Source of the DNA: a virus
Lineage: Duplodnaviria > Caudoviricetes
Virus record (IMG/VR): IMGVR_UViG_3300030330_004956
Span: 64,001-128,000 of that record
Direction: 5' to 3' (one strand)
Length of the DNA: 64,000 bases
Shown here: in pieces, positions 1 to 64,000 of the stretch
Layout of the letters: every line of letters begins with the position of its first letter
How positions within the stretch are numbered: position 1 is the first letter of the stretch
Notes under the pieces: model-generated
What the model saw: only the letters and a program-made list of their open reading frames with translations
What the model was told of the DNA's origin: nothing
Database searches by the model: none
Position numbers and translations under genes: made by a program

Positions 1-783
1 ATCATGAACGTTGCTACAATGTCTGTACAAGATGCTAACATTGAAATTGCAAACAATGCTAACAAGGCAGATGGAATGGGTTTAACAATTGGTTCTGGTT
101 CTGCTGCACAAACGGTTCGTTTCCAATTATCTGACAGTGCTGCTAACTTGTCTTCTTCTGCTCCTTTGAAAGCTCCGGGTTTCTTGGGTAACGCAACTAC
201 TGCTACTAGTTTAGCAACTGGTAGAGAAATCGGTGGTGTTTCGTTTAATGGTACAGCCGATATCGATCCAAAAGACTTGGATCTTACGGCTCTGACTGCC
301 AACTCATCACATCATGTTCTTATGGCTGCTGGTGCCACTGGTGTCCAGACTATCGGTACTGATAACTTGTTGACTTACAACCCAACCACAAACGTTCTTT
401 CTGCTGGTAAGTTCGATGGTGACGGTTCGTTGTTAACTGGTGTTGCTGCTTCTGGTATCAGCATCAACTCACCGCTCAACGTTGGCGCGACTGTCCAGAA
501 TCTCTCTGGCGCTTCGGGTGTTCACTTGTTCTCCGCTGCTTCTTTGACGGCTGGAACTAACGTAACACTTCACTTGTCTGGTACCACTGCTGGTGCCACC
601 GGATGGGCGAATGGTGCGGAAGTTCGCGTTAAAGCTCCCGGTGAGCTTAGTGGAAGTCACATCGTCATCCGCGCTTCTGGCTCTCAGACGATCGATGGTG
701 TTTCTAGCATTATCTTGGAATCTCCTAACGCTGCTGTTTCGTTAGTTTATTCACAGGTTGCTGGCGAGTGGATGATTTTCTAA
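1..783 (+). CDS. Virion fibre/appendage protein, C-terminal part (frame open from the window edge, likely 5'-truncated)
   Basis: G/S/T/A-rich; GNATTATSL..GREIGGVSFNGTADI fibre-type repeat; C-terminal SQTIDG..IILESPNAAVSLVY..WMIF module. Confidence 0.6.
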   Translation: MMNVATMSVQDANIEIANNANKADGMGLTIGSGSAAQTVRFQLSDSAANLSSSAPLKAPGFLGNATTATSLATGREIGGVSFNGTADIDPKDLDLTALTANSSHHVLMAAGATGVQTIGTDNLLTYNPTTNVLSAGKFDGDGSLLTGVAASGISINSPLNVGATVQNLSGASGVHLFSAASLTAGTNVTLHLSGTTAGATGWANGAEVRVKAPGELSGSHIVIRASGSQTIDGVSSIILESPNAAVSLVYSQVAGEWMIF

Positions 784-816
784 TCATTGCTTCAAGTATA
801 CAAGATTTTTTCTTGG

Positions 817-844
817 AGGGTTGGACGAAAGTCCAACCCTTTTT
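817..844 (+). terminator. Intrinsic terminator
   Basis: AGGGTTGGAC-GAAA-GTCCAACCCT followed by TTTT. Confidence 0.85.
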
Positions 845-851
845 CTATTTA
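845..851 (+). promoter_or_regulatory. Putative late promoter CTATTTA
   Basis: Recurrent CTANTTA upstream of structural genes; directly follows a terminator. Confidence 0.6.
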
Positions 852-871
852 ATCTATAATGGAGGAATAAC

Positions 872-2635
872 ATGTCTTATAAATTTTCAAAAGGGTTTAC
901 AGTCCAAGGAGATATCAAAGCAGAGGACGACACTGAACGCAATACTTTGATTGATTTTGGAGAAGATAAAATTGATTTACAAACCAGCGGCACAGTTAGA
1001 ATTACTATCGACAACGATGGCGTTTATATACCACAGCATATTTCAAATACAACTGTTTTAAAAGTTTCTGGCAATGTTGAGATTGGAAATGGCTCCGATT
1101 TGTGTTTTCAAAAAGGAGCAGATGATATCGCTTTTATTAAATTCAGAGAAGGTACCGATGGAACTTCTTACAACGGGTACCTTGGCTACAGTGCCGCAGA
1201 AGACATTTACATTTCCCCCGGTAGAGGTGCGGACTTTTTTGTCCAATCTAGAACGAACCCCGGTGGCGATCACGGCGGTGATCAAACTTTTCCTTTTATC
1301 ATTATGGATGATGGAACAGTTAAATTCACAAAAGGGCTGACAGATACAGCAGTTAGATCTGCTGATCTGTCATCAGATGTTGCCTTCTATGTCTCCGGAA
1401 CAACAGACGGACAAAACAATGCTGTATTTCAAGGAAATGTTGTGATGTCTGGCGCTGTAACAGCCGAAGACAATCTTATAGTAGATGGCAGGATAGGCAT
1501 TGGAGTTGATAGTCCCAGCTATAAGTTAGAGATTGGCGGTAATATGTCAGTTGGGCAATACATCTACCACAGAAATGATACTGACACATTCATCAATTTT
1601 ACTGATAATAGGATAAGACTTAAAGCTGGCGATGTGGGTATGATTGGGTGCCATAAGAAAAGTTCCGCTCCCCACCAAGTCACGATCAACAATGGGAACA
1701 ACAATGTTGATTTTCATATCAACAGCAACAACAATACCAATGATCCAATATTAATGTCTGATGCCGATACTGCTAGAATAGGAATTGGAACAGACGCTCC
1801 TGATGAAAAACTTACCATCAACACACCAAACGATAGCGATCAAGTTTTTATACAATTTCAAGAAGCAGGGGCTGACAGAGCAAAGATTGGAATTAATGAT
1901 TCAAATAATTTAGTGTTCCATCAGCAGTTCACAAACAAGCATATCGTTTTCAAAGTTAATGATCAAGGTGTTACACGAGAAGGATTAAGAATTGATGGTG
2001 CTGTTCCGGAAGTGGTTGTCAACGAAGGATCATCTTCCTTGGTAGATTTTAGAGTTGAGTCATCTGACAGTACTCATATGCTATTTGTAGACGGCGGAAA
2101 TAATAAAGTTGGAATCGGTACATCAGTCCCAGAGACAACACTGCATATACATTCAGATACAATTAACAATGGCGCCGTCACCATAAGCCAAGCAGATAAT
2201 TCAGGTGATGCGTCTCAACTTGATCTGTCAAAAGCAAGAGGTACTGGGCAATCACCGGCTGCTGTACAAAATAATGATTTCTTGGGGCAAGTTAGGTTTG
2301 TGGCGTATGACGGAAATAGCTATGATAATTTTTCTGATATATTTGTCCAAGCCGCAGGCACTATTAGTACCACTTCTCATCCAACAAAAATGGTTTTCAG
2401 AACAACTAGGCTAAATGCCACCTCTCCGGTTACTGCTATAACAATTGATGAGAATCAGAATTTGATAGCAGAAGGTAATTTAGAGGCGTTTGATACTATA
2501 ACAATCAGAAATCAAAATGCCCCCGCCAGCGCCACCTCCAATGGGTTTAGAGGTGAGATCAGATATGATAGCAATTATATCTATGTATGTGTTGCGGACA
2601 ATACATGGAAAAGAGTTCTGTTGAGCACTTGGTAG
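872..2635 (+). CDS. Tail fibre-like protein
   Basis: Repeated (R/K)(I/V)GIG(T/V)xxP motifs; C-terminal GEIRYDSNYIYVCVADNTWKR module typical of phage fibres; GGAGG RBS. Confidence 0.65.
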   Translation: MSYKFSKGFTVQGDIKAEDDTERNTLIDFGEDKIDLQTSGTVRITIDNDGVYIPQHISNTTVLKVSGNVEIGNGSDLCFQKGADDIAFIKFREGTDGTSYNGYLGYSAAEDIYISPGRGADFFVQSRTNPGGDHGGDQTFPFIIMDDGTVKFTKGLTDTAVRSADLSSDVAFYVSGTTDGQNNAVFQGNVVMSGAVTAEDNLIVDGRIGIGVDSPSYKLEIGGNMSVGQYIYHRNDTDTFINFTDNRIRLKAGDVGMIGCHKKSSAPHQVTINNGNNNVDFHINSNNNTNDPILMSDADTARIGIGTDAPDEKLTINTPNDSDQVFIQFQEAGADRAKIGINDSNNLVFHQQFTNKHIVFKVNDQGVTREGLRIDGAVPEVVVNEGSSSLVDFRVESSDSTHMLFVDGGNNKVGIGTSVPETTLHIHSDTINNGAVTISQADNSGDASQLDLSKARGTGQSPAAVQNNDFLGQVRFVAYDGNSYDNFSDIFVQAAGTISTTSHPTKMVFRTTRLNATSPVTAITIDENQNLIAEGNLEAFDTITIRNQNAPASATSNGFRGEIRYDSNYIYVCVADNTWKRVLLSTW

Positions 2636-2684
2636 TGATGTTGCCTTAAGAATCACAATAATTTTCCTTTTCTTGTCAAGAACA

Positions 2685-2691
2685 CTATTTA
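2685..2691 (+). promoter_or_regulatory. Putative late promoter CTATTTA
   Basis: Intergenic, 35 nt before the scaffold gene. Confidence 0.6.
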
Positions 2692-2725
2692 TTAACGATA
2701 AACGTTTATTTAGGAGTTTTACATA

Positions 2726-3811
2726 ATGTCATTACTGAAACAAGCTATTGTTGATGCTGCCAACTTGAAAGAAGCAGCACTCAAGAACGCAGAGCAATTA
2801 ATTCTTGAGAAGTATTCAAATGAAGTAAAAACTGCCATTGATTCTCTTTTGGAGCAAGAAGAAGCTCCCGCAGCCGGCGCAGAAGCCGCTGCTGGTGAAG
2901 AAACAGAAGCAGAGCCAACTACATTTGAAGAAGAAAACACAATTACACCGTCTTATATGGAAGGTGAAGCCATTACATCTAAAGATGGTAATTTAGAATT
3001 AGAGACTCCTGATGAGGGAGATACGATCGATATTAACATCAGCCCCGAAGAGTTGGCACAGTTCTTGCGTGATGCAGAGCAAAACGATGTTGGACAATAT
3101 GTTGATACAAATTTAGATGATCTTCGTGTCGATGACGACGATGAAGTTGAAGTTGATCTCACTGCTCTCGCAGATTTAGACGACGAAGATGATTATGGAA
3201 TTGAGGATACCGATCAAGATATCGAACTCCCCGATGACTTAGAAGGATTAGAAAGAATGGTTGCAGAAGCCTTAAGTGTGGACTATGAGCCACAACCGCA
3301 CGGTGACGTCGGTGGCGGAAAAGATATTGATTATGAAGCTGCAATCGATATGGCATTGGCTAAAGCAATGTCTGATGAGATGGAAGAAGAAAACGAAGAA
3401 CTTCAAGCTTCTTTGGAAGAATTAGAAGAAGAAGTTAAAAATCTCAAAGAAGAAAATCAAAAATTTAAGAGCGTGACTCTTCAGTTAAAAGATAAATTGG
3501 AAGAATCAATTATCACTAACGCGAAGTTGTTGTACTCTAACCGTGTACTAATCAGTGCCTCCCTGAATGAGCGACAAAAGAATAAAATTGTCGAAGCGTT
3601 GACAAATGCACAAACCGTAGAAGAAGCAAAGACTATCTATGAAACACTTCAAAGCACAGTGAACGGCAACAAGCGTAGCCCTCAAACACTGAGCGAAGCA
3701 GTTAATAGACAAGCTGGGCGTTCATCTACACTTCCGAGACGAACTCCCGAAAGGGAAACTCTCAATGAAGGTGCCTTAACAAGAATGCAAAGACTTGCAG
3801 GCATCAAATAA
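2726..3811 (+). CDS. Prohead scaffold/core protein (T4 gp22-like role)
   Basis: Very acidic, coiled-coil, many LxE sites, immediately upstream of the capsid gene; ends RMQRLAGIK. Confidence 0.75.
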   Translation: MSLLKQAIVDAANLKEAALKNAEQLILEKYSNEVKTAIDSLLEQEEAPAAGAEAAAGEETEAEPTTFEEENTITPSYMEGEAITSKDGNLELETPDEGDTIDINISPEELAQFLRDAEQNDVGQYVDTNLDDLRVDDDDEVEVDLTALADLDDEDDYGIEDTDQDIELPDDLEGLERMVAEALSVDYEPQPHGDVGGGKDIDYEAAIDMALAKAMSDEMEEENEELQASLEELEEEVKNLKEENQKFKSVTLQLKDKLEESIITNAKLLYSNRVLISASLNERQKNKIVEALTNAQTVEEAKTIYETLQSTVNGNKRSPQTLSEAVNRQAGRSSTLPRRTPERETLNEGALTRMQRLAGIK

Positions 3812-3838
3812 GACAATTAATTTTTGGAGGATATAAAA

Positions 3839-5611
3839 ATGTCTATCGTTGAAAAACTTACAGAAGGTATTGTCAGAAGAGATCTCGCTAAGGAAGGTGC
3901 TGCACTATTAAACAAGTGGGAACGCACTGGACTTCTCGAAGGGCTTGATTCTGATTATGCCAAAAACAACATGGCTTCTCTCTTAGAGAACCAAGCCAAG
4001 GAACTTCTCCGCGAAGCTTCCTTGATGAGTGCTGGAGACGTCGAAGGTTTCGCCGCTGTAGCATTCCCAATCGTGCGCCGTGTATTCGGTTCACTTATCG
4101 CTAACGATCTTGTTAGTGTTCAGCCCATGAGCTTGCCTTCTGGACTGATTTTCTTCCTTGACTTCCGTTTTGGATCTGAAGGCTCTAATATGCCACGCGC
4201 TGGTTTTAAAGCAGATGAATCGATCTACGGACAAGGGGTAATTGGTTCGGAGCTTACCGGTGGTGTTGACATGAACAACCTTACTGAAGACAAGCAGCCG
4301 TTTGGACTTCAAGCAGGTTACACGCATGCTTCTGGTAATATTGGCGCTAATACTGCTAACTTGACTAACGTAGCTAATGGTACTATTGGTAACGGTACTG
4401 CTGGTGCAACCGGTGGTGCGGATATCGACAAGCTGGTTCGTTACGATCCTGATCTTGCTAGCGGAACTATCGTTTCTGTTCTCAAGGTTCAGCTTTCGGA
4501 TCTTGATCAAGCAGATGTCACTGAAGAAGGATTGAGACACATTACGATTCAATCTGGTTCAGCACGTCCCGGTTTACTTAGCGCATCGCTGATCACCAAC
4601 TCGGCTGTGAATCAATCGCAAGTTCGTCGTCTTACTAGATTCTCTGGATCTACCAAGACTCACGCACTGCTTTTCTTCACAGGTTCGTCTGCAATTAGTG
4701 GTACCGCAGGTTCTGCTTCTGAAGTAACCAGCGCTAACGCTAAGATTCAATACCGCGCAATGGATGATTTTGTTAGCGGAAGCGGACTTGGTTCGGTTGT
4801 CGGACGTTCCTTCTGGGAGCTTGAAGCGCAAACCGATATCCCTGAGATCGAGATCCAAGTTGACTCGGTAAGCGTCACGGCGCAAACCAAGAAGCTGAAG
4901 GCTAAGTGGAGCCCTGAGTTGGGACAAGATCTTAACGCATACCACAACCTTGACGCTGAAGTTGAGTTGACTTCGATTCTTTCTGAGCAAATTGCTCTTG
5001 AAATCGATCGCGAGATCCTTGCTGATCTTATGGGTGGAGCAACTGCTGCTACCTACTACTGGAGTAGATCTCCCGGCTTGTTCGTGAACAAGGAAACTGG
5101 TGCTGAACTTGGTGCTGCTTCTGCTGCCCCTGACTTCACCGGTACTGTTAGCGAATGGTACGAGACTTTGATCGAAACGATCAATGACGTATCTGCTCAA
5201 ATCCACAGAAAGACTCTTCGTGGCGGCGCCAACTTTGTTGTCTGCGGCCCAGAAGTTGCCAACATCCTTGAGTTCACCTCTGGATTCCGTGCAAATGTCT
5301 CTCATGCGGATGAGAAGGGCACGATCGGTGCTGTTAACGTTGGATCTCTTTCTAAGAAGTTCGATGTTATGGTTGATCCATACTTCCCAAGAAACGTAAT
5401 CTTGGTTGGACGTAAGGGTAACTCTTTCCTCGAAAGTGGATATGTGTACGCTCCTTATGTACCTCTTCAGGTTACTCCTACGATCTTCGGCACCGAAGAC
5501 TTCGTACCACGTAAGGGCGTCATGACTCGCTATGCGAAGAAGATGGTTCGTCCTGACATGTACGGACTCGTTGTCTGTAGAGGACTTCTTGGCGAGGAAG
5601 GTTCTAGCTAA
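3839..5611 (+). CDS. Major capsid protein, T4 gp23-like
   Basis: PIVRRVF..LIANDLVSVQPMSLPSGLIF, KLKAKWSPELGQDLNAYH..DAEVEL, EIDREI, YAPYVPL, PRKGVMTRY; start at ATG 3839 after GGAGG. Confidence 0.95.
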   Translation: MSIVEKLTEGIVRRDLAKEGAALLNKWERTGLLEGLDSDYAKNNMASLLENQAKELLREASLMSAGDVEGFAAVAFPIVRRVFGSLIANDLVSVQPMSLPSGLIFFLDFRFGSEGSNMPRAGFKADESIYGQGVIGSELTGGVDMNNLTEDKQPFGLQAGYTHASGNIGANTANLTNVANGTIGNGTAGATGGADIDKLVRYDPDLASGTIVSVLKVQLSDLDQADVTEEGLRHITIQSGSARPGLLSASLITNSAVNQSQVRRLTRFSGSTKTHALLFFTGSSAISGTAGSASEVTSANAKIQYRAMDDFVSGSGLGSVVGRSFWELEAQTDIPEIEIQVDSVSVTAQTKKLKAKWSPELGQDLNAYHNLDAEVELTSILSEQIALEIDREILADLMGGATAATYYWSRSPGLFVNKETGAELGAASAAPDFTGTVSEWYETLIETINDVSAQIHRKTLRGGANFVVCGPEVANILEFTSGFRANVSHADEKGTIGAVNVGSLSKKFDVMVDPYFPRNVILVGRKGNSFLESGYVYAPYVPLQVTPTIFGTEDFVPRKGVMTRYAKKMVRPDMYGLVVCRGLLGEEGSS

Positions 5612-5640
5612 TCATTAGTTAGCAATCGCTAAAGATAATA

Positions 5641-5677
5641 GGCTCCAATCTCTTTGAGATTGGGGCTTTTCTTTTTT
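5641..5677 (+). terminator. Intrinsic terminator after the capsid gene
   Basis: GGCTCCAATCTC-TTT-GAGATTGGGGCT plus T tract. Confidence 0.85.
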
Positions 5678-5684
5678 CTAGAAA

Positions 5685-5691
5685 CTACTTA
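5685..5691 (+). promoter_or_regulatory. Putative late promoter CTACTTA
   Basis: CTANTTA variant directly after the terminator. Confidence 0.55.
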
Positions 5692-5693
5692 TT

Positions 5694-5798
5694 ATAACTT
5701 GAGTTTATTCTCCTTGGGTGAGGCCACTACCCTAGAAAGAGAGTGTTCCGAAGTGGCTGGAATACGATCATTGACTAAAATCAGGTTATTGCAATAAC
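5694..5798 (+). ncRNA. Candidate structured leader RNA: three-way junction with kissing loops
   Basis: P1 5694-5702/5781-5789; hairpins 5709-5742 and 5743-5765; their loops GGCCACT and AGTGGCT are complementary. Confidence 0.6.
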
Positions 5799-5822
5799 AT
5801 AATTTTAAGGAGGAAATTAATT

Positions 5823-6404
5823 ATGGGAAATCGAAGAATTGGACGTAAAAGACTTTACGGCGTAGAAAAGGCTGGACAAAGAATTAATCTTGATTCCGGC
5901 GCAGGAATGAAAGATAATATTAAAAGTGCTAGTCAGCACAGACAAGGACAGGAGCTTATCACTGAAATCGCTGTTGACTTGCAAGGGTTGACATGTGCGG
6001 CTTCCGATAAGGGTATTATTGGACACGCTTCAAAGCCATCTTATATTACTCAACTCACTGAAGCTAACTATGGTATCGTTACTGAAATCAGAGTTGTGGT
6101 TGCTGAAACAATTACTAACACTGCTGATGATATTGGTGCAGAGGGAGTAGATGTTGAGGTTGGTGACGGCGCAGCCGGTATTGCCAACAACACCGGCGGA
6201 TCCGCTAACGGTGGTGGAACCCGTGTCGCCCTTACCCACGATGTACGTGTCAAAGGGGCAGATGCCAGCGCAACCAAGGATGCAAATGAATTAGCTGACG
6301 GCTATCTTTATGTAGTAAATGCCGAGTCTGCAACCAGTGACACAATGACTGCTGGTAAGCTTCTCATCTACATTCACGGATTTGTAGCACCTGCTGACAT
6401 CTAA
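5823..6404 (+). CDS. Probable virion (head decoration-like) protein, paralog A
   Basis: Follows the capsid gene; N-term MGNRRIGRKRL and C-term AGKLLIYIHGF resemble the next ORF. Confidence 0.5.
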   Translation: MGNRRIGRKRLYGVEKAGQRINLDSGAGMKDNIKSASQHRQGQELITEIAVDLQGLTCAASDKGIIGHASKPSYITQLTEANYGIVTEIRVVVAETITNTADDIGAEGVDVEVGDGAAGIANNTGGSANGGGTRVALTHDVRVKGADASATKDANELADGYLYVVNAESATSDTMTAGKLLIYIHGFVAPADI

Positions 6405-6438
6405 TCAATTAATATTATCATATAAGGAGGAAAATAAA

Positions 6439-7401
6439 ATGGGAATTAGAAGATTAGGAAGAAAAAGATTAGCTGCTATTGAAAGCCATGGTATCAGAAA
6501 AGATATCAGCCCAAGCGCAGCAATGAAGAATGCAATCGTGTCTGCCGATCAACATCGCGAAGGGCATAAGGTTGTCACTGATATTGTTTTAGATCTCGGT
6601 GCCGCCAATGGTGGACTTAAAACTTTGGCTCTTGCAGATAAAGATCCAATTGGAACAACTGCCGCGGCAACTGCGCCATCATATGTTTGTCAGGTTACTG
6701 ATGCTGTATTTGGTACTGTTACATCTGTCGAAGTAATTTGCTTAGAGGCTATCACTGATGGCACTTTAACAGATTATGATGTTATGTTTGGTGATGACGA
6801 TGGATTTCTGGGAAGTGACGCTAGCAATGATACTGCAATCAAGACTGGCGTTGGAGCCAAAGGATATCACGAAATCGCTGAGTATGATGCTGAGAACCTT
6901 AAAAATAAGTATATCTACATCACGGCTGGAGCAGCAACAACACAAGTTGCAACTGCGACAATTTCAACTGCTGATGCCACTATCACAAACATGGTTAGTG
7001 GAAGCACCACAATTAGGCTGAAAGACTCATCCGGCGGCGCCGTCAACTTTGTTGCTGGCGCAGGTAATCATGATCAAGCTGGTGCAGATGGCATTATCAA
7101 GATTGGAGGCATGGTTTCTAAGGCAGATTTAGCCCAAGCTATTTCCAGAGGTATCAATGCTAATGCAGCTTTTAGTACCGATAGTGATAGCCAAGCCGGC
7201 TCATCTGAGACAGTAACTGTTTCACATGCTGCTGTTACGGCAACTAACAACCAGACTAACTTTCTCGTCAATGACGATCCAGAAGCATCTACCGGAATTT
7301 CCGTTGGTGCGTTCACTGGTGGGATTGATGATGGTGTAGCAATTTCTGGCGGTAAACTGCTTTTGAGATTCACAGGCTTTATGGAGCCAGACGATATCTA
7401 G
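6439..7401 (+). CDS. Probable virion protein, paralog B with inserted domain
   Basis: MGIRRLGRKRL...GGKLLLRFTGF; about 125 aa longer than paralog A. Confidence 0.5.
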   Translation: MGIRRLGRKRLAAIESHGIRKDISPSAAMKNAIVSADQHREGHKVVTDIVLDLGAANGGLKTLALADKDPIGTTAAATAPSYVCQVTDAVFGTVTSVEVICLEAITDGTLTDYDVMFGDDDGFLGSDASNDTAIKTGVGAKGYHEIAEYDAENLKNKYIYITAGAATTQVATATISTADATITNMVSGSTTIRLKDSSGGAVNFVAGAGNHDQAGADGIIKIGGMVSKADLAQAISRGINANAAFSTDSDSQAGSSETVTVSHAAVTATNNQTNFLVNDDPEASTGISVGAFTGGIDDGVAISGGKLLLRFTGFMEPDDI

Positions 7402-7426
7402 ATTAATATTTGGATATATCACAATC

Positions 7427-7460
7427 AAAGTCACTACGGAAGTAGTGGCTTTTTTTGTTT
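7427..7460 (+). terminator. Intrinsic terminator
   Basis: AAAGTCACTAC-GGAA-GTAGTGGCTTT plus T tract. Confidence 0.85.
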
Positions 7461-7467
7461 TTGTTGA

Positions 7468-7474
7468 CTATTTA
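7468..7474 (+). promoter_or_regulatory. Putative late promoter CTATTTA
   Basis: After the terminator, before ORF 7510. Confidence 0.6.
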
Positions 7475-7509
7475 CTAAGAACATTTATTAAATAAAGGAG
7501 ACTATTTTT

Positions 7510-7740
7510 ATGTCCGGAAGAAGAAGAATGTTGGCTCTCAAAAGAAAACTGCAAGCCGCTGAATCGGCACAAAGTGCTGCTGAATCTAGAGCAGCCGCCG
7601 CTGAAAAGGCACAAAAAGAGGCAGAAGCCCGCGCAGCAGCAGCCGAAAAGGCACAAGCCGAAGCTGAAGCTGCCAAAGCCAAGCCGGCTCCAAAAAAGAG
7701 AGCACCATCCAGAACTAAAAAGGCATCACGCAAAGATTAA
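7510..7740 (+). CDS. Small basic Ala/Lys/Arg-rich protein
   Basis: AGGAG RBS; RAAAAEKAQ occurs twice; basic termini. Confidence 0.65.
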   Translation: MSGRRRMLALKRKLQAAESAQSAAESRAAAAEKAQKEAEARAAAAEKAQAEAEAAKAKPAPKKRAPSRTKKASRKD

Positions 7741-7759
7741 ACTTTTCTCTTTTGTCTAA

Positions 7760-7766
7760 CTATTTA
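7760..7766 (+). promoter_or_regulatory. Putative late promoter CTATTTA
   Basis: Intergenic, before the neck gene. Confidence 0.6.
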
Positions 7767-7786
7767 TAGTATCGGAGGGATGATGC

Positions 7787-9076
7787 ATGTCGAAGCCTAC
7801 ACTTACACCCAAACAGCAGACGTCAGCTATAGTGCTACCAGCAACGGGCACTGCAACTGACGTCAGTTCTGTATTGCCACTTGGAATTTATGCAGCAGAG
7901 ACAGACTTTTTATCTGGCGCCGCAGATCAAGTTGCCTATACTTATAAAAAATTAGGTGGAGATGTACTAGACATTGAAATAAAAGCTGAAACCATTTACG
8001 CCAACTATGAAGAAGCGGTTTTAGAATATTCTTATATTGTTAACACACACCAAGCAAAGAATGTGCTTTCTGACTTGCTTGGAACTTCAACTGGTTCTTT
8101 TGATTCCGATGGGCAGCTTAAAGCCGGCACCCTGTCGTCTTCTTTATCAGGTACAGGTGTTCAACAAAGATTCCCTCGCTTCGAATTCGCATATGCCCGC
8201 CGTATTGCAGATGGTGTTGGCGTTGATGCTGGTGTTGGTGGTAACGTGACAGTCTATTCTGCATCTTTTACCACAACAGAAGGCGTACAAGATTACGATT
8301 TACAATCGATCATCGAAGCTGCATCTACAGCAGGAACAGATAACGGAACAGGAAATGCAGTAGATTGGGCTGGCTTGGTTGGTAACAAGAAGATTGAAGT
8401 AAGAAAGGTGTATTACAGAACGCCAAACTCAATGTGGCGTTTTTATGGATACTATGGCGGACTTAATACCGTTGGTAACTTGTCTAATTATGGGCAATGG
8501 AGTGATGATTCAACATTTGAGGTTATTCCAACTTGGCAAAACAAGATGCAAGCTACAATGTTTGAAGATGCCATCTATACCAGAAACTCACACTTTTCAT
8601 ATGAGCTAAGGAACAATCAGATAAGATTATTCCCGGCACCAAATAGCGTGACGGCACCGAAGTACTGGATTGAGTTTACAATCCCAACCGCGCCTTACTT
8701 AGATAATGATCCAGATATTGGCATCTTGGGCGTGAACAACATGAATACACTTCCATTTGAAAACATACCATACAAGAACATCAATGCTATAGGTAAGCAG
8801 TGGATTAGAAGATACTCACTTGCACTGTCAAAAGAAACTCTTGGACAAGTACGTTCTAAGTTTGGTAACTCAATTCCAATCCCCGGTGAATCTGTTAGCC
8901 TAAATGGTGACGCTTTGCTATCTCAGGGTAAGGAAGAACAACAGGCTCTAAGAGAAGAGTTGATCAAAGTGTTGGATGAACTTACTTACTCCAAGTTGGC
9001 AGAGGATGATAAGAACTTTGTTGAAAATGCTGGCGCATTACAAAAAGCAATTCCGTTGACAATTTTTGTGGGGTAA
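7787..9076 (+). CDS. Neck/head-tail adaptor, T4 gp13-like
   Basis: KKLGGDVLDIE; WIRRYSLALSKETLGQVRSKF..IPIPGESVSLNG; gene position. Confidence 0.8.
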   Translation: MSKPTLTPKQQTSAIVLPATGTATDVSSVLPLGIYAAETDFLSGAADQVAYTYKKLGGDVLDIEIKAETIYANYEEAVLEYSYIVNTHQAKNVLSDLLGTSTGSFDSDGQLKAGTLSSSLSGTGVQQRFPRFEFAYARRIADGVGVDAGVGGNVTVYSASFTTTEGVQDYDLQSIIEAASTAGTDNGTGNAVDWAGLVGNKKIEVRKVYYRTPNSMWRFYGYYGGLNTVGNLSNYGQWSDDSTFEVIPTWQNKMQATMFEDAIYTRNSHFSYELRNNQIRLFPAPNSVTAPKYWIEFTIPTAPYLDNDPDIGILGVNNMNTLPFENIPYKNINAIGKQWIRRYSLALSKETLGQVRSKFGNSIPIPGESVSLNGDALLSQGKEEQQALREELIKVLDELTYSKLAEDDKNFVENAGALQKAIPLTIFVG

Positions 9077-9080
9077 ATAA

Positions 9081-9578
9081 ATGTCGAAAAAAGATAACAA
9101 ATGGACTCAACCAAATACTCCCCCGCCACCACTCTTTACTGGCAAGAAAGAAAGAGATCTTGTTAAGCAAGTAAATGATGAACTTATAGAAAGAGTGATT
9201 GGGCAAACGGTGGCTTATTACCCAGTTGATTATGATACTACAAAGTTTCACCCTATTTATGGCGAAGCGCTTGAAAAGAATTTTCTGCCGCCAATTAGAG
9301 TTCAAGCTTTAATCGAGTGGCATGGTATTGAGTCGGCATACACAGATAAAATTGGAATCGACAAACAATCCACTATAACAATTCATTTTCACAAAAGGCG
9401 ATTAACAGAGGATCAAAACTTGTTTGTTAGAGAAGGTGATTTTGTTTTGTATGGAGATTTATTTTATCAAGTAGTTAGTTTAATGGAGCCAAAAAGACTT
9501 TTTGGACAAATAGAGCACAGAATGGAAGTTAGTGCCAAGTGCGTTAGAGCAAGAGATGGAGTATTCAATGCCGAGTAA
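9081..9578 (+). CDS. Head closure/neck protein, T4 gp14-like
   Basis: ELIERVIGQTVAYY, HPIYGEA, REGDFVLY; gene position. Confidence 0.7.
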   Translation: MSKKDNKWTQPNTPPPPLFTGKKERDLVKQVNDELIERVIGQTVAYYPVDYDTTKFHPIYGEALEKNFLPPIRVQALIEWHGIESAYTDKIGIDKQSTITIHFHKRRLTEDQNLFVREGDFVLYGDLFYQVVSLMEPKRLFGQIEHRMEVSAKCVRARDGVFNAE

Positions 9579-10491
9579 AGGAGAAATTGGGGTAAACTTT
9601 AAGCCCTCTACTATAGAAACGATCGATTCAGCAATTTTTAAGTTCCTGCAAGACATGAATTTGCACGCCAGAACGAATAAAGGCTTCATCCCGGTGCCAA
9701 TTATTTGGGTTGGCGCAGAAAGAACATACCAAATCAAGAATGATTTAACTTTAAGAGATTCTGAAGGGCTTTTGAAGTTGCCACTTTTAACAATTGAAAG
9801 AAAAGATATTACAAAAGATCCTACCAAATCTCCAATTCCGGCAAATGTGCCTGATTTTGGGGATGGGGGCTTCATTCCGGTACGCAGAAGAATAAATCAA
9901 GAGAAAACTACCGCTTTCAAAGCAGCACAGAATGCTAAAAAATCAGGCGTTGACTTAGATGTTGGCAACACACAAGAAGAGTACCCCAGAAATCGTAAGT
10001 TTCCTAGTAAATTTACTCCTATGTTTGATGTACGCCCACCAAATTTAAGAGAAAAGGTGGTTTATGAGACAACTTACATACCAATTCCTGTCTATGTGAC
10101 TGTAAAATACGAAATCCACATCAGAACAGAGTACCAACAGCAGATGAATCAGTTATTGACTCCGTTTATAGCATCTCATTCAAGAATGGGTAGAAATCAT
10201 AAGTATTTTACAATGAAATATGAAAATCACAGCTTTGAGGGGTTCATAGATCCTAGTTTTTCTAATGATAACAACGCTGCAAAGCTTGAAGAAGAAGAAA
10301 GAATTTTCAATACTGTAGTCAATGTCGATGTGTTAGGCTACTTAGTTGGTGGCGATGCCAATGAAAATTCTAATATAGAGAAAGTTTATGAAAACATTGT
10401 AGAAGTTAAAATTTCTCGCGAAAGGGTTGTACTGGCTGACGAATTTGATCGCTCAAATCCTTCAGGCTCAAACCCTTTCTACAAAGAATAA
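9568..10491 (+). CDS. Tail terminator/sheath stabiliser, T4 gp15-like
   Basis: VPIIW..AER, KLPLLTIER, PVYVTVKYEI.I.TEYQQQMNQL; lies between neck and sheath. Confidence 0.65.
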   Translation: MPSKGEIGVNFKPSTIETIDSAIFKFLQDMNLHARTNKGFIPVPIIWVGAERTYQIKNDLTLRDSEGLLKLPLLTIERKDITKDPTKSPIPANVPDFGDGGFIPVRRRINQEKTTAFKAAQNAKKSGVDLDVGNTQEEYPRNRKFPSKFTPMFDVRPPNLREKVVYETTYIPIPVYVTVKYEIHIRTEYQQQMNQLLTPFIASHSRMGRNHKYFTMKYENHSFEGFIDPSFSNDNNAAKLEEEERIFNTVVNVDVLGYLVGGDANENSNIEKVYENIVEVKISRERVVLADEFDRSNPSGSNPFYKE

Positions 10492-10522
10492 CTTCTTTTA
10501 GTTCTTTTGGAGAAAGGAATAA

Positions 10523-10529
10523 CTATTTA
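10523..10529 (+). promoter_or_regulatory. Putative late promoter CTATTTA
   Basis: Intergenic, before the sheath gene. Confidence 0.65.
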
Positions 10530-10583
10530 TTATGAATGTTTTATGGATAAACCATCGACTGTTTATAAAGGAGAATTAAAGAC

Positions 10584-13514
10584 ATGTCAATTGATAAATT
10601 TAGATTTGTATCTCCGGGTGTACAGGTGGCTGAAATTGATCAGTCACGCCGCGCACGAGACGCTGCGGATCCCGGCCCAGTAATTATTGGACGTTTCGAA
10701 CGAGGGCCTACAATGCAGCCCACCAAGGTAGATTCTCTCAACGAGTTAGAGGAAATTTTTGGTAGAACTATTACTGGTAGAGAGTCAGGCGATATCTCTC
10801 GTAATGGTAACTTTTCTGCTCCTTCGTATGCAGCTTTTGCAGTTAATGCATGGCTAGCAAACAATGGCGGCGCAACTATTATGAGGCTTGTAGGTAAGCA
10901 ATCCAGTAATGCCGAAGTTGGCTCTGGAGAGGCTGGATGGACTAGAAGCACCACTGGATCCGCAGGATCTGGTAGAGGTGGTGCATGGGGGCTCTGGGTT
11001 ATTCCTTCGGCTTCAACCTTTCAAGGATTGACTGGTACACTCGGTGCTGTTTTCTATTGCGCTGCTGACACAGGAATTGTTCTATCTGGCACTCATTTAG
11101 TAACAGGCGGCTCCACTAAGAATGGACAAGCTGCCGCATCACTCATGAGATTCGATGACGGAAACATTAGAGCTAAGGTTATAAAGGGCATTTCCGATCA
11201 GACTTCTTCTGTTGGCGGTTCTGAGGACGAAGATGTACTTTTCAACTTCAACCCTGCTTCTAGACAGTTCATTAGAAAGGTTTTCAATACCACGCCTCAC
11301 AACACTAATAGTGATGTCGTCGCATCTTCGCACGCAAATTATAAAACTTACTGGCTTGGTGAAAGTTTCGAAGATAGAGTTGCACAGTTGGATTCACAAA
11401 CTGACGGCACCTCCGCACTATTATGTTTCACAGCGCCTCTGGTTTCTGGAACTGTTAACTATGCAGATCACGCCTATGATGCGCAGCCAAGTAAGACTGG
11501 TTGGGTTATCTCTCAGGACGTTTCACTGGATTCTGGTTCATACTCTCCAGCAAACATGCAGAAACTTTTCCGCTTTGTTTCTCTGGAAGAAGGTGAATGG
11601 ACTCAAAGAAACTTGAAGATCTCTATCAGAAATATCAGACTTCCGAATGCAGCATCTGATGCTGATGCATACGGCTCTTTCGATGTTCAACTTAGGGCAA
11701 TTCAAGATACCGACGCTGCACCAGAAGCTGTTGAAACATACACTAATGTCAACTTGAACCCAGCATCTCCAAACTACATTGGAGTTAGAATTGGTGATCA
11801 AAGAGCAGTATGGAACGATGCCGAGAAAAGATATCGCTACTTTGGAGCTTATCCAAACATGTCGAAATATATTCGCGTAGAAATTGCATCAGAAGTCGAT
11901 GAAGGCGCTATCACACAAGAACTGGTGCCATTTGGATTCTATGGTATTCCACGCCCACCAATAGTCACGCTTGAGGGCTCTGGTTCCGCCGGCACCGGCG
12001 ATCAGGCTTTCATTCAAGATGCCATCTCAAGTGCCTTCACGGTTGATGGCGTAAACGTCGAATCTGTTAATTGTTTCGTCAATGTTTCTGGAACCGCTGG
12101 TTCCGGTGCCAAAGCTATCACTGCTTCTCTTGAGTGGCCGACTCACAAGCTTGTTGGCTCTGCCTCTCTGGCTTCATTAGCAGATCCAACAGATCGTTAC
12201 TTCGGTGTTGACTTTACTAGATACAACAGCGATACTTTGTTCGATCCCTCGGTATATGATCTTTCTAGAGCCAGAGTTTCTAACTTATCTTCAGATTCTT
12301 GGGATAAATCAGGAAACATGGTAGATTCATTCATCTTCTCGTTGGATGATGTATCTGGCTCTGCAAACAACGCTGCAAACGGATTCGTATACGTATCAGG
12401 CTCTAGAGCCGCCACTGATGGATCAAGCTCTTGGACTGCTGTTAGCGGTACCGAAGCTATCCTTGACGCTGGTTACGATAAGTTTACTATGCCACTTTAT
12501 GGTGGATTCGACGGACTCGATGCTACACAAATGGAGCCTCTGATCAACAATGGACTAATCAATGGGAAAACCACTACTAACTGCTATGAGAAGTACACTC
12601 TTATAAGAGCCATCGACACAGTTGCAGATGCTGAGTTGGTTGATATGAACTTGCTGGCACTCCCCGGTATCACCGATCATGGTGTCACCGATCACATGAT
12701 CAATACATGTGAACGCAGAAGAGATGCCATGGCACTTGTCGATATCAAGTTTGCATACACTCCGCGCCACGAAAGCAACGAGCCTTCCGAAGCTGTGAGA
12801 AACGCTGCAACTGGTAACAACAAGGTTTCTACCGCTGTCACCACTGTCAAGCAGAAGGGTTACAACTCTTCTTACGCGGCATGCTACTACCCATGGGTTC
12901 AGGTTAGCGCTCCAGTAACTGGATTGCCTACTTGGGTTCCACCTTCGGTTGTAGCCCTAGGCGCAATGTCTTACAGTGAAGCAACTCAGGCAGTTTGGTT
13001 TGCTCCTGCTGGATTCACCCGCGGTGGATTAAGTGAAGGACGTGGTGGACTTCCAGTATTGGCAGTGTCTCAGAGACTTTCTTCGAAAGAGAGAGACAGC
13101 CTTTATGAAGTCAACATTAACCCAATTGCTCAGTTCCCAGCAGAAGGTATTGTAATCTTTGGACAAAAGACACTTCAAGCCACGCCATCAGCGTTGGATA
13201 GAATTAACGTAAGAAGACTTCTTATCTTCATCAAGAAGAGAATTTCTAGAATTGCTTCTACCCTGTTGTTCGATCCAAACGTTTCGCAAACTTGGAACAG
13301 ATTTATATCAGAAGTTGCACCGTTCCTTGATGGAGTTAAGTCGGGATTTGGACTGGACGATTTCAAGATTGTCTTGGACAGTTCAACAACGACTGCCGAT
13401 CTAATCGATAGAAACACAATGTACGCTAAGATCTTTGTCAAGCCTACAAAAGCTATCGAATTCATCGCAATTGACTTCATCATTACGAACTCTGGAGCAT
13501 CGTTTGATGATTAA
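10584..13514 (+). CDS. Contractile tail sheath protein (gp18-like, with large insertions)
   Basis: FVSPGVQVAEID N-term; WFAPAGFTRG, INPI, GQKTLQ, DRINVRRL, KPTKAIEFI C-term. Confidence 0.95.
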   Translation: MSIDKFRFVSPGVQVAEIDQSRRARDAADPGPVIIGRFERGPTMQPTKVDSLNELEEIFGRTITGRESGDISRNGNFSAPSYAAFAVNAWLANNGGATIMRLVGKQSSNAEVGSGEAGWTRSTTGSAGSGRGGAWGLWVIPSASTFQGLTGTLGAVFYCAADTGIVLSGTHLVTGGSTKNGQAAASLMRFDDGNIRAKVIKGISDQTSSVGGSEDEDVLFNFNPASRQFIRKVFNTTPHNTNSDVVASSHANYKTYWLGESFEDRVAQLDSQTDGTSALLCFTAPLVSGTVNYADHAYDAQPSKTGWVISQDVSLDSGSYSPANMQKLFRFVSLEEGEWTQRNLKISIRNIRLPNAASDADAYGSFDVQLRAIQDTDAAPEAVETYTNVNLNPASPNYIGVRIGDQRAVWNDAEKRYRYFGAYPNMSKYIRVEIASEVDEGAITQELVPFGFYGIPRPPIVTLEGSGSAGTGDQAFIQDAISSAFTVDGVNVESVNCFVNVSGTAGSGAKAITASLEWPTHKLVGSASLASLADPTDRYFGVDFTRYNSDTLFDPSVYDLSRARVSNLSSDSWDKSGNMVDSFIFSLDDVSGSANNAANGFVYVSGSRAATDGSSSWTAVSGTEAILDAGYDKFTMPLYGGFDGLDATQMEPLINNGLINGKTTTNCYEKYTLIRAIDTVADAELVDMNLLALPGITDHGVTDHMINTCERRRDAMALVDIKFAYTPRHESNEPSEAVRNAATGNNKVSTAVTTVKQKGYNSSYAACYYPWVQVSAPVTGLPTWVPPSVVALGAMSYSEATQAVWFAPAGFTRGGLSEGRGGLPVLAVSQRLSSKERDSLYEVNINPIAQFPAEGIVIFGQKTLQATPSALDRINVRRLLIFIKKRISRIASTLLFDPNVSQTWNRFISEVAPFLDGVKSGFGLDDFKIVLDSSTTTADLIDRNTMYAKIFVKPTKAIEFIAIDFIITNSGASFDD

Positions 13515-13524
13515 TAGTAAATTT

Positions 13525-13564
13525 GTGAGAGTATTGGGCTGAATACTGATGCTCTCACTATTTA
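13525..13564 (+). promoter_or_regulatory. Hairpin abutting a putative late promoter CTATTTA
   Basis: GTGAGAGTAT...ATGCTCTCAC stem, then CTATTTA at 13558-13564. Confidence 0.55.
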
Positions 13565-13597
13565 CTTTGAATAAACATTTATTTGGAGGATTTATAA

Positions 13598-14248
13598 ATG
13601 GCTCAATTTTGGAATAATAGCATACTCGAACCGAAAAGAAAGTTTAGATGGCTTTTGCAGGTTAACGGGATACCATACTGGACAATTAAGAAAGTACAAC
13701 GTCCGCAGTATACTGTCGGTGAAGCAGAGCACAAATACATCAACCACACTTTCTACTTTCCCGGTAGAGTTACTTACAATGAGATTGACTTTACCATTGT
13801 AGATAGTGCTGATCCTGATGCCGCTGAAACCTTAAGACAAATCTTGGGAGCGTCTGGTTACAGACTGCCTAAGAGCGAAGATATTGCAACCCAATCAATC
13901 ACTAAACACGCCGCAGTCCGTGCCCTTGGTACAGTGCAGTTAGTTATGATGACTGGTGGTGGTAACGCATCTTCTACTGGTGGCGATGGTACCGTTGCAA
14001 ACAATCAGAAGGCTGGTACTTTAGTTGAACAGTGGAACTTGCATAACGCTTGGGTTAAAGACATTTCATTTTCGGAATTAGATTATGATGGTGATGATCT
14101 CACTGAGATTACTGTCAAGCTTCGCTACGACTACGCTGAACTTAATAACAGTTCTAACTTCCCATCCGGCTTCGGTAGCCTTGATGTTGAAAACCCAGAT
14201 CTGTCTTACGGCGTATCCGCAGGTTCTGATCCTGACAGACAAGACTAA
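13598..14248 (+). CDS. Tail tube protein (gp19-like)
   Basis: EPKRKFRW, FPGRVTY, EQWNLHNAW, LDY, ITVKLRYDYA; follows the sheath. Confidence 0.9.
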   Translation: MAQFWNNSILEPKRKFRWLLQVNGIPYWTIKKVQRPQYTVGEAEHKYINHTFYFPGRVTYNEIDFTIVDSADPDAAETLRQILGASGYRLPKSEDIATQSITKHAAVRALGTVQLVMMTGGGNASSTGGDGTVANNQKAGTLVEQWNLHNAWVKDISFSELDYDGDDLTEITVKLRYDYAELNNSSNFPSGFGSLDVENPDLSYGVSAGSDPDRQD

Positions 14249-14277
14249 AAAAATATTCTCTATACTTTGGAGGTTAA

Positions 14278-15147
14278 ATGAGAAACAATGATGAGAGAAC
14301 GGGCGCTGTCCAACAACCGGACAGCCCCGCCCCTGCTCAAGCACAAAAGGGGCTAAACTTAAACTTTGTTGCACCAACAGAGTTTGTCGAAATTCCCTCA
14401 AGAGGCAAATTTTATCCACAGGGGCATCCCCTGCATAATAAGCACACTGTAGAGATCAAGCATATGACTGCTAGAGAAGAGGATATTCTTACTAGCCAGA
14501 CTTTGCTTAAACAGGGTGTCGCACTGGATAGATTCTTGCAATCTGTATTGTTGGATAAGGCAATCGACATTAATACTTTGTTAGTTGGCGACAAAAACGC
14601 TTTGATTGTTGCAGCTAGATGCACAGGCTACGGCGATGATTATGAAACTACTCTAACTTGCCCATCATGCATGGCGCAAGTAAAAGAGACTCTAGACTTA
14701 TCAGAGTGTAGAGAGATGGTTCATGGGTATAACGAACAGGATGCAGAAGAGCCACTGCCTAATGTTGTCGGCCCATCAGCCGCTGGGACATATATGATCA
14801 CATTGCCTACGACAAACGCTGTTTTCGAAGTCAAGCTAATGAATGGGCGAGATGAAAAAGCATTCGCCAAAAGAATGGAAACCAGAAAGAAGAAGAAACA
14901 AGGCGAAGCTCTTATGACTGATCAGTTTAAGACTTTCACAGTTTCTATTAACGGTGTAGACATTCCGCGGCAAATGTATTCTTTTATCGATAATTTGCCC
15001 GTAAAGGACTCTAGATTCCTTCGAACGGCTTATAACGCCCTCACGCCTGCTGTAAATCTTAAGCACGATTTTGCGTGTACTGAGTGTGCTTATGAGCAGG
15101 AGGTAGAAGTGCCTATTACGGCGCAGTTTTTTTGGCCTGACGCATGA
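14278..15147 (+). CDS. Tail/baseplate hub assembly chaperone (T4 gp26-like)
   Basis: IPSRGKFYP, MTAREEDIL, GDKNAL..AR..GYG, two CxxC motifs, ends FFWP. Confidence 0.75.
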   Translation: MRNNDERTGAVQQPDSPAPAQAQKGLNLNFVAPTEFVEIPSRGKFYPQGHPLHNKHTVEIKHMTAREEDILTSQTLLKQGVALDRFLQSVLLDKAIDINTLLVGDKNALIVAARCTGYGDDYETTLTCPSCMAQVKETLDLSECREMVHGYNEQDAEEPLPNVVGPSAAGTYMITLPTTNAVFEVKLMNGRDEKAFAKRMETRKKKKQGEALMTDQFKTFTVSINGVDIPRQMYSFIDNLPVKDSRFLRTAYNALTPAVNLKHDFACTECAYEQEVEVPITAQFFWPDA

Positions 15148-15151
15148 GTAT

Positions 15152-15328
15152 ATGGAGGGAGTTTATGAACAATTCTTCCTCCTTAAATATCATGGCGGTT
15201 GGAGTTTCATGGAAGCATACAACCTGCCAGTTGGACTGAGAACATGGTTCCTAAGACGACTATCAAAACAGCTAAACGATGAAGCAGAAGCAAATCGTAA
15301 AGCAATGAATAAAGCTAAAAGAAGGTAA
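15152..15328 (+). CDS. Small tail assembly protein (T4 gp51-like), possibly made as a frameshift fusion to the upstream ORF
   Basis: Not in the ORF track: MEGVYEQFFLLKYHGGWSFMEAYNLPVGLRTWFLRRL...; frame is open back through the T7 run at 15127-15133. Confidence 0.7.
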   Translation: MEGVYEQFFLLKYHGGWSFMEAYNLPVGLRTWFLRRLSKQLNDEAEANRKAMNKAKRR

Positions 15329-15361
15329 AGCAGTTGGAAACAACTGCTTTCTTTCTATTTA
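15327..15361 (+). terminator. Terminator followed by a CTATTTA promoter
   Basis: AAAGCAGTTG-GAAA-CAACTGCTTT-CTTT, then CTATTTA at 15355-15361. Confidence 0.75.
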
Positions 15362-15393
15362 CACTAATTATATTTGTATTCTGGTGACTTTAA

Positions 15394-15723
15394 ATGAAAA
15401 CAATTGAAATTGACTTCTCTAAGCTAAGGGCTTTGGACGAGAACATACGAAAAGGCTTCATAGGCACTTTCGGTATTACGCTGAAAGATCTTCTGCAAAA
15501 GATGTTTGGTGGGCAAAAAATACCTCTTATTGTGAAAGGCACTCCCAAAGAAGTGCGCGCATTCGCCAAAGCACTAGTTAAAGAGAAGGATTACTACAGG
15601 TTTTATAAGCAATATGGCTTGAATGATCCTAGAACATATAGATCAAAGTTTGCACTGAAGGCTGCAATTAGAGAGTTTGAGAGAAAAACTGGAGTCAAGT
15701 GGCCGTTACAGTTTCGTAGGTAA
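15394..15723 (+). CDS. Hypothetical protein, basic
   Basis: 109-aa ORF between a late-type promoter and the tape measure gene. Confidence 0.6.
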   Translation: MKTIEIDFSKLRALDENIRKGFIGTFGITLKDLLQKMFGGQKIPLIVKGTPKEVRAFAKALVKEKDYYRFYKQYGLNDPRTYRSKFALKAAIREFERKTGVKWPLQFRR

Positions 15724-15730
15724 ATAATTT

Positions 15731-18700
15731 ATGGCAAAGTCGTTTAAAGAACTATTAATAGAATTTAGAAAAAACGCTGCGTTGAGCCCAGATGATGCAA
15801 CGTCATTAGATAATATTATCAAAGAAGTTGGCGATAAGTCAATGGCTGGCGCAGCCAAGGTACGAACTGCCTCGCAAGAACTGACAGCAATGTTGGGCGA
15901 TGTAGCTAAAACGACTGAAGAGCATGCAGCCACCTATCTGAGTAGTACTGATGAGATGATCTTGAAAGCCATCGAGATGGCTGAAGCTACTCTTGCCAAC
16001 AAAGATGCAACTGAAAGTCAAATAACCTCTGCACAAGCAGTGGTTAGCATGTATAAAGAACAGGCTAATGCAATCAACATTGCAACCAAATCAGCCTCCA
16101 AGATGACTACTGAGATTGATAGGTTCGCCCGGGCAAAAGGGCTTGCAAAATCAGCTTCAGATTCATTCTTTGGAAACTTAATGAACTCCGGCCCACTGGG
16201 CTTTGCAATGCTGAAAGATCAAATGAAGCAATACGCTTCAATACAGAATATTGCGAATGTTTCAATGTTCCAGTTTCAGAAACAGACACTTGAGTTAGCA
16301 CAAGCATTTGACGGCTCACAGGCTGAATTGTCAAAGGCTACGGGTACCACGGGCGAATATAATGACTTGTTATATGACGCACAAGAACAAAATAAAGCAT
16401 TTGGCGTCGGAATAGAAGAAGTTCAAAAAGCTATTTCTAACTTACATAATGAATTAGCAGTATTCAATCAGATGAGTTCTGAAAGCCAAATGATGCTTAC
16501 GGAGACTACGGCTAGAATGGAGCGCTTAGGTGTTGAAGCCGGCGTTGGTGCAGAGCAATTTGATAACCTTATAATGGGTATGGGAATGGGCGCCGTACAA
16601 GCCAATAATGCCTCTTTAGAGCTTGTTGCTCTAGGTGACGCAGTAGGTATGGCAGCAGGTGTCATATCGAAGGAATTTAACGCCGCAGCAAGCGAATTAG
16701 CCAAGTACGGCCCACAAGCAACACAGGTGTTTAAGGGCATGGCAGCAGCCGCCAAGGCAACTGGTATAGAAATTGGAAACTTGATGAGTATCACAAAACA
16801 ATTTGATACTTTTGAAGGTGCCGCAGTAGCTGCTGGAAAGTTAAATGCTATTTTAGGTGGCGGAGTGATGAACTCCATGGAACTTTTAAATGCCACCGAA
16901 GAAGAACGAATCAGATTGATGATCCAAGGAATGCAAGCATCTGGCAAAAACTTCGCTTCTTTGAACCGGTTTGAAAAGCAAGCCATCGCTAGCGCCGCTG
17001 GTATTCAAGATATGACTGAAGCTAATAAGATTTTCGGCATGTCCTTGAGTGCTTATGATCAGATGCAAAATAAGGCAAGTGCAGCCGCAGCCGCAAATGC
17101 AAAAATGGAAGAGCGAGCAGCAGCCGCAACGAAAATGTCAGAAAAATTTAAGTTAATCATGCAAGGCTTCGCCGTTGCATTCATGCCAGTATTAGATGTT
17201 CTACATGCAGGTGCAAATCTTATATTGCAATTAAACGATGCAACCGGCGGATTCTTGATTCCAGTTCTCGGTGCAGCTTCTATAGCATTCATGATGTATG
17301 CAAAATCAGTTGGAGCAGGCAATGCAGCCACAGGGGCTAGTATAGCCTTGAAACAAGCCGCCTTCGCCATAGGAAATACAGAATTTATGCTAAAAATCCG
17401 CTTGGCTATGATGGACAAGCAGGAAGTGGCAATGAAGGGAATAAAAAATGCCCTGTCCAGCAAAGAAAACTTCCTCGGAGCGATGAGGAACGTTCAGGAT
17501 GCGGCATCAGTGAAATTACAAGCAGCCAAGAATGCCGTGATGGCACCCGGTGTCACATTGAAAAAAATCGGATTCGCTATATCGAATAGTGAACTGGGAA
17601 TCAGGGTTCAATTATTTGCAATTGATGCAAAAGATTTTGTACTTCAAAAAGCTAAAATTGCACAACAAGGTATTAGCAATTCCATGATGGCTGTAAGAAC
17701 TACTCTTGGAAAGTCAGATCTTCTAGTGAGATCAAAGGGTGTAATTGTTAGTGGTTATCAGTTGGCGATGTCTAAAATGAAAAACCTCTCTATGAAAGAA
17801 GGGGTTCTGCTTCAGATGAAAGAAAATATTGCGACAAAAGGTGGATTAGTGTTCACTAAAATCAAAACACTTTTAACTGGTGGACTGGCATTGGCAACTA
17901 AATCAAAAGCAGCGGCAGATGCAGCCTCTGTCGGCCCTCAAGCCGCCGCAACAGGCGGTTTAGCCGGCTTTATCTCCGTAGGTATGTCAGGGTTACCAGT
18001 CTTACTGGCAGTAGCACAAGCAGCCCTAGGCATCGGTATGGCATTCTTAGGAATAGGATTGGCGATCGCCGCACCATTTATTGCAATTGCCATGATTGTC
18101 ACAGCATTCAAAGATCTGTTTATCGCAATGATGCAAATGTCTTCGAAGATTGCAGAGGCTGCTGGAGGACTAATCTTATTTGGAGCCGCAGCAGCAACAG
18201 CCATGGTAATGATAGGAATTGCACTAATTCCGTTTTCGATTGCTCTTGCAATTGCCACGCCGTTCTTGGTTGTAGGCGCAATTGGTATTGCAGCGATCGG
18301 AGTAGCGATGTTGCTAGCAGCACCCGGCTTCTTGATCTTTGGAAAAGCTATGGAAGCAATGAGTTCAGGACTTGGAAAATTCCTAAAACTTAAATTTTCT
18401 AAGCTGGTTGCGGCACTGGGTAACTTTGCCCTCTTTATTACAGGCTTGGTACTTATGTCGCCACTTGTTCTTGCGGCAGGTATCTTAACAGGAATTCCTT
18501 TATTGATTATTGGAATGGGGCTTGGCAAATTCTCTAAATCTTTGAAATTGTTTATGAAAACTGGAAGAAAAAGTATGGTAGGAGCCGTAGCTAATCTATT
18601 GATCTTTAGTTTGGGACTTCTTGCTGCATCTCCATTTATTCTAGCTGCTGGTATTTTGGCTGGTATTCCATTATTGATTATCGGACTTGGATTACTGAAC

Positions 18701-19696
18701 TTTGCCAAAGGAATACTTAAATTCCAAAAAATTGGAAAACAAGGAATGTTTGGAGCGATCGCAAATCTTATGTTCTTCTCTGTTGCTATGCTTGCCATGT
18801 CGCCACTGCTTTTGGCTATAGCGATCTTAGCAGGAATTCCAATGTTAATCATTGCAACTGGATTGCTTAAGTTCTCTAAAGCCTTGAGAAAATTTTCTAG
18901 ATTAGGTAAAAAAGATATCGACGGTGCCATCGGTAATTTAGCGTACTTCACGCTAAGTATGATTTTTCTTTCTGTCCCGCTCGCTGCTATCGGTGTTCTT
19001 GTAGGAATCCCACTGATGTTGTTGGGTATGGGATTGATGGGATTTGCTAAGGCAATGAGGCAATTTGGGAAAATAGCAAACTCCGATATTCCTGCCGCTG
19101 TGGACATGCTATCGTACTTCGTGGGGCAAATGTTGCTTCTTTCTATTCCCTTGATGCTACTTAGCGTCTTAGCGCCATTCATGATCGCCGGAATTATTGT
19201 GATTGCAGCCGGCTTGGCAGCGCTTGGCGCCGCACTTGCTCTTATACAAGATAATATGGGCGGTATCATGGCTCTAGATTTCCTATTCCAGTCATTGTCT
19301 AGTACGGCTCAAGGTATAGCTGCCGTAGCAGGAGTTATGGCTGCTTCGATCTTTGGAATTGCCATGGCGCTGATGTTTATTCCGGAGAAAAAGACTCTTG
19401 CATTCGGAATTGCAATGGAAGGATATGGTGCCGCAATGCATGCTGTTGCTCAACTAACGCCAGAATCGGTTGAAGCGGCAGATCAGATAGTTGAGGCTGC
19501 TGGTAGATATGTTGAATTACAAGCAGAAATGAGATTGCCAGATCAGGACTCTTTTGTGCAAGCTATGAGGCAAGTTCTCGGCGGTGGAGACTCTGAAGGC
19601 GGCGGACAAGATATCATTCTTGAGCTTAACGGTAGAGAGTTTGGTAGAGCAGTAGACGCAGCCCTCAATAGCCGTCATTCTCTGAGCATTGACTAA
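15731..19696 (+). CDS. Tape measure protein
   Basis: 1321 aa, A/G/M-rich helical, hydrophobic C-terminal half, ends IILELNGREFGRAV; follows the tube and chaperone genes. Confidence 0.85.
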   Translation: MAKSFKELLIEFRKNAALSPDDATSLDNIIKEVGDKSMAGAAKVRTASQELTAMLGDVAKTTEEHAATYLSSTDEMILKAIEMAEATLANKDATESQITSAQAVVSMYKEQANAINIATKSASKMTTEIDRFARAKGLAKSASDSFFGNLMNSGPLGFAMLKDQMKQYASIQNIANVSMFQFQKQTLELAQAFDGSQAELSKATGTTGEYNDLLYDAQEQNKAFGVGIEEVQKAISNLHNELAVFNQMSSESQMMLTETTARMERLGVEAGVGAEQFDNLIMGMGMGAVQANNASLELVALGDAVGMAAGVISKEFNAAASELAKYGPQATQVFKGMAAAAKATGIEIGNLMSITKQFDTFEGAAVAAGKLNAILGGGVMNSMELLNATEEERIRLMIQGMQASGKNFASLNRFEKQAIASAAGIQDMTEANKIFGMSLSAYDQMQNKASAAAAANAKMEERAAAATKMSEKFKLIMQGFAVAFMPVLDVLHAGANLILQLNDATGGFLIPVLGAASIAFMMYAKSVGAGNAATGASIALKQAAFAIGNTEFMLKIRLAMMDKQEVAMKGIKNALSSKENFLGAMRNVQDAASVKLQAAKNAVMAPGVTLKKIGFAISNSELGIRVQLFAIDAKDFVLQKAKIAQQGISNSMMAVRTTLGKSDLLVRSKGVIVSGYQLAMSKMKNLSMKEGVLLQMKENIATKGGLVFTKIKTLLTGGLALATKSKAAADAASVGPQAAATGGLAGFISVGMSGLPVLLAVAQAALGIGMAFLGIGLAIAAPFIAIAMIVTAFKDLFIAMMQMSSKIAEAAGGLILFGAAAATAMVMIGIALIPFSIALAIATPFLVVGAIGIAAIGVAMLLAAPGFLIFGKAMEAMSSGLGKFLKLKFSKLVAALGNFALFITGLVLMSPLVLAAGILTGIPLLIIGMGLGKFSKSLKLFMKTGRKSMVGAVANLLIFSLGLLAASPFILAAGILAGIPLLIIGLGLLNFAKGILKFQKIGKQGMFGAIANLMFFSVAMLAMSPLLLAIAILAGIPMLIIATGLLKFSKALRKFSRLGKKDIDGAIGNLAYFTLSMIFLSVPLAAIGVLVGIPLMLLGMGLMGFAKAMRQFGKIANSDIPAAVDMLSYFVGQMLLLSIPLMLLSVLAPFMIAGIIVIAAGLAALGAALALIQDNMGGIMALDFLFQSLSSTAQGIAAVAGVMAASIFGIAMALMFIPEKKTLAFGIAMEGYGAAMHAVAQLTPESVEAADQIVEAAGRYVELQAEMRLPDQDSFVQAMRQVLGGGDSEGGGQDIILELNGREFGRAVDAALNSRHSLSID
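18370..19200 (+). repeat. 57-aa (171-nt) degenerate tandem repeat within the tape measure gene
   Basis: GIP codons at 18491, 18662, 18833 and 19004, exactly 171 nt apart. Confidence 0.85.
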
Positions 19697-19699
19697 TTA
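19693..19699 (+). promoter_or_regulatory. Putative late promoter CTAATTA overlapping the tape measure stop codon
   Basis: CTANTTA variant. Confidence 0.5.
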
Positions 19700-19719
19700 G
19701 TATATAGGAGGATTGCAAA

Positions 19720-20583
19720 ATGGCTAGAGAGGTATACGGATATACATCAGAAAACGGGCGTGATAAAACCCAAATGAACTCTGATGAAAGAGCCGCGATC
19801 AACGCAGATCCGGCAACTCAATTGGCGATTAATCGCGGACAAGAGTTACAAATTTACCACATTCCTTCTGGAAAGTTGTTGAAGTTCAAAGCATACGTCG
19901 AAGACTACCAAGACAAATACACTACTGAGTGGACAAATGCAGATGTTTATGGTAGAATGGACTCGATTCATCAATATCAGGGCACAAAAAGGATTATTAC
20001 ACTTGATTGGGTTCTTCCGGCAGCGTCTGTTGCAGAAGCTAGATGGAATCATGAAAAGCTAGCTCTTCTTTTTTCCATGTTATACCCGCACTATGATGCT
20101 GTCGGCCCTAGTAATCCCTCCAGTGCAACGCAAATTAGTACAGCCCCAATTTTTAAAATAAAATTCGGCAATCTGATACAAGATCCAAGATTTGGAGAAT
20201 CTTCTGGCGATGCTGATGAGGGCGGATTGGTGGGCGCCATCGACGGTTTCATTTACGCTCCAGACTTTGAACAGGGATTTGTTGACGATATGTCTGCTGG
20301 CGCTTTCGGCATACCGTCGCCAAATGGAACACCTCGTAGTGGTGGTGGTGCTGGCGGTGCTGGAGTAGACGGGCATGGTGTTATGTATCCCAAGCTTTCA
20401 AAGTTATCAATGGAATTGACAATATTTCATACCTTTCCTCTGGGCTGGGAAGGCTCTAGCAAAAGGACGCCTTCTTTCCCATACGGTTTATTACCCGGCG
20501 CAGCTGGCGGCGCCGGCGGAGTGGGCGCAGGAACTACAGACGAAGCCGACGAAGAAGCCGAAAACTCAACATTAGATCCATAG
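19720..20583 (+). CDS. Baseplate tube-initiator-like protein
   Basis: FKAYV..YQD...W....YGRMD....YQGTKR.I.L.W, SMLYP.Y, PIFKIKFGNL; follows the tape measure gene. Confidence 0.6.
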   Translation: MAREVYGYTSENGRDKTQMNSDERAAINADPATQLAINRGQELQIYHIPSGKLLKFKAYVEDYQDKYTTEWTNADVYGRMDSIHQYQGTKRIITLDWVLPAASVAEARWNHEKLALLFSMLYPHYDAVGPSNPSSATQISTAPIFKIKFGNLIQDPRFGESSGDADEGGLVGAIDGFIYAPDFEQGFVDDMSAGAFGIPSPNGTPRSGGGAGGAGVDGHGVMYPKLSKLSMELTIFHTFPLGWEGSSKRTPSFPYGLLPGAAGGAGGVGAGTTDEADEEAENSTLDP

Positions 20584-20600
20584 AATAGGAGAAACAGAAA

Positions 20601-20939
20601 GTGTCTAGATTTACAAACAGAAGAATATTTCGCAATAAAAACGAACTGTATGAAGAAATGCTTGAGGAAAGAGAAGCAAAGTATTTCAGACAATACGTGA
20701 CTCCTGATTTTACTTATCCAACAGTAGAGCAGATGAAAGAAATTAAAAGACTTAAGCATCGATGGAAAAGGGGAGATAGATTTTATAAATTAGCTTTTGA
20801 GCATTACGGAGATCCGAATTTGTGGTGGGTTATAGCTTGGTTTAACAAGACACCCACAGAATCTCATGTCGCAATTGGTTCTATCGTACTAGTTCCTAAG
20901 CCACTTGAAAAGGTACTTAAATATTTGGGGAATAGATAA
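20601..20939 (+). CDS. LysM-type baseplate protein (gp53/gpX-like)
   Basis: GDRFYKLAFEHYGDPNLWWVIAWFN. Confidence 0.8.
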   Translation: MSRFTNRRIFRNKNELYEEMLEEREAKYFRQYVTPDFTYPTVEQMKEIKRLKHRWKRGDRFYKLAFEHYGDPNLWWVIAWFNKTPTESHVAIGSIVLVPKPLEKVLKYLGNR

Positions 20940-23515
20940 TGGCTTTTGGAGACGTAATAGAAGGCGAAACAGAAGACGGACAAGAAAAACCATTTGCTAA
21001 ATTCAGCGATGCATGTTTTTTGATGGACTATATTGATGTAATTGCTAAGAAAGGAATTCAGGCAAATCCAAATGGATTTAAGAATTTTAAGGTAGTAGAT
21101 GCTAACTCCGATCGTGGCGGTGGCGCTCACTATATTATTGCGAAATTAACTTCTAGAACTGGGCTGGAAAAGTTTATCGATATAGCCCCAGCGGCTCTCT
21201 CTGCGCTCCAGCCACGAGTTAGATTGTATAAGTTAATTTATGAAAACGGGCCGGGCGCTGCCCCAACATCAAAAGAATTCATATTTCATGATTTTTATAG
21301 CCAAGACAAAGTTGAAGCAATTTTAGATGGAAACTCTAAAAGAATTGGTGGGGTAGGCTTGAAAGAGTGCTCTTGGATCCTTGACGGAACAAACCCAGCA
21401 GAAGCAGAAAAAGTAATTAAAGTCAGCATGGGATTTGAATTCCAATCTGCCGCAGATCTACTGGGTGAAAGGTTTAATCCAAATGATGGATCTATTTTGT
21501 CTCCAGAAGACAATCCTGCACTAGAAAATCAGGCGAACATGATCGATCTCATTTTACATCCACCTAAGAGACAAGATGCAGAAGGTACAAATGCTAATTT
21601 GAACGCTTCAGAGGGAAAATATGTTCCCACGTTCTACAGAATAAAATTAGAAATTGGGTGGGCAACTCCAAACTTAGACGAAGGTAGGCTACCCGGGCTA
21701 ACCACCGAAGAGACGATCGATCTTACAACAGAACTCAGAAAGCAAAGAATGTCTTTGATATTGAACTTGGTTGATCATACGCTAGATATCAAAGAAAATG
21801 GTGCTGTATCTTTGACTGTGGAATATGTTGGCGCCTTAGAAGAGACTATTAACGGAAATGCTGCCAATATTCTTAATTTGATTGATCGGGCAAAAGCCAC
21901 GCCCGCAGCAGAAAACTTGGCAGAAGAAATAGAACTTAAAAAGAGGCAAATTGCAGATATCGAACAACAAATTGAATGCCTAAATTTGGTTAACCCCAAC
22001 GGATCGGCAACTGCTGAAGATTTACAAGATGATATCGAAGATCTGCGCGAAGATGTGGCAGATTTCGAAGAAGAGATGCACGAATTCACGTCGGGTGTCA
22101 AGGGGCAGGTTTATAAACAATTTTTAACTAGATTGTTTGAACAAAGAGGAATATACGGGTTTGACATTGACGAAGGACAAATCGAAAATTGGCTAGAAAG
22201 TGTCGAACCCGGCAAAACACGCCCAGCTTTTTCAGACGTCGCCGGCGATATAGAGAGAAGTGAAGCCCCAGACTCCGCAGAAGAAGCAGTTGAGGCTATC
22301 GAGGATGCTGCCAATGAAACCGCTGATGCAGAACCTGCCGAGCAACAAAATGCAGTAGAAGAAGAAACAGCAGGTGTCATCGAAGATGCTAAAGACGCAG
22401 CCACTGATCCGGACAAGGGTAGAATAAACTTTTTATTCTTTGGAGATATTTTGGAAACTGCATGCGAAGTTATGTCCACCGGCGGCGGGAACCCACACCT
22501 AGACAACATGAGAATCCTTACCGGCCCAGTCGTGATCAACCACCCCAGAGGCAGTAAATTGCATTTTAACTTGGCAGACTTGCCAATACCATTTCATGAT
22601 TTTCAGCAATTTTTCTTTGAAGTTGTTGTCAGGAAACAACTGTCTTCTTATCCTTTGAGGCAATTTGTCAAAGATGTTATAGAGAGGTTAGTCAAGAAAG
22701 TACTTCAGCCATCTGAGTGTTTTCCCGGCGATAAAGAAGGTAGGGCAATTAATATAAGTGTCAATAATTTTCCAATCTCCGAAGGCACTGCCACCAATGC
22801 TGGTATTGGGGGGAACGGTGGAGGTAATTGCCAAGGAAGGCTTGTGATGGACGCCTTCCCCAATGCGTCCATTGAGCCATTAGGAGAAGATGCACGCCCA
22901 ATGAATTGTATGTTGTTCTACATGAACTCCTACAAGGCAGCAGAACTAAAAGCCAACGATATTGATGATAGAAACAAAGGTATATACCACTACTATATTG
23001 GGCTAGATAGGGGGCTAATAAAATCAATCAATTTCTCAAAAGCAGATCAACAAGGACTTCGAGAAGCACGCCAAGGCGAAGACGGTAATTTAGGACAAAT
23101 CAGGGACGTATATAACGCTAAAGTTAAAATGGTTGGAAACAACTTATACTACCCGGGAATGAAACTGTTCTTAAACCCACCAATTGGATTTGGACGCCCA
23201 GAAGTCGATGCTTTTGGCGGCGGATATGGCACATTAGCTAATTTGTTGGGCATAGGCGGATATTATGATGTAATTACTGTGGACTCTGTAATTAATAGGG
23301 GTGGACAGTATGAGACTGAGTTGGACTGCGTGTTTGCACAATCTGGAGGAAAGAGGGACAGCATTGAAGCTAGGTGCGACAGTGTGATCACCTCTTTGGC
23401 TGCTCAAATGGCAGCAGACGAGAACAACAGTTTTGCTGGACAAGCTGCCCAGTATGTTGGGGCAGATCCGGCAACACCATCCGGCACAGAAGCGGATCTT
23501 AGGAGTGGAGAATAA
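20939..23515 (+). CDS. Baseplate hub-like protein
   Basis: KLEIGW; C-terminal YNAKVKMVGNNLYYPGM..GGYY.V..V..YETEL; follows the LysM gene. Confidence 0.55.
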   Translation: MAFGDVIEGETEDGQEKPFAKFSDACFLMDYIDVIAKKGIQANPNGFKNFKVVDANSDRGGGAHYIIAKLTSRTGLEKFIDIAPAALSALQPRVRLYKLIYENGPGAAPTSKEFIFHDFYSQDKVEAILDGNSKRIGGVGLKECSWILDGTNPAEAEKVIKVSMGFEFQSAADLLGERFNPNDGSILSPEDNPALENQANMIDLILHPPKRQDAEGTNANLNASEGKYVPTFYRIKLEIGWATPNLDEGRLPGLTTEETIDLTTELRKQRMSLILNLVDHTLDIKENGAVSLTVEYVGALEETINGNAANILNLIDRAKATPAAENLAEEIELKKRQIADIEQQIECLNLVNPNGSATAEDLQDDIEDLREDVADFEEEMHEFTSGVKGQVYKQFLTRLFEQRGIYGFDIDEGQIENWLESVEPGKTRPAFSDVAGDIERSEAPDSAEEAVEAIEDAANETADAEPAEQQNAVEEETAGVIEDAKDAATDPDKGRINFLFFGDILETACEVMSTGGGNPHLDNMRILTGPVVINHPRGSKLHFNLADLPIPFHDFQQFFFEVVVRKQLSSYPLRQFVKDVIERLVKKVLQPSECFPGDKEGRAINISVNNFPISEGTATNAGIGGNGGGNCQGRLVMDAFPNASIEPLGEDARPMNCMLFYMNSYKAAELKANDIDDRNKGIYHYYIGLDRGLIKSINFSKADQQGLREARQGEDGNLGQIRDVYNAKVKMVGNNLYYPGMKLFLNPPIGFGRPEVDAFGGGYGTLANLLGIGGYYDVITVDSVINRGGQYETELDCVFAQSGGKRDSIEARCDSVITSLAAQMAADENNSFAGQAAQYVGADPATPSGTEADLRSGE

Positions 23516-25059
23516 TGGCAGGTAGAAGAAAGAGCAGAAGAAGAAGAGCAGTAGACTATAACAAGCCTATGAGAAATAGGCATAACAAGAAAAGATACGA
23601 ACTCAAAGAAAAGATACTAAATCAGGTTGATAAGAAGTTCGAAGAATCATTAGATAATCCAGTCACGCTATCAGAAGAACAAATAGACAACATTGTTGAG
23701 GCAATCGTCCGCACAGGACAGGCAACAGACACTAATGAGCCTTTTGTAAAAGACATCATTCCTTTGGGATCTAATAACGATAAGTCGAAAAAGCTTTTTC
23801 ATCGTAGAAAGTACTATAAAGACTACGCATGGCCGAAGCCAGCACAATCTCAAAACATCATGGATGAAGACATTCCAGATGATAACTCAAAATATCAAGG
23901 AAACGCTCGCAAAATTTTTGCGCCATTTCAATTTGAAGATTTGATGTATAATAAGACATTTTATGGCAGACTAGATACAAATAACTATTCTGTATATCCA
24001 ATAAACAAGTTTTTGAAAGGAGTCAGGGGCACAGAAGACAAAGTTATGCTGCTTGATTTTGTTGCGGATGCTGCAAATGGAATGATTAGGAAAATTGAAA
24101 CCTTAAAAGAGACTGGCAAGATGTCAAACACTAGTACATATTATGAATTTAAGGTTAAAAGAGGATTTACTGATTTTGTTAGCGATCATCACACTACTAT
24201 GAAAGCTTTTTTCGACACATTTGTTATAACTTGGGCAAATGATCCAAGAAGGTTCACTAGAATAATTGATTTTGATTCTTTTTGTAGAGAATTCACTTAT
24301 TTTTTAGGCTTGGTGCTTCCAAAGTTTCCCCTGAGCAGAACAAATTTACTTCTCAGAAAAACAACCTCTCCTATGACAACCGGAATTATGTTTGAAATTT
24401 CAAAGGCAAAGCACGATCAAGATAAAAAGAAGTATAATAACTTTATCTTAGACGATCACTTTTTGCAAATACAGAGCATAGCAAACGGCTTTGGGTTTAT
24501 GGTTGACAAGAACGCGCCATGGCGATTTATAGCTGATTTGGAGTCTATTCCGATGAAAAAAAGAATGGAAAATTATGGATTCATGAATTTGCAGCAAATG
24601 TTTGACAGAAGATTTTACAAATGCCATCTTTATGAAGCTAACTCTATTAGAGAGTACTTCTTGTCATTTTACGACTCTTTTGTTGAGGCGTACCCATACT
24701 ATACCAAAGTAGAGAGATGTACAGATCACACTTCAAAAGCAAAGCTTCTATATAGGACGCAAAGACAGAGAAATCCATTTACCGACAGAAAACTTTTAGA
24801 ATATTATTATTTTCTTAGAGCCAAAGAGGCGAGAATGGACTGGCAGCAGGAAACTTTTGATATTGAGGTTCAAACAGCCCAAAGTATTTTTAACGAGTAT
24901 GGGTTTATTGCCGCCTTAAATTATGTAAATGATAAAACTAGCTTGATCGTCGGAAGAGGCGCCAATTTTGGAAATAAAATAAAAAATCAAGATGGAAAAC
25001 GAATAATTTACAACCATCAGCCGTCTTATAAGAGAAGTAATTTTACTATGACGTTCTAG
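23515..25059 (+). CDS. Hypothetical protein
   Basis: 514-aa ORF coupled by a TAATG overlap; basic N-term. Confidence 0.6.
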   Translation: MAGRRKSRRRRAVDYNKPMRNRHNKKRYELKEKILNQVDKKFEESLDNPVTLSEEQIDNIVEAIVRTGQATDTNEPFVKDIIPLGSNNDKSKKLFHRRKYYKDYAWPKPAQSQNIMDEDIPDDNSKYQGNARKIFAPFQFEDLMYNKTFYGRLDTNNYSVYPINKFLKGVRGTEDKVMLLDFVADAANGMIRKIETLKETGKMSNTSTYYEFKVKRGFTDFVSDHHTTMKAFFDTFVITWANDPRRFTRIIDFDSFCREFTYFLGLVLPKFPLSRTNLLLRKTTSPMTTGIMFEISKAKHDQDKKKYNNFILDDHFLQIQSIANGFGFMVDKNAPWRFIADLESIPMKKRMENYGFMNLQQMFDRRFYKCHLYEANSIREYFLSFYDSFVEAYPYYTKVERCTDHTSKAKLLYRTQRQRNPFTDRKLLEYYYFLRAKEARMDWQQETFDIEVQTAQSIFNEYGFIAALNYVNDKTSLIVGRGANFGNKIKNQDGKRIIYNHQPSYKRSNFTMTF

Positions 25060-25067
25060 GAGGTTGG

Positions 25068-26249
25068 ATGATTTTTCAAGCACTTGATGATAAATCTGAG
25101 TGTGTTGGTATATACTGCGATGGCAACTTGTCGTTTGATGAAATACCCAGTAATTTGACTAAAACATGGAATTATTCTAATTTTTTATCAGAATACGACA
25201 TTGAATATGCTAGTATATATTGCCATGGCAAAAGTTTGGAAGAAGTTTGTCCTTCCCACCTTGTTGACAGGTGGGAATTTATATCTAACAGACTCAGAGC
25301 TTTTGTGAGGGCTAATCAAATAGCAAAAGTTAGTCTAGACGACAACTGCTTTTTTGACGTCACACCCGCACGATTCATGAAAGAATTTTGCCAAATGAAG
25401 AATGAAATCTGTGAATGGGTTTTTTCTAAGTACGATCGCCCTGACAATTACGATCATTTGGTAAATGTACAGAAAGTTCTGTCTGAAATGAAATATCAAA
25501 AGTTAAATATTGATGTGAAGCCACTTCGTGCGTACTGGACGGACAGGAGAGCCAAAATTTTGTATAAAAAATATGAAAGCAGAGCCGCATACTGCGATTA
25601 CAACTTATTTGGCTCAGTGACAGGGCGCCTTTCTACAAATAAAAACTCTTTCCCTCTTCTTAATCTTAAGAAAGAGTATAGAGAAATAATCAAACCAAAT
25701 AATGACTTTTTCATAGAATTAGATTACAACGCAGCAGAGGCAAGAGTTGTGCTTTCCTTGTTGGGACTTGAGCAGCCTGATATGGATATTCACGAGTATC
25801 ACGCAAAAAGCCTTTACAGGTGCTCTAGAGACGATGCCAAGAAGAGGTTTTTTGCATGGCTGTACAATCCTAATTCTGAAGATAAAATCTCTAGTGGGCA
25901 ATATGATAGAGATTTGTTGTTGAGCAGATACAGATGTAACGATTCGATTGAAACAATATTCAAAAGAAAAATTAAATGTGACGATTTTCATGCTTTTAAC
26001 TACCTTATTCAAAGTACATGCGCTGATATGGTTCTTGACAGACTAGTGGCTATACACAACATTCTTAAGGGCAAAAAGAGTTGTGTTGCATTCACTTTGC
26101 ATGATAGCGTAATCTTAGATTTTTCTTCAGATGATAAAGAACTAATAAAATTAATTGTAGAAGAATATAAAAATACAGAATTAGGTAATTTTAAAACTAC
26201 AGTTTCAGCAGGTAAAGATTTATATAATCTAAAATTAATTAATATATAA
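25068..26249 (+). CDS. Compact family A DNA polymerase-like protein
   Basis: TGRLS; motif A LDYNAAEAR; motif B RDDAKKRFFAWLY; NYLIQSTCAD; motif C LHDS. Confidence 0.8.
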   Translation: MIFQALDDKSECVGIYCDGNLSFDEIPSNLTKTWNYSNFLSEYDIEYASIYCHGKSLEEVCPSHLVDRWEFISNRLRAFVRANQIAKVSLDDNCFFDVTPARFMKEFCQMKNEICEWVFSKYDRPDNYDHLVNVQKVLSEMKYQKLNIDVKPLRAYWTDRRAKILYKKYESRAAYCDYNLFGSVTGRLSTNKNSFPLLNLKKEYREIIKPNNDFFIELDYNAAEARVVLSLLGLEQPDMDIHEYHAKSLYRCSRDDAKKRFFAWLYNPNSEDKISSGQYDRDLLLSRYRCNDSIETIFKRKIKCDDFHAFNYLIQSTCADMVLDRLVAIHNILKGKKSCVAFTLHDSVILDFSSDDKELIKLIVEEYKNTELGNFKTTVSAGKDLYNLKLINI

Positions 26250-26259
26250 GAGGTATAAG

Positions 26260-27111
26260 ATGAATATTATAGGTTTAGGAAAAGCGGGGTGTAATATTGC
26301 AGAACTATTCAAGCAGTATCCTCAATATACTGTCTTCAAGATCGATTCAGATGAAAAGCTGAAAAGAAAAAAGAACTGTATGTACATTCCAAAACAATCC
26401 TCAGTGGAATTATATGACGCCAACCCAGTCGATCTTAAGAGACTATTAAAGAATTTAGACGAAGACGAAGAATGTTTTCTGATAGTGTGTGGATCTGGAA
26501 AAATCTCTGGTTGTGCATTGTGGACTTTGAGGCAACTAAAAGAAGCTGGACAAGATATAAGAATAATTTACATAAAGCCAGAATTAAGCACCCTAGACAA
26601 CATAGCTAAATTGAGAAATAGAGCACATTTCCACATTCTCCAAGAATACACCAGATCTGGTGTTTTTAGTAAAATTTTCTTAATTGATAATGCCAAGATG
26701 CCAGAAATTGTCGGAAAAGCACCCGTAATTAACTATTATAGCAAGACAAACGAGTTTATCGTATCAACCATACATTGGTACAACATATACAGAAACACAG
26801 ATCCTGTATTTGATACCTTTCGTGATGAATATGTAAGTTCTAGAATCTGTGCATTTTCTTATATCGACATAGAGGAACAAAAAGAGACAAAAACTTTTTC
26901 TATAGAAAATTGTAACCAAATTAAATATTTTTATGGCATCAATCGTATAACAATAGAAGATGACGAAACTTTGCTTGATAGACTAACAGCCATCAGCTTA
27001 GGAGAAGGGAACTCTCCAGCATCTATTTCTCATGGAATATATTCTACAGATTTAGAGACTGGATATTCGTTTGCAGTGCATTCATCATCAGATATTCAAG
27101 AACAGGAATAA
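26260..27111 (+). CDS. FtsZ/tubulin-like (PhuZ/TubZ-type) protein, divergent
   Basis: IIGLGKAGCNIA N-term; degenerate signature CGSGKISG; IYIKP; LIDN. Confidence 0.65.
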   Translation: MNIIGLGKAGCNIAELFKQYPQYTVFKIDSDEKLKRKKNCMYIPKQSSVELYDANPVDLKRLLKNLDEDEECFLIVCGSGKISGCALWTLRQLKEAGQDIRIIYIKPELSTLDNIAKLRNRAHFHILQEYTRSGVFSKIFLIDNAKMPEIVGKAPVINYYSKTNEFIVSTIHWYNIYRNTDPVFDTFRDEYVSSRICAFSYIDIEEQKETKTFSIENCNQIKYFYGINRITIEDDETLLDRLTAISLGEGNSPASISHGIYSTDLETGYSFAVHSSSDIQEQE

Positions 27112-27112
27112 A

Positions 27113-27634
27113 ATGTCAAAATTCAAAACAGTTTTATTAGATCCGCCATGGAACGAACGTGGCGGTGGCAAGATAAAGAGAGGCGCCGACAAGCACTATG
27201 AATTGCTTAAAACGCCTGATATCATTAGAGTCATTCTTCAATCAGAATGCTGGAATGAATTAGAAGACAACGCGCACATGTACTTGTGGGCTACTAACAA
27301 CCACCTAGAAGATGCTTTGTATGTGATGAAGTCATTAGGATTTCGATATGTAACAAACATTGTGTGGGTAAAAGACAGAATTGGGCTTGGGCAATATGCT
27401 AGAGGCAAGCATGAACTTTTATTGTTTGGCACCAGAGGCACTAAGCATACCACAGTTAAAAAAGAAAACAACACTTTAGCTTCTGTTATCGAAGCAAAGC
27501 GTGATAAGCATTCTAAGAAGCCAGAAGCTTCATTTGAATGGATTGAAAATAGATCTCACGGGCCGTACCTAGAAATGTTCTCCAGAGACGAAAGAGAAGG
27601 ATGGACAGTTTGGGGAAAAGAAGTGAATAAATAA
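27113..27634 (+). CDS. MT-A70 family N6-adenine methyltransferase
   Basis: DPPW, YLWAT, GFRYVTNIVWVK, GLGQYARGKHE, HSKKP, LEMFSR..REGWTVWG. Confidence 0.9.
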   Translation: MSKFKTVLLDPPWNERGGGKIKRGADKHYELLKTPDIIRVILQSECWNELEDNAHMYLWATNNHLEDALYVMKSLGFRYVTNIVWVKDRIGLGQYARGKHELLLFGTRGTKHTTVKKENNTLASVIEAKRDKHSKKPEASFEWIENRSHGPYLEMFSRDEREGWTVWGKEVNK

Positions 27635-27649
27635 GCGTCGTCAGACGTA
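27624..27649 (+). promoter_or_regulatory. ECF-like promoter TGAATA-N16-CGTA
   Basis: One of 15 copies with conserved spacing. Confidence 0.8.
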
Positions 27650-27679
27650 TTAATAATAACCATAAAAAAGGAGTAAACA

Positions 27680-27952
27680 ATGGGGAATATTAAATATTAT
27701 CGTGGAACTTTCACGAAAGCAAATGGTGAACTTCGGACTATGTTTTTTGTCCGAGCAGGCGATCTGCCTGATACGTTTATCACAACCAACACAAAGGGTA
27801 CTGGGCGTACTCGCAATCTCAAGGAAGGTTTGGAGACTGTTTGGGATCTTCAAAGTAAGTCTTGGCGTACTTTCAACTGGCGAACTTCTAATCCAGAGGA
27901 AACCACTATTTTTGAAGCAGACGAAAATATTCTGAATAATTTTGGAAACTGA
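27680..27952 (+). CDS. WYL_2/SH3-like (DUF2693-like) protein
   Basis: FTKANGELRTM...VWDLQSKSWRTF. Confidence 0.7.
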   Translation: MGNIKYYRGTFTKANGELRTMFFVRAGDLPDTFITTNTKGTGRTRNLKEGLETVWDLQSKSWRTFNWRTSNPEETTIFEADENILNNFGN

Positions 27953-27958
27953 GACGTA
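27933..27958 (+). promoter_or_regulatory. ECF-like promoter TGAATA-N16-CGTA (SSB)
   Basis: Motif copy. Confidence 0.8.
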
Positions 27959-28031
27959 CTATGGATAGCGGCAAAGCAGATCAGCTTTGTTGACTATAGA
28001 CAACAGTCAAATAACAATAAGGAGAAATATT

Positions 28032-28790
28032 ATGGCTATTGATTTTGCAAAAATGAAAGCGAAACTTGATGCACTTCAAGGTAACGGCTCTTCCAAGAGT
28101 AATATCTTTTGGAAACCGCAGGACGGTGATCAAACTGTTCGAATTGTTCCAACAGCGGATGGAGATCCGTTTAAGGAAATGTGGTTCCACTACAATGTAG
28201 GTAAGAACCCCGGCTTCCTTTGCCCCAAGAAGAATCACGGAGACGATTGCGCTGTGTGTAACTTTGCGTGGCATATCATGAAGGAGGCAAAGCAAAATGA
28301 TGATGCAGAAACTTTGAAACTTTCAAAGTCACTGCTTCCGAAGCAACGCTTCTTCTCGCCAGTGGTAGTACGCGGCGAAGAGGAATCTGGCACCCGACTT
28401 TGGGGATATGGAAAGATGGCGTATCAGGAACTTATTCAATTGGTTCTTAATCCAGACTATGGCGATATCACTGATGTTGATGGCGGTACTGATCTTGTTA
28501 TCAACTATGGTAAGCCTCCCGGCGCCTCTTTCCCAGTGACGAAGATTCATCCTCGTCGCCGCCCATCTGCCCTTGCAGAGTCTAAGGAAGATGTTCAGAA
28601 TTTCTTGGATGGCATTCCATCTTTCAAGGAAAACTTCAATGTCAAGTCTAGCACTGAGATTGAGGAAATGCTTTCCAACTTCCTTTCGGGAGAATCTACC
28701 GACGATTCCGGAGGATCAGAGACTACGAAGTATCAAAACAACGAAACCTCTGATGTAGATGAAGCATTCAAAGAGTTGCTAGGAAATTAG
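28032..28790 (+). CDS. ssDNA-binding protein, T4 gp32-like
   Basis: FWKP..G..TVRIVP; H..CP....DCAVC zinc site; YGDITD..GTDL; acidic tail. Confidence 0.85.
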   Translation: MAIDFAKMKAKLDALQGNGSSKSNIFWKPQDGDQTVRIVPTADGDPFKEMWFHYNVGKNPGFLCPKKNHGDDCAVCNFAWHIMKEAKQNDDAETLKLSKSLLPKQRFFSPVVVRGEEESGTRLWGYGKMAYQELIQLVLNPDYGDITDVDGGTDLVINYGKPPGASFPVTKIHPRRRPSALAESKEDVQNFLDGIPSFKENFNVKSSTEIEEMLSNFLSGESTDDSGGSETTKYQNNETSDVDEAFKELLGN

Positions 28791-28857
28791 ACATAATGTT
28801 CTAAACCGCAGGTAGGCATGGGTTACAGATGCCTTATTTTTCAAACAAAGGTGACAA

Positions 28858-29994
28858 ATGGCTAGAAAATTAAAGAAAGTACAAAGCAAAGGTAAGTTGA
28901 GCCGCAAAGATAAGCTTAAAATGATCAACAAATTGGCAGGTAATGACGTAGCTCATGATCTGACACAAGAAAACCCAACAGATGTATATGATTGGATTCC
29001 CACTTCTTCCACATGGCTTGACTCTATTGTGTGTCGAGGTAAGTTGGCTGGAATCCCTGTTGGTAGAATTACAGAATTGGCAGGACTGAGTGGCACAGGA
29101 AAGTCTTATATGGCTGCTCAGATTTCTGGAAACGCCCAACGAAAGGGCTATAACGTTTATTATTTCGATTCAGAATCGGCAATTAGTTCTGATTTTTTGG
29201 AAAAGTGTGGGTGTATCATTGAGGATCCCGGTGCAGACGATGGAGATTTTGTCTATATTCAGGCTCAAAATGTTGAGTTTGTTCTGGAGACAATTGAAGC
29301 TATTTTAGCATCTGGAGAGGAAAACAATCTCTTCGTTTGGGACTCTTTGGCACTAACACCAGCAATTGCTGATTTGGAATCGGATTTTAATCCTCAAAGT
29401 ACAATGGCTGTAAAGCCACGTATTTTGTCGAAGGGATTGGCTAAACTTCTCCAGCCAATCTCAAATTCCAACTCCGCTCTACTGGTACTAAATCAGTTGA
29501 AGGATAACATCACGAGATCCCCCGCCGAAGCGATGACGACTCCCTATTTCACTCCCGGTGGTAAAGCGCTAATATATTCATATTCCCTCCGAATTTGGCT
29601 AACTGGGAGAAAAGCCAAAGCCTCTTTCGTCTATGACGATAAGGGCTATAGAGTCGGTTCAGAAGTAAAATGCAAATTAGAAAAATCACGCTTCGGAACA
29701 CACGGCAGGACATGCAACTTCAAAATCTTGTGGGGCGACGAGGTAGGTATTCAAGACGAGGAATCTTGGTTTGATGCTATCTCACCTTCTGATTGTATCA
29801 GTAGTAGCGGAGCTTGGTTCACTCTTGCGCGAAATGGCTATGAAAAGCGGTTTCAGAAGTCTAAATTTGCACAAATGGCAAGAGAAGATCAGGAATTTAG
29901 AAAACAAGTTTTAGAAATTATTGATGAAGAAGTCATCATGAAGTTTGATAAAAGATTGGGTGAGGCATCCCAATATTATGATGAAGAGTCATAG
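28858..29994 (+). CDS. recA: RecA/UvsX recombinase
   Basis: GIPVGRITELAGLSGTGKS, FDSE, VWDSL, LNQLK, TPGGKAL, KSRFG, SGAWF. Confidence 0.92.
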   Translation: MARKLKKVQSKGKLSRKDKLKMINKLAGNDVAHDLTQENPTDVYDWIPTSSTWLDSIVCRGKLAGIPVGRITELAGLSGTGKSYMAAQISGNAQRKGYNVYYFDSESAISSDFLEKCGCIIEDPGADDGDFVYIQAQNVEFVLETIEAILASGEENNLFVWDSLALTPAIADLESDFNPQSTMAVKPRILSKGLAKLLQPISNSNSALLVLNQLKDNITRSPAEAMTTPYFTPGGKALIYSYSLRIWLTGRKAKASFVYDDKGYRVGSEVKCKLEKSRFGTHGRTCNFKILWGDEVGIQDEESWFDAISPSDCISSSGAWFTLARNGYEKRFQKSKFAQMAREDQEFRKQVLEIIDEEVIMKFDKRLGEASQYYDEES

Positions 29995-30022
29995 TATAAA
30001 AGTCTCCTTTGTTTGTTTGGTT

Positions 30023-30054
30023 AACTCCCGCCATTAATTTGGCGGGAGTTTTTT
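30023..30054 (+). terminator. Intrinsic terminator
   Basis: AACTCCCGCCA-TTAATT-TGGCGGGAGTT-TTTT. Confidence 0.85.
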
Positions 30055-30079
30055 GAATAAACAAGGTGTGTTGATCGTA
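30054..30079 (+). promoter_or_regulatory. ECF-like promoter TGAATA-N16-CGTA
   Basis: Motif copy fused to the terminator T tract. Confidence 0.8.
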
Positions 30080-30098
30080 TAATATTTCAGAGGGACTT

Positions 30099-31070
30099 AT
30101 GAAAAAAATATTGATTATTGATGCATTGAACATGTTTTTTCGATGCTATGCTAGGGATCCTAGTATTAATTTACAAGGGCATCCATCTGGAGGTTGCGTA
30201 GGCTTTTTAAAGAGCTTACAAAAGTCTATTCGTCTTACAAAGCCAGATGATGTTGTGATAGTTTGGGACGGCGGTGGAGGCTCACGAAAGCGCCGCCTCA
30301 TAAACAAAGACTACAAATCAGGAAGAAAGGTGGTTCATTTACCAAAAGATATGAACTACAATTTTACACACGAAGAAGAGGCATCTAACAAGGCATGGCA
30401 GCAAACTAGATTGTTTGAATATTTAGATAATTTGCCAATTTGTCAGTTTATGTATGAAGACGTCGAAGCAGATGATGTCATCGCCGCGATTACTCAATCA
30501 AAAGTTCTCAAAGATTGGCATAAGGTGATCTTATCAAATGATAAAGACTTCATGCAATTGTGTGACGATAAGACGATTTTGTGCCGCCCTGCGAAGAAGC
30601 CATGGGAAATATTAAACACAAATAGGATTGTAGAAGATCTAAATGTTCATCCCATCAACATGGCACTCGCCAGAGCAATTGTGGGGGATAAATCTGATAA
30701 TTTGCCGGGAGTCCCTAATGTCGGCTTCGGTAGGGTAAATAAATTTTTCCCTTTCTTAAAAGATGAGGACGAGTACAGCGTTAAGGATCTAATTAAAATA
30801 ACCGAAGAGTTGGCTACCGAAAACAACAGCAAGTTTCTTACATCAATTCTAGAACACGAAAGTGTCATTGAAGAGAACTACAGGATAATGCAACTATATC
30901 AGCCATCACTTTCGTACCAAAGGAGAAATGCAGTAGAAAACTGCTTAGATGACAGAGAAAAACACTTTAATATGACTAATTTTAGACTTTTGTTAGCAGA
31001 AGATGGGTTTATGTCTTTAAGGTGGGACACGATGGAGCAATGTATGAAAAGAATTATTAATTTTGAATAA
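30099..31070 (+). CDS. 5'-3' exonuclease / flap endonuclease (T4 RNase H-like)
   Basis: IIDALN, VWDG, YKSGR, EADD, SNDKDFMQL, GDKSDNLPGV. Confidence 0.92.
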   Translation: MKKILIIDALNMFFRCYARDPSINLQGHPSGGCVGFLKSLQKSIRLTKPDDVVIVWDGGGGSRKRRLINKDYKSGRKVVHLPKDMNYNFTHEEEASNKAWQQTRLFEYLDNLPICQFMYEDVEADDVIAAITQSKVLKDWHKVILSNDKDFMQLCDDKTILCRPAKKPWEILNTNRIVEDLNVHPINMALARAIVGDKSDNLPGVPNVGFGRVNKFFPFLKDEDEYSVKDLIKITEELATENNSKFLTSILEHESVIEENYRIMQLYQPSLSYQRRNAVENCLDDREKHFNMTNFRLLLAEDGFMSLRWDTMEQCMKRIINFE

Positions 31071-31089
31071 AAAAGGACAAACAAGCGTA
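31064..31089 (+). promoter_or_regulatory. ECF-like promoter TGAATA-N16-CGTA (helicase)
   Basis: Motif copy overlapping a GAA-TAA stop. Confidence 0.8.
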
Positions 31090-31109
31090 TTACTAAAGCG
31101 GGAGGGAAT

Positions 31110-32474
31110 ATGAACATGAGAAAGTCTAATGAAGATTTCTCTAGGTTTGGCAAGCACTTTCAAGAATCAATGGTACAGTTGATGTTGGAAGATCGAGCCT
31201 ATTGCGATCAAATCACTGAAGTGCTAGACGTCAGCTTTTTTGAGTTGTCGTACCTACAAGTTTTTGTGGGCAAGTTGCTAGATTACAGAAAGAAATATAA
31301 AGTACACCCAACTTACAAAGCAATGATCACAATTTTGCGCACTGAGTTGGAATCTGAGAATGAAGCATTGCAGATGCAAGTGAAGGACTTTTTCTCTAGA
31401 ATTCATACGGCTGAAATTACCGATCGTGAGTTCATAAAAGATACCAGTCTAGATTTCTGCCGAAAACAAAAGTTGAAAGCAGCCCTTATGAAGACAATTG
31501 GGCTCATGAAGTCTTCTTCGTATGATGAAATAAGCAAGGTTATTAACGATGCCCTAACTTTGGGCATGGGCAATGAGGCAGGGTACGAATACCTTACAGA
31601 CTTCGAAGAAAGATATCAATTAAAAGCCCGCAATCCACAAACTACGGGCTGGGATGAGATTGACAGTATTACCGCCGGCGGACTTGGGCAAAGCGAGCTA
31701 GGAGTCGTTGTCGCCCCTACTGGTGCTGGTAAATCAATGGTTTTGACTTGTCTTGGGGCGAAAGCGATACAACAAGGAAAAACAGTGGTGCATTATACAT
31801 TCGAATTATGTGATAAAGTCATTGGCAGACGCTATGATTCTTGTATCACACAAATTCCATTGGGTGATTTGAACAGTTTTAAGGAACAAGTTTACGAAGA
31901 AATTAGTGAATTAACTGGTTCGCTTATAATTAAAGAATACCCCACAAAGTCTGCATCAACTCAGACTTTGAAAACCCACCTAGAGAAACTTAAGAAAAGA
32001 GGCGTTGAACCCGATATGATCATTGTAGACTACGCCGATTTGCTCAAACCAGTAAACATGACAAGGGAGAAAAGACATGATTTGGAAAATATTTATGAAG
32101 AACTACGAGGCATTGCGCAAGAAAATGAATGTCCATTATGGACGGCATCACAAACGAATCGTTCTGGACTCAACGCTGAAGTAGTGACTATGGAAGCTAT
32201 TTCAGAAGCTTTTAACAAGTGCTTTGTGGCAGACTTTATTTGCTCAGTTTCTAGGACTGCCCAAGACAAAGTAAACAATACAGGCAGAATGTTTGTAGCA
32301 AAAAACAGAAACGGGCCGGATGGTATGGTATATCCGCTAGTTATTGACTGGAAAAATGTCAAGATGCAGGTTTTACCAGAATCATCAGAAACCATGCTAG
32401 AGATCGAAGAGAAATCTTTGTCAGAACACAAAGCAGACTTATACAAGAGATACAAGAACAACAAGGAGAAATGA
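31110..32474 (+). CDS. dnaB: Replicative DnaB-like helicase
   Basis: TGW..D...GG, APTGAGKS, IVDYADL, WTASQTNR, KNRNG. Confidence 0.92.
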   Translation: MNMRKSNEDFSRFGKHFQESMVQLMLEDRAYCDQITEVLDVSFFELSYLQVFVGKLLDYRKKYKVHPTYKAMITILRTELESENEALQMQVKDFFSRIHTAEITDREFIKDTSLDFCRKQKLKAALMKTIGLMKSSSYDEISKVINDALTLGMGNEAGYEYLTDFEERYQLKARNPQTTGWDEIDSITAGGLGQSELGVVVAPTGAGKSMVLTCLGAKAIQQGKTVVHYTFELCDKVIGRRYDSCITQIPLGDLNSFKEQVYEEISELTGSLIIKEYPTKSASTQTLKTHLEKLKKRGVEPDMIIVDYADLLKPVNMTREKRHDLENIYEELRGIAQENECPLWTASQTNRSGLNAEVVTMEAISEAFNKCFVADFICSVSRTAQDKVNNTGRMFVAKNRNGPDGMVYPLVIDWKNVKMQVLPESSETMLEIEEKSLSEHKADLYKRYKNNKEK

Positions 32475-32478
32475 AAAC

Positions 32479-34338
32479 ATGGAAGTCTCAAACAAAATTT
32501 TATCAGATATTACGGTACACATGAAGTACGCTAGGTACCTAGAAAACAAACAGCGCCGAGAGAACTGGACAGAACTTGTCACTAGAAATATGGAAATGCA
32601 TATTAAGAAATATCCTCAACTAGAGGGTGAAATCAGGGAAAACTATAAGTTTATCTTTGATAAGAAAATATTGCCATCAATGCGCTCAATGCAATTTGCT
32701 GGTAAGCCAATTGAGGTTTCTCCGAATCGTATCTTTAATTGTGCATATATGCCAATGGACGATTTGCGTTCATTTTCAGAGGCTATGTTTCTTTTACTTG
32801 GTGGCACCGGTGTAGGATTTTCTGTTCAGCAGCACCATGTCGATAAACTTCCAGAGATTCACAAGCCCAATGCTAGCCGCACCCGTCGTTTTTTGATTAG
32901 CGACTCTATAGAGGGATGGGCAGACGCAGTGAAGGCACTAATCATGTCTTATTTCAAAGGTACTTCCAAGTTACGTTTTGACTTTTCAGATATCCGTGCA
33001 AAAGGAGCCAAACTGGTAACATCTGGCGGTAAAGCCCCCGGCCCACAGCCTCTGCGAGAGTGCTTGGTGAAAGTGGAGGGTATTTTACAGCAGAAAGAAG
33101 ATGGCGAAAAGCTTTCTACAATTGAGGTTCACGATATGGTTTGCCACATTGCCGATGCTGTTCTGGCGGGTGGTATCCGCCGCGCCGCTCTGATTTCTCT
33201 GTTTTCAGCCGATGATATGGAAATGATATCAGCAAAATCAGGAAAATGGTGGGAGCAAAACCCACAACGTGGACGAGCGAATAATTCAGTAGTGCTTCTT
33301 AGACACCGAATCGAAAGAGACTTTTTCATGAACTTGTGGGAGCGTGTCAAAGCCTCCGGAGCAGGCGAACCCGGCTTTTACTTCTCAAATGACAAAGATT
33401 GGGGCACCAACCCGTGCTGTGAAATCGCACTTCGCCCATATCAATTCTGCAACCTTACTGAAGTCAACGTTTCCGATATCACAACACAAGAAGAATACGA
33501 GAATAGAGTCCGTGCCGCTGCCTTTTTAGGCACTTTGCAGGCTGGTTATACTGATTTTCACTATTTACGCCCTGTTTGGCAGCGTCACACCGAAAAAGAT
33601 GCTCTAGTTGGAGTCTCCATGACAGGAATTGCGTCTGGTGGCGTTCTGGCTCTTGATATGAGGGCAGGGGCAAAAATTGTTAAAGAAGAGAATGCTAGAG
33701 TAGCAGATATTATCGGCATTAACGCAGCCGCACGAACAACTTGCGTAAAACCCGCAGGAACCACCTCTTTAACGCTTGGAACTTCCAGCGGAATCCACGC
33801 ATGGCACAATGATTACTATATTCGCAGAATTAGGGTGGGCAAGAATGAATCGATTTATAACTACCTAGCAGAAAACCACCCAGAGTTGGTTGAAGATGAA
33901 TTCTTCTCACCACACGACACCGCAGTTATTTCGGCTCCACAAAAGTCTCCAGCAAACGCAATTACAAGATCTGAAACTGCAATTGACTTATTAGAGAGAG
34001 TCAAGAAAGTAAGTTCAGAGTGGGTTAAGGGCGGACATGGAAAGGGGCAGAATACACATAACGTTTCTGCTACCATTACAATCAAGCCTGATGAGTGGGA
34101 AACTGTAGGTGAATGGATGTGGGAAAACCGCAAACACTACAATGGATTATCGGTATTGCCATATAGCGAGCACAGCTACAAACAGGCACCTTTTGAGGAT
34201 TGTGACGAAGAAACTTATGAAAATATGCTAAAAAGTTTAAAAAGCGTTAATTTGGAACTAATTAATGAGGAAGAAGATAACACAGATCTGAAAGGCGAGA
34301 TAGCATGTGCAGGTGGAGCTTGTGAATTGCCATTTTGA
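32479..34338 (+). CDS. nrdJ: Class II (B12-dependent) ribonucleotide reductase, RTPR type
   Basis: FNC, GTGVGFS, AGGIRRAA, GEPG, TNPCCEI, CNLTE, KPAGT, YKQAPFE, C-terminal CAGGAC. Confidence 0.9.
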   Translation: MEVSNKILSDITVHMKYARYLENKQRRENWTELVTRNMEMHIKKYPQLEGEIRENYKFIFDKKILPSMRSMQFAGKPIEVSPNRIFNCAYMPMDDLRSFSEAMFLLLGGTGVGFSVQQHHVDKLPEIHKPNASRTRRFLISDSIEGWADAVKALIMSYFKGTSKLRFDFSDIRAKGAKLVTSGGKAPGPQPLRECLVKVEGILQQKEDGEKLSTIEVHDMVCHIADAVLAGGIRRAALISLFSADDMEMISAKSGKWWEQNPQRGRANNSVVLLRHRIERDFFMNLWERVKASGAGEPGFYFSNDKDWGTNPCCEIALRPYQFCNLTEVNVSDITTQEEYENRVRAAAFLGTLQAGYTDFHYLRPVWQRHTEKDALVGVSMTGIASGGVLALDMRAGAKIVKEENARVADIIGINAAARTTCVKPAGTTSLTLGTSSGIHAWHNDYYIRRIRVGKNESIYNYLAENHPELVEDEFFSPHDTAVISAPQKSPANAITRSETAIDLLERVKKVSSEWVKGGHGKGQNTHNVSATITIKPDEWETVGEWMWENRKHYNGLSVLPYSEHSYKQAPFEDCDEETYENMLKSLKSVNLELINEEEDNTDLKGEIACAGGACELPF

Positions 34339-34360
34339 ATAATTTAGACTTTCAGTCGTA
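34336..34360 (+). promoter_or_regulatory. ECF-like promoter TGAATA-N15-CGTA
   Basis: Motif copy using the nrdJ TGA stop. Confidence 0.75.
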
Positions 34361-34381
34361 TAACTATTAGGGAATAATATA

Positions 34382-35239
34382 ATGAAAAAACTTTTTGAAA
34401 ACTGGAGAAAATATGTTCTAGTTGAAATGTCAACACCATTGACGAAATATCGAAGACTAATGGGTATGTTCCAAGGTGATGTGGAAAGTGTGGATCAGGT
34501 TGTCATGATGACACCAGAAAATCCACACGCTCGTTCTACGTCTGATGAGATCAACGCTAAACGAACAGAGCTTTTCAGAGAAGATATGAAAACTGCTGGG
34601 TATGGGTACCGCCCTGTTGAGGGTATGTACGGCGGCCCAGAAGACTCTTATGCAATCCCACATATGTCTAGAGAAGATGCTGCAAGGTATTCTTATAAGT
34701 ATGGGCAAGAGTCCTTTGTGTATTCTGTTCGTCAAGAGGGCGCCGATGCCAAGATGATTCACGAAATGGTTATGATTGACTACGCAGGAGCCCAACAGGA
34801 TGGCAGATATCCTCCAGAATTGTTCGGAGAGATTTACATCATGCCAGAGTCAGTTAATACGACAATTGATGCAGAAACCACAGAAATGCTGAACAGTCAA
34901 GATTTGGCTAGCGCAGAGGATTATTATTCTAATATTCCCGGCGCACCAGAGAGGGGTAGGCTGTCAATGGACTTCTACGGAGGAAAGCCTGTGGACAAGG
35001 GGCAGCAAGTCGGCGCTCCGGCAAATCCCAGATATGTTCGGGAAAGCACCTATATTGCGATCAGAGAGTCAGACGTACCATCTACTACAGAGGCACAAGC
35101 ACTGGCTAAAAAGATCAAGGATCGTAGTAGCAAGATAAACGAAAGCGATCGCCTTGGATCTTCAAAATATCATCATAGAAAGATGATGCTAGCAGAGAAG
35201 CAAGAATTGTTGAATATCATTAAAGAATTGGAGGAATAG
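34382..35239 (+). CDS. ENWR-leader protein with DUF3293-like domain
   Basis: MKKLFENWRKYVLVE; MTPENP..N..R...G.Y...EDSY...KYGQES. Confidence 0.55.
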   Translation: MKKLFENWRKYVLVEMSTPLTKYRRLMGMFQGDVESVDQVVMMTPENPHARSTSDEINAKRTELFREDMKTAGYGYRPVEGMYGGPEDSYAIPHMSREDAARYSYKYGQESFVYSVRQEGADAKMIHEMVMIDYAGAQQDGRYPPELFGEIYIMPESVNTTIDAETTEMLNSQDLASAEDYYSNIPGAPERGRLSMDFYGGKPVDKGQQVGAPANPRYVRESTYIAIRESDVPSTTEAQALAKKIKDRSSKINESDRLGSSKYHHRKMMLAEKQELLNIIKELEE

Positions 35240-35526
35240 TGAAGCCAGTAAATCGTAATTTGCTTATAGAGATAGAAAGAGAAAAGCCAGAGGAAACACA
35301 TTCATCAGCCTTTCTTTTGCCAGAAGACTACAAGAAGAAAGATGTAGAAAGATACAGTGTGGTAAAAATTTTACAACGCGCCGATGACTGCGAAAAGATA
35401 CGGGACATTCTAAGGCATGATAGGTGCGTCGTAGAGACTTCCATGATCAACGAAGTAAAAGTTGGCGGGAAAGTGTACAATATTGTTGGTGAGAACTATG
35501 TAGTTCTTATATTGGGGGATGAATGA
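35239..35526 (+). CDS. GroES-like co-chaperonin
   Basis: MKPVNRNLLIE, mobile-loop-like SAFLLP, EVKVGGKVYNIV.E; 95 aa. Confidence 0.6.
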   Translation: MKPVNRNLLIEIEREKPEETHSSAFLLPEDYKKKDVERYSVVKILQRADDCEKIRDILRHDRCVVETSMINEVKVGGKVYNIVGENYVVLILGDE

Positions 35527-36269
35527 TTGAGAAGAAGACTATTCATATTTACAATGACGGTATTGGCTCTGTCAGTCTCGTTGATAGCATGGGCTCAGAT
35601 CTCACTGTTGTTAACTCTGCTAGAGTATCGTTTGGGGTAGAAAAGGAAGAATTAAATGAAAGAGACAAGAAACTCATCAACTACCTTATACGGCACAGAC
35701 ACACTTCAACTTTGGAGCATAATCTTATTACTTTCAAGTTTTGTGTTCCTCTCTTCGTTCGCTCTCAGCACCATCGTCATCGGACATGGAGCTATAATGA
35801 GATCTCTCGGCGGTACACCGATAAAGACATACAATTTTATGTTCCCGAAAAGTTCCGCCCACAACACCCAACCAACAGACAAGCCTCAAGACACGACTAC
35901 GTTATAAATCCAGTTGTATATCCTCACGGCGCCTTTCATGATCTGCACAAATATTACTTTAGCGGAAAAAACACAACAGAATTAATGCAGATTCATACTG
36001 ATTCTTCTTTGAGTTTGTTTGAAGATATGATAGCTGCGGGGGTTTGTAGAGAGCAAGCCAGAATGGTACTGCCGCAAAGCATGTACACAGAATATTATGG
36101 AACAGTGAATCTTAACAATTTGCTTAAATTTGTTGATTTGCGCACACATGAAGGTGCCCAGTGGGAAATTAAAAAGGTTGCAGAAGCATGCTTGGACATA
36201 GCAACTGAATTATTTCCAGTGACGGTAGAATCATATAGGCGCATCAAAGATGAAAAAGAGTCCACATAG
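35523..36269 (+). CDS. thyX: Flavin-dependent thymidylate synthase
   Basis: ARVS, RHRTWSYNEISRRY, EQARMVLP, LR..AQWEI. Confidence 0.95.
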   Translation: MIEKKTIHIYNDGIGSVSLVDSMGSDLTVVNSARVSFGVEKEELNERDKKLINYLIRHRHTSTLEHNLITFKFCVPLFVRSQHHRHRTWSYNEISRRYTDKDIQFYVPEKFRPQHPTNRQASRHDYVINPVVYPHGAFHDLHKYYFSGKNTTELMQIHTDSSLSLFEDMIAAGVCREQARMVLPQSMYTEYYGTVNLNNLLKFVDLRTHEGAQWEIKKVAEACLDIATELFPVTVESYRRIKDEKEST

Positions 36270-37077
36270 AGAAACAAACTTATCATATGATAATGTGATA
36301 TTGGGAAGTTCGGTGCATGCTATGGTGGCAGCATACGTACATCAGGTACCCATATTTGGAAACATTACGCACCGTCCTATACCTTACTACTTTATTGAAG
36401 AGGGGGTAGATCTATCTTCGATAGGTGTAGACAACAAAACAAATACGTACACCAATCTTTCTGGTACAGAGCAAAGTTTCGGCATGCAACAAATCGAACT
36501 TTGGAATATTATGATGCACAGATTGTCTATAATGGGGCTAGCTCCAATGTTTGGTGATTATTATTATGACTATTTCACTGAACTGACAGAGATAGTGAAA
36601 ATGAAGTCACAACGCAATTTTAGCCTATCAGTAAAAAGTAAAATAGTGAATATACAGGCAGAGAACATCATAATTTTCGATTACCCCAGTTTTTACAATG
36701 GCTCTGCCACGTTTATGGTGAATGATCATGTTCGACTTAGAAACGCCAAAAACTTGAAAGCCGACATCATTAATGAGGTTGTGCCTGTTCCGCAATTCAT
36801 GGACACTTCGTGCTACCAGTCGATTGTGTACAAAGAGGGCAAGTATACTAATTGTTGCGTTAAGTCTATAGTTAGCGAAGACAATATGTCAAGCTTTGAC
36901 ACTAGTGAAACATCAATCAGATTAAAAACAGAAGCGTCTTTTTACTGGAATGTTGACAAAAAAATAAAAGTAGATTCTTTGTATCGAGAAAAGAGCCCAG
37001 TTCTTAAGCCAATGTACACTGATTTGGAAGAATTGGTATTAATGGATATATTTGCGCAAGAGTTGGTGTATCGATGA
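36250..37077 (+). CDS. Hypothetical protein with degenerate Rossmann-like N-terminus
   Basis: YDNVILGSS near the N-terminus. Confidence 0.45.
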   Translation: MKKSPHRETNLSYDNVILGSSVHAMVAAYVHQVPIFGNITHRPIPYYFIEEGVDLSSIGVDNKTNTYTNLSGTEQSFGMQQIELWNIMMHRLSIMGLAPMFGDYYYDYFTELTEIVKMKSQRNFSLSVKSKIVNIQAENIIIFDYPSFYNGSATFMVNDHVRLRNAKNLKADIINEVVPVPQFMDTSCYQSIVYKEGKYTNCCVKSIVSEDNMSSFDTSETSIRLKTEASFYWNVDKKIKVDSLYREKSPVLKPMYTDLEELVLMDIFAQELVYR

Positions 37078-37967
37078 GCAATTTTCATTTAGCTGGGATT
37101 ATACCGGTATCGAGCATAAAGTTAAATTATAATTTGCCATATCACCCATGTTTACTGCCAATCGAGGAAGATTTCTTGTTAATACACAGATCAATATTAG
37201 AATGTGCGTGGGCGGGCTGTGAAACAATATGGATTGTCATGGATCCAGACATAACTCCCATTTTTCGAAAAGTTGTGGGCGACTATGTTTACGATCCTGT
37301 AAACTATTATCGAGCACACGATATTGACAAAACCGCCAAGAGGACAATGATACCAATATATTTTACCACGGTTGACGTAAGGAACAGAGGCAAAAGAGAT
37401 TGTTATGGCTGGAGCATCATTGAAGGCGCTTATATGGCTTACAGGGTTTCAAATCAGCTATCCAAGTGGATAATACCAGACAAATATTATGTTTCTTTTC
37501 CTTGGGCAATATACCCTCCAGAAATAGTAAGAGAACATAGAAAGTTAATTTCTAGCACCAATAATCCAAACTTCATGATAACAAATAATAATGAAGGAGT
37601 CAAAGGTGACAAGTATCTGGGATTCACATTTGAACAAGAAGACTTCATAAATTGCCGCGCATTCGTTAGGGAGAATGGTACCGGTAGATATGTTCCCGGC
37701 GGAAAAAAGAATGAGGATGGCATCCCTAGAGAGCTTTTACCAATAGAGAAGCGATGGAGCGCCCGTAATTTTAAAATGTCAGAGGTTTTTTGTAAATTAC
37801 CAGATGATGTACACAAGATAGAATTGGATTATTATTATGATGTTACTTCGTGGAATGGATATCGTGAGTTTATGTCCTCGGATCTGGCAATAGAAAAGCC
37901 ACGCGTTAAAGAATGGTTATCAAAATCTAGATATAAAAAAGATTTACTAGATTTTCAAGACTTATAA
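37074..37967 (+). CDS. Sugar-nucleotidyltransferase-like protein, degenerate
   Basis: AGIIPV, PCLLPI, LIHRSILECAWAGCETIWIV, YYDVTSW; lacks the GxGTR loop. Confidence 0.55.
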   Translation: MSNFHLAGIIPVSSIKLNYNLPYHPCLLPIEEDFLLIHRSILECAWAGCETIWIVMDPDITPIFRKVVGDYVYDPVNYYRAHDIDKTAKRTMIPIYFTTVDVRNRGKRDCYGWSIIEGAYMAYRVSNQLSKWIIPDKYYVSFPWAIYPPEIVREHRKLISSTNNPNFMITNNNEGVKGDKYLGFTFEQEDFINCRAFVRENGTGRYVPGGKKNEDGIPRELLPIEKRWSARNFKMSEVFCKLPDDVHKIELDYYYDVTSWNGYREFMSSDLAIEKPRVKEWLSKSRYKKDLLDFQDL

Positions 37968-37968
37968 C

Positions 37969-37975
37969 CTATTTA
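37969..37975 (+). promoter_or_regulatory. Putative late promoter CTATTTA
   Basis: Heads the 37994-40117 gene run. Confidence 0.6.
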
Positions 37976-37993
37976 GATACGAAGGTTATCGAC

Positions 37994-38341
37994 ATGAAAT
38001 TGCCCATTTTTATAGAAAATAGTAAAGTACCGGTATGGCTTTCTAAGATAGCTCCAATTGAGATTGGTGCAATTAGCTTTGGCATTTGGGTTTGGGATCG
38101 CGGTATTTCTTCTGAAAGAAGGAAGAGACATGAAACGATCCACTATAAACAACAATTAGAGCTTTTGTTTGTTTTCCAATGGATACTTTATGGGCTGTTC
38201 TGGTTAATTGGGAGAGTTAAATTTAGAGATGGTACATTGGCATATTACCAAAATCCATTTGAGATAGAAGCCTATGAAAATGATGAAGATCCAGACTACC
38301 TGTCGAACAGAAAGCCGTATAATTGGAGAAATTACCTGTGA
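37994..38341 (+). CDS. Small HExxH zincin-like protein
   Basis: RHETIH..Q...AYYQNPFEIEAY. Confidence 0.65.
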   Translation: MKLPIFIENSKVPVWLSKIAPIEIGAISFGIWVWDRGISSERRKRHETIHYKQQLELLFVFQWILYGLFWLIGRVKFRDGTLAYYQNPFEIEAYENDEDPDYLSNRKPYNWRNYL

Positions 38342-38505
38342 GAAATAGACAATACATTTTAAGCGTATTCTTGATGGCTGTCGTGGCTTTTATGTCGGTG
38401 TCATGCAAAAAAAAAGTGAAGACGGAGCCCCTAGTTCCTAGAACTTATGATGATTTACCGCCTTGGGATGAAGATGATGACGAACTACCAGAGGACATAA
38501 AATGA
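38338..38505 (+). CDS. Small lipoprotein
   Basis: GTG start after GGAG; hydrophobic stretch then SVSC lipobox; acidic tail. Confidence 0.55.
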   Translation: MRNRQYILSVFLMAVVAFMSVSCKKKVKTEPLVPRTYDDLPPWDEDDDELPEDIK

Positions 38506-39398
38506 AACTCTTAATGGAAAACTGGCGAAAGTTTATTATCAAAGAAGATATTGGATACTTTGGAAAGAAGTTTGTTCAATTTAAAGAAATGGTAGACGCA
38601 GGACACCACCCACTAAAGGTGGCAAAATTATATTTAACTTATGTCGGAAAAGGATCAACTAGAATGGTTTTCGGATTCAAAGACAACGACACTCATCTTT
38701 TGAAAGTGATAAATGTAGAATTAATTGACAACGAAGAGGCTTTTGATGAAGACTATGTGAATCCGTTTACCGGATTTACCAGAAAGCACAAAACAGTCTC
38801 AAATGAAAATGAAGCAGACTTAATGATGCAGCAAAGATATCCAAATGTATTCCCTAGAACATATGAATACGCAGAAGACTACAGTTGGATTTTGGTTGAA
38901 AAGGTAGATCCGATAACTAGCCAAGAATTGGCAGCACAACTTGGAATTCCAGAAGATCTGCCAACGCCAGAAAACAAAAACGCTTACATGGTTTTGTTGG
39001 ATTTGGTGATAGAAAAAGCAAGAGGCGGCTTCCAAATGAATGAAATCGAAGACACCGCAGTAATGTCTCCCAGACGAGTACCTGCACCACCTCCTGAGCA
39101 GCCACAGGAACAGACTTTTGGAGATACTGGATACACTCTATCAGGATTAGAAGATATGGCGACAGAGATTGTAAAAGATCGTCACCTTAAGAAACTTTTT
39201 AAGGCGGTTAGTGAATTAGGTATACCACCAAGAGAAATACAGCCTAAAAACTTGGGCATATCAAAATTCGGTGGCGATCACTTGGTTATTTTAGATGCTA
39301 GTCTTTGGGAATACGATCATGATGGAGGATCTATCAGCAAACAGATGGGCGCCGCCAGAGATCAAGCACCCCCCAGCCAAGATACTTTTAGATTATAA
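38502..39398 (+). CDS. ENWR-leader protein with protein-kinase-like fold
   Basis: MKLLMENWRKF; GKGSTRMVF, LLKV, NENE, ILVEKV, REIQPKNLG, VILDAS. Confidence 0.65.
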   Translation: MKLLMENWRKFIIKEDIGYFGKKFVQFKEMVDAGHHPLKVAKLYLTYVGKGSTRMVFGFKDNDTHLLKVINVELIDNEEAFDEDYVNPFTGFTRKHKTVSNENEADLMMQQRYPNVFPRTYEYAEDYSWILVEKVDPITSQELAAQLGIPEDLPTPENKNAYMVLLDLVIEKARGGFQMNEIEDTAVMSPRRVPAPPPEQPQEQTFGDTGYTLSGLEDMATEIVKDRHLKKLFKAVSELGIPPREIQPKNLGISKFGGDHLVILDASLWEYDHDGGSISKQMGAARDQAPPSQDTFRL

Positions 39399-39409
39399 GG
39401 AGAAATACA

Positions 39410-40117
39410 ATGAAAAGAATTATGGAAAATTGGAGAAGATTTAATCAACAGCCCTCTGGCTTGGTATTGACTGAAGAGAGGCTAGATGAAATTTTTGGCT
39501 TACAAAGAGGCGGTGTCGCACTGTCTGATCCAGAGAACTTACCAGCACCTGAATATCAAGAAAAGGCTGCACAAGCATATGAGTATTTAGAAAGATATCA
39601 AGACGAGATCTCTGCCGCTGCTAGCCGACAGGGTGTAGATCCAGAGCTTTTGTTGGGAATCCTTATGGACGAATACATTAGAATGTATCCCCGTGGATTT
39701 GGAGATCTTTTGGGATATTTTGGACTTATAAATGCATCAATGGGCGTTGCACAAGTTAAGGGCGATGTTGCCAGAAAACTTTCAGAAGAAGGGTATTATA
39801 CCCCACCCGGATATAAGCCTGATATGAGTCGCAAAGAATTGCAAAGAATGATAGCTGATAATCCTGAAGTTTCCATCAATTATGCCGCAGCATTTGTCAA
39901 ATACGTTGACGAAGCTTGGGGAGAAGAAGTTTGGGAACAAGTTCCACCAGAGGAAAAGAATGCTATCTTGGCAACTTTGTATTCTTTGGAAAGAGAGCCA
40001 CGAAAACCCGGTTCACCTGAGTGGGAAGAGCGTGGCGCACCTAAGCCCAGCGCCCGTGGCACACAGATCGCCGCGGCCGGCAAAAAAATATCACAAAGAG
40101 CACGGCACGATGTTTAG
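39410..40117 (+). CDS. ENWR-leader protein with lytic transglycosylase/lysozyme-like domain
   Basis: MKRIMENWRRF; ISAAASRQGVDPELLLGILMDE, SMGVAQV, NPEVSINYAAAF. Confidence 0.65.
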   Translation: MKRIMENWRRFNQQPSGLVLTEERLDEIFGLQRGGVALSDPENLPAPEYQEKAAQAYEYLERYQDEISAAASRQGVDPELLLGILMDEYIRMYPRGFGDLLGYFGLINASMGVAQVKGDVARKLSEEGYYTPPGYKPDMSRKELQRMIADNPEVSINYAAAFVKYVDEAWGEEVWEQVPPEEKNAILATLYSLEREPRKPGSPEWEERGAPKPSARGTQIAAAGKKISQRARHDV

Positions 40118-40124
40118 TAAAGAA

Positions 40125-40131
40125 CTATTTA
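40125..40131 (+). promoter_or_regulatory. Putative late promoter CTATTTA
   Basis: Intergenic, before ORF 40166. Confidence 0.6.
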
Positions 40132-40165
40132 GTCATGTGTAATTCGTATTTAAGGAGAATTAATA

Positions 40166-40498
40166 ATGAAAATAACAAGAAGTAAGCTTATAAGCATAAT
40201 CAAAGAAGAGGTTGAGGCGTATAGGCAAGAGCTATCAGAAATGGGAACATACAATAGAGGTGCCGCCATGGCAGATCCTTCTCGCGACATAAGTAGTCTT
40301 ATTGCTGATGCTATACGAGACATTATGAAAACCATGCCCCCAGCAGAAGCTAGAGCTAAAATACTTTCTATGTCTGTTGGAGAAATTATGGACATGGCAG
40401 GTATAGAAATGGATTCAGCCATGGATGCTCAAGCTGCCTCAACCGCACTTGGTAGACAACAGAGAGCCGTGCGGTACGCAGAGAGTAAAAAAAAGTAA
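40166..40498 (+). CDS. Hypothetical probable head-internal protein
   Basis: MKITRSKLISIIKEE leader; late-type promoter. Confidence 0.5.
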   Translation: MKITRSKLISIIKEEVEAYRQELSEMGTYNRGAAMADPSRDISSLIADAIRDIMKTMPPAEARAKILSMSVGEIMDMAGIEMDSAMDAQAASTALGRQQRAVRYAESKKK

Positions 40499-40500
40499 GT

Positions 40501-40525
40501 TGAATAATATAGCCCTTCAGTCGTA
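40501..40525 (+). promoter_or_regulatory. ECF-like promoter TGAATA-N15-CGTA (dnaE)
   Basis: Motif copy. Confidence 0.8.
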
Positions 40526-40562
40526 TTATACATGTAAATAAGCAATTTGAGGGAGTTATTTT

Positions 40563-43500
40563 ATGGATATCAAGAATATCAATTTTGTGAACCTGCACGC
40601 GCATTCTGGTGTAGGTTCGCCTTTCGATGGCTTCGGCTATCCACAGGATCACATGGAGTACGCATACTCCAACGGCTGCAAGGCTCTGGCACTTACTGAT
40701 CACGGTAACATGAACGGTTTTGCATACCAAGTGCTACATGCCAAGAAGATGAAAGAAGAGGGCAAGGACTTCAAACCTATCTTTGGCGTCGAGGCATACT
40801 TTATCGAAGATGTGGTAGACTGGAAAGAGAAGTACGAGCAAGCCAAACTAGACAAGAAGAAGGCTCGACAACTGGATAACAGCAAGTCTGGAATTAACAT
40901 TGAGGCTGCTGGCGAGTCCAAGTCTCAAGGGCGATCTGAATTGAATCGCTCACGCCACATTGTGCTTGTCGCTATGAACCAGACTGGCTTGAACAATATT
41001 TTCAAGATGGTTACAGAGTCGCACAAGGGTGACTACTTCTACCGCAAACCGCGCATTGACTTCGCACTACTTGAGAAGTACGGCGAGGGCGTTATTGCTG
41101 CTTCTGCGTGTCTTGGCGGTATCTATGCCGGCGCTTACTGGAGCAAGCAGGAAGAGGGCGAAGAGGCTGTCCTAGCTGAAATGCGCCGCCTTACCAAGCG
41201 CTTCCAATCTATTCTCGGTGATCGTTGGTATGGCGAGCTACAGTGGAACCGAGTGCCACAACAACACGCCCTTAACAACTATGTCATCAAGATGCACAAA
41301 GAGTTTGGTATCAAGCTTATCTCTACTGCCGACTCTCACTATCCAACGCCTGATGCTTGGAAGGATCGCGAGTTGTACAAGCGCCTAGGCTGGCTTGGGC
41401 GTTCTAAGCCCGAGTGGCTAGACATGGAACTTCCAACTGAGATTCAAGAGTTGGAGTGCGAATTATACCCAAAGAATGCAGAGCAGATGTGGGAGTCTTA
41501 CCAACGCTTCTCCGAAGAATGTGGCGTTGAGTATGATGATGACATTGTGCTGCAATCTATCAAGGAGACTGAGACTATCGGATTCGAGCGTATCGAAGAC
41601 TTCTTGCCAGATAATACAGTACGTCTACCAGACTTTGTTGTCCCAGCCGGCTATACTGCTGATGAATACTTGGAACACCTCACACATAAGAAGATGGCAC
41701 ATGCCGGTGATAACATCTTTAAAAATCAGGAGTATCGTGACAGATTGGATCAAGAACTCAAGGTTATCTCTGATCGTGGCTTTTCAAAGTACTTCTTGAC
41801 TATGGCTGCAATCTCAGGCAAGGCTAACGAAATGATGTTGTCCGGCCCGGGACGTGGTTCCGCCGCCGGCTCATTGGTTGCTTATCTTCTTGGTATTACA
41901 CAGGTTGATCCTATCAAGTACGGACTTCTGTTCTCTCGTTTCTTGCGAGCAGACGCTAAAGATTATCCAGATATCGATTATGATGTGGCTTCGCCTATGG
42001 AACTCAAGGACTTGCTTATCAATGAGTGGGGCGAGAACTCTGTTGCGCCTATCTCCAACTGGAACACTTTGCAATTGAAGTCTCTGATCAAGGACGTATC
42101 TAAGTTCTACAAGGTTGAGTTCAAAGAAGTCAACGCAGTTACCAGTCGTATGATCTCAGAAGCTACAGCACCAGCCAAGAAGAAGCATGGCATCAAAGCA
42201 GGTATGTATATTCCGACTTGGGAAGAGGTTCTAGAGTTCTCTGATACACTCAAGGCTTTCCTTAAGAAGTATCCCGACATCGAGAATCACGTCAAGGCTA
42301 TGGTTGGGCAGTATCGTTCTTGCTCTCGTCATGCCGGCGGTGTTGTGATCGCAGAGGATCTTGACAAGCACATGCCTCTTATCAACTCCGGTGGTGTCAT
42401 CCAGACTCCATGGAGTGAAGGGCAGAACGTCCGACAACTAGAGCCCATGGGCTTCATCAAGTTTGATATCTTGGGGCTTACGACTCTTCGCATGATTGAA
42501 GGCTGCATCGAGCGGATTCTATGTAAGGGTGGCAACTGTAGTCCTACATACAAGGACATTCAAGATTTCTACAATGAGCACTTGCATCCAGACGTTATGG
42601 ACTTTGACGATCAAACAGTTTATGAGAATGTCTTTCATCAAGGCAAGTGGGCAGGCATCTTTCAGTTCACAGAGTCTGGAGCGCAGAACTTCTGCAAACG
42701 CGCCCAGCCCACGTCTATCGTTGATATCTCAGCCATCACTTCCATCTTCCGCCCCGGCCCACTGTCTGCTGGCGTAGACAAGGATTATGTCAAGGCTAAG
42801 GAATATCCAGAAGATGTATGGTACGAGAACGAGATAGTTCGTGAAGTCACACAAGAGACATATGGCTTCTTGATCTTTCAAGAGCAGATTGCTATGCTTG
42901 CTCACAAGTTGGGCAAGGACATTTCTCTGGATGAGGGTAACTTGCTGCGCAAGCTGCTTACCAAGAAGGGCACCGGCAAGGGCGCCAAGCAGAAGAATTC
43001 TATCCGAGATCGCTTTGTGCAAGGCTGCATCGAAAAGGGCATGAAGCGCAATGACGCTCTGCATATGTGGCAGAACTTCGAATACTTCTCAGGGTACGGC
43101 TTCAACAAGTCGCATGCGGTTTGCTATTCTATGATTTCGTATCAGTGCGCATGGCTCATGACTTACCATGAAGGTGAGTGGATGGCTTCTTATCTTGACA
43201 AGGTTTCGGATAAGAAGAAAGAATCTGCCATCGCAACAGCCAAGACACTTGGATACAATATCTCTCAGTTGGACATCAACAAGTCTGGCAGAGAGTGGGA
43301 GTATGAAGAGGCGACAAACTCTCTTCTTCAGCCTCTCACGACAATCAAGGGCTTGGGTGCCTCTGCGATGGATCAGGTTGTGGAGCATCGCCCGTTCAAT
43401 ACTGTGGAAGACTTCTTGTTTCACCCTGATGTGAAATACAGTAAGCTAAACAAGAAGGCACTAGATGTTCTCGTCCGTGCAGGCGCCTGCAACGACTTGA

Positions 43501-44018
43501 TTGATGATCGCTTCAATGGCGCCAAGCATTTTTGGAGTGCCGCAGTTGTCGATCGCCCCAAGAACAAGAAGAAGTTTGGGGAGAACATTGAGCTATACAA
43601 GAATGAGGGCGACTTTGACAAGAATGAACTTATCTCTTTCAAGTCAGAACTTACAGGAATTTTTCCCTTTGACTTGGTTATGTCAGATACAATCCGCGTC
43701 AAGCTAGAGAAGTTGCCTGTAGTTCCAATCTCGGAATATGAAATGGCTATGTCGGTAGATGCTGGGCGAGAAGACGATCAGTTGTTGGTTTGGTTTGTTC
43801 CCCGCAAGCTGACACGGAAGAAGACAGCACGCGGCAGTGAATATTGGATCTTGGACGTTGTAGACTCTAACAATGCCATGGTTAGTATCAAGTGTTGGAA
43901 CCCACGCTCTAGTGACACCATCTTTGTGAACCAGCCGTACATGGCTCGTCTTGATCACTCAGATCAGTGGGGCTTCAGCACTCGTTCTATCAAGCATAAC
44001 TTTAGGCTGTTGGGGTAA
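40563..44018 (+). CDS. dnaE: DNA polymerase III alpha subunit (family C)
   Basis: PHP domain NLHAHS..LTDHG; GPGRGSAAGSLVAY; PDIDYD; HAGGVVI; KFDILGL; YGFNKSHA. Confidence 0.97.
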   Translation: MDIKNINFVNLHAHSGVGSPFDGFGYPQDHMEYAYSNGCKALALTDHGNMNGFAYQVLHAKKMKEEGKDFKPIFGVEAYFIEDVVDWKEKYEQAKLDKKKARQLDNSKSGINIEAAGESKSQGRSELNRSRHIVLVAMNQTGLNNIFKMVTESHKGDYFYRKPRIDFALLEKYGEGVIAASACLGGIYAGAYWSKQEEGEEAVLAEMRRLTKRFQSILGDRWYGELQWNRVPQQHALNNYVIKMHKEFGIKLISTADSHYPTPDAWKDRELYKRLGWLGRSKPEWLDMELPTEIQELECELYPKNAEQMWESYQRFSEECGVEYDDDIVLQSIKETETIGFERIEDFLPDNTVRLPDFVVPAGYTADEYLEHLTHKKMAHAGDNIFKNQEYRDRLDQELKVISDRGFSKYFLTMAAISGKANEMMLSGPGRGSAAGSLVAYLLGITQVDPIKYGLLFSRFLRADAKDYPDIDYDVASPMELKDLLINEWGENSVAPISNWNTLQLKSLIKDVSKFYKVEFKEVNAVTSRMISEATAPAKKKHGIKAGMYIPTWEEVLEFSDTLKAFLKKYPDIENHVKAMVGQYRSCSRHAGGVVIAEDLDKHMPLINSGGVIQTPWSEGQNVRQLEPMGFIKFDILGLTTLRMIEGCIERILCKGGNCSPTYKDIQDFYNEHLHPDVMDFDDQTVYENVFHQGKWAGIFQFTESGAQNFCKRAQPTSIVDISAITSIFRPGPLSAGVDKDYVKAKEYPEDVWYENEIVREVTQETYGFLIFQEQIAMLAHKLGKDISLDEGNLLRKLLTKKGTGKGAKQKNSIRDRFVQGCIEKGMKRNDALHMWQNFEYFSGYGFNKSHAVCYSMISYQCAWLMTYHEGEWMASYLDKVSDKKKESAIATAKTLGYNISQLDINKSGREWEYEEATNSLLQPLTTIKGLGASAMDQVVEHRPFNTVEDFLFHPDVKYSKLNKKALDVLVRAGACNDLIDDRFNGAKHFWSAAVVDRPKNKKKFGENIELYKNEGDFDKNELISFKSELTGIFPFDLVMSDTIRVKLEKLPVVPISEYEMAMSVDAGREDDQLLVWFVPRKLTRKKTARGSEYWILDVVDSNNAMVSIKCWNPRSSDTIFVNQPYMARLDHSDQWGFSTRSIKHNFRLLG

Positions 44019-44020
44019 TT

Positions 44021-44185
44021 ATGAAAAAGATTAAATTTCGTCCTTGGGGTGCTAGCAAGGAGTCAGCACAAGAGGGTTACTTGGTATCAGAAACAGATGC
44101 TAAATTTATTGTCACCACTGGTAGGGTAGGCATTGAAATGCATTTTCCAAAATCAATGTACCAGTTTGAATATGTTGATGAATAA
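44021..44185 (+). CDS. Small hypothetical protein (54 aa)
   Basis: Not in the ORF track: MKKIKFRPWG...YVDE*; fills the intergenic gap. Confidence 0.55.
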   Translation: MKKIKFRPWGASKESAQEGYLVSETDAKFIVTTGRVGIEMHFPKSMYQFEYVDE

Positions 44186-44204
44186 AACTACAATGCCATT
44201 CGTA
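44179..44204 (+). promoter_or_regulatory. ECF-like promoter TGAATA-N16-CGTA
   Basis: Motif copy overlapping a GAA-TAA stop. Confidence 0.8.
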
Positions 44205-44222
44205 TAATATTAGGGTGATGAT

Positions 44223-44426
44223 ATGGATATAGAGATAGCAAGAGAAAAACTTAAAGAAATGTGTCAGATTGAAGAAAGGCTTTTTGCCATGATGACAGAT
44301 AACAAATTGATCTTGCACGAAGAAGATCTGAAAATCATAACAAAAAAGATTTTTGAAGTATCATCAATGATATTGCAACTTACTGCAATAGTTGAAGAAG
44401 CAAAAAAGAGAGGAAACGATGAATGA
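44223..44426 (+). CDS. Small helical hypothetical protein
   Basis: ORF directly after a promoter. Confidence 0.55.
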   Translation: MDIEIAREKLKEMCQIEERLFAMMTDNKLILHEEDLKIITKKIFEVSSMILQLTAIVEEAKKRGNDE

Positions 44427-45345
44427 AATAATTTTAGGAAACTGTATTGATGAAATAAATAACCTTGATGACGAATCTGTGGATGCGTTTATCACATCAC
44501 CACCATATGATAACTTACGAGACTACAATGGCTACTCGTTTCCATTCGAGGACATTGCCAGAGTCATGTATCAAAAGTTAGCCAAAGGCGGCGTGATTGT
44601 GTGGGTTGTGGGTGATGCAGTGCTGAAAGGTTCGGAGACAGGCTCATCTTTTAGGCAAGCAATCTTCTTTCAAGAGTTGGGATTAAACATTCACGATACA
44701 ATGATTTACGAAAAGAATGGCTCATCGTTCCCTGCCCGCCGTTCGGGTAATAGATACTCTCAGGTATTTGAGTATATGTTTGTGTTCAGTAAGGGCAAGC
44801 CAAAGACAGCCAATCTTATTTGCGACAAGAAGAATAAGTGGAGCGGCTGGACGACGTTTGGCAAGGGCACGAACCGCGACAAGGACGGGCGCCTCGTTGA
44901 AGGAAAAGGGCGAAAGCCTACGCCGAATTTTTCCCCCCGTCACAATGTATGGAAGTACAACACGGGAAAATCCTATACAACAAAGGATACATTCGCGTTT
45001 GCGCATCCAGCAATGTTCCCAGAATCTCTTGCGGAAGATCACATCATGACTTGGACTAACCCGGGAGACTTAATAGTAGATCCATTTGTAGGGGCAGGCA
45101 CTACCACCAAAATGGCGGCAATCAATGGCAGGAATTGGATTGGTATTGATATATCGGAAGAATACGTCGGTATTGCTAGGCAACGTATGGAAGTTGCGGA
45201 GCGAATGATTTGGGATGGATACGAAAAAGATTACGCGCCCGAAGCTTGCACGAAAAAAAGCGGCGTACTAACACACAAGGAGATATCTTCACTGAAGAAG
45301 AAAGAGCTTGTAGAATTAGTATTGAAGCTACAGGAGAAGAAATGA
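44419..45345 (+). CDS. Amino (N4-C/N6-A) DNA methyltransferase, beta class
   Basis: TSPPY, HPAMFP, DPFVGAGTT, GIDISEEY. Confidence 0.92.
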   Translation: MNEIILGNCIDEINNLDDESVDAFITSPPYDNLRDYNGYSFPFEDIARVMYQKLAKGGVIVWVVGDAVLKGSETGSSFRQAIFFQELGLNIHDTMIYEKNGSSFPARRSGNRYSQVFEYMFVFSKGKPKTANLICDKKNKWSGWTTFGKGTNRDKDGRLVEGKGRKPTPNFSPRHNVWKYNTGKSYTTKDTFAFAHPAMFPESLAEDHIMTWTNPGDLIVDPFVGAGTTTKMAAINGRNWIGIDISEEYVGIARQRMEVAERMIWDGYEKDYAPEACTKKSGVLTHKEISSLKKKELVELVLKLQEKK

Positions 45346-45527
45346 AATTTATAAGAGATTTTCTACACAATAGAGAGGTTAGCAAGATCAGAAAGCGAAT
45401 CAGTAAACTTCAAGAGAAAGCGCTTCATTGGCAGCGCAACGGAAATTTGCGCGAATACGCTGTGGTTGTTAGCCAACTGGAAGAGCTTACAGACTACTTG
45501 GTAGAGAAAATACGGGAGAAAGAATGA
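45342..45527 (+). CDS. Small protein, DUF6435/Lacal_2735-like
   Basis: KLQEKALHWQRNGNLREYA. Confidence 0.55.
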   Translation: MKFIRDFLHNREVSKIRKRISKLQEKALHWQRNGNLREYAVVVSQLEELTDYLVEKIREKE

Positions 45528-45688
45528 AATTTTTAGCAAGCAAAGAACTATCGCTATTTTGCTTTGCTGTCAACTGCTTGTTTGCAGGAGCAGCCTTGCT
45601 AGCAAAAGACGCGACATGGTTTTTAATCAGCACATGCCTTGCAGCAGTGTGCTACCACAACTATCGAACCGCACTGGAAAGAGAATGA
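45524..45688 (+). CDS. Small membrane protein (54 aa)
   Basis: Not in the ORF track; ATGA overlap; two hydrophobic segments. Confidence 0.5.
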   Translation: MKFLASKELSLFCFAVNCLFAGAALLAKDATWFLISTCLAAVCYHNYRTALERE

Positions 45689-45752
45689 TTAAATTTATAA
45701 TTGACATTGGAGCAGGCAGTAGCCTACCTACCATTAATAAAAAGGAGAAAAA

Positions 45753-46031
45753 ATGGAAGTAACCAACGAACACCAGCAAGATACCGCTGGGCTGACTCAA
45801 GGAGATCTAGCTATGGCAGCTTTTGCGCTAGCAGAGGTTTTTAACTCATATCTGGAAAAATACCAAGAAGATGATTATGGAGAATTGACAAAAGATCAGA
45901 TGGAGCACTCGATGCATTCGCTTCGAATTGCTTTCACAAAGTTCGATAGTTTGTTGAAAGTTGTAAATCCAGAAATCGCTGAAGCAGAGCCTGAGAGTTT
46001 AGGGGAGCAAAGTGACGAGCAAGTTGAGTAG
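45753..46031 (+). CDS. Hypothetical protein
   Basis: AGGAG RBS; acidic. Confidence 0.6.
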   Translation: MEVTNEHQQDTAGLTQGDLAMAAFALAEVFNSYLEKYQEDDYGELTKDQMEHSMHSLRIAFTKFDSLLKVVNPEIAEAEPESLGEQSDEQVE

Positions 46032-46416
46032 CTATCTAAGGATGGAGTTTAGGTACTTAGTAAACTCGCCTGATCTTAACGCACACGGCTCTCTTCATGG
46101 GGGTGTCCTCATGAGGTGGATCGACGAAGCAGCAGGTATGCATGCCATGAGGGTAAGCGGATTAGTCTGTGCAACAAGACACATTGGCAGAATGGACTTT
46201 ATCTCCGGAGTTAAAAACGGAGAGATAGTCAGAATAGAGACAATCGTATCAGATTGTGGCGATACTAGTTTTATCTTTAGGATATTAGTCAAAGAAGATT
46301 CAACAAACAGGCAGATAGCCAGTGTAGACAATATGGTGTTTGTTACAATTGATGAGGACGGTAATCCAAAAAAACACGGGATAACAACAAATCATATTTA
46401 TGAAAAATGTTTTTAA
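46012..46416 (+). CDS. Hotdog-fold acyl-CoA thioesterase (YciA-like)
   Basis: DLNAHGSLHGGVLMRWIDEAAG; G.TS; MVFVTIDEDGNP. Confidence 0.85.
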   Translation: MTSKLSSYLRMEFRYLVNSPDLNAHGSLHGGVLMRWIDEAAGMHAMRVSGLVCATRHIGRMDFISGVKNGEIVRIETIVSDCGDTSFIFRILVKEDSTNRQIASVDNMVFVTIDEDGNPKKHGITTNHIYEKCF

Positions 46417-46529
46417 AGGAGGAAGCATGACTGGAATATGCTTACCTGTGATGATCATATCACTTTCAATAACCCTATTTTGGGTATTTTTACATGACAA
46501 ATTAACATAATCTAACAAAGGAGAAAAAA

Positions 46530-46757
46530 ATGAGATTTATCAGTATTGAAGAGAATAATAGTACCGAAAAGGTATTAGTTAATGTTGCACAAATTAGCAG
46601 CATCACGTCGGTTCCACTGGGATCCGCGATGGGACACCAGCGCGTTGTCTGTATATGCCTGTCTGGCGGCACAAGTGTTTCAACAAAGTTCACTAGCGTT
46701 GAGCATGCTGTTGATTACATTCAGCGCGCACCAAGTGTCTCAATGGGAGGTGGATAG
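46530..46757 (+). CDS. Small hypothetical protein
   Basis: AGGAG RBS; VLVNVAQISSI. Confidence 0.55.
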   Translation: MRFISIEENNSTEKVLVNVAQISSITSVPLGSAMGHQRVVCICLSGGTSVSTKFTSVEHAVDYIQRAPSVSMGGG

Positions 46758-46987
46758 TGAGTCCATGGATAAAGTCAGGCTTGATCGAGTTTATCAAGAT
46801 CATGGCATTGTTTGGCTTGATTGTATTCTGTTATAGTCTTGTGCTGATCATATGTCAGGATTTGGGTGTCGATCCAATTTGGGGATACATAACAGTTTTT
46901 GTTGCAGCTATGTTTTCAATAGCACTCGGCACAGAAAAATTCAAATACGAATTGCAAAGAATATCAAACAAAAAGGAGAAAGAATGA
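46757..46987 (+). CDS. Small 2-TM membrane protein
   Basis: GGAGG RBS; two hydrophobic helices and a basic tail. Confidence 0.55.
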   Translation: MSPWIKSGLIEFIKIMALFGLIVFCYSLVLIICQDLGVDPIWGYITVFVAAMFSIALGTEKFKYELQRISNKKEKE

Positions 46988-47505
46988 TTTTAGAATATTG
47001 CATGACACATTTTGCGGTTAACCCGCCAACTAGAGCAAACCCTTCGGACGCAGGGCTTGACATTTACTATTCGCCAAAGTCTAGACAAGTTAAGACTATT
47101 GAGCCCGGTGAGTCTGTACTCTTGGAGACAGGCTTGCGATTTGGAGTACCACATGGATATATGTTGGAGGTGAAGAACCGTTCATCAGTGGCATCAAAGC
47201 GAAGCCTTTTGGTTGGTGCTTGCGTTATCGACTCAGGATACGATGGAGAAGTGTTTGTGAATCTACATAACGTCGGCAAAAACACTCAATTACTTGAGCC
47301 CGGACAGAAGATCGCACAAGTTGTCATGGTGCCAGTGGTGCCCTTTAGGGCTTACTGTCGTCACGAAGGTAATTTGTATGATTACCCAATCACCATGAGT
47401 GAGCGCGGAGAAGGAGCGCTAGGAAGCACAGACGAGACTAGTCAGATGACTTTGCCATTCGAGGAAGAAGCAGCTATTGATCCGTTTGATAATCACTTAG
47501 ATTGA
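46984..47505 (+). CDS. dut: Trimeric dUTPase
   Basis: DAGLD, RSS, VIDSGYDGE, IAQ, RGEGALGST. Confidence 0.95.
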   Translation: MILEYCMTHFAVNPPTRANPSDAGLDIYYSPKSRQVKTIEPGESVLLETGLRFGVPHGYMLEVKNRSSVASKRSLLVGACVIDSGYDGEVFVNLHNVGKNTQLLEPGQKIAQVVMVPVVPFRAYCRHEGNLYDYPITMSERGEGALGSTDETSQMTLPFEEEAAIDPFDNHLD

Positions 47506-47539
47506 CTAGTTACAGGCGGAGCACAACTAATGGGAGGAA

Positions 47540-47878
47540 TTGCTTGTGAAGGGTATCAAAAAAAACAAACAAATATTATTTCTGGAAACGGAAAAGCGTC
47601 ACGCTGATTTAAAAGTTAAGTTAAAAACTTATGGAATAACACAGTCTGAGTTTATTAGGGGCTGTATTTCTGGACTTATAAACGATGATGAGCAATTCCT
47701 CCCATACTTCTTCAAGCTTTTAGAAGAAAAATCTTATATAAAGTCTTCAAAAAACAGAAATAAAAACAAAGAAATGATCACTAAAGGACTAAATACATTA
47801 AAAGAAGATTTTACACTCGCTGACAACGAAATTGAGAATATATTTGATATAATTGAAAAAGATCACCCAGATTTGTGA
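47540..47878 (+). CDS. Hypothetical protein, possibly DNA-binding
   Basis: HADLKVKL..YGITQSEFIR, ribbon-helix-helix-like; GGAGG RBS. Confidence 0.45.
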   Translation: MLVKGIKKNKQILFLETEKRHADLKVKLKTYGITQSEFIRGCISGLINDDEQFLPYFFKLLEEKSYIKSSKNRNKNKEMITKGLNTLKEDFTLADNEIENIFDIIEKDHPDL

Positions 47879-47896
47879 TGTTTGTGTGGTAAAATA

Positions 47897-47903
47897 CTAT
47901 TTA
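47897..47903 (+). promoter_or_regulatory. Putative late promoter CTATTTA
   Basis: Intergenic, before the acidic ORF 47948. Confidence 0.6.
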
Positions 47904-47947
47904 TTTCGAAAGCACATTATGTTCTAACATAAAGGAGAAATTTTAAA

Positions 47948-48529
47948 ATGGCTAAAAAGAAATTATTACTAAACGAGAGCGTGACTCGTAGATTCATGAA
48001 GCTTGCTACGATCAAGCCAACGTATGTCTCGAATTTTATTACAGAGGCAGAGGAAGAGGATGAGCTTGCCCTTGATGGTGACGAGCCTGCCCCGCCCGCC
48101 GATGAACCCGCTCTTGACGCCGATCCCCCCGAAGATCCCATGATGGATCCCGGCTTAGAAACTGAAGATGAATTGGATGATCCAGTAGGAGACGCTGGAG
48201 GCGCAGAAGATCTAGTTATGGATTTACTAGCCAAAGTTCAAGAGTTCGCCAAGGAAAATGGCGTTAGCATGGAACTCGAAGGTGATGATGACGAAGATGA
48301 ATTGGATGAGCCCGATGCAGATGGTATGGAAGCAGAGTTAGATGATGCGGAACCGGAAGGAGGTGATTTACCGGGAGAAGCCGACGAGCCTGCGCCAGCA
48401 CTTGACGCTCCAGAAGAGGGCGGAGAAGAGTTGGCTCTTCAAGAGAATGTCGATCAAGATGCAATCGTTGCTGAAGTCACAAAGAGAGTTGCCAGACGTC
48501 TTCTCAAAGAGTCAGCAAAAAGAAAATAA
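47948..48529 (+). CDS. Highly acidic scaffold-like/internal head protein
   Basis: LLNESVTRRFMKLA resembles the scaffold C-terminus; D/E/P-rich; LxE sites. Confidence 0.55.
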   Translation: MAKKKLLLNESVTRRFMKLATIKPTYVSNFITEAEEEDELALDGDEPAPPADEPALDADPPEDPMMDPGLETEDELDDPVGDAGGAEDLVMDLLAKVQEFAKENGVSMELEGDDDEDELDEPDADGMEAELDDAEPEGGDLPGEADEPAPALDAPEEGGEELALQENVDQDAIVAEVTKRVARRLLKESAKRK

Positions 48530-48538
48530 CAATATTTT

Positions 48539-48564
48539 CGAATAATTTGCATAACATAGACGTA
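48539..48564 (+). promoter_or_regulatory. ECF-like promoter CGAATA-N16-CGTA (clpP)
   Basis: Motif copy with one mismatch. Confidence 0.7.
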
Positions 48565-48568
48565 TTAT

Positions 48569-48601
48569 AAGGGCAAACTTTTATAAGTTTTGCCCTTTTT
48601 T
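48569..48601 (+). terminator. Terminator-like hairpin
   Basis: AAGGGCAAA...TTTGCCCTT plus T run. Confidence 0.6.
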
Positions 48602-48619
48602 ATTCATAAAGGAGTTTAA

Positions 48620-49378
48620 ATGAGTGAAGATAGTAGCGTAGATAAAACTGAAGAGAACGAAGAAACTGTAGAGCAGCCCGACTGCGATGATTCTCCCCAA
48701 GAAGAAAAAGAAGAAGCAAGCGATTGCGATGGAACAGAGCCCCAAGAAGAGCCAGAAGAAGGGCAAATGTCCTTAGAGGACTTGGTAACTATGTTGGCAG
48801 AAAAAGAGGATAGCAAGCCATCTTTGGATTCTATGAGAACTGTGGGACTCTACGGTGATGTGGAAGAAGAGAAGATAGCTGAAGTCATAGCTGGCTTACT
48901 TTCTTTACATCACCTTGGGAAGCCAAAGTCAACAGATGAAGGCGAAGAGCCATCCTTGGGCAAGCCAATTGAACTTTATGTTTCGACATATGGTGGATCC
49001 GCAGATGATATGGCAGCACTAGTTGACATTATGAACATGGTTAAAAAAGACTGCCCGATCAAAACTATTGGTATTGGTAAAGTCATGTCTGCCGGCGTCT
49101 TAATTTTAGCATCAGGGACAAAGGGTGAAAGATGCATTGGCAAAAACTGCCGAGTCATGATCCATTCAGTGATCGCCGGCTCAAGCGGCGCCCTACACAA
49201 TCTAGAGAATGAATTAGCTGAAGTAAAGAAAATGCAAGAAGTTTACTTAGATTCTTTGGTAGAAGTGACAAATCTTACAAAAAAACAGCTAAAATCTTTC
49301 ATGAGAAGGAAAACAAACGTCTATTTAACAGCAGAGGAAGCAATTAAGCACGGTATTGCAGATAAGATATTGGAGTAA
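48620..49378 (+). CDS. clpP: ClpP-like protease subunit with acidic N-terminal extension
   Basis: LYVSTYGGS, GKVMSAG, GTKGER, RVMIH, YLTAEEAIKHGIAD. Confidence 0.88.
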   Translation: MSEDSSVDKTEENEETVEQPDCDDSPQEEKEEASDCDGTEPQEEPEEGQMSLEDLVTMLAEKEDSKPSLDSMRTVGLYGDVEEEKIAEVIAGLLSLHHLGKPKSTDEGEEPSLGKPIELYVSTYGGSADDMAALVDIMNMVKKDCPIKTIGIGKVMSAGVLILASGTKGERCIGKNCRVMIHSVIAGSSGALHNLENELAEVKKMQEVYLDSLVEVTNLTKKQLKSFMRRKTNVYLTAEEAIKHGIADKILE

Positions 49379-49384
49379 ATTAAT

Positions 49385-50284
49385 ATGGCTATAAACAAAG
49401 TTTTTTATAACGAAGCCTCGGCAGCTAAACTGGGATGGGATCCAACTTGGTTTGGCTGTGATTCTTATGATGAGAAATTGGTTCGTGAAATTAAGAAGTG
49501 GCAAAGAGCCCATGGGCTGACTGCCGATGGGTTGTGCGGCGAAAACACTTTCAGAGTTCTTTTCAACGAACGACAGGCTAACATTTCAGATTATGTTTCG
49601 CCAAACTACGATAACGATGGTTTGGCACGCATTATATACAATGGCAATGAGTTCCCAATCGAGTGGGACAAGACGGTGCTTTGGACAGACAAGGGCGGAC
49701 ACATGGCTAAACTTGGAAACTATAAGAGCATGGCTGGAAAGCGAATCAGAAAGCCAACACAGTTTGTAAATCATTGGGACGTATGTTTGAATTCTAGAAC
49801 ATGCCAACGTGTCTTGGACAGGAGGGGTATCAGTGTACACTTCCTCATCGATAATGACGGCACAATCTACCAAACCATGGATTTGCAACATATCGGATGG
49901 CATGCCGGCTCAAGCAAGATTAACGCAAAGTCAATCGGAGTCGAGATAAGTTGCGCTTTCGATCTTAAGTGGCAAAGCTGGTACAGAAAGCACGGCTTTG
50001 GAGAACGCCCAATCCTTAAGAGTTCTTATGTTCATGGCAAAAGACTACGCCCCCACCTAGGCTTCTATCCTGTGCAATTAGAGGCTCTACAAGCCTTATG
50101 GAAGGCTGTTCACTTGGCATGTGGCATACCACTAGAGACGCCAACTGGAGCCGCAAAAAATGCATACACAGCAGAAGTTTCAAGTGGCAGATTCAAGGGC
50201 TTTGTTTCGCACTATCACATTACAAAGCGCAAGATTGACTGTGGCGGCTTGGATATCGAAAAGTTATTGGAGGACTTGAAATGA
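49385..50284 (+). CDS. Endolysin: peptidoglycan-binding domain plus Amidase_2
   Basis: WQRAHGLTADGLCG; VNHWD, SVHFLIDNDG, WHAG, SIGVEI, SHYH..KIDC. Confidence 0.88.
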   Translation: MAINKVFYNEASAAKLGWDPTWFGCDSYDEKLVREIKKWQRAHGLTADGLCGENTFRVLFNERQANISDYVSPNYDNDGLARIIYNGNEFPIEWDKTVLWTDKGGHMAKLGNYKSMAGKRIRKPTQFVNHWDVCLNSRTCQRVLDRRGISVHFLIDNDGTIYQTMDLQHIGWHAGSSKINAKSIGVEISCAFDLKWQSWYRKHGFGERPILKSSYVHGKRLRPHLGFYPVQLEALQALWKAVHLACGIPLETPTGAAKNAYTAEVSSGRFKGFVSHYHITKRKIDCGGLDIEKLLEDLK

Positions 50285-51735
50285 AAAATTTAGAACATTG
50301 GAAAATGATGCTTGAGGCTTTGAACAATCTGCAAGAAAGGGTTGAAATGAGTGAACCCGTACAAACTGATACCGATAATCCAGAAAACACTGGCAAGTAT
50401 TTCTTGCCGACAATTAAAATTACAGAGGATTGGGGCAGGATCGGATCGAAAGACAGGCAGATCATTGAGAAGTTCACAAGAAACATTGGTGGCACCACAC
50501 TAGCCGAAAAAATTGCAAACATTAATAGTGTTATCACCGACAGAGAAGCAACTACAATTCCAAAAATTCTAGGTTCTATGGTAGTTATCGAGATTCTTAA
50601 TGCCGTGCTCAGAGAGTTTACAGAGTCAGCCGGCGGCTTCATCTTTGAAGGCTTCTTGGCTGGACTGTTCGGTGGCGAAGCTGTGCAGATTACAGATGTT
50701 GGCGATCAGGCAGCAGCAGGCGAGGCAACAGAGGCAGCAGGAAAACCAATCACGGACGTTGTACTAGGCGGCAGAGAGTATTCATTGAAGTTGCTTGGGC
50801 AGACTACGGCAGTGAAAGGCTCATTCAAGAATATGGTTGAGCACTTCCGCGTCAAAGATCATATTGTCTATCTCGATGCAAGACGCACACAGGCAGACGG
50901 AGAGCTTAGTGGCTTAGAGTTTGGAGAGTTCACCATCACCAGAGAAAACTTCATGCAAGTATTCATGGATCCATTCTTGAAAGATGTTACAGCAAAATCA
51001 TCCGAGCCCATTGAGTCAGCAAGTGCATTGAGAACTGCTATGCAAAAACTAGAAACCACAAACAATCCTTTGAAAAAATTAGCATGGACTGGCGGCTGGA
51101 AGCCCGAAGGCGCCACTAGAAGTGTTGGTACGAGCATACAGTATGGAAAGCCAAGGGGCGCCCCAGAGGGTGAACTAAACGAGAAAATATATTATGGTGA
51201 AGACTTTGCCACTGCAATACAGTCTTTCATGAACATGACAGATGAAGAACTGGACAGATATGCACCCTTTACTCTTTCTTGGGCGGACAAGAAGTTCGAA
51301 GGAACAAAAGCAGAAAAACTGTTTGGAAGTTTTACACTAGCATCCGCAATCAAAGATGCAAGTGAATCAGGTGATACCACAAAGCTTTTTGAACTATTGG
51401 AGACAACCCCGGGCTATACTGAATCACTACAGTTTGACTTTACAAGAGGACAAGCAGAATCAATTGTTAACTTTGAAGAGATTGGGACTCTCAACATCAG
51501 TGAGGGTACCTTGAAGGATACATGGCTAGCATATGGGGAAGTACTATCGCAAACCGTTGAGCCAATTTACAAATCTCTTAATGAGTTTACAGAGAACATC
51601 AACTCTTTCCTTACCGAAGAACAAAATCAAGACGGTAACAGAAAACAGTATGGCTTGGCTGCTGGCACCAGCGCCAAAGATCTAAAAACCGCAACAGACA
51701 AGGCAGTGCAAGATATGACTGCCGATGCTGAATAA
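50281..51735 (+). CDS. Leader-bearing protein with PD-(D/E)xK-like nuclease motif
   Basis: MKNLEHWKMMLE; GFIFEGFLAGLFGG...ITDV...YSLKL. Confidence 0.45.
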   Translation: MKNLEHWKMMLEALNNLQERVEMSEPVQTDTDNPENTGKYFLPTIKITEDWGRIGSKDRQIIEKFTRNIGGTTLAEKIANINSVITDREATTIPKILGSMVVIEILNAVLREFTESAGGFIFEGFLAGLFGGEAVQITDVGDQAAAGEATEAAGKPITDVVLGGREYSLKLLGQTTAVKGSFKNMVEHFRVKDHIVYLDARRTQADGELSGLEFGEFTITRENFMQVFMDPFLKDVTAKSSEPIESASALRTAMQKLETTNNPLKKLAWTGGWKPEGATRSVGTSIQYGKPRGAPEGELNEKIYYGEDFATAIQSFMNMTDEELDRYAPFTLSWADKKFEGTKAEKLFGSFTLASAIKDASESGDTTKLFELLETTPGYTESLQFDFTRGQAESIVNFEEIGTLNISEGTLKDTWLAYGEVLSQTVEPIYKSLNEFTENINSFLTEEQNQDGNRKQYGLAAGTSAKDLKTATDKAVQDMTADAE

Positions 51736-51754
51736 AAATAACATGTCAATCGTA
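51729..51754 (+). promoter_or_regulatory. ECF-like promoter TGAATA-N16-CGTA (groEL)
   Basis: Motif copy overlapping a GAA-TAA stop. Confidence 0.8.
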
Positions 51755-51773
51755 TAACTATTATGGAGGAACA

Positions 51774-53363
51774 GTGAAGAAATATTCTAACACTAGCGAA
51801 CTAAGACAATCAATCGTTGATGGAATCAACATTCTAGCGGACAATGTAGCCGCTACGTTAGGGCCGAAAGGGCAGAACGTAATTATTCAAAGAAAAGATA
51901 ATCTACCATTTGTAACAAAAGACGGTGTAACCGTAGCAAAGTTTGTTAACTTAGAAGATCCGTTTCAAAATGCTGCTGTAGAAATTCTAAAGCAAGCCAG
52001 CCTGCAAACCAATGCAGAGGCTGGCGATGGAACGACAACTTCCACTGTAATCGCCAGAGCTATCATTAACGAGGCACAAAAGTATATTGTGTCTGGCGTT
52101 TCGCCTATTGAACTAAAGAGAGGAATGGATAAGACATGTGACGCCCTAGTTGATAACCTAATCGACTCAGCCCGTCCTATCCGTTCGCTTGAAGATATCC
52201 AGCACATTGCTAAGATTTCTGCCAACAATGATAAAATGATTGGTGATGTCGTAGCACGCGCTGTGGATCTTGCCGGTAAAGACGGCACAGTTATTATCGA
52301 AGAAGCAAGATCCAATAAAACCTCTTTAAACCTTATTGAAGGTTTTAAGATTGATTCAGGCTTTGCAGCCGGTGCCTTTGTGACTGATGAACGTCGAGGC
52401 ATATGTTATTACGACAATCCACTCATCCTCGTTACGGACGAGCGACTAGAGAGTGTTGATGAGATGCTTCCGTTACTTGAACAAGTGGCTAGAGATGGAC
52501 GTCCTCTCGTCATTGTTGCGGAGGAAATCGTCGAACAGGCACTGGCTGCTCTTATTATGAATGCCATTCGTGGAACAATGCGAATTGTTGGCATCAAAGC
52601 TCCCCGCTACGGAGAAGAGCGCAAGAACATTCTAAAGGATCTTGCAATTTCCGTTGGAGCAACTTACATTTCTAGGGAGTCTAATGTCCTTATGAGGGAC
52701 GTCAAGATTGAACACCTAGGTACCTGCAAATCTATCGAAGCAGGAACATCTAAGACTACCTTTGTTGGCGGCAAAGGAGAGGGCGAGGCTGTCGAAAAGA
52801 GGATTGAGGCTGTTAAGGCATTGCTAAAGCAGTCCGAATCGACGCACGAACAAAAGACATTGAATGAGCGCATCACACGACTCGCATCAGGAGTGTCGGT
52901 TATTCGTGTTGGGGGTGCCACGCAAGTGGAAATGACAGAGACTAAGCACAGAGTTGAAGATGCCCTAGAAGCCATCAGATCCGCCCAGAAGGACGGAATT
53001 ACAACTGGTGGTGGTACTGCTCTTCTTAGTGCCAGAAGTGGCTTAGAAGAGGATCTAACGTTCGAAAACGCAGATCAGAGACTGGGCGCAGAAATCCTTC
53101 TTAGAGCATGTGAATCGCCATTCCGCCAACTCTGCCGCAATGCTGGGGTTTCGGAAGATATCATATTGAGTCAGATTGAGTCATCGCAGCAAGAAAATGC
53201 TGGATATGATTTTCGTAATCTTAAAGAATGTGATATGTATACTACAGGTATAATAGATCCTGTAAAAGTAACCAAGACTGCACTTATCAATGCTGTGTCG
53301 GTTGCTTCAACTTTGCTAAACACAAATCATGCAATTGTTCAGATTGATAGCAAAGAATCATAA
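51774..53363 (+). CDS. groEL: Chaperonin GroEL
   Basis: TLGPKG, TKDGVTVAK, AGDGTTT, KAPRYG, IRVGGAT, GGGTAL, GIIDPVKV. Confidence 0.97.
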   Translation: MKKYSNTSELRQSIVDGINILADNVAATLGPKGQNVIIQRKDNLPFVTKDGVTVAKFVNLEDPFQNAAVEILKQASLQTNAEAGDGTTTSTVIARAIINEAQKYIVSGVSPIELKRGMDKTCDALVDNLIDSARPIRSLEDIQHIAKISANNDKMIGDVVARAVDLAGKDGTVIIEEARSNKTSLNLIEGFKIDSGFAAGAFVTDERRGICYYDNPLILVTDERLESVDEMLPLLEQVARDGRPLVIVAEEIVEQALAALIMNAIRGTMRIVGIKAPRYGEERKNILKDLAISVGATYISRESNVLMRDVKIEHLGTCKSIEAGTSKTTFVGGKGEGEAVEKRIEAVKALLKQSESTHEQKTLNERITRLASGVSVIRVGGATQVEMTETKHRVEDALEAIRSAQKDGITTGGGTALLSARSGLEEDLTFENADQRLGAEILLRACESPFRQLCRNAGVSEDIILSQIESSQQENAGYDFRNLKECDMYTTGIIDPVKVTKTALINAVSVASTLLNTNHAIVQIDSKES

Positions 53364-53374
53364 GGGAGAATGCA

Positions 53375-53671
53375 GTGAGAATTACAATTCAAAAAACAAT
53401 AGATGTAGGAGAAGTGCCTATTGAAATCAATGAAGCTTACAGAAACGCAATCAATAGGGTTAGAGATACTTTGAGCCTGCTACAGTCAGCACAGGAACTG
53501 GCAGGCGAAGGAAAATATGTTGACTCGTCATCATGCGCCGAGAAAGCAAGATTGTCATTGACACTACTTGACAAGAACATCGAAGAAGCCCAGTCGCTTT
53601 GTTTGTCATATGAGAGGCTTAGGATTGAAGAGCAGATGCCGACACCAAGAGAGGTGCCTGATGATGAATAG
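53375..53671 (+). CDS. Hypothetical protein
   Basis: GGAG RBS; GTG start. Confidence 0.55.
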   Translation: MRITIQKTIDVGEVPIEINEAYRNAINRVRDTLSLLQSAQELAGEGKYVDSSSCAEKARLSLTLLDKNIEEAQSLCLSYERLRIEEQMPTPREVPDDE

Positions 53672-53963
53672 CGGATCTCTAGTATATCAAAAAGGTGATC
53701 TGGTTACGATGAAGCAAGCCTCTCTGGTTTGCCAAATAGAAAAAGATCTGGATGGAACCCTAAAAAGATCCTTCCGAAGATTATCAGATCCCCTTAGTGG
53801 AGTCTTCTTGGGCTTCTTAGACAAGCGACTGGTAGAAGATAACGATGATCTTGATTATCTAAACAGATCCGCAGCAATGAAAACGCCTTGCAGGATCGCA
53901 GTCGGAAAAAGCATATATTATGTTGACGAGAAATCGTTTTTCTTTCACATTCAAAGGAGTTAA
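53661..53963 (+). CDS. Hypothetical protein (SH3/KOW-like start KGDLV)
   Basis: GAGG RBS; overlaps the upstream ORF. Confidence 0.5.
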   Translation: MMNSGSLVYQKGDLVTMKQASLVCQIEKDLDGTLKRSFRRLSDPLSGVFLGFLDKRLVEDNDDLDYLNRSAAMKTPCRIAVGKSIYYVDEKSFFFHIQRS

Positions 53964-53965
53964 AA

Positions 53966-54250
53966 GTGAGAAAGTTAGTAGAAGTAGTACAAAATAGCGC
54001 AACAAGCAAAACATATAGCCTTAGAGAAGTATTTGTAAATCCAGAATTTGTCATATCTTTAGTGCCAGATTCAAACACAAAGAGGCTTTTGACAGAGGGC
54101 AGGCTTCCGGAAGGGCTAGATAACAATATAGAATTCACTAGAGTTACTGTGCATAAAGGAGCCTCTGGGTTAGAAATGGTTGTTGTAGGCAATACATCAG
54201 ATATCAAAACAAAGTTGTTTGCCGGCACCGGTAAACTTCTAAAGGGGTAG
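53966..54250 (+). CDS. Hypothetical protein
   Basis: AGGAG RBS; LREVFVNPEFV. Confidence 0.55.
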   Translation: MRKLVEVVQNSATSKTYSLREVFVNPEFVISLVPDSNTKRLLTEGRLPEGLDNNIEFTRVTVHKGASGLEMVVVGNTSDIKTKLFAGTGKLLKG

Positions 54251-54252
54251 CT

Positions 54253-54516
54253 GTGTTAGATTACTTTATAATTTATGCTAAAGTTGATTGTGGATTCTGT
54301 GTCAGAGTCATCAATAAAATGAATGAGCACGGCTTTGATCACGTCTTGTGTTTGGTGGATAGGGCACCAGACTTCTACGAGGACAAGAAAAAAGAACACG
54401 AACACACAACGGTGCCTATGATTGTGAAAGTTAATAAAATTTCCAAAGAAGAACAGTTCATAGGTGGCTGTGATGACTTTATGTCTTGGCTAGGAACTCA
54501 GGGTTACGAATGCTAG
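54253..54516 (+). CDS. Glutaredoxin
   Basis: CGFC, TVPMI, FIGGCDD. Confidence 0.9.
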   Translation: MLDYFIIYAKVDCGFCVRVINKMNEHGFDHVLCLVDRAPDFYEDKKKEHEHTTVPMIVKVNKISKEEQFIGGCDDFMSWLGTQGYEC

Positions 54517-54941
54517 ACTATGAATATGATGATGTTATATATTACCGATGGATTCAGAGAGTAGCAGACTTTGCAAAGATAAATTATCAAGCAGAGGTTG
54601 ACTTGGTTTCTGAAGAGAGCGCATTCATATATGAATACAAAAGTAAGAAAGTTAGTGTAAAGGGCGATACCCCATCGCGTGACAAACTTTATGTGCTGCT
54701 ACATGAGATCGGGCACCTGACTAGAATGATTGACAACAGTGAAGATCCAACTTTCTTTATGGATCGCGCTGGTTCAGGAAACATCAGAGAAAAGGTAATG
54801 ACATTCATAGAAGAAGTTCTGGCTTGGAAGAAAGGAGAAGAGATTGCCATTCACTTAGGCATCCCCTTAGAGGAAGCAGCTTGGAGAAGAATGGTAGATG
54901 GTAGTCTAAGAAAATATGTTGACTGGCTAAAAGGAGAATAA
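54510..54941 (+). CDS. HExxH metallopeptidase-like protein (ImmA/IrrE-like)
   Basis: LLHEIGH...EEVLAW. Confidence 0.65.
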   Translation: MLDYEYDDVIYYRWIQRVADFAKINYQAEVDLVSEESAFIYEYKSKKVSVKGDTPSRDKLYVLLHEIGHLTRMIDNSEDPTFFMDRAGSGNIREKVMTFIEEVLAWKKGEEIAIHLGIPLEEAAWRRMVDGSLRKYVDWLKGE

Positions 54942-54942
54942 A

Positions 54943-55311
54943 ATGAAAGTAGTTAATAAGCCATGGGGCTCAGAAATTTGGTGGGCTCACGCTGAAGGTA
55001 AATATATGGGGAAGATTCTGAATATAACAAAGGGCAATAGACTCTCTTTGCAGTATCACGATGTGAAAGATGAAACAGTCTATGTATTGAAAGGTACTTT
55101 GACTTTAGAAACCGCTAGCTCACCTGACACCGCGCTGCTGGTTGGTACCGAGAGTAAAACTCTTCACGTCGGAGAGGTATTTAGGGTTCTCCCAAAGACA
55201 GTGCATCGTTTTTGTGCAAACATAAGCGACGTAACATTATTGGAAGTCAGCACAGATCATCCGGATGATGTGGTGAGAGTACAAGACGACTATGATAGGG
55301 AGGATAAGTGA
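54943..55311 (+). CDS. Cupin (mannose-6-phosphate isomerase type II-like)
   Basis: KPWG, RLSLQYH..KDE, HRF, EVST, DDVVRVQDDY. Confidence 0.85.
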   Translation: MKVVNKPWGSEIWWAHAEGKYMGKILNITKGNRLSLQYHDVKDETVYVLKGTLTLETASSPDTALLVGTESKTLHVGEVFRVLPKTVHRFCANISDVTLLEVSTDHPDDVVRVQDDYDREDK

Positions 55312-55658
55312 ATTATAAATTATTATCTTTTTACTTTCTGATTATTGTGGCAGCACAGTTTGTTGCTTGGTACCAATCCAATTCTTTATTACTGTGGGAT
55401 TGGCTAAAGAACAATTATATTCCAGTGGTTGTCTGCACCTCTCCAGTTGTGGGGCTGTGCTTTGCTTATGGCACCAAGGTGGGGCATGATGTAATGGGTT
55501 CCCTGTGGGCTGTGCGATTCTCTGCGTTTGCGATAGGTTATCTAGTGTTTATTTTCTTGGCTTGGTATCATTTGGGCGAAAGCCCGTTTTCGCCAAAGAA
55601 CATTGTGACTTCTTTGCTTTGTTTTTCACTGCTGGGCGTACAGGTATTTTGGAAATAG
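55308..55658 (+). CDS. 4-TM DMT/SMR-like membrane protein
   Basis: Four hydrophobic helices; LGESP..KN. Confidence 0.55.
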   Translation: MNYKLLSFYFLIIVAAQFVAWYQSNSLLLWDWLKNNYIPVVVCTSPVVGLCFAYGTKVGHDVMGSLWAVRFSAFAIGYLVFIFLAWYHLGESPFSPKNIVTSLLCFSLLGVQVFWK

Positions 55659-55659
55659 T

Positions 55660-55684
55660 TGAATAATATTATTATCCATTCGTA
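55660..55684 (+). promoter_or_regulatory. ECF-like promoter TGAATA-N15-CGTA (tRNA-Leu)
   Basis: Motif copy ending 12 nt before the tRNA. Confidence 0.8.
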
Positions 55685-55696
55685 TTATATATGTCT

Positions 55697-55782
55697 GCTC
55701 CGGTGGTGAAATAGGTAAACACACGAGACTTAAAATCTCGCGCCCTTTGGGCTTGCCGGTTCGATTCCGGCTCGGAGTACCA
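55697..55782 (+). tRNA. tRNA-Leu(TAA)
   Basis: GCTCCGG/TCGGAGT acceptor; CGAGA-CT-TAA-AA-TCTCG; long variable arm; A73; CCA encoded. Confidence 0.95.
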
Positions 55783-55815
55783 ATGACAAAAAGCAACAAT
55801 TAAAAGGAGTAGAAA

Positions 55816-56328
55816 ATGAAAAATGTAGTATATGGAACAGTGTTGGCTTTATCTGCGGTGGGGTGCTCGAAGAAACAGGCTCCACCACCAACAGTGATCG
55901 ATGGAGAAAAGGTGCCAGAATGGATGATTAATCCGCACTTAGGCTGCGCAGCGGGAGTTTACCAGACGAGAGGTAATGTTTCTATGGCAGTTGATATGGC
56001 ACAGATCAGAGCAACAGCAAACCTTGGCAGACAACTGCAAGTATATGTGAACTCGTTGGTTCAGCAGTATATCGAAGAGGGTGAACAAAATGAAGACATT
56101 TACACAGAAGATCTGGCAAGAAATATATCTGAGGTTTCCACAAAGGTTTCTATGAGTGGCGCCATCCCAAAGAAGATGGCTGTGCATGGCAAGAACTATT
56201 ACAGCTTGGTGTGCATGGAGCCAGAGATCTTCATTAGTGCTTTTGATCAGATGGATCAGCTTGACGAGAAAGTTCGCAAAGGGCTTCGCAAGAGAGCAGA
56301 GAGAGCTTTCCAAGCTTTAGAAGATTAA
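55816..56328 (+). CDS. LPP20-like lipoprotein
   Basis: Lipobox AVGC; PEWM..P; A..RA.ANL..QL...V. Confidence 0.65.
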   Translation: MKNVVYGTVLALSAVGCSKKQAPPPTVIDGEKVPEWMINPHLGCAAGVYQTRGNVSMAVDMAQIRATANLGRQLQVYVNSLVQQYIEEGEQNEDIYTEDLARNISEVSTKVSMSGAIPKKMAVHGKNYYSLVCMEPEIFISAFDQMDQLDEKVRKGLRKRAERAFQALED

Positions 56329-56331
56329 GTT

Positions 56332-56357
56332 TGAATAAAAGTGTGAGAGTAGTCGTA
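56332..56357 (+). promoter_or_regulatory. ECF-like promoter TGAATA-N16-CGTA (uvsE)
   Basis: Motif copy. Confidence 0.8.
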
Positions 56358-56379
56358 TTATAAAACACGGGGGTTAGTT

Positions 56380-57294
56380 ATGACAATCAATCTAGGATAT
56401 GCATGTATCAACATGGAACTTCAAAAACAAAAGGTTTGCTCCAACAGGGGCATGATCAAGCGTACATTCAAAGCTAAGGGCATTCCCTATGCATCGGAGT
56501 TGGCACTCATCAATGTCAAGGCAATGCGCCGTATCATTCAGTGGAACAACGACAACAACATCAACGTATATCGTATGACTTCGTGTCTGTTCCCTTGGTT
56601 CTCAGAGTATGATATCTTTGATCTTCCAGACATTGACGAGATTGCAGAAGTCATGGCTGACGCTGGCAAGATTGCAATGGATGCCGGACAACGTTTATCG
56701 TTTCACCCCGGCCCATTCAACTGCCTAGGCTCGCACAAAGACGAGGTTGTGCAAAAGACTATTCACGAACTCAACGCACACTCAGAGCAGATGGATCTTA
56801 TGGGGCTACCTAGTAGCCCTATGGCTAAGATCAACATTCACATCGGTGGTGCATATGGAGAGCATGACAAGACTATGGCACGTTTCTGCAAGAACTTCGA
56901 TCGCCTCGCTCCGTCAACACAGGATAGGCTTACAGTGGAGAATGATGACAGGGCATCCCTGTTCTCAACCAAGATGTTGTATCACGGAGTATCGCGACAC
57001 ATTGACATACCTATTGTGTTTGACTCGCATCATCATGAGTTGGGCAAGCAAGATGCTACATACCGCGAGGCTTTCTATATGGCTAGAGAGACTTGGCAAC
57101 GTCGCAATGCAAAGCAACAGTGTCACCACTCCAACTCCAAAAAAGACTACGAGGACAGCACTGTCAAAGTCACAGCACATTCTGACTGGTACTATACTCC
57201 ATTCGAGAACTTTGATGAAGAAGTTGATGTGGTACTGGAGTGTAAAAAGAAAGAGCAGGCTCTAATTAAGTATAGGCAAGACTTCGGGGTTTAG
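56380..57294 (+). CDS. uvsE: UV-damage endonuclease
   Basis: LGYACIN, YRMTS, RLSFHPG, NIHIGG, VENDD, VFDSHHH, AHSD, LECK.KE. Confidence 0.93.
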   Translation: MTINLGYACINMELQKQKVCSNRGMIKRTFKAKGIPYASELALINVKAMRRIIQWNNDNNINVYRMTSCLFPWFSEYDIFDLPDIDEIAEVMADAGKIAMDAGQRLSFHPGPFNCLGSHKDEVVQKTIHELNAHSEQMDLMGLPSSPMAKINIHIGGAYGEHDKTMARFCKNFDRLAPSTQDRLTVENDDRASLFSTKMLYHGVSRHIDIPIVFDSHHHELGKQDATYREAFYMARETWQRRNAKQQCHHSNSKKDYEDSTVKVTAHSDWYYTPFENFDEEVDVVLECKKKEQALIKYRQDFGV

Positions 57295-57295
57295 T

Positions 57296-57511
57296 ATGTG
57301 GAAGGTTTACAAATACAATGGGACATATATTCAAGGTGATCTGATCAGCCAACACAAGACTGAATCTGCGGCTTTGAAGAAAGCCAAAAAAGAAATCAAC
57401 TTTACTCATGCTGTCAAAGACAGCAGAAAAGATGAAAAGTTAATTTGGCTAGACGCAGAAGATCACACCCCAGTAGGAATTATTGTCAAAAAAACTAAAG
57501 GAGGGACTTAG
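57296..57511 (+). CDS. Hypothetical protein
   Basis: 71-aa ORF coupled to uvsE. Confidence 0.55.
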   Translation: MWKVYKYNGTYIQGDLISQHKTESAALKKAKKEINFTHAVKDSRKDEKLIWLDAEDHTPVGIIVKKTKGGT

Positions 57512-57513
57512 TT

Positions 57514-57567
57514 ATGAAATGTAAATGCTGTGAGTGCTGCGCGTGTGAATGTGAAAAGTGCTGTTAA
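57514..57567 (+). CDS. 17-aa cysteine-rich micropeptide MKCKCCECCACECEKCC (metallothionein-like)
   Basis: GGAGG RBS upstream; 9 of 17 residues Cys; mixed TGT/TGC codons; fills the gap before tmRNA. Confidence 0.65.
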   Translation: MKCKCCECCACECEKCC

Positions 57568-57572
57568 TTAAT

Positions 57573-57912
57573 GGGGGCGTAATGGCTTCGACAGGGTAGA
57601 ACTCGGAGGACAAGTGCAAGTAGGATTGAGCATCCTTGATCGTTCAAAAACAATAGTTGCAAATAACAACAATCACTTTGACTCTGTTCGCCTAGCGGCT
57701 TAGTCAGGTGGCTGTCTGGAGCCATCTATCCAATCTAGACTTTAGCAGTGGGATCTGCCAAGAAATAATTGTCCCACCTGTCCAATACTCGATCACGGAG
57801 TGGCTAAATTACAGTGATTATCCTGTTAATCGGAGAAATGATTAACTATGCTTGTGAATGACTTTAATCTTGGCTACTGTGGACGGGGGTTCGACTCCCC
57901 CCGCCTCCACCA
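57573..57912 (+). ncRNA. ssrA: tmRNA
   Basis: GGGGGCG/CGCCTCC-A-CCA acceptor with G3:U; TTCGAC near the 5' end; T-arm GGGGG-TTCGACT-CCCCC; tag ANNNNHFDSVRLAA* at 57659-57703. Confidence 0.95.
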
Positions 57913-57925
57913 TCTTTGAAATTGC

Positions 57926-58023
57926 TGGGGAGTGGCGGAATTGGCAGACGCACCTGACTGTTTCTCAGGCGGTGATCAGGCGATAAGCCCACCTTGGAGG
58001 TTCGAATCCTTCCTCTCCAGCCA
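57926..58023 (+). tRNA. Atypical class II-shaped tRNA, anticodon GTT, 26-nt variable arm
   Basis: TGGGGAG/CTCTCCA-G-CCA; Leu-like D arm; CCTGA-CT-GTT-TC-TCAGG; T-arm GGAGG-TTCGAAT-CCTTC. Confidence 0.8.
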
Positions 58024-58027
58024 TTTA

Positions 58028-58104
58028 GGGCACTTAGTTCAGTTGGTTAGAGCACCCCGCTCATAACGGGATAGTCCTCGGTTCAAGTCCGAGAGTGCCC
58101 ACCA
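58028..58104 (+). tRNA. tRNA with CAT anticodon, probably Ile2 (lysidine type); Met not excluded
   Basis: GGGCACT/AGTGCCC-A-CCA; CT-CAT-AA loop; lacks the initiator C1:A72 mismatch. Confidence 0.85.
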
Positions 58105-58122
58105 TTTATAAAAGGAGAGAGA

Positions 58123-58293
58123 ATGATTGACTATACTATTATGGAATACGATATCGAAACTAGAAAATACACACCGATCGGAATTGCTGAAGGCATTGAT
58201 GGAAAACATGCCAAAAGGAATTATATAAAGAGACACGGCTGGAATGAACGTGAAGGTGTACATCTATTTGCAAAGCCGCCGCTTTGTAGATAA
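58123..58293 (+). CDS. Small hypothetical protein inside the tRNA cluster (56 aa)
   Basis: AGGAG RBS; MIDYTIMEYD...KPPLCR*. Confidence 0.55.
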   Translation: MIDYTIMEYDIETRKYTPIGIAEGIDGKHAKRNYIKRHGWNEREGVHLFAKPPLCR

Positions 58294-58300
58294 CAAACAA

Positions 58301-58374
58301 TGCCCCTTAGCTCAGATGGTTAGAGCAGCGGACTGTTAATCCGCGTGTCCTCGGTTCAAGTCCGAGAGGGGCAG
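58301..58374 (+). tRNA. tRNA-Asn(GTT), canonical, CCA not encoded
   Basis: TGCCCCT/AGGGGCA-G; GCGGA-CT-GTT-AA-TCCGC. Confidence 0.93.
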
Positions 58375-58377
58375 CAT

Positions 58378-58453
58378 GGGTTGTTAGCTCAATAGGTAGA
58401 GCATCGGGCTTTTAACCCGCAGGTTCCGAGTTCGAGTCTCGGACAACCCACCA
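58378..58453 (+). tRNA. tRNA-Lys(TTT)
   Basis: GGGTTGT/ACAACCC-A-CCA; CT-TTT-AA loop. Confidence 0.93.
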
Positions 58454-58457
58454 TTTT

Positions 58458-58490
58458 TGAATAAAACATATCTTTGAATCGTACTATTTA
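58458..58490 (+). promoter_or_regulatory. Tandem ECF-like (58458-58483) and CTATTTA (58484-58490) promoters
   Basis: The two motifs abut before the TlpA-like gene. Confidence 0.7.
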
Positions 58491-58506
58491 TATAAAAAGG
58501 TGATTT

Positions 58507-58977
58507 ATGAGAAGTATTTTATTTATGTTGGCTCTGGCTTGTGTAACCCCACCAGCCGCCGCAAACAGTTCTTTTTTGACTAGAGATATAAACGGAAAAG
58601 TTGTAAATCTAGACGAACACAAAGACGAAATAGTTATGCTAAACTTTTGGGCTACTTGGTGCGCCCCATGCAAAGTTGAAATGCCGCAACTACAAAAGCT
58701 AAAAGAAAAGTATGGTGACAAACTAACGATTGTTTCCGTCAGTGTTGACGAAGCAAGAGATAAAAGCAAAATCAAGCCTCTCATAAGAAGAGGTAACTAT
58801 GATTTTATTGTGGTGCATGATGACGATAGGAGCATAATGTCTTTCTACAATCCGTCAATGGATCTGCCGTATAATGTGATCATGGGTTACGGGGGAGATA
58901 TAGTTTGGCAGGGCGCAGGCTATTCACCGGGGAAAGAAAAGGTTTTTGAAAAGATTATTGATAGTATTATCAAATGA
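58507..58977 (+). CDS. TlpA/thioredoxin-like disulfide reductase, exported
   Basis: LNFWATWCAPC..EMP; N-terminal signal/lipobox LALAC. Confidence 0.9.
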   Translation: MRSILFMLALACVTPPAAANSSFLTRDINGKVVNLDEHKDEIVMLNFWATWCAPCKVEMPQLQKLKEKYGDKLTIVSVSVDEARDKSKIKPLIRRGNYDFIVVHDDDRSIMSFYNPSMDLPYNVIMGYGGDIVWQGAGYSPGKEKVFEKIIDSIIK

Positions 58978-58981
58978 TTTA

Positions 58982-59009
58982 TTGACATCAGAGATCTGGT
59001 GTCTATAAT
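58982..59009 (+). promoter_or_regulatory. Sigma70-consensus promoter TTGACA-N16-TATAAT
   Basis: Both hexamers perfect; upstream of the Hsp20 gene. Confidence 0.75.
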
Positions 59010-59073
59010 AAAGTAAGATCGCTCATTTGAGGATCTTCAAAGTCATACTTTGCTTAATAAGGAGGATATAAAT

Positions 59074-59499
59074 ATGACACAACTACAACTAGCAATCCCA
59101 TCACTAATGGGTAGAAACGTATGGAGTGATTTCTTCGACGATTTCTTATCAAATCCGACGAAAGTCGTAAAACAAACTACAACAGGCTATCCAGTCACAG
59201 ACATTTTCAGAGACGTAGAAGAAAATCAAGTTATCGAAATGGCACTGGCTGGGTTTACAAAAGAGTCAATCACTGTCGAAACACAATCTAATCAGATTAC
59301 GATTAGATCAGAGGGCATCGAAAATCGTCCCTCGGATAATCATGGCGGTATTGCACGCAGAGCCTTCAAGAAAACTTTCATTGATTATAACAATGAGTTA
59401 GAACTTTCCGATGCAAAAGTAACTTTTGTACAAGGATTGTTGCGCGTTGTTATTCCGATGAAAGAGGCGGCATACCCTAGGCAGATAACGATTGAATAA
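59074..59499 (+). CDS. Small heat-shock protein (Hsp20/IbpA-like)
   Basis: GYPVTDI, IEMALAGF, GGIARRAF, GLLRV, RQITIE. Confidence 0.9.
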   Translation: MTQLQLAIPSLMGRNVWSDFFDDFLSNPTKVVKQTTTGYPVTDIFRDVEENQVIEMALAGFTKESITVETQSNQITIRSEGIENRPSDNHGGIARRAFKKTFIDYNNELELSDAKVTFVQGLLRVVIPMKEAAYPRQITIE

Positions 59500-59518
59500 A
59501 AACAGTAGTTCAATCGTA
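59493..59518 (+). promoter_or_regulatory. ECF-like promoter TGAATA-N16-CGTA
   Basis: Motif copy overlapping a GAA-TAA stop. Confidence 0.8.
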
Positions 59519-59533
59519 CTATAACTATGGTAA

Positions 59534-59568
59534 GGGTTGTTACTCTTATTTGGGTAACAACCTATTTA
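59534..59568 (+). promoter_or_regulatory. Hairpin abutting a CTATTTA promoter
   Basis: GGGTTGTTACTC-TTATTT-GGGTAACAACCT; CTATTTA at 59562-59568. Confidence 0.55.
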
Positions 59569-59590
59569 CTATGCCAAGGAGGCACATTAT

Positions 59591-60043
59591 ATGAATAAAA
59601 GAAAATGGTACAACTATGTCTTTGAAACACAGGACGATACATATAAGCAAAAGCTCTACAAAGTGCCCATGCGATTCAAAGTAAGAAAAAAGGATGGCGG
59701 GAACAAGTCCGAAACAGAGGACGATTTACGGGCAGTGCCTCAAATAACAGCACTTTCTCTTCCTAGAGATAGGAAGTCAGACAGTGAGAGTTGGTATATG
59801 ACTTACGATTTAAAATTTGCATTACCGATAGGTGGCTCACCGCAAGATCATGTTAGGAATGACATGGTGCCAGCGGTAAACGCCGTCAAGGGATTGGAAA
59901 TACTTTCTTATGGAGAGGCTTTTCAAGTGTATGACGCTCAGGACGATACAATAGGAGATCCCGATAAGGATCGCTCCAAGGTTTTTGGTGGCGATGACAG
60001 GAGGCAATCCAAGAGCGACACCGACATAGAGGGAGGGGAGTAA
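59591..60043 (+). CDS. Hypothetical protein, probable late/virion
   Basis: MNKRKWYNYVFE leader; late-type promoter. Confidence 0.55.
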   Translation: MNKRKWYNYVFETQDDTYKQKLYKVPMRFKVRKKDGGNKSETEDDLRAVPQITALSLPRDRKSDSESWYMTYDLKFALPIGGSPQDHVRNDMVPAVNAVKGLEILSYGEAFQVYDAQDDTIGDPDKDRSKVFGGDDRRQSKSDTDIEGGE

Positions 60044-60396
60044 TGTCAATAGAAGAAGCAAAAGAAGATGGCTTAGACAATCTAAAACCTAAGCCACCAC
60101 CGAAACTTGCGCCAAGAGGCATCAGAACATTTACCGTATGTAGAAACTACGACGAGACTGGTGTGTCTGGCGAGGGCGTTGTTATTGAGGGGGTGACTAT
60201 GGCTAGTGGGCATTGTATGATCCACTGGCTTTATCCACCACCTAGGGGCGGTATAGCTATATTTGACTCTATCGAAGATTTTTTGAAAGTTCATGTGCTA
60301 CCGCACCCTACGAATAAAACAGTCATCACATTTGATGATGGGGAGCAACATAAGTATGGACAAGGATGGGAAGAAGAAATACAGGGTGAAGATTAA
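60043..60396 (+). CDS. Hypothetical protein
   Basis: R..DETGVSGEGVVIEG; coupled by TAATG. Confidence 0.6.
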   Translation: MSIEEAKEDGLDNLKPKPPPKLAPRGIRTFTVCRNYDETGVSGEGVVIEGVTMASGHCMIHWLYPPPRGGIAIFDSIEDFLKVHVLPHPTNKTVITFDDGEQHKYGQGWEEEIQGED

Positions 60397-61135
60397 TACT
60401 GGCTATAAACGCCTGATTATGTTTGATTTCGATGACACTCTGGCTCAAACAGAAGAGGCTACTCTAATCAGAGATAAAAAATCAAACAGAATTGTACATC
60501 ACCTACACGGACAGTCAGAGTTTGACAACTATGAACTGAACGACAAGAAGCATTATTTTGATTTCTCAGAGTTTCTACAGGTTTCAAAATACGCCAGTCC
60601 AATTTTACCTACCTTGGGGCTAATGAAGAAGTATCTAAAAGACACGGATACTAAAGTAATAATCCTCACAGCCAGACAGCAAGCCGCTGCTCCAGCGATC
60701 GAAGCCTATTTAGAAAGTTTAGGAGTAGACACCTCTAGAGTAACTTTCTATGGCTGTGATGGTTCAAAGAACAAGCACCGGTATATGAAGTCTGCCATCA
60801 GGCATTTCAAGATCACAAACGAGGTTGTGGTATTCGAAGATAGCGTGAACAACATAAAAGACTTACTACAATTGGAATATGATTTTCCTGACATATCTTT
60901 TGATTTTGTTCAAGTGATAGATCCACAAAATACTGACGAGGATCTGGATGAAGCAAGAAAACACAGTTACCCACAGGGCGAAACTGGCACTGAGCCATAT
61001 CAAAGATTGCTCAAGAGAATACACCCTGCCAAGAAAAGAAGATTGCTCGGACTAGGCGCTAATGACTATTTAGTTAAGGGAACGAAGAAAGTCAAAGACT
61101 ATAAGCGTTCTAAATCGGCACCGCCAAGTGGGTAA
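60386..61135 (+). CDS. HAD-superfamily phosphatase (PNKP/RNA-repair-like) with basic C-terminal tail
   Basis: FDFDDTL, ILTAR, K, FEDS..N. Confidence 0.8.
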   Translation: MKINTGYKRLIMFDFDDTLAQTEEATLIRDKKSNRIVHHLHGQSEFDNYELNDKKHYFDFSEFLQVSKYASPILPTLGLMKKYLKDTDTKVIILTARQQAAAPAIEAYLESLGVDTSRVTFYGCDGSKNKHRYMKSAIRHFKITNEVVVFEDSVNNIKDLLQLEYDFPDISFDFVQVIDPQNTDEDLDEARKHSYPQGETGTEPYQRLLKRIHPAKKRRLLGLGANDYLVKGTKKVKDYKRSKSAPPSG

Positions 61136-61140
61136 TTATA

Positions 61141-61893
61141 GTGGGAAACAACAAGAAAACAGTAAAATGTAGCTTTTGTAACAGGTTGGGGCACAACCGA
61201 GTTACTTGCCCCAAACTAAAAGAAGCCATAGATTCAATAGAAGAAAACTATGGCTCCACACACCCAGATGTGGTTGAGCATAAAGATTATTTAGAATCTT
61301 ACAGCAAGAAATCTAAAAAAAATGCTAACAGGAATAGATTTTGTTCTTATTGCAGAGAGGAATCGCACAATGTTCGAACCTGCAAGGAGCGATCTAAAGA
61401 TGTTTCAAAGATTAAAAAGTTAAATTTCAGGTGGAGAGCTAAGATAAAAAAAGATCTATTTGATAGAGGAATTGGGGTGGGAGCGATCATATCCACTGCC
61501 AACCACATAAGCAGCATAGAGAATAAAAATTCACCTTGGACTATTGTTTCTATTGATTGGGATAGGATAAATTGGATAACCGACAATGCCCGCGTATTCA
61601 AGATCATTCTAATGTCAAACCCTGCGATACAAAGAGAACTGACATTAGAGCAAATAATGAACCAGTCTGAATCGTATTATCATAGGTGGACTGTCATTTC
61701 AAAATGCAGCAGTCTTGATATACCAGAAGGCTGGGACACCATATCAGATCCCGCTTTCGATGAAAAGTGTGTAGAGATATTCCAAGGGATAACAAAGGCT
61801 CAATTCGATACCATTTTTATGGAAATGAACGCAGATCCTTCATGGCTAAAGTCGCAATTCTACGAAGAACAAGGAGAAATTAATGATGTCTAG
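61141..61893 (+). CDS. Twin CCHC zinc-knuckle protein
   Basis: CSFCNRLGHNRVTC and CSYCREESHNVRTC. Confidence 0.75.
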   Translation: MGNNKKTVKCSFCNRLGHNRVTCPKLKEAIDSIEENYGSTHPDVVEHKDYLESYSKKSKKNANRNRFCSYCREESHNVRTCKERSKDVSKIKKLNFRWRAKIKKDLFDRGIGVGAIISTANHISSIENKNSPWTIVSIDWDRINWITDNARVFKIILMSNPAIQRELTLEQIMNQSESYYHRWTVISKCSSLDIPEGWDTISDPAFDEKCVEIFQGITKAQFDTIFMEMNADPSWLKSQFYEEQGEINDV

Positions 61894-62134
61894 AGAGAAA
61901 CACCTAAAAGATTTACCAATACAAAAGCAATTACGAAAGATAAAAGAACAAAGAGAAAAGTTTCAAGTGCTCATGGCATATAATGACTTGGTAGAAAGCA
62001 TGATAGAGACAGACAAGATGATAGAAGATATGCCAGAGGGGGAAGAGAAGCAGCAAAAATTAGAACAGCAAGAACTAGCGTGGGAGTTGATGATGGCTGA
62101 AGATATGATTTCATTGATAAAGATAGAGAATTGA
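61883..62134 (+). CDS. Small coiled-coil hypothetical protein
   Basis: AGGAG RBS. Confidence 0.55.
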   Translation: MMSREKHLKDLPIQKQLRKIKEQREKFQVLMAYNDLVESMIETDKMIEDMPEGEEKQQKLEQQELAWELMMAEDMISLIKIEN

Positions 62135-62135
62135 T

Positions 62136-62459
62136 ATGGCAGATTTTATAAGAGTAGGGATGCTAAATGCAGAGCAGCTTTTTTCTGACGGGAAGCTAGA
62201 GAAAGGTACTCTTGTAAAATATAGGGCTCAAACCCACACTATGACAACGTATACTCATTCCACGATGACTCCAAAAGATTATTACTGGCAATATGGAATA
62301 ATCTCTGAAGTTCTCTGGTACGCTCGGACGCCAAGGATAGGAACCGTTTACACTACAGACTATCCCATAGTATATGACTTGACAGTACACAACATTCAAG
62401 AGGGAAAGAAAGACTTTTTAGACTTCAACAACTTTGAAATCATGATTTTAGTTGAATAA
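62136..62459 (+). CDS. Hypothetical protein (KGTLV, SH3-like)
   Basis: Coupled ORF ending GAA-TAA. Confidence 0.5.
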   Translation: MADFIRVGMLNAEQLFSDGKLEKGTLVKYRAQTHTMTTYTHSTMTPKDYYWQYGIISEVLWYARTPRIGTVYTTDYPIVYDLTVHNIQEGKKDFLDFNNFEIMILVE

Positions 62460-62478
62460 AAGTGCCCGCTGGTTCGTA
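62453..62478 (+). promoter_or_regulatory. ECF-like promoter TGAATA-N16-CGTA
   Basis: Motif copy overlapping a GAA-TAA stop. Confidence 0.8.
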
Positions 62479-62512
62479 TTATGTATATGATTTCTTACAC
62501 ACGGGAGGAAAA

Positions 62513-63238
62513 ATGAGTGTTGTTGACGGTATTCTATCAACAATGCGAACTAAAAAGTTTGCATTGGAAGTTTTGTCCATGGTTGAAGAGGTGGCAGGAC
62601 ACCACTTCTATTCTTTGTACCACTTGGGCGGCGCTAATACTATCCGAGAATGGGGCGAGTTGGCAGAAGATGATCCTTCACAGCGCACCTCTCAGATCAC
62701 CGTGCGTATCTGTCACGACTTTGAGTATGCAATCGCCAAAGTCCTAAAAGATAAGTATGGATACGAGATTGTTCCAAAGTCAGGGACAAACGACATTGTA
62801 GGAAACTTTGATGTTGCTGTAAAGAGTGGGGAAACGATCCTCGCCTTTGAAGTAAAGACTACTCAGGCGAAAGACTGGACAGGCTCAACGCATAGTCATA
62901 ACTGTGGCAAGGTTCCATTCTACGCCCTTATACAATACGACTTGGACTTGGACATACCCTTGGGCAAAAACTCGCTTCACGGGCTGTTTAAGGCGTGCCA
63001 CTTCTCTGTTACCTCACCTCTTGGTGACGGCAGCGCAATCATTGAATGGAGTGGCAAAGCAACAAATAGCAACTCGCGCACCACTGGCAAAATCAGAAAA
63101 GGCAACGCAGAAAAGTATCAGCCTATGATTTGCTTGGGGCGTACTTCTATAATGCGCGCAAGAAAGTGGACTAAAATAATCAAAGAGGATCTGACGCCTT
63201 ACCGCGGTATCTTCGGCAATCCAAAGAAAATCAGATAA
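62513..63238 (+). CDS. PD-(D/E)xK restriction-endonuclease-like protein
   Basis: HDFE helix...FDVAV......AFEVKTT; ATG after GGAGG. Confidence 0.6.
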   Translation: MSVVDGILSTMRTKKFALEVLSMVEEVAGHHFYSLYHLGGANTIREWGELAEDDPSQRTSQITVRICHDFEYAIAKVLKDKYGYEIVPKSGTNDIVGNFDVAVKSGETILAFEVKTTQAKDWTGSTHSHNCGKVPFYALIQYDLDLDIPLGKNSLHGLFKACHFSVTSPLGDGSAIIEWSGKATNSNSRTTGKIRKGNAEKYQPMICLGRTSIMRARKWTKIIKEDLTPYRGIFGNPKKIR

Positions 63239-63243
63239 AAGTT

Positions 63244-63269
63244 TGAATAAAGAGCGATACTCAGTCGTA
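63244..63269 (+). promoter_or_regulatory. ECF-like promoter TGAATA-N16-CGTA
   Basis: Motif copy. Confidence 0.8.
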
Positions 63270-63307
63270 CTATAGTTGAACAAACAAAGCGTGACTAGGA
63301 GGGAAAC

Positions 63308-64000: not shown

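Follow-up and report, generated by a model that had tools for sequence, protein, structure and literature searches.

The locus described here raises the question of what lies in the stretch of about 100 nt between the major capsid gene of a phage and the two genes that follow it, and what this stretch does. The window (the whole 64,000-nt piece of DNA that was analysed) is taken from an IMG/VR virus record of 184.9 kb that is 98% complete, of which it covers bases 64001-128000, and the carriers of the element are uncultured marine T4-like phages. The capsid protein has only distant isolate relatives in the GenBank phage collection (33-52% identity to proteins of Flavobacterium, Microcystis and Rhodothermus phages and of cyanomyophages). 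Its gene is followed by a terminator, a promoter-like box, the leader, ORF A, ORF B and a second terminator, in this order (Table 1), and relatives show the same arrangement of a terminator ending the capsid transcript. A first-pass annotation of the sequence had placed in the leader a three-way-junction RNA with two kissing hairpin loops, and had read it as either a cis-regulatory switch or a small structural RNA.

The fold was first considered in the window itself. The closing stem (ATAACTTGA, 5694-5702, with TCAGGTTAT, 5781-5789; eight Watson-Crick pairs and one G-U pair) and the two 9-nt loops were found as proposed, and the minimum free energy (MFE) structure reproduced this stem together with both hairpins. 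The complementarity between the loops (GGCCACT, 5722-5728, with AGTGGCT, 5752-5758) amounts to six Watson-Crick pairs and one G-U pair. The palindrome GTTATTGCAATAAC is perfect over 14 bp. It shares 5 nt with the 3' strand of the closing stem, and its end lies 9 nt upstream of AAGGAGG. Hairpin 1, drawn earlier over 5709-5742, was retained only in part: its P2 helix of 4-5 bp is conserved, but relatives do not keep the outer TCTC...GAGA portion. The earlier reading did not contain the second closing helix, P1b (TTTATTC with GACTAAA), for which relatives show strong covariation. As a single sequence the fold is marginal (MFE of -27.9 vs -21.3 +/- 3.5 for shuffled sequences; z = -1.9, with 7 of 200 shuffles as good), and it is the comparative evidence that is decisive for regarding the element as more than chance.

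Table 1 Features of the capsid-leader region (positions in the window)
Feature	Position	Strand	Remarks
gp23-type major capsid protein ORF	3824-5611	+	Pfam PF07068, E = 1e-73
Capsid-gene stop	5611		Read from the sequence
Intrinsic terminator of capsid-gene transcript	5640-5678	+	13-bp stem (5640-5668) and T tract
ACTACTTA, copy of the ACTAnTTA late-promoter-like box	5684-5691	+	Putative promoter
Kissing-loop three-way-junction element	5694-5798	+	
P1a 5' strand, ATAACTTGA	5694-5702	+	Conserved core ACTTG; 96.8% of cells paired; only A/G changes, opposite U
P1b 5' strand, TTTATTC	5704-5710	+	Pairs with 5773-5779; four both-side-change pairs in group A
J1/2 pyrimidine strand, TTCTCCTT (UCUCCU core)	5708-5715	+	Overlaps top of P1b; complementary to SD AAGGAGGA, 5807-5814
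P2 hairpin	5716-5732	+	GGGT 5716-5719 / ACCC 5729-5732; loop L2 GAGGCCACT, 5720-5728
J2/3, TAGAAAGAGA	5733-5742	+	AGAAAG conserved in group B, absent in group A
P3 hairpin	5743-5765	+	GTGTTCC 5743-5749 / GGAATAC 5759-5765; loop L3 GAAGTGGCT, 5750-5758
Loop-loop (kissing) helix	5722-5728 with 5752-5758	+	130 distinct leaders
J3/1, GATCATT	5766-5772	+	TCATT conserved in group B
3' strands of P1b and P1a	5773-5789	+	P1b 5773-5779; P1a 5781-5789
P4 palindrome, GTTATTGCAATAAC	5785-5798	+	As RNA hairpin would compete with outer 4-5 P1a pairs
CATAATT box	5798-5804	+	Complementary to AATTATG 5819-5825 (start codon); SD in loop of resulting hairpin; suggestive only
Translation initiation region of ORF A	5807-5825	+	SD AAGGAGG 5807-5813; ATG 5823-5825
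ORF A, 193 aa	5823-6404	+	Jelly-roll; N-terminus MGNRRIGRKRL
ORF B, 320 aa	6439-7401	+	Paralogue of ORF A
Intrinsic terminator closing two-gene unit	7427-7462	+	End of the unit at 7427-7452

Relatives of the element were collected along several routes. A search of IMG/VR with ORF A gave 14 loci, and the element was present in all 11 of those with upstream DNA; a DNA pattern scan added 108 further stretches. A covariance model was built from 67 group-B sequences, and all groups were recovered by it. Since group A mis-registers P3 when placed on the group-B model, groups A and B were counted separately, and the loops were parsed from anchors. Altogether the element was found in about 130 distinct leaders on marine viral contigs.

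In group B (n=67), 96.0% of the cells of the alignment were paired and 11 pairs were changed on both sides, seven of them among the eight pairs of P3. None of 500 shuffles reached any of these measures, and slid controls were only 31-46% paired. Group A (n=27), which has a GC-rich P1b, was 95.3% paired, with 8 both-side-change pairs, four of which lie in P1b. RNAalifold predicted P1a, P1b, P2 and P3 de novo, and G-U pairs were tolerated on this strand only. Groups A, B and C all keep the joining strand J1/2, UCUCCU(U), although J2/3 and J3/1 are entirely different in A and B. The length of J2/3 goes with that of P3, both being long or both short. The proposed conserved, structured RNA with a three-way junction was thus borne out by four helices that are 95-96% paired and carry compensatory changes. 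Judged by these changes, the element is a real, conserved and folded RNA of about 100 bases, in which P1a is followed by an internal loop and by P1b, which closes the three-way junction.

The contact between the two hairpin loops could be followed in the same way. Kissing positions 2-6 are Watson-Crick in 100% of the 130 distinct leaders, and pairing fails in some of them only at positions 1 and 7, the two ends of the helix. The pair at position 4 was read as C-G 113 times and as G-C 17 times; at position 5 there were 89 leaders with A-U, 22 with C-G and 19 with G-C. Covariation of the loop complementarity in relatives, which had been named beforehand as the test of the interaction, was therefore present, with two positions switching in step. 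Four loop haplotypes (GGCCACU/AGUGGCU, GGCCCCU/AGGGGCU, GGCCGCU/AGCGGCU and GGCGGCU/GGCCGCU) imply at least three independent compensated events, and loops re-paired at random would match only about half the time, as computed from the counts. Targeted IMG/VR scans for group-B-like members changed at kissing positions 2, 3 or 6 returned 37 loci, and the covariance model accepted none of these as a member. The comparison indicates that the P2 and P3 arms carry loops which form a Watson-Crick loop-loop helix of 5-7 bp. This covariation is equally compatible with pairing inside one molecule or between molecules.

The palindrome P4 behaves differently from the other helices. It is 100% paired in group B, where its closing pair is G-C in 43 and G-U in 24 of the 67 sequences and one further A-U pair is changed to G-U. 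Double (compensatory) changes were not found in P4 of group B; changes only to G-U fit an RNA on this strand and are not covariation. Perfect palindromes of other sequence occupy the P4 site in further clades (GGTTATCGATAACC, GGTTACGTAACC and GTTAACGTTAAC), and group A has none. The site after P1 was observed as a perfect palindrome, central bases included, in four sequence versions (window 5785-5798; L302, L306, L283, L059). Palindromy through the centre exceeds what a hairpin would need, and dimerisation or a site acting at the DNA level are possibilities suggested by it. A role of P4 as a repeated operator was considered and rejected, the palindrome being unique in the genome. The only other GTTA-N6-TAAC site in the genome is GTTACTGCTATAAC at window 2429-2442, inside a fibre-like ORF (872-2635).

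These data also bear on the reading that the element is a DNA-level feature or chance, for example a palindrome serving as a protein operator with an accidental fold around it. Such a reading would accommodate a palindrome that is perfect to its centre in several variants, as well as the weak single-sequence z of -1.9. However, compensatory changes in four helices and in the loop-loop helix contradict it for the core of the element, and the strand-restricted tolerance of G-U pairs and the single occurrence of the palindrome also speak against it. We consider it extremely improbable.

The association of the RNA with particular genes was examined next. A protein-profile scan with the ORF A family gave 72 homologue loci (73 with L166), down to 27% identity. 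For 70 of the homologue loci there was upstream DNA; the RNA was present at all of these and stopped about 15-20 nt short of the start codon. Every distinct RNA locus, in turn, precedes an ORF starting M-[GAS]-x-R-R...R-L. There is one copy of the element per genome. Among the 80 closest relatives of the capsid gene, only 6 have the RNA; those without it have the same box, followed by a leader of 10-25 nt and a different gene. Therefore, the RNA travels with the Arg-rich gene and not with the capsid gene, and in the sequences surveyed it is single-copy and strictly linked to the Arg-rich jelly-roll gene family. A more distant Arg-rich homologue (MGTKRIGLARMEAL) stands after the capsid gene and the same box at L021:2952-3130. 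Its leader is a different one: it measures about 110 nt, contains three hairpins and is not matched by the covariance model. Structured leaders may thus be general to the Arg-rich gene, with more than one structural solution.

ORF A and ORF B are paralogues with 38% identity and have their N- and C-termini in common. The Arg-rich N-termini noticed in the first-pass annotation belong to this shared part and are conserved: R4, R5, R8, K9 and R10 are invariant in an alignment of 42 close homologues. The invariance does not extend to residues 8-9 when more leader-linked ORFs are included (e.g. MGNRRMGLGRME). All homologues of the two ORFs are unnamed marine-metagenome proteins. Pfam and PHROGs contained nothing for ORF A or ORF B, and the GenBank phage collection gave no near DNA match and no tblastn match to ORF A. 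Two unnamed UniProt entries, A0A516MB15 and A0A516MB27, appear identical to the two paralogues.

The AlphaFold model of the ORF A protein (pLDDT 89.5) has a jelly-roll and an N-terminal basic helix. Both paralogues have the jelly-roll, the basic N-terminal helix and a conserved C-terminal strand, GKLLIYIHGF. Foldseek against the PDB returned nothing at E <= 0.001. The best structural neighbours were cement or decoration proteins of phage capsids (Ralstonia GP4 chain J, the Helicobacter KHP40 cement protein and cyanophage Pam1), with Z of 6.4-7.2. Values of this size are usual among common folds, and the jelly-roll assignment depends on them. Because Z reaches only these values, it is a reasonable guess from the model, rather than a finding, that ORF A encodes a capsid-accessory (cement or decoration-like) protein.

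To place the element in a transcription unit, the box in front of it was examined. The CTACTTA site noted earlier directly before the element is part of an enriched ACTAnTTA box (18 copies in the window vs 8.0 +/- 2.7 expected), but the heptamer alone is not enriched (4 vs 6.4 expected). Genome-wide there are 45 copies of ACTAnTTA, 22 of which touch intergenic DNA, a fraction making up 8% of the genome. The distance from the box to the next ATG is usually 16-54 nt, and at the element it is 131 nt. Copies (mostly ACTATTTA) were seen at window 2684, 5684, 7467, 7759, 10522, 13557, 15363, 19692, 40124, 47896 and 58483, among others. Distant relatives have the same box after the capsid terminator. 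With its enrichment, its mostly intergenic position on the gene strand and its spacing of 16-54 nt to start codons, ACTAnTTA behaves like a late promoter of this phage lineage. The late promoter of T4 is TATAAATA, and by analogy with it transcription was inferred to start 5-6 nt downstream of the box, at the foot of P1a. At the outermost positions of P1a the only variation is A or G opposite U, in keeping with their being transcribed and paired. Metatranscriptome contigs over 4600-7500 place the region in RNA libraries, although such contigs cannot give starts, strand or level; one contig of 151 nt equals 5641-5791 and spans the terminator. A TTG-initiated ORF of 47 aa (5654-5797, +) overlaps the element. 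It is very unlikely to be coding, with its start inside the terminator and a conservation pattern that is compensatory.

Neither a terminator nor a known processing site was found between the element and ORF A, and the next terminator is the one that closes the unit. Since no terminator separates the element from the ORFs, the element reads as an mRNA leader, and the small structural RNA offered as an alternative in the first-pass annotation is unlikely. A particular form of that alternative deserves separate mention, namely that the RNA is released from the leader and acts in trans, with its loops pairing between molecules as in the rings of phi29 pRNA or in dimer-initiation kissing. The leader or a processed fragment of it would then form pRNA-like dimers or rings and take part physically in head assembly or in delivery of the Arg-rich jelly-roll protein. 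The topology is indeed pRNA-like: the 5' and 3' ends of the RNA pair with each other, the junction is three-way and the two loops are complementary. The covariation does not distinguish intramolecular from intermolecular pairing, the element is located in the head module beside capsid-accessory genes, and P4 is palindromic through its centre in four variants, as a duplex or dimer site would be. Set against these points are the continuous transcript just described, the Rfam pRNA model, which gave no hit, and the length of J2/3, which tracks that of P3 and would fit an intramolecular closed arrangement. Moreover, to our knowledge the packaging motors of T4-type phages need no RNA. A trans-acting role, in rings or dimers, is thus very unlikely. 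If true, the intermolecular reading of the loops would give the first pRNA-like RNA in a T4-type phage.

Since the element lies just upstream of the initiation region of ORF A, pairing between the two was calculated from nearest-neighbour ensembles. The GGAG of the Shine-Dalgarno (SD) sequence pairs with CUCC of J1/2 with a mean probability of 0.47 over 100 leaders and of 0.80 in the window. In group B the anti-SD:SD fold and the P1-closed fold differ by only -0.5 +/- 1.9 kcal/mol (the former minus the latter). Bistability is not a general property, since group A prefers the P1-closed fold by 7.4 +/- 4.9 kcal/mol. Covariation for the anti-SD:SD pairing, scored on the bases that flank CUCC on its 5' side and GGAG on its 3' side, was not significant (95% compatible vs 93% by chance), and any pyrimidine run will match a strong SD. 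Pairing of J1/2 with the SD can be called thermodynamically plausible on the basis of the energy calculations. The longest pairing run including the AUG averaged 6.54, vs 5.62 +/- 0.17 with the upstream segment shuffled, a modest excess. AUUAUG has its complement in a CAUAAU box immediately 3' of P1 or P4. Leaders with the minority start contexts UGUUAUG and UGCAAUG do not have this box, and there the start region finds its partner in the 3' arm or the centre of P4.

Taking these facts together, we favour, with a probability of about 0.62, the reading that the element is a cis-acting 5' leader which protects the 5' end and gates the initiation of a terminator-bounded late two-gene operon. The leader probably tunes the amount of the two proteins, via translation or via mRNA stability. 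Transcription starting 5-6 nt after ACTAnTTA would bury the 5' end of the mRNA in P1a and so protect the message, and the folded domain would act in cis on translation initiation. The junction strand UCUCCU(U) could serve as an internal anti-SD, which in the OFF fold would leave P1b and pair with AAGGAG(A/G), while the CAUAAU box or the P4 3' arm might pair with the AUUAUG start region. For the clade of the window, the calculations predict almost the same energy for the P1-closed fold, which leaves the SD free, as for the anti-SD:SD fold, and a binder that stabilises the junction-closed fold would raise translation. The likeliest binder would be a protein, possibly the operon's own Arg-rich product not yet on capsids, by which supply would be matched to capsid assembly. 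As far as can be judged from the sequences, the own Arg-rich protein seems the most plausible trigger, followed by none and then by a metabolite. Binding of the Arg-rich peptide to its own RNA is nevertheless purely conjectural, and some clades with fewer basic residues (MGNRRMGLGRME) have kept the RNA, which counts against it.

The case of no trigger would make the leader a constitutive 5' stabiliser and translation tuner, a compact 5'-terminal fold that blocks 5'-end-dependent decay and fixes the translation rate. The inferred 5' end inside P1a and the single, strongly favoured fold of group A are consistent with this, and 5'-terminal stem-loops reportedly stabilise bacterial and T4 mRNAs (Emory, Bouvet and Belasco 1992). 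However, a simple hairpin would suffice for such a purpose. The invariant junction, the invariant loop positions 2, 3 and 6 and the strict linkage to one gene family down to 27% identity point to a more specific interaction than a plain stabiliser would have, and we hold the constitutive reading to be rather doubtful.

The case of a metabolite would make it a small-molecule riboswitch, in which the kissing loops hold a ligand pocket at the junction and the ligand stabilises P1 and frees the SD, a translational ON switch like add. The purine-type aptamer architecture (P1, three-way junction, L2-L3 contact), the nearly invariant junction strands UCUCCU, AGAAAG and UCAUU, and the two folds of near-equal energy in group B that differ in SD access would all suit a riboswitch. 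Against it, Rfam gave no match even at E <= 10, and the sole gene association is with a structural-type jelly-roll protein and not with metabolism or transport. In addition, junction strands J2/3 and J3/1 that are wholly different between groups A and B are hard to square with one pocket, and group A is not bistable. A riboswitch is therefore judged unlikely, and the cis-acting leader of a late operon remains the preferred explanation.

Structured leaders that control phage structural genes have rarely been characterised, and the textbook cases of T4 concern replication genes. For the present element the comparative support is unusually clean and extends to covariation seen directly in a loop-loop contact of the tertiary structure. 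The element is plentiful in ocean viromes, stands one-to-one with a capsid-accessory protein family of unassigned role, and would offer a testable route to how large marine phages match the supply of decoration or cement protein to capsid production. It is also a compact (about 100 nt) and well-defined object for structural work. The discovery of a ligand or protein partner would add a new virus-specific class of regulatory RNA, and RNA engineering could use the motif as a modular kissing-loop three-way-junction scaffold.

The absence of any described family, for which a search with Infernal against Rfam had been suggested, was confirmed: an Rfam 15 cmscan of 5000-6600 at E <= 10 gave no relevant match, and its best rows were unrelated families far below their gathering scores. 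According to Fremin et al. (2023; PMC10690425), leaders of the gene-32 type are diverse and have no entry in Rfam, so phage leaders that are not filed there are common. The same study lists more than 10,000 unnamed candidate structured-RNA motifs from IMG/VR, and the element may already be among them; the main text of that paper mentions only motifs upstream of capsid genes and does not contain the arrangement of this element.

Among the known systems, the purine riboswitch (RF00167, add) has in common with the element a three-way junction closed by P1 and two arms that touch by their loops. The add adenine riboswitch likewise lies in a 5' leader just before the SD, and its alternative fold sequesters the SD, as one is predicted to do here. 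As already noticed in the first-pass annotation, the conserved purine-riboswitch core is absent despite the similar topology, and RF00167 gave no hit. The loop contact of RF00167 consists of two G-C pairs within base quadruples, whereas the element has a Watson-Crick helix of 5-7 bp between 9-nt loops. Its junction strands are longer and pyrimidine- or purine-rich, and its genes are capsid-accessory, always of the Arg-rich jelly-roll type, rather than genes of purine metabolism or transport. Hammerhead and other self-cleaving ribozymes of Rfam gave no hit, and J1/2 is UCUCCU and not the CUGANGA of the hammerhead core (CUGANGA ... GAAA ... UH).

With the pRNA of the phi29 family the element shares its origin in a phage, paired ends, a three-way junction, covarying loop complementarity and a link to head morphogenesis. 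However, that pRNA is a separate gene product of small podophages with a 4-nt intermolecular loop pairing, whereas the element is an mRNA leader in T4-like phages, with a loop pairing of 5-7 bp, no Rfam hit and no terminator of its own. Kissing complexes such as HIV-1 DIS, ColE1 RNA I/RNA II and L5-L13 of the cobalamin riboswitch resemble it in their 9-nt loops with two unpaired 5' purines and 6-7 pairing bases, and the cobalamin riboswitch links access to its SD to a kissing loop within the molecule. The element differs from these in that both loops are on arms of one junction and the SD is in neither loop. Autogenous operators (the T4 gene 32 leader pseudoknot, the T4 gp43 operator, ribosomal-protein leaders and P22 scaffold autoregulation) have in common with it a structured leader by the initiation region, a product matched to assembly and a basic, possibly nucleic-acid-binding segment. 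There is no sequence or structural similarity to them, and protein binding is only a candidate here. The element is thus best filed as a new family within a known kind, the structured cis-regulatory leaders of phage mRNAs, which would work most like add and whose topology is most like that of phi29 pRNA.

Follow-up and report, generated by a model that had tools for sequence, protein, structure and literature searches.

The phages SPO1, phiEco32 and T4 (gp55) are known to encode sigma factors of their own that use private promoters. The sigma factors of SPO1 are highly divergent and not of the ECF type. SPO1 early genes keep host-type promoters, and gene 28 is located among these early genes. 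In this Bacillus phage, gp28 and gp33-34 form a sigma cascade (PMC13401047). In coliphage phiEco32, gp36 is a phage-encoded sigma factor for middle and late promoters (PMC12276001). PeSL (promoter-early stem-loops) cassettes have been described in the T4-type phages RB49 and phi1 (PMC2839356). On the cellular side, promoters of B. subtilis sigma-W (ECF01) have the form TGAAAC-N16-CGTA (PMC5758882, PMC6713349), and both the CGTA/CGTC logic and a homopolymer tract proximal to the -35 box are documented for the ECF sigmas of this bacterium (PMC5758882).

Here we describe a two-box motif, TGAATA-N15/16-CGTA, in an uncultured marine far-T4-like phage. Compared with SigW promoters, the two-box geometry is identical. 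The 16-nt spacer, the CGTA -10 box with CGTC tolerated, the homopolymer tract beside the -35 box and a motif copy at the sigma gene itself are all shared. However, the -35 box is TGAATA instead of TGAAAC, no RsiW-type anti-sigma gene was recognised beside the sigma gene, and the motif would serve a viral early/middle programme rather than envelope stress. PhiEco32 is likewise a lytic phage with a small two-domain sigma, in which host sigma70 transcribes the early genes before the phage sigma redirects core polymerase to private promoters. It differs in being a podovirus in which the promoters of gp36 have AATGTA, at -11.5, at their centre and depend on the co-factor gp79; gp36 ranked only 42nd among the fold matches of our phage sigma, and the private class here also covers small early-type genes. 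With the PeSL phages our phage shares a T4-like genome, a hyperplastic region and a near-identical putative promoter at nearly every small ORF, and with T4 a separate gp55-type late class. In contrast to the motif, PeSL promoters are sigma70-like. The -35 box here is also often the stop codon of the preceding gene, and most copies have no evident stem-loop partner. SPO1 is similar in its order of host sigma, phage sigma and late factor and in being a large lytic myovirus; its non-ECF sigmas and its host-type early promoters set it apart.

Results

Motif sites in the window

The window is the whole 64-kb stretch of DNA that was analysed, and the whole phage genome (G000) is 184,889 bp. We found 14 exact matches to TGAATA-N15/16-CGTA in the window, all on the + strand, whereas shuffles averaged 0.17 matches and never exceeded 2. 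A fifteenth site has CGAATA (Table 1). These fifteen copies had been listed by a sequence-only reading of the window, and its spacer tally, the TTA, TAA or CTA after CGTA and the location of every site 5' of a gene start were all confirmed. Pfam agreed with its labels WYL_2, SSB, exonuclease, helicase, clpP, groEL, tlpA and uvsE (as UvdE). Its dnaE label was supported by tblastn, and the tRNA-Leu after the 55660 site was recovered. The proteins after the 62453 and 63244 sites, where the label 'nuclease' had been used, had no Pfam match. That reading had seen no copy in the first 27 kb; there we found no strong copy, and the sole match was the weak variant at 26922.

The copy at 48539 is an uncertain member of the set because a hairpin and a T-run follow it. 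At the 58458 copy, the -10 box abuts a late-type CTATTTA box at 58484.

Table 1. Motif copies and a host-type promoter in the window.
Feature	Position	Strand	Context
N16 copy	27624..27649	+	31 nt 5' of WYL_2 gene (27680-27952; Pfam)
N16 copy	27933..27958	+	before gp32-like SSB gene (28032-28790; Pfam)
N16 copy, CGTATAAT	30054..30079	+	before 5'-3' exonuclease gene (30099-31070; Pfam)
N16 copy	31064..31089	+	before DnaB-like helicase gene (31110-32474; Pfam); TAA is the exonuclease stop codon
N15 copy	34336..34360	+	before DUF3293 gene (34382-35239); TGA is the stop codon of RNR-like gene
N15 copy	40501..40525	+	before DnaE-like polymerase gene (40563-44018; tblastn support)
N16 copy	44179..44204	+	before small ORF, then N6/N4 DNA methylase gene (44419-45345)
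CGAATA-N16-CGTA variant, PWM score 17.7	48539..48564	+	before clpP (48620-49378; Pfam ClpP)
N16 copy	51729..51754	+	before Cpn60/GroEL (51774-53363; Pfam); TAA is the stop codon of the preceding gene
N15 copy	55660..55684	+	13 nt before tRNA-Leu(TAA) at 55697-55782; non-coding target
N16 copy	56332..56357	+	before UvdE (56380-57294; Pfam), then tmRNA/tRNA cluster
N16 copy	58458..58483	+	before thioredoxin/TlpA-like gene (58507-58977; Pfam)
N16 copy	59493..59518	+	before 150-aa unknown gene (59591-60043); TAA is the hsp20 stop codon
N16 copy	62453..62478	+	before 241-aa gene, no Pfam match (62513-63238)
N16 copy	63244..63269	+	before 425-aa gene, no Pfam match (63308 onward, past window end)
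Weak variant TAAATA-N16-CGTA, PWM score 17.2	26922..26947	+	within the 3' end of a gene; possible extra member
Host-type promoter TTGACA-N16-TATAAT	58982..59009	+	92 nt 5' of HSP20 gene (59074-59499)

Copy number and anatomy of the motif

Across the whole genome, the exact motif occurred 41 times on the + strand and once on the - strand, and the reversed-pattern control gave no match. A PWM scan of the genome found 52 sites on the + strand and one on the - strand, compared with none in the shuffle. The density is highest at 128-147 kb of the genome, before small unknown genes; here nearly every small ORF has its own upstream copy. The sequence-only reading had described a 'replication and stress' regulon. 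With about 52 sites, the motif would instead mark a general early/middle promoter class.

The consensus is aaagtTTGAATAAAA-N8-cTCAaT-CGTA-TwAT. The spacer is 16 nt in 45 and 15 nt in 7 of the 52 PWM sites. An A-tract adjoins the -35 box, and the bases after CGTA extend to CGTA-T/C-W-A-T/C. A start codon preceded by a Shine-Dalgarno sequence lies 18-147 nt 3' of the motif in 46 of the 52 copies (median 31.5 nt), and TGAATAA supplies the stop codon of the preceding gene at 28 of them.

All copies of the genome, and those of five related lineages, share an invariant CGT core in the -10 box. A or C follows as the fourth base, and CGTA and CGTC were seen to swap between sites that are otherwise identical. 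Most ECF promoters are defined by AAC in the -35 box. All copies here have TGAATAAA as the -35 box, and this hallmark (GGAAC / TGAAAC) is missing. Of the ECF geometry proposed earlier, the CGTA -10 box and the 16-nt spacer stand, but the -35 box departs from it. The -10 region can also be read as a fair sigma70 hexamer (TAtwAT), which counts against an ECF reading.

A phage-encoded sigma factor

The sequence-only reading had suggested an ECF-like phage sigma encoded outside the window. We found such an ORF about 17 kb past the window end, at 144889-145410 of the genome. It encodes 173 aa and matches the Pfam families Sigma70_r2 with 37.0 bits (cut-off 24), Sigma70_r4_2 with 43.6 bits (cut-off 25.7) and TIGR02937 sigma70-ECF with 62.5 (cut-off 42.9). 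As in group 4 sigmas, which have about 170-200 aa, the protein is small and has no sigma-1.1 or sigma-3 domain. In its AF2 model, two helical domains (residues 5-77 and 109-170) are joined by a disordered linker of low confidence. The top 18 matches of this model in a Foldseek search of the PDB were all ECF sigmas, and so were 19 of 19 matches in a PDB sequence search. The best of these, and the nearest solved relative, was B. subtilis SigW (E = 4e-13). Judged from sequence and predicted fold, the 173-aa protein is an ECF-type (group 4) sigma factor.

The protein scored below every named NCBIfam ECF equivalog cut-off, with SigY best (86 vs 194 bits). It is also far below the SigW cut-off (46 vs 243), so that NCBIfam assigns it to no named ECF group such as SigY/ECF31 or SigW/ECF01. 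A pattern scan of 185,579 species genomes found no close cellular homologue. Pattern searches of IMG/VR with the single protein or with an alignment found no relatives, which were obtained instead from the protein database and by way of neighbouring genes. ECF sigma genes usually, though not always, have a cognate anti-sigma gene as a neighbour. No anti-sigma was recognised beside the sigma gene, where the only Pfam match among the neighbours was a 4HBT thioesterase.

In SigW, K170 reads the C of the -35 AAC (PMC6713349), and a Lys or Arg reads the G paired to this C in both SigW and SigE (PMC6713349). In the alignment, the K170 position is Met in every member of the phage sigma family and the R175 position is Gly, which fits a -35 box without AAC.

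The leader of the sigma gene

A motif copy lies directly 5' of the sigma gene, at 144681 in our phage (a CGTC variant) and at L093:9802, L096:9804 and L098:5505 in relatives. A hairpin sits between the motif copy and the gene, which is flanked on both sides by conserved GGACA-N5-TGTCC hairpins. Database forms of the protein of 214-226 aa carry an apparent N-terminal extension of 50 aa with a conserved 'DIFCPLF'. We rejected this extension as a protein feature because it is the translated leader, namely the conserved GGACA...TGTCC hairpin and a T-run.

Should almost the entire early gene set depend on the phage sigma, the first molecules of this sigma would have to be made in another way. Several relatives have a candidate host-type promoter, TTGCAT-N17-TGtTATATT, before the sigma gene. 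It is conserved as a block, is degenerate in our phage, and is a moderate match no better than many chance sites. The hsp20 gene with its perfect sigma70 promoter was not found in the relatives G021, G001 and G002, and is therefore uninformative on how the sigma is launched.

Motif and sigma in relatives

Of 36 compared loci that surround a shared AAA_5 gene, only 7 carried the motif, with 18-33 copies each on the + strand, and all 7 belong to one sub-clade with AAA_5 identity of at least 76%. The sigma gene was found on every motif-bearing contig of this sub-clade that reaches far enough. In the other 29 loci, where the motif had no copy, we saw TTGACW-N17-(TGn)TAnnnT promoters with a strand bias instead. 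Neither the motif nor a match to the sigma profile nor a Sigma70_r2/r4_2 domain occurred in eight relatives of 95-100% completeness. Canonical sigma70-type promoters precede the SSB, exonuclease, helicase and DnaE orthologues of one relative (G001). A lineage with a 37%-identical sigma keeps the core motif but prefers A over T just before CGTA. Relatives collected by MCP are mostly fragments without the early region, in which absence of the sigma is uninformative. Since motif and sigma co-occur within one clade only, the pairing amounts to a single evolutionary event, and a host switch could also be behind it.

Other promoter classes

The host-type promoter at 58982 is the sole perfect one in the genome, and we treat it as a contrast class showing the form of a host sigma70 promoter here. 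Matches to the sigma70 consensus do not exceed the background in the genome as a whole, and the early region is depleted of them. Virion genes are preceded by a second motif, CTATTTA, in agreement with the predicted gp55-like late sigma of the phage. A dyad search of the genome after masking gave no convincing third two-part class, leaving two promoter classes for two phage sigmas. One candidate, TTGAC-N16-ACGT, was rejected as its matches lie inside genes. Unlike T4, the genome has no MotA or AsiA: there was no MotA_activ match and only a spurious 14-bit match for AsiA. The T4 MotA box (TGCTTtA at -30) is absent from the motif. Terminator-like hairpins numbered 23, compared with 15.7 ± 3.9 in shuffles, and are unpaired with most motif copies.

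Discussion

We consider that the sites are probably the early/middle promoters of the phage, read by host core RNA polymerase together with the phage-encoded ECF-type sigma. The motif, its bias in strand and position, the sigma gene and the joint occurrence of the two are observations; the reading factor, the start sites and the timing of the class are what we infer here. The sequence-only reading had offered hijack of a host stress sigma as its alternative, which now appears less likely. Such a host ECF sigma, with the phage sigma redundant or kept for other targets, would account for the ECF-like geometry and would solve the start-up, as it is there before infection. We regard it as unlikely, because the motif is missing in all relatives without the phage sigma and present in all with it, because the pattern scan of species genomes found no close homologue of this sigma, and because no other abundant target motif is left for it. 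A non-promoter role, in which the repeat is a signal for RNA processing, termination or recombination at gene junctions, would explain why the motif so often supplies a stop codon. It would also suit the identical motif copies seen in a relative, which suggest cassette duplication. To this we give very little weight: two conserved boxes with a free-sequence spacer of fixed length are the signature of sigma recognition and not of an RNA fold or recombination site, and copies of the motif are also found before a tRNA and before genes behind long intergenic gaps.

Host primary sigma70 might read the sites as strong early promoters, with the ECF sigma having some other, minor role. It could do so directly, with TTGAAT as -35 and TAtwAT as -10. 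In another form of this explanation, a phage activator would bind at TGAATAAA, comparable to the MotA/AsiA appropriation of T4. TTGAAT agrees with TTGACA at 4 of 6 positions, and the -10 region is similar to TATAAT. The array has the sigma gene at its end, as SPO1 has gene 28 among its early genes. In addition, host-read early regions of T4-type phages typically have dense arrays in which near-identical promoters stand before each small gene (PMC2839356). However, the distance from TTGAAT to TAtwAT is 19 nt, compared with 17 ± 1 for housekeeping sigma70. The CG before the hexamer is better conserved than the hexamer itself, the CGTC variants lack the A that is essential at -11, and C often replaces T at -7. 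The hosts of this group read canonical TTGACW-N17-TGnTAnnnT, as judged from the sister phages and the hsp20 gene. The activator form lacks a MotA or AsiA homologue, and both forms leave the ECF sigma without targets. Taken together, the two forms seem improbable to us.

If the phage sigma reads the sites, its sigma-4 domain would bind TTGAATAAA at about -35 and DNA melting by its sigma-2 domain would take place at the invariant CGT(A/C), about position -12, while a spacer of 16 nt, or rarely 15 nt, would set the geometry. The start of transcription would be some 8-10 nt past CGTA, near a conserved (A/G)TAACC, and a short CA-rich leader would run from there to the Shine-Dalgarno sequence and start codon. 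The first sigma molecules may come from the candidate host-type promoter of the sigma leader, after which the motif copy at the sigma gene would allow positive feedback. A gp55-like second sigma would then read CTATTTA as a -10-only box at the late virion genes. The result would be a three-step cascade from host to ECF to late sigma.

A broader scenario can be put forward, as a whole only tentatively. The sub-clade may have swapped its whole host-sigma70-dependent early/middle promoter set for a private ECF-type class, read by an acquired and fast-evolving sigma. Nearly all pre-late transcription would then be free of host sigma70, and the phage could thereby silence sigma70 globally. A lone, insulated sigma gene would launch the programme, with five invariant copies of GGACA-N5-TGTCC guarding it as a dedicated switch. 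A promoter whose -35 box overlaps a stop codon would double as a recombination joint for shuffling small gene cassettes.

Synthetic biology may find a use for the sigma/promoter pair, which is compact and probably orthogonal and comes with about 50 natural variants of the promoter. In marine virome annotation, the motif would be a simple marker of the early/middle genes of this clade. The sister phages, which share genes, keep host-type promoters and do not have the sigma, offer a natural comparison, so that the assignment of sigma to promoters is directly testable. If the assignment is true, this would be an ECF-type example of a phage sigma with private promoters in an abundant marine T4-like lineage, and it would mean that an entire early programme can be rewired through promoter replacement.

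Distribution of the motif

The window contains 14 copies of the motif TGAATA-N15/16-CGTA, a predicted two-box ECF-type promoter. All are on the plus strand, and dinucleotide-preserving shuffles have a mean of 0.17. The sequence-only reading had listed a fifteenth site (CGAATA), which is present. The spacer lengths and the bases after CGTA are as it described, and the sites lie before gene starts as it claimed. Its observation is confirmed. Pfam supported the products it had named (WYL_2, gp32-like SSB, 5′-3′ exonuclease, DnaB-like helicase, ClpP, Cpn60, UvdE and thioredoxin/TlpA-like) and also a DNA methylase, tblastn upheld DnaE, and ARAGORN found the tRNA-Leu. The last two motif-preceded genes in the window, including the one labelled a nuclease, had no Pfam family match. 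The first tRNA-Asn called in the tmRNA cluster seems atypical, with a length of 98 nt.

The window spans bases 64,001–128,000 of the source IMG/VR record (G000), which is 184,889 bp and rated 98% complete. Its major capsid protein is closest to far-T4-type phages (36% identity to Microcystis Mel-JY01, 44% to Flavobacterium ‘immuto’ phages and 41% to Rhodothermus RM378). Nearly all genes are on the plus strand and have Shine-Dalgarno sites. In the whole genome the exact motif was found 41 times on the plus strand and once on the minus strand, with 0 for the reversed-pattern control. A position-weight scan gave 52 plus-strand sites, 1 minus-strand site and 0 in the shuffle. The same scan found zero sites in the baseplate/tail block (0–42 kb) and, bar one weak variant, zero in the head/tail block (49–91 kb). 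The sole minus-strand copy is kept at the equivalent place in G055, a more distant relative; transcription from it would run antisense into the 3′ end of a 907-aa gene.

Coordinates of features in the window, in the whole record (G000) and in relatives
Feature	Reference	Position	Remark
Motif sites	G000	42–49 kb	three
Motif sites	G000	91–128 kb	within window; replication and accessory genes
Motif sites	G000	128–147 kb	one ahead of nearly each small ORF
Motif sites	G000	162–182 kb	a few
-35 box doubling as stop codon (examples)	window	31064, 34336, 51729, 59493, 62453	
CGAATA variant and hairpin	window	48539–48605	site at 48539; before clpP
Minus-strand motif copy	G000	161798–161823	PWM 23.9
Equivalent minus-strand copy	G055	40782–40807	
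Motif pairs	G021	43166/43506, 46050/46524, 49998/51567	identical spacers
Motif copy before tRNA-Leu(TAA)	window	55660	tRNA 13 nt 3′ of motif
tmRNA (tag ANNNNHFDSVRLAA), tRNA-Asn, tRNA-Met, tRNA-Asn, tRNA-Lys	window	57573–58453	ARAGORN
ECF-type sigma gene	G000	144889–145410	173 aa
Sigma leader	G000	144739–144888	
GGACA-N5-TGTCC palindromes	G000	143901–145428 (L138:15901–17428)	before the sigma promoters; twice in leader; 4 nt past stop codon
gp55-like ‘late sigma’	G000	2099–2803	phrog_234
CTATTTA	window	845, 2685, 7468, 7760, 10523, 13558, 15355, 37969, 40125, 47897, 58484, 59562	
CTATTTA	G000	14255, 37620, 39551, 57249	
hsp20 with TTGACA-N16-TATAAT	window	58982–59499	promoter at 58982

Anatomy of the predicted promoter

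The consensus is aaagtT-TGAATAAA(a)-N8-c-T-C-A-a-T-CGTA-T-w-A-T. Of the 52 sites, 45 have a 16-nt spacer and the other 7 a 15-nt one. CGT is invariant, and the fourth base is A, or C in about 9 copies with the remainder of the site unaltered. Copies in the small-gene array also have a conserved (A/G)TAACC about 9 nt 3′ of CGTA. A start codon with a Shine-Dalgarno site follows 18–147 nt downstream (median 31.5) at 46/52 sites. At 28/52 sites the upstream gene's stop codon is TGA or TAA within TGAATAA (two frames). The -35 box thus supplies the stop codon, and gene end and next promoter are fused in one compact junction.

The ECF-type sigma factor and its locus

G000 encodes two sigma factors, one ECF-type and one gp55-like. 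The former matches the prediction of a phage ECF-like sigma factor outside the window. Its Sigma70_r2 and Sigma70_r4_2 domains are above Pfam cut-offs. The TIGR02937 ECF superfamily model accepts it, though its scores are far under the cut-off of every named equivalog (best SigY, 86 vs 194 bits). PDB matches of a 17-member family profile were ECF sigmas only (best B. subtilis SigW, E = 4e-13). In the AlphaFold model a disordered linker joins two helical domains, and each of the 18 best fold matches is an ECF sigma. In its defining features the protein conforms to group 4 sigmas, but it belongs to no named group. Database forms of 214–226 aa carry an N-terminal extension of about 50 codons, which we rejected as protein because this stretch is leader; its conserved ‘DIFCPLF’ is the translated hairpin and T-run, not a protein domain.

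The sigma locus is unusual. Downstream of its motif copy lies a conserved hairpin, CGGACA-N5-TGTCCG, which has a T-run. In the related contigs L093, L096 and L098 and in G055, a conserved block like TTGCAT-N17-(TG)nTATATT comes after the hairpin, about 55–120 nt before the start codon. This block is a candidate promoter; it is a moderate match to the host type and is degenerate in G000. The genome has six GGACA-N5-TGTCC palindromes, of which five surround the sigma gene, and the stem sequence is invariant in the same four relatives. This arrangement suggests dedicated insulation or control; the palindromes may serve as a set of terminators, or as a protein- or RNA-binding operator controlling sigma expression. 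The variant before clpP has the same promoter-then-hairpin layout as the sigma leader, with a strong terminator-like hairpin (GGGCAAAC...GTTTTGCCC) and a T-run within 6 nt.

Comparison with relatives

The sigma family is found in marine metagenomes at 50–99% identity. L093, L096 and L098, which carry it, have 15–21 motif copies, with one ahead of each small gene and ahead of the sigma gene. The more distant G021/G055 lineage has 44–49 copies and a sigma just 37% identical. The preferred base just before CGTA is T (or C) in lineages with related sigmas and A in this lineage, a small co-variation of base preference with sigma. Several G021 pairs lie a few hundred bases apart, which suggests recent duplication of promoter-plus-small-gene cassettes, as in PeSL-mediated shuffling.

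We compared 36 loci centred on the shared AAA_5 gene. The motif is restricted to the 7 loci whose AAA_5 is at least 76% identical; the other 29 (47–61%) have zero copies and bear strand-biased canonical promoters, TTGACW-N17-(TGn)TAnnnT. Eight of these 29 relatives, 95–100% complete, have no motif, sigma-profile match or Sigma70_r2/r4_2 domain. In the relative G001, orthologues of SSB, exonuclease, helicase and DnaE have textbook sigma70 promoters at the exact places of TGAATA-N16-CGTA in G000. Hosts of this phage group therefore read canonical sigma70 promoters.

Which factor reads the motif

We consider it probable that the phage's own ECF-like sigma reads the motif. The comparative evidence is the strongest argument for a phage sigma: one sub-clade appears to have swapped canonical promoters for a new class and gained an ECF sigma at the same node. 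This association counts as one event because it is confined to a single clade, and a host shift could give the same picture. The geometry is the same as that of the sigma-W promoter, TGAAAC-N16-CGTA, and both CGTA/CGTC interchange and a homopolymer tract beside the -35 box are known for B. subtilis ECF sigmas (PMC5758882). These features favour an ECF reading.

That a hijacked host ECF sigma reads the motif is unlikely. Reading by a sigma70-based machinery is equally improbable. TTGAAT and TAtwAT can be picked out in the motif, but their spacing is 19 nt, CG is better conserved than the hexamer, and the CGTC variants lose A-11, with -7 frequently C. Neither MotA nor AsiA was found in G000. Judged from sequence, the phage promoter has the ECF features apart from AAC. 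K170 of SigW recognises the G that pairs with C-31, and R175 recognises G-35 (PMC6713349). All phage family members have Met and Gly at these positions in an ungapped HMMER alignment, a plausible structural counterpart of the missing AAC. If the phage sigma is the reader and nearly all early genes need it, the first sigma must come from something else. Possible sources are sigma protein brought in by the virion, weak recognition through host factors, and a host ECF sigma whose specificity is similar.

Probable late promoters and host-type promoters

CTATTTA is a second motif with a strand bias, with 40 copies on the plus strand and 4 on the minus strand. About 22 copies sit 23–60 nt before start codons, chiefly of virion genes, and it is kept in the distant relatives G001, G002 and G004. 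CTATTTA differs from T4's TATAAATA and is probably a -10-only late promoter for which the gp55-like sigma is the reader. With both motifs masked, no further two-part motif stands out in G000.

Matches to the sigma70 consensus in G000 are at background (plus 49, minus 39, shuffles about 44), and the early region has 28, compared with 40.6 ± 7.1 in shuffles. The single perfect TTGACA-N16-TATAAT in the genome lies ahead of a small heat-shock gene (HSP20), with a 60-nt leader. No HSP20 homologue was found in G021, G001 or G002. The gene may have been captured recently, together with a host promoter of its own.

Relation to known systems

The system would work like the phage sigma cascades of SPO1 and phiEco32 gp36 (PMC12276001), and the promoter array resembles the PeSL (promoter-early stem-loop) cassettes of RB49/phi1 (PMC2839356). 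Unlike these, G000, a T4-like phage, would pair an ECF-type sigma with a two-box promoter of ECF type, a class that spans early as well as middle genes. The clean natural contrast between sister phages that carry the sigma and those that lack it makes the sigma assignment easy to test.

What the first reader, a model, noticed from the sequence alone, without database searches (positions are those of the whole stretch)
34382..60043. Shared N-terminal 'ENWR' leader on unrelated enzymes: candidate capsid-packaging and injection signal with a modular cargo set
Seen: MKKLFENWRKYVLVE (34382, DUF3293-like), MKLLMENWRKFIIKE (38502, kinase-like) and MKRIMENWRRF...LTE (39410, transglycosylase-like). Looser versions are MKNLEHWKMMLE (50281, nuclease-like), MNKRKWYNYVFE (59591) and MKITRSKLISIIKEE (40166). 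The protein bodies are unrelated, and all but 34382 lie downstream of CTATTTA late-type sites despite sitting among replication genes. Established: T4 internal proteins carry a roughly 10-aa capsid-targeting sequence (e.g. MKTYQEFIAE) removed by gp21 after [ILV]-x-E, and are injected with the DNA. Inference: a portable tag loads a kinase, a muramidase, a nuclease and others into the head for delivery at infection.
Basis: partly seen in the sequence, partly recalled or inferred. Interest (0 to 1): 0.85.

Follow-up and report, generated by a model that had tools for sequence, protein, structure and literature searches.

The report
Detachable head-loading tag on phage proteins
Many unrelated proteins of this uncultured marine T4-like phage and its relatives start with the same 14-residue peptide, which most likely works like phage T4's "load into the head, then cut off" tag but on a far larger scale; no virion data exist to prove it.

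Summary
The window lies in a 185-kb uncultured marine T4-like phage. Five of its proteins (three in the window) start with MKL[LI][MF]ENWR[KR][FY][LVI]xE.

- **Spread:** the peptide heads 152 proteins in 101 unrelated families in related viral contigs, and 1,560 clusters in a 1.84-billion-protein library, nearly always at residue 1. It is absent from cellular genomes and cultured phages.
- **Link to the head protease:** every near-complete carrier encodes a T4 gp21-type protease. The tag ends in that enzyme's L/I-x-E cutting motif (69/101 families against 3.7% background). The capsid protein keeps L-R-E at the T4 maturation site.
- **New here:**
  - A second tag (MKITKxQLKQIIKEE, window 40166) replaces the first on the same cargo.
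  - One protein carries the tag at both ends, the C-terminal copy preceded by a cutting site.
  - Cargo bodies specifically avoid [LI]-x-E.
  - Late-promoter islands among replication genes mostly drive tagged genes.
- **Cargo:** the bodies at 38502 and 39410 fold like a kinase and a muramidase.
- **Limits:** 59591 fits a short form; 50281 is not supported. Packaging, cutting and injection are inferred, not shown.

This scan noted the same ENWR tag earlier on other genomes.

The parts
34382..35239 (+). Tagged protein 1 (285 aa). Class A leader is residues 1-15 (MKKLFENWRKYVLVE, L-V-E at 13-15); the body is DUF3293.
   Evidence: Its body homologue in relative G030 carries a class B leader.
34337..34360 (+). 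Early/middle-type promoter TGAATA-N15-CGTA directly upstream of tagged protein 1.
   Evidence: The motif is strand-biased 55:5 in this genome.
37969..37975 (+). Late-type promoter core CTATTTA. It heads a late island (37994-40498) that holds tagged proteins 2 and 3.
   Evidence: The same heptamer precedes the gp22-like, sheath-region and other structural genes.
38502..39398 (+). Tagged protein 2 (298 aa). Class A leader is residues 1-15 (MKLLMENWRKFIIKE, I-K-E at 13-15); the body has a protein-kinase-like fold.
   Evidence: Of 84 homologues, 58 carry class A and about a dozen a class-B-like leader.
39410..40117 (+). Tagged protein 3 (235 aa). Class A leader MKRIMENWRRF, with a conserved L-T-E at residues 20-22; the body has a Tse3/lytic-transglycosylase-like fold.
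40125..40131 (+). Late-type promoter core CTATTTA, 41 nt before the class B protein.
40166..40498 (+). Class B tagged protein (110 aa). The leader is MKITRSKLISIIKE, with I-K-E at 12-14, the same register as class A.
59562..59568 (+). Late-type promoter core CTATTTA, 29 nt before 59591.
59591..60043 (+). Candidate short-form tagged protein (150 aa). MNKRKWYNYVFE fits W-x-x-[FY]-[LIV]-x-E.
   Evidence: The same short form occurs on a conserved 783-aa late protein and its orthologues. Weaker than the others.
50281..51735 (+). Not accepted as a tag bearer.
   Evidence: No profile match at E up to 10. Orthologues have unrelated N-termini.
2726..3811 (+). gp22-like scaffold protein, the presumed docking partner. 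It has 12 [LI]-x-E sites.
3824..5611 (+). Major capsid protein (Gp23 family). The predicted maturation site L-R-E is at residues 62-64 (nt 4007-4015).

Best explanation
The ENWR peptide, and its interchangeable partner MKITKxQLKQIIKEE, is a removable address tag for the phage head.

Proposed mechanism:
- The tag is a short amphipathic helix at the very start of a protein, and rarely at the very end.
- Made late in infection, it docks the protein onto the scaffold core while the prohead is built.
- The T4 gp21-type head protease then cuts after the [LVI]-x-E that closes the tag, or, for a C-terminal tag, after the one that precedes it.
- This frees the mature protein inside the capsid, so it can leave with the DNA at the next infection.
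- The cargo set differs from phage to phage: 2-9 class A genes per genome, drawn from over a thousand families. It includes a kinase-like protein, cell-wall enzymes, NUDIX hydrolases, P-loop kinases and a DNA methylase.

Shown here: the tag, its position, its spread, its restriction to one phage clade, the protease gene, the motif statistics and the promoter context. Inferred: docking, cutting, packaging and injection.
For: 1. **Portable and N-terminal.** There are 152 proteins in 101 BLAST-unrelated families in related contigs. There are 1,560 clusters at E<=0.001 among 1.84 billion representatives, and nearly all of the 150 listed match from residue 1. Of 167 distinct motif occurrences, 156 are N-terminal, 10 have GTG/TTG starts or short extensions, and 1 is C-terminal.
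2. **Selection acts on the protein, not the DNA.** Third codon positions of L3, R9 and residue 12 are free, and upstream DNA carries 0-0.5 bit per position.
3. **Clade-specific.**
   - 29 of 50 carrier contigs, and 6 of 6 that are at least 90% complete, encode Peptidase_S77.
   - The protease lies in this genome at 55539-55991.
   - Neither class A nor class B was found in 50,697 cultured-phage records.
   - The class A pattern gave only chance matches in cellular genomes.
4. **Cutting motif.** A hydrophobic residue at 12 with E at 14 occurs in 69 of 101 families, against 38 of 1,038 other proteins. T4 gp21 cuts after L/I-x-E, and T4 tags are 10-19 residues long (PMC9026906). The capsid protein keeps L-R-E where T4 gp23 has its L-T-E|A site.
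5. **Mirror arrangement.** The genome 169337 protein carries the tag at both ends. The C-terminal copy follows I-R-E|S, and a 72%-identical homologue keeps V-N-E|SKIIMENWKKFIS. T4 Alt likewise loses both termini.
6. **Interchangeable tags.** The DUF3293, muramidase-like and kinase-like bodies each occur with class A or class B leaders.
7. **Cargo bodies avoid the site.** [LI]-x-E observed/expected is 0.92 in cargo against 1.21 in other proteins. The controls [LI]-x-D, [LI]-x-K and E-x-[LI] are not depleted. Class B bodies give 0.93.
8. **Late expression.**
   - CTATTTA is strand-biased in all five genomes.
   - It lies within 60 nt upstream of 9 of 20 class B genes against 71 of 942 others. 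It lies within 1 kb of 14 of 28 class A genes against 208 of 942.
   - In this genome, five of the ten intergenic late sites outside the structural block drive tagged genes: window 37969, 40125 and 59562, and genome 145672 and 166971. A further site inside a small ORF lies 228 nt before the genome 154536 protein.
9. **Position next to the protease.** In relatives G030, G034 and G043, tag-like proteins flank the protease gene.
10. **Cargo without signal peptides includes cell-wall enzymes.** Examples are the Tse3-like fold, Peptidase_M23 and YkuD. That fits delivery by ejection.
Against: - No virion proteome, N-terminal sequence or expression data exist for any carrier.
- Tagged protein 1 (34382) sits directly behind an early/middle-type promoter in this genome.
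- Several arrays in relatives lie 4-8 kb from the nearest exact CTATTTA.
- About a quarter of families lack the [LVI]-x-E at 12-15.
- The tag has no detectable sequence homology to the T4 tag MKTYQEFIAE.
- Its likeness to the protease N-terminus (MKLLREYY; T4 gp21 QLLIETW) is visual only: the profile gives E 0.57.
- Much of the cargo (NUDIX, HAD-like, nucleotide kinases, methylase) could equally act in the cytoplasm during infection.
- The protease's specificity in this clade is inferred from one aligned site.
Confidence: 0.65

Rival explanations
1. The peptide is a docking helix for a destination other than the capsid. One candidate is the phage's own GroEL/GroES-like chaperonin; another is an intracellular assembly or replication body. 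The tagged enzymes would then act in the infected cell and would not be injected.
For: Much of the cargo is ordinary cytoplasmic enzymology: NUDIX, P-loop kinases, NT5C, cytidylyltransferase, C5 methylase. Tagged protein 1 has an early/middle-type promoter, and the genes lie among replication genes. GroEL is present in 6 of 6 complete carrier genomes, so co-occurrence cannot exclude it.
Against: This does not explain several results:
- the fixed [LVI]-x-E at the tag's end, and the mirrored site before C-terminal tags;
- the specific avoidance of [LI]-x-E in cargo bodies;
- the late-promoter enrichment;
- the tag-like proteins flanking the protease gene.

I know of no chaperonin that recognises an N-terminal sequence tag (my own knowledge).
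Confidence: 0.15
2. The peptide is a pro-sequence that keeps the enzymes inactive or stable until a protease removes it, with no role in targeting. The protease could be the phage's or the host's. This would be a zymogen or timing device.
For: The conserved cutting motif and the site avoidance fit any L/I-x-E protease substrate. Some cargo looks toxic: Zeta_toxin and Tox-PLDMTX domains, and cell-wall hydrolases.
Against: A 14-residue helix that the models do not pack against the body is unlikely to inhibit 100 unrelated folds (pLDDT of the first 10 residues 53 and 58). The tag also works at the C-terminus and swaps freely with a second tag. The only L/I-x-E protease encoded is the prohead protease, which in T4 is described as acting within the prohead (PMC9026906).
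Confidence: 0.1
3. The shared start is a by-product of a mobile DNA cassette (promoter, ribosome site and first codons) that shuffles genes between phages. The peptide itself would have no function.
For: Half of the class A genes sit in tandem arrays in variable regions (80 of 152). Cassette shuffling is known in T4-type genomes (my own knowledge).
Against: The upstream 40 nt carry almost no information. Synonymous positions vary freely while the amino acids are fixed; six codons each are used for L3 and R9. The C-terminal copies cannot come from a start cassette.
Confidence: 0.02

Closest known systems
[quoted passage not shown]
   Same: - A short N-terminal peptide (10-19 aa in T4, 14-22 here) shared by otherwise unrelated proteins of a T4-type phage.
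- It starts with MK and has hydrophobic or aromatic targeting positions.
- It ends in L/I-x-E, the gp21 site.
- The phage encodes a gp21-type protease and a gp22-like scaffold.
- Cargo genes are variable between relatives.
- T4 Alt is trimmed at both ends, like the double-tagged protein here.
   Different: - No sequence homology to MKTYQEFIAE, and the tag is four residues longer.
- Two interchangeable tag classes, plus short forms.
- A C-terminal version of the same tag.
- Scale: over 100 families in a small sample and 1,560 clusters in the large library, against three IPs plus Alt in T4.
- Cargo is mostly enzymes rather than small basic DNA-associated proteins.
- Packaging and cleavage are unproven here.
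Propeptide-bearing ejection and inner-body proteins of phiKZ-like giant phages (phiKZ, 201phi2-1, SPN3US; PMC9026906, PMC7411985)
   Same: Dozens of head-internal proteins are trimmed by a diverged gp21-type protease after a glutamate, and many are ejected into the host.
   Different: Those propeptides are long and are not one shared tag. Their motif is S/A-x-E. They are supported by mass spectrometry, which is lacking here.
Encapsulin cargo-loading peptides
   Same: A short portable terminal peptide directs unrelated enzymes into an HK97-fold shell. It works as a fusion tag.
   Different: Encapsulin tags are usually C-terminal, bind the shell protein itself and are not removed. No protease or DNA is involved. 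This comparison rests on my own knowledge and was not tested here.

Membership tests
T4-type capsid targeting sequence / gp21-processed head-internal proteins | The phage encodes a gp21-type (Peptidase_S77) prohead protease. | tested here: met
   PF03420 at genome 55539-55991, E 1.4e-33. Also in 29 of 50 carrier contigs and 6 of 6 near-complete ones.
T4-type capsid targeting sequence / gp21-processed head-internal proteins | A short N-terminal peptide is shared by otherwise unrelated proteins. | tested here: met
   101 unrelated families. 156 of 167 occurrences are N-terminal. 1,560 clusters in the large library.
T4-type capsid targeting sequence / gp21-processed head-internal proteins | The peptide ends in the protease motif L/I-x-E. 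| tested here: met
   69 of 101 families at positions 12-14, against 3.7% background. Several more are shifted by one residue, including 34382 and 38502. 39410 has a conserved L-T-E at 20-22.
T4-type capsid targeting sequence / gp21-processed head-internal proteins | The protease of this clade has L/I-x-E specificity. | tested here: inconclusive
   L-R-E is conserved at the position aligned to the T4 gp23 L-T-E|A site in five genomes. Cargo bodies avoid [LI]-x-E specifically. No biochemical data.
T4-type capsid targeting sequence / gp21-processed head-internal proteins | Sequence homology to the T4 CTS MKTYQEFIAE. | tested here: not met
   Only a shared pattern (MK start, hydrophobic positions, terminal hydrophobic-x-E). 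The tags differ in length and residues.
T4-type capsid targeting sequence / gp21-processed head-internal proteins | Late expression together with head genes. | tested here: inconclusive
   Enriched behind CTATTTA. However, 34382 has an early/middle-type promoter and some arrays lie far from a site. No transcript data.
T4-type capsid targeting sequence / gp21-processed head-internal proteins | The proteins are present in proheads and virions, and the tag is removed there. | not testable with these tools
   No cultured phage carries either tag. No proteomes are at hand.
T4-type capsid targeting sequence / gp21-processed head-internal proteins | The tag binds the scaffold core (gp22). | not testable with these tools
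   No binding assay or usable model is at hand; see Tried and rejected.
Lysozyme-like / lytic transglycosylase superfamily (body of 39410) | The fold matches solved muramidases or transglycosylases. | tested here: met
   Model pLDDT 82. Foldseek top hits are Tse3 (E 7.6e-4, TM 0.58), MltE, MltC and g-type lysozyme. Pfam hits are weak: T6SS_Tse3_cat E 0.017, SLT E 0.027. Catalytic residues were not examined.
Protein-kinase-like fold (body of 38502) | The fold matches solved kinases, with a glycine loop and a lysine conserved. | tested here: inconclusive
   Model pLDDT 85.5. All top-50 Foldseek hits are kinase-fold proteins, but TM is only 0.2-0.3. G49, G51, K68, N250 and D265 are invariant or nearly so. 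No Pfam hit.

The most novel reading that the evidence does not exclude
An uncultured clade of marine T4-like phages runs a large, modular protein-delivery system:
- Two interchangeable, protease-removable address tags, usable at either end of a protein, load roughly ten enzymes per virion.
- These enzymes are drawn from a pool of well over a thousand families: kinases, cell-wall hydrolases, nucleotide-modifying enzymes, toxin-like domains and a methylase.
- They are injected with the DNA.

The phage head would then be a programmable effector carrier comparable in diversity to bacterial secretion-system effector repertoires.
Probability: 0.5. Interest if true: 0.8.

Novelty: new variant of a known kind. 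Interest (0 to 1): 0.65.

Why it matters
In T4 the capsid-targeting tag serves a handful of proteins, and it is the basis of T4 protein-delivery engineering. Here the same logic appears to have been scaled up to over a thousand cargo families in abundant ocean phages. The tag sequences are new, there are two swappable versions, and there is a C-terminal form.

If the proteins really are packaged:
- A simple sequence rule would predict the injected effector set of uncultured phages from metagenomes. That is otherwise impossible without culture.
- It would mark hundreds of unknown families as candidate host-takeover or anti-defence proteins.
- It would give a ready test for the binding and cutting rules of T4-type head assembly.

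Tried and rejected
- **Complex prediction** of the gp22-like scaffold (alignment A4) with the 30-residue leader alignment (A3) returned 'no answer', score 0.00. This is not evidence either way.
**The search for related loci** did not recover P0040 or P0055. The C-terminal tags seen in library proteins P0008, P0040 and P0055 therefore could not be checked for true stop codons. Only the genome 169337 protein and its homologue P0252 are verified.
- **tblastn** of 20-22-residue leaders against cultured phages found nothing usable.
- **PHROGs and PDB sequence searches** of the tagged proteins and of the genes around the protease gave almost nothing.
- **Window 50281** as a tag bearer: rejected.
- **Tag derived from the protease's own N-terminus** (MKLLREYY; T4 gp21 QLLIETW), and **class B derived from the conserved 145-aa gene after the protease**: these are only weak resemblances (profile E 0.57, and 5e-4 to 0.5). 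I keep them as leads, not findings.
- **DNA-cassette explanation:** rejected by the codon analysis.
- **Chaperonin co-occurrence** could not discriminate, because GroEL is present in all complete relatives.
- **Literature:** no paper in the held library contains the motif or describes such tags in marine phages.

Full report
**What the window is**

The window is bases 64001-128000 of a 184,889-bp IMG/VR virus record, with nearly all genes on one strand. It encodes:
- a Gp23-family capsid protein at window 3824-5611 (PF07068, E 1e-73);
- a gp22-like scaffold at 2726-3811;
- a T4 gp21-type prohead protease, upstream of the window at genome 55539-55991 (PF03420, E 1.4e-33).

The nearest cultured capsid proteins are only 36-44% identical: Microcystis phage Mel-JY01, Flavobacterium phage immuto and Rhodothermus RM378. 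The phage is therefore an uncultured, distant T4-like phage.

**The observation**

The three N-termini are as reported. Two further proteins outside the window carry the peptide. One is at genome 154536 (300 aa, acidic). The other is at genome 169337 (493 aa, with a hydrophobic, membrane-like central segment). A 20-column leader profile finds exactly these five in the genome. Its only other match is a weak one to the last ten residues of the 169337 protein.

**How widespread it is**

- A degenerate DNA pattern for MENWRK[FY] hit 108 stretches of viral contigs. In 83 instances (63 distinct) a start codon lies exactly four codons upstream of MENWRK[FY], nearly always giving MKL[LI].
- The same pattern in 596 Gb of cellular genomes gave only chance hits. 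One of 120 had such a prefix, on a 13-codon ORF.
- Scanning all fetched loci with the profile gave 152 distinct proteins in 101 families with no BLAST similarity between bodies.
- A 30-column profile run against 1.84 billion cluster representatives found 1,560 proteins at E<=0.001. Nearly all of the 150 listed match from residue 1.
- Neither tag class was found in 50,697 cultured-phage records.
- All carrier contigs look like fragments of genomes of roughly 185-200 kb. 29 of 50, and 6 of 6 that are at least 90% complete, carry the S77 protease.
- Each near-complete genome has 2-9 class A genes. Half of the class A genes sit directly next to another one (80 of 152).

**Anatomy of the tag**

With one representative per family, the consensus is M1 K2 L3 [LI]4 [MF]5 E6 N7 W8 R9 [KR]10 [FY]11 [LVI]12 x13 E14, followed by an acidic stretch.
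- A hydrophobic residue at 12 together with E at 14 occurs in 69 of 101 families, against 38 of 1,038 other proteins.
- A one-residue-longer form, as in 34382 and 38502, accounts for several more families.
- Conservation is at the protein level. L3 and R9 each use six codons, third positions are free, and the 40 nt upstream carry 0-0.5 bit per position.
- In structure models the tag is a helix that does not pack on the body: pLDDT of the first 10 residues is 53 and 58.

**A second, interchangeable tag**

An N-terminal similarity network over five complete genomes shows a second class, MK[IL]TKxQLKQIIKEE. It has the same length and the same hydrophobic-x-E register.
- There are 49 distinct proteins in 44 families in the same loci. 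Window 40166 belongs to this class.
- The same bodies occur with either tag. DUF3293 has class A in window 34382 and class B in G030. The muramidase-like family has class A in six homologues and class B in three. The kinase-like family has 58 class A and about a dozen class-B-like leaders. One search adds two further cross-class body pairs, besides re-finding the DUF3293 pair.
- A shorter form, W-x-x-[FY]-[LIV]-x-E with 5-6 residues before the W, is 42 times commoner in the first 35 residues than inside proteins. It includes window 59591 and a conserved 783-aa late protein.
- Window 50281 fits nothing.

**Link to the head protease**

T4 gp21 cuts after L/I-x-E. T4 internal proteins carry 10-19-residue N-terminal capsid targeting sequences. 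In these, early residues (4 and 7) target and late residues (8 and 10) direct cutting. T4 Alt is trimmed at both ends (PMC9026906; CTS MKTYQEFIAE). In this clade:
- The capsid protein keeps L-R-E exactly where T4 gp23 has L-T-E|A.
- The 169337 protein carries the tag at both ends. The C-terminal copy directly follows I-R-E|S. A 72%-identical homologue from another sample keeps V-N-E|SKIIMENWKKFIS to the same last residue, while the flanking sequence diverges. The cutting site thus lies after an N-terminal tag and before a C-terminal one, as expected for a removable address.
- Cargo bodies avoid the site. [LI]-x-E observed/expected is 0.92 in class A bodies and 0.93 in class B bodies, against 1.21 in other proteins of 80-450 aa from the same genomes. 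[LI]-x-D, [LI]-x-K and E-x-[LI] are not depleted.
- In relatives G030, G034 and G043, proteins with tag-like N-termini flank the protease gene.

**Expression context**

CTATTTA precedes the structural genes and is strand-biased in all five genomes: 25-47 sites on the coding strand against 4-12 on the other.
- It lies within 60 nt upstream of 9 of 20 class B genes, against 71 of 942 other genes. It lies within 1 kb of 14 of 28 class A genes, against 208 of 942.
- In this genome, five of the ten intergenic late sites outside the structural block drive tagged genes. These are window 37969 (operon with 38502 and 39410), window 40125 (40166), window 59562 (59591), genome 145672 (class B) and genome 166971 (the 783-aa short-form protein plus the double-tagged protein).
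- A further site inside a small ORF lies 228 nt before the 154536 protein.
- The exception is window 34382, which follows a TGAATA-N15-CGTA promoter of the early/middle type. Its G030 counterpart has a late site 42 nt upstream.

**Cargo**

Pfam hits among the 101 representatives:
- NUDIX (2) and AAA_33 (2);
- Zeta_toxin, PGDYG, Peptidase_M23, pentapeptide repeats, LRV, DUF3293, Pkinase and YkuD;
- NT5C, C5 DNA methylase, cytidylyltransferase, a 2H-phosphoesterase-type domain and Tox-PLDMTX;
- about 80% have no hit.

For the window's own proteins:
- The 39410 body models well (pLDDT 82). It matches the type VI muramidase effector Tse3, then MltE, MltC and g-type lysozymes.
- The 38502 body (pLDDT 85.5) matches only kinase-fold proteins, at low TM.
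- Neither has a signal peptide. Cell-wall enzymes without export signals fit delivery by ejection.

**Interpretation**

The best reading is a T4-style capsid-targeting and trimming tag, at about 0.65 confidence. It has new sequences, two swappable classes, a C-terminal form and a cargo pool two to three orders of magnitude larger than in T4.

The rivals explain less:
- a tag for another destination such as the conserved phage chaperonin (which co-occurrence cannot exclude);
- a pure pro-sequence;
- a DNA cassette (rejected).

Nothing shows packaging, cutting or injection directly. The complex prediction gave no answer.

**Novelty**

The principle is known from T4: diverse internal proteins share only a CTS (PMC3012670). 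No paper in the held library mentions this motif or such tags in marine phages. This scan had already noted the same ENWR tag on two other genomes, and comparable tags in other uncultured phages. The present work agrees with those notes and adds:
- the tag swap;
- the mirrored C-terminal tag;
- the site-avoidance signal;
- the promoter-island pattern;
- the cellular-genome control.

Noticed in passing
G000:C1:129263-135712 (just beyond the window's end), and arrays in relatives G008, G030 and G034: Tandem arrays of some 50 tiny genes (about 55-85 aa) across the five genomes. All start with MKVGDLV(K/R) and are packed with overlapping stop/start codons. This is a second, separate family defined by its N-terminus, probably small paralogous early proteins.
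   Followed up: no
window 40563-44018: This T4-like phage carries an 1151-aa DnaE-type DNA polymerase III alpha subunit with a PHP-domain start. Its only similarity in cultured phages is to Streptomyces phage DnaE-like genes.
   Followed up: no
window 51774-53363 and 35239-35526: A phage GroEL (529 aa) and a GroES-like 95-aa gene. GroEL is conserved in 6 of 6 complete relatives.
   Followed up: partly
whole genome; for example window 34337-34360 and 40499-40562: The early/middle promoter GAATA-N15-17-CGTA occurs 55 times on the coding strand against 5 on the other in this genome. It is essentially absent (0-2 sites) from four related complete genomes, whereas the late CTATTTA is shared by all. 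Early promoters seem to have been replaced within the clade.
   Followed up: partly
protein P0215 (homologue of window 38502): One kinase-like homologue starts MNLLREYVRMILED. This resembles the N-terminus of the clade's prohead protease (MKLLREYYELCEGG) rather than either tag class. It may be a third leader type borrowed from the protease.
   Followed up: no
L003:12076-12513 (genome 56076-56513), directly after the protease gene: A conserved 145-aa gene found in at least four of the five genomes. Its N-terminus (MKKSELKAIIKECVKE type) weakly resembles the class B tag (profile E 5e-4 to 0.5). It may be a core or scaffold protein from which class B derives.
   Followed up: partly
window 47948-48529: A 193-aa protein with a late promoter 51 nt upstream. 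Its N-terminus, MAKKKLL(L)NE..(T/I)RR, is conserved in all five genomes. Function unknown.
   Followed up: no
window 58507-58977 and genome 149698-150348: Two late-promoter genes outside the structural block encode proteins with signal-peptide-like N-termini (MRSILFMLALACV..., MTLIAFLLSSFALAQ...). They may be exported late proteins.
   Followed up: no

Follow-up and report, generated by a model that had tools for sequence, protein, structure and literature searches.

The window analysed here (64,000 nucleotides, positions 64,001 to 128,000 of the IMG/VR record IMGVR_UViG_3300030330_004956) comes from a marine, T4-like phage whose genome lacks the four-base word GACC/GGTC, and its locus at 50281-63238 raises the question of whether a nuclease of the phage itself is behind that absence. 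A first-pass annotation had proposed two nucleases (ORF 50281 and ORF 62513, the latter referred to as R below) that would cut foreign DNA at motifs deleted from the phage genome, GACC/GGTC and/or CCWGG, without cognate methylation. The results presented below point to another arrangement, in which the phage is probably equipped with a DNA-cutting enzyme from which its own genome alone is exempt. Our preferred reading, to which a probability of roughly 0.5 is assigned, is that R and the methyltransferase M form a phage-borne type II restriction-modification (R-M) module directed at GRCC/GGYC, a word purged from the genome, with M covering the remaining sites and non-self DNA being shredded. 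The features concerned are listed in Table 1.

Table 1. Coordinates of the features discussed, numbered from the first letter of the window.
Feature	Position	Strand	Description
Second methyltransferase	27071-27634		MT-A70
Promoter-like motif	44179-44204	+	Same type as the motif upstream of R; upstream of a 67-aa ORF (44223-44426) and M
M	44419-45345	+	N6_N4_Mtase, PF01555 (Pfam E 1e-41)
ORF 50281	50281-51735	+	484 aa; core gene of the phage group
Promoter-like motif	62453-62478	+	TGAATA-N16-CGTA; directly upstream of R
R (ORF 62513)	62513-63238	+	Predicted restriction endonuclease, 241 aa; PD-(D/E)XK fold in model

Word loss in the phage genome

Both absences claimed in the first-pass annotation were found in the window and in the whole 184,889-bp genome: GACC/GGTC does not occur, with about 600-880 copies expected (0/876 for the whole genome), and neither does CCWGG (about 150-175 expected). 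CTGCAG, GAGGAG, GTGCAC and GTCGAC are also missing from this genome. The effect of the loss of GACC/GGTC is visible in codon choice, since Asp-Pro is encoded as GAT-CCN in 163 of 163 cases. Among the 54 remaining copies of GGCC, 48 are unavoidable because they encode Gly-Pro or Trp-Pro, and these dipeptides are themselves depleted in the encoded proteins (Gly-Pro: 39 observed vs. 144 expected). The total loss of GACC/GGTC, the exclusive use of GAT-CCN and the loss of Gly-Pro and Trp-Pro indicate selection, and not drift. A process in which methylation by M speeds up the mutation of target cytosines, so that the word erodes without selection, would agree with a depletion that follows the methyltransferase clade (see below), but it accounts poorly for a loss that is total (0 of ~880 sites) and that extends to codon pairs and to protein sequence; moreover, N4-methylcytosine is not known to be a strong mutational hotspot. 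Such decay is given next to no credence here.

R, a predicted type II restriction endonuclease

The reading frame of R starts at an ATG (62513) preceded by the ribosome-binding site GGGAGG (62503-62508). Its AF2 model (pLDDT 85, pTM 0.86) matched ten solved structures with Z ≥ 5, namely nine type II restriction enzymes (ThaI, Z 7.8; NaeI, 7.2; EcoRV, 6.6; and SfiI, BglI, SwaI, NlaIV, MspI and NhoI) and the homing endonuclease I-Ssp6803I, the best of them, ThaI, being a modest match (rmsd 3.8, 152 aligned residues). In a Foldseek search with the same model EcoRV ranked top (probability 0.8-0.93), and the model has the alpha-beta-beta-beta core common to solved restriction enzymes. The catalytic pattern E71...D100...E113-V-K115 was invariant across 21 close homologs; D100, E113 and K115 were unchanged in 34 divergent homologs, down to 20% identity, and E71 was present in 30 of 32 distinct homologs. 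The restriction-endonuclease-like character first ascribed to this ORF is therefore upheld, and by modelled fold and active site R is predicted to be a type II restriction endonuclease.

Searches of Pfam, PHROG, NCBIfam and PADLOC with R and its distant homologs matched no family, a PDB sequence-profile search with R was empty, and nucleotide and protein searches of the phage collection with R and ORF 50281 gave no match. Judged by these profile comparisons, R belongs to a new sequence family, absent from the catalogued restriction-enzyme families (Pfam, PADLOC, NCBIfam and PHROG). Its homologs had phage-like surroundings in every genomic context inspected. With the type IIP enzymes of the EcoRV/ThaI/NaeI/SfiI group, R shares the core fold of the model and the placement of the catalytic residues (Glu on the first helix, an Asp opening a strand, and E-x-K on the strand that follows), as well as the proximity of its homologs to a methyltransferase gene in related phages. 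It differs from that group in that its sequence does not detectably resemble any family that has been solved or catalogued, and in a putative site that looks like a degenerate, non-palindromic 4-mer.

M as the separated partner of R

No methyltransferase gene adjoins R in the window and both methyltransferases reported elsewhere in it were confirmed, as had been claimed; no Res-type gene was seen next to either M or R within the window. M scored 143.7 bits against its Pfam profile (cut-off 26.7) and contains TSPPYD and DPFVGAGTT, corresponding to the catalytic (S/D/N)PPY and the FxGxG AdoMet motifs. The SPPY motif suggests that M methylates N4-cytosine, a specificity that we take to carry over from known enzymes, and the solved proteins closest to M were N4-cytosine methyltransferases, CcrM, M.MboIIA and M.PvuII.

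The initial description of M as an orphan does not survive comparison with relatives. In ~23 related contigs the R homolog overlaps or abuts a PF01555 methyltransferase, the overlapping pairs having the order R then M (L084, L086, L091, L094 and ~19 further viral contigs), and in L086 the methyltransferase of the overlapping pair is 69% identical to M. M is the orthologue of the R-linked methyltransferase of the relatives, and the ancestral partner of R. In relatives, the neighbours of the pair are dUTPase, thioredoxin and purine-metabolism genes. The two genes lie 17 kb apart in the present genome and 23 kb apart in another lineage (L098/L176). The promoter attributed to R corresponds to a promoter-like motif directly upstream of it, of a type (TGAATA-N15/16-CGTA) with 14 matches in the window where 0.17 would be expected; R and M both lie behind this phage promoter type despite their separation. 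With the ancestral partner kept under the same promoter type, the notion of discrimination without cognate methylation finds no support.

One observation runs counter to an R-M model: a GACC-specific methyltransferase has little to do in a genome free of GACC, but the gene for M is undamaged and its sequence well conserved. For this to make sense, M must either act on GGCC as well or serve some other function.

GRCC depletion and the R-M module across relatives

In order to relate nuclease presence to word loss, the observed/expected ratio of GACC+GGTC in contigs carrying R was compared with that of 75 relatives without R or M. No copy was observed in the close clade (0/86, 0/64, 0/25, 0/109 and 0/95), and ratios ranged from 0.00 to 0.32 in distant lineages with R, vs. 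0.41 to 1.34 in the 75 controls. In the methyltransferase tree, 30 of the 31 members of the clade of M were located in GACC-depleted contigs, the exception within the clade being a short contig (L118; 12 observed vs. 19 expected, 0.62). Two R-M pairs outside this clade (L138 and L158) were found in contigs where GACC/GGTC is not depleted.

An unbiased contrast of all 4-mers between carriers and non-carriers of the module separated only GACC (0.13 vs. 0.83) and GGCC (0.18 vs. 1.23), and the avoided word is therefore GRCC/GGYC. The same two words were the most depleted 4-mers in a genome with both R and M (G006; GACC 0.06, GGCC 0.29), while neither was depleted in a complete genome without R (G008). 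No longer recognition word was found in the context of surviving GACC sites, and the dipeptide loss described above was also present in other lineages with R. On a GroEL backbone tree, the depleted lineages with the R-M module were interspersed with normal ones, requiring at least 5 state changes, at least 3 of them forced by well-supported branches. The presence of the module thus co-varies with GRCC depletion across several independent phage lineages, and the proposed association of a nuclease with the loss of GACC/GGTC is supported for ORF 62513.

This pattern bears on the view that the module recognises some other site and that these lineages happen to have inherited the loss of GRCC, or to have been selected for it, on unrelated grounds. 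The site specificity of the module rests on correlation, many contigs are fragments, and the few changes of depleted state on the methyltransferase tree could be counted as few events, all of which would leave room for such a coincidence. Against it stand the interspersed states and forced changes on the GroEL tree, the fact that no other 4-mer distinguishes carriers, and the agreement of near-complete genomes with the module-depletion pattern, and we regard it as quite unlikely.

CCWGG was rejected as a target of R, contrary to what had been proposed, since it occurs at normal frequency in other lineages with R. Its loss is lineage-specific and does not track R.

The direction of causation was also considered. 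Host defence against GRCC would give identical depletion. If the hosts' defence recognises GACC/GRCC, phages could have lost the word and carried a protective methyltransferase of the same specificity, R having come along in a captured R-M unit and serving superinfection exclusion or nothing essential. The other missing sites of the present genome (CCWGG, CTGCAG, GAGGAG, GTGCAC and GTCGAC) have the appearance of classic multi-site restriction avoidance that does not track R, and contigs with M and no detected R are depleted to an equal degree. The latter contigs are fragments (9-21% complete), so that R may be located elsewhere in their genomes. In addition, GACC is known to be recognised in cells by ModH5 of H. 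pylori (PMC5700931), a type III methyltransferase that is adenine-methylating and phase-variable and that has this four-base word in common with the phage system. Several results weigh in the other direction. Lineages with R differ in every other depleted word (AGCT, GATC, CTAG, AATT and CCGG vary among them), so their hosts, and the restriction repertoires of these, seem to differ, while the loss of GRCC is constant; GACC is at normal levels in sister lineages that lack the module; the catalytic residues of R are conserved among the 32 distinct homologs; and R was retained with its own promoter after separation from M. A purge driven by the hosts is accordingly held to be unlikely, if still deserving real weight.

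ORF 50281 and the motif-avoidance system

Homologs of ORF 50281, the other nuclease of the first-pass annotation, formed more than 349 clusters. The proposed nuclease pattern was borne out at the level of residues: E123...D159...S168-L-K170 was unchanged in 33 homologs and, in the model, E123 lies on a helix (115-129), D159 before a strand (160-162) and S168-L-K170 on a strand (165-172), a layout typical of PD-(D/E)XK enzymes, with Ser168 standing where an acidic residue is usual. Support for a nuclease-like fold was weak. Foldseek returned R354 (Cas4-like), PvuII and ThaI at low probability (0.1-0.4), the VIA alignment with ThaI was a weak match (Z 6.6 over 151 residues), and the C-terminal coiled coil dominated two further comparisons, one with representative solved chains and one in which the top PDB hits from Foldseek were re-aligned by VIA. 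A language-model search gave a lead to RE_Eco47II (0.80-0.81, below the reliability level of 0.9). Pfam, PHROGs, NCBIfam and PADLOC yielded nothing beyond a sub-threshold HU-DNA_bdg match, and a PDB sequence-profile search was empty. Based on the modelled layout, a PD-(D/E)XK-like central domain is possible.

ORF 50281 is, however, outside the motif-avoidance system. Its homologs occur at the 75 loci with GACC at 0.41-1.34 of expectation, where losses of CCWGG and GGCC were sporadic, and a role as a second motif-specific nuclease is not supported; the link between nuclease and k-mer expected for it was not observed. An hhalign comparison of its family with that of R detected no relation, and ORF 50281 lacks its own promoter motif. 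The leader said to resemble a packaging signal amounts to an N-terminal LEHWK that is only loosely similar to the MENWRK leader on four other proteins. The full model of two orphan nucleases acting against GACC and/or CCWGG without cognate methylation could draw on the invariant residues of ORF 50281 and on its weak fold matches, including the RE_Eco47II lead; given the normal GACC and mostly normal CCWGG of relatives with this gene, the normal CCWGG of other lineages with R, the dissimilar families and the presence of a cognate methyltransferase, it is very unlikely.

A phage-borne R-M module as a possible cause of the purge

In the R-M reading preferred here, R would be the endonuclease half and M the methyltransferase half of a single module, whose genes overlap in most relatives, with R preceding M, and R would have moved 17 kb downstream in the present clade, keeping its promoter type. 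The module would most likely recognise the degenerate four-base word GRCC/GGYC (GACC, GGTC and GGCC), a site assigned to R from the correlation with word loss. Expressed alongside replication and nucleotide-metabolism genes, R would cut the DNA of the host, or that of a co-infecting phage without the module, about every 100 bp. Self-protection would be achieved first by the purge of the word, GACC/GGTC being gone and GGCC nearly confined to Gly-Pro/Trp-Pro codons, and second by methylation of the remaining sites by M. The purge would be driven by the enzyme of the phage itself, and the benefits may comprise host DNA breakdown, nucleotide supply and exclusion of competitors; the NrdJ, ThyX and dUTPase set noted initially is present. 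A more far-reaching version, in which a lytic marine phage lineage uses R as a general GRCC shredder, with a 185-kb genome rewritten to the point of avoiding Gly-Pro and Trp-Pro in its proteins and with self/non-self discrimination based mainly on motif absence and methylation as back-up, falls somewhat short of even odds.

Should R cut GRCC, the system would be a clear case in which the weapon of a virus, and not that of its host, shapes its whole sequence, down to the amino-acid composition of its proteins. R would then stand for a new family of restriction enzymes whose degenerate 4-base site is of a rare kind and which has potential as a reagent, and safe destruction of host DNA by marine T4-like phages without modified bases would be explained. 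GRCC depletion together with the module could also serve as a sequence-only marker predicting exclusion between co-occurring ocean phages. No specific account of GRCC/GGYC enzymes, or of R-M systems carried by marine T4-like phages, emerged from literature searches.

Three known systems offer partial parallels. Chloroviruses (e.g. PBCV-1) are lytic viruses with short-site type II endonucleases and methyltransferases, which probably serve to degrade host DNA so that its nucleotides can be recycled, and they protect their own DNA by heavy methylation; here, the site has instead been removed from the phage genome, down to changes in proteins, the enzyme is of another family and the virus infects a bacterium. 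Staphylococcal phage K likewise has a large genome completely devoid of a 4-mer (GATC), an avoidance attributed to host enzymes, whereas the avoidance described here co-varies with the R-M module of the phage itself across lineages. Finally, T4 endonucleases II and IV destroy host DNA while the phage is exempt through hydroxymethylcytosine. The present phage would similarly destroy host DNA and be itself exempt, but through site absence plus methylation and not a modified base, and the nuclease families are unrelated.

Genomic setting

The window covers bases 64001-128000 of a single 184,889-bp record from an uncultured marine myovirus, and nearly all of its genes lie on the + strand. A promoter-like motif, TGAATA-N15/16-CGTA, occurs 14 times between 27624 and 63269, always on the + strand (0.17 copies expected), and the genes downstream include those for SSB, NrdJ, DnaE, the methyltransferase, GroEL, UvdE and the nuclease.

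Features discussed in the text (window coordinates unless otherwise stated)
Feature	Position	Remark
Tail sheath	10584-13514	
MT-A70 methyltransferase	27071-27634	
gp32-like SSB	27987-28790	
NrdJ	32479-34338	
ThyX	35523-36269	
DnaE-type polymerase	40563-44018	
Promoter motif of M	44179-44204	
67-aa ORF	44223-44426	
PF01555 methyltransferase (M)	44419-45345	
dUTPase	46852-47505	
ClpP	48620-49378	
Amidase	49385-50284	
ORF 50281	50281-51735	
GroEL	51774-53363	
UvdE	56380-57294	
Zinc-knuckle proteins	61141-61893; 63308-64000	flanking R
Promoter motif of R	62453-62478	TGAATA-N16-CGTA
ORF 62513 (R)	62513-63238	predicted endonuclease
MENWRK/R proteins	34382; 38502; 39410; 169337	last: genome position
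Nuclease gene in L082/L083	10001-10861	locus coordinates
GIY-YIG gene in L097	10888-11580	locus coordinates

A predicted restriction endonuclease and its probable partner methyltransferase

The two ORFs flagged as nuclease candidates in the first-pass annotation, ORF 62513 (hereafter R) and ORF 50281, were both present as described. R starts with an ATG preceded by GGGAGG, has its own promoter motif upstream, and gave zero matches in Pfam, PHROG, NCBIfam and PADLOC. Its AlphaFold model, built on 21 homologs, was confident (pLDDT 85, pTM 0.86); EcoRV chains were the best Foldseek matches, followed by Hjc, SfiI, I-Ssp6803I and NaeI. An independent structure search returned ten matches at Z ≥ 5, all of them type II restriction enzymes or a homing endonuclease (ThaI 7.8, NaeI 7.2, EcoRV 6.6, SfiI 6.5, as well as BglI, SwaI, NlaIV, MspI, NhoI and I-Ssp6803I). 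In the model, E71 is placed on a long helix, D100 at a strand start and E113-V-K115 on the next strand, a predicted active site of canonical PD-(D/E)XK layout. D100, E113 and K115 were invariant in 34 homologs with identities down to 20%, and the complete E-D-E-K set was found in 30 of the 32 distinct homologs from all fetched loci. Based on fold and conserved catalytic residues, R is a predicted restriction endonuclease. When 1.84 billion representative proteins were searched with a profile, only 57 clusters were recovered, and this new, uncatalogued family was found only in phage-like settings among the contexts inspected. Apart from repeated CX2CX4HX4C zinc-knuckle motifs, the proteins flanking R have little in common; a similar gene precedes the nuclease in the related locus L089.

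In four distant lineages (L084, L086/87, L091/92 and L094) an R homolog is followed by a PF01555 methyltransferase, with overlapping stop and start codons, that is 69% identical to the window gene at 44419 (M). The latter, initially taken for an orphan, is by these pairs the probable partner of R, the two genes being the halves of a predicted restriction-modification (R-M) module. Since the paired methyltransferase lies 3-4 kb upstream of ClpP in L086 and L094, the same place as M in the window, R has moved about 17 kb downstream in the window clade and in the P0197 clade (L089/90), where it now follows one Acb5-like and one zinc-knuckle gene; in a third lineage (L098/L176) R and M are 23 kb apart. 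The promoter motif of R also precedes M. The motifs TSPPYD and DPFVGAGTT, together with nearest solved proteins that include N4-cytosine methyltransferases, make N4-cytosine methylation the likeliest chemistry of M.

Downstream of its promoter motif, M is preceded by the 67-aa ORF, which overlaps the start of M. In some close relatives (L082/L083) the nuclease gene is located elsewhere, after AAA_5 and DUF2201 genes, indicating repeated relocation of this gene in the clade, and in another (L097) a GIY-YIG endonuclease gene directly follows the methyltransferase.

Loss of GRCC/GGYC from DNA and of Gly-Pro and Trp-Pro from proteins

The reported absence of GACC/GGTC and CCWGG from the window held, and extends to the whole genome (0 vs. 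about 607-876 and 0 vs. about 148-176 expected, respectively). GAGGAG/CTCCTC, CTGCAG, GTGCAC and GTCGAC were also at zero, and only 54 GGCC sites were found. CAGCTG and AGCT were scarce. Among the GGCC sites, 48 encode Gly-Pro or Trp-Pro, dipeptides for which GGCC is unavoidable if GGTC and GACC are barred: all 39 Gly-Pro (GGC/GGG-CCN) and all 9 Trp-Pro contain it, and six sites only were avoidable. Asp-Pro was written GAT-CCN in 163 of 163 cases, although GAC accounts for 30% of Asp codons. Moreover, the dipeptides themselves were reduced (Gly-Pro 39 vs. 144 expected; Trp-Pro 9 vs. 23), and observed/expected Gly-Pro was 8/52 in the window clade and 65/171 in distant R-carrying lineages vs. 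612/764 in controls. Selection has therefore reached protein sequence, the purge being total at the DNA level for GACC/GGTC and visible in proteins.

Co-variation of the module with GACC/GGTC loss

The controls comprised 75 viral loci in which a homolog of ORF 50281 was present and neither R nor a close M lay within 10 kb on either side. Observed/expected GACC+GGTC was 0/876 in this genome, 0/86, 0/64, 0/25, 0/109 and 0/95 in the close clade (R 62-91% identical) and 0.00-0.32 in distant R-carrying lineages, vs. 0.41-1.34 (typically 0.8-0.9) in controls. In a contrast of all 4-mers between the distant lineages and controls, only GACC (0.13 vs. 0.83) and GGCC (0.18 vs. 1.23) stood out, and no flanking-base effect on their depletion was found; the avoided word, new here, is thus apparently a degenerate 4-base one, GRCC/GGYC.

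A scan with the methyltransferase returned 80 further loci, whose methyltransferase tree contained one clade of 31, 30 of them in GACC-depleted contigs and most with R adjacent, while GACC was normal in sister clades. The exception within the clade was a 6.9-kb contig (L118; 12 observed vs. 19 expected); outside it, the R-M pairs L138 and L158 lacked depletion and presumably have another specificity. In one depleted group (L125, L127, L132; contigs 9-21% complete) no R homolog was seen, and a 396-413-aa ResIII/DEAD-type helicase gene directly precedes the methyltransferase.

A GroEL tree served as a stand-in for the phage backbone. On it, module-carrying lineages with depletion were scattered among normal ones, for example L104 (0.11) beside L020 (0.88) and L102/103 (0.09) beside L048/49/52 (0.64-0.87); parsimony gave 5 changes, at least 3 forced by well-supported branches. 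No R homolog was found anywhere in near-complete control genomes (90%, 100%, 84% and 71% complete). GACC (0.06) and GGCC (0.29) were the two most depleted 4-mers in the fully read 158-kb relative G006, which carries R and M, and neither was depleted in G008 (complete, 190 kb, without R). The module thus co-varies with loss of GACC/GGTC, and an association by mere coincidence is improbable. The 52 surviving GACC/GGTC sites of G006 cluster at 110.5-116 kb and 2.5-12 kb, which suggests recently imported DNA tolerated through methylation.

Origin of the purge

We consider, with a probability of about 0.5, that the phage's own module recognises GRCC/GGYC, a site suggested by the correlation. R would shred host or competitor DNA in the replication phase; the phage would be exempt by having lost the sites, and M would protect the forced GGCC sites along with any imported DNA. 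Decay of the sites driven by methylation itself is scarcely credible. The main rival, distinctly less probable but to be taken seriously, is that the purge results from a host defence against GRCC, whose specificity the phage module simply shares. Every other avoided word varies among carriers, pointing to different hosts, whereas the loss of GRCC is common to them; this favours the phage module as the cause, as does an R kept intact, with its promoter, even when unlinked from M.

The remaining missing words vary between lineages. CCWGG, proposed earlier as a nuclease target, shows no such link to R: its frequency is normal in L084, L086, L091, L094 and G006 (as are CTGCAG and GAGGAG in the latter) and has also been lost sporadically in relatives without R. 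Such lineage-specific losses resemble what avoidance of host restriction enzymes ordinarily leaves behind. Among close relatives, for example, AGCT was 0/69 in L001 and 67/75 in L081. R-M systems carried by viruses are already known, as is restriction-site avoidance; besides the enzyme family and the word, what is new is the coupling of a phage's own module with a purge total in DNA and visible in proteins.

ORF 50281

ORF 50281 directly follows the amidase gene, has no TGAATA-N16-CGTA-type motif of its own ahead of it, and is a core gene (more than 349 homolog clusters) also present in relatives with normal GACC. Its model (pLDDT 75) shows an alpha/beta domain between a disordered N-terminus and a coiled coil at the C-terminus, with invariant E123, D159 and S168-x-K170 at positions expected of a PD-(D/E)XK site. 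Fold matches were weak: ThaI was matched at Z 6.6 across 151 residues, and the probabilities given by Foldseek were low. BFVD gave hints to YqaJ and PD-(D/E)XK proteins, and a language-model search pointed to RE_Eco47II at 0.80-0.81, under the 0.9 reliability level of that tool. ORF 50281 is, tentatively, a possible nuclease of some kind. Profile comparison revealed no relation to the R family, and a part in the R-M or word-loss system is very unlikely; the two-nuclease model of the first-pass annotation is accordingly a long shot. The leader resemblance noted there amounts to a loose LEHWK against the MENWRK/R that occurs within the first 10 residues of four otherwise unlike proteins.
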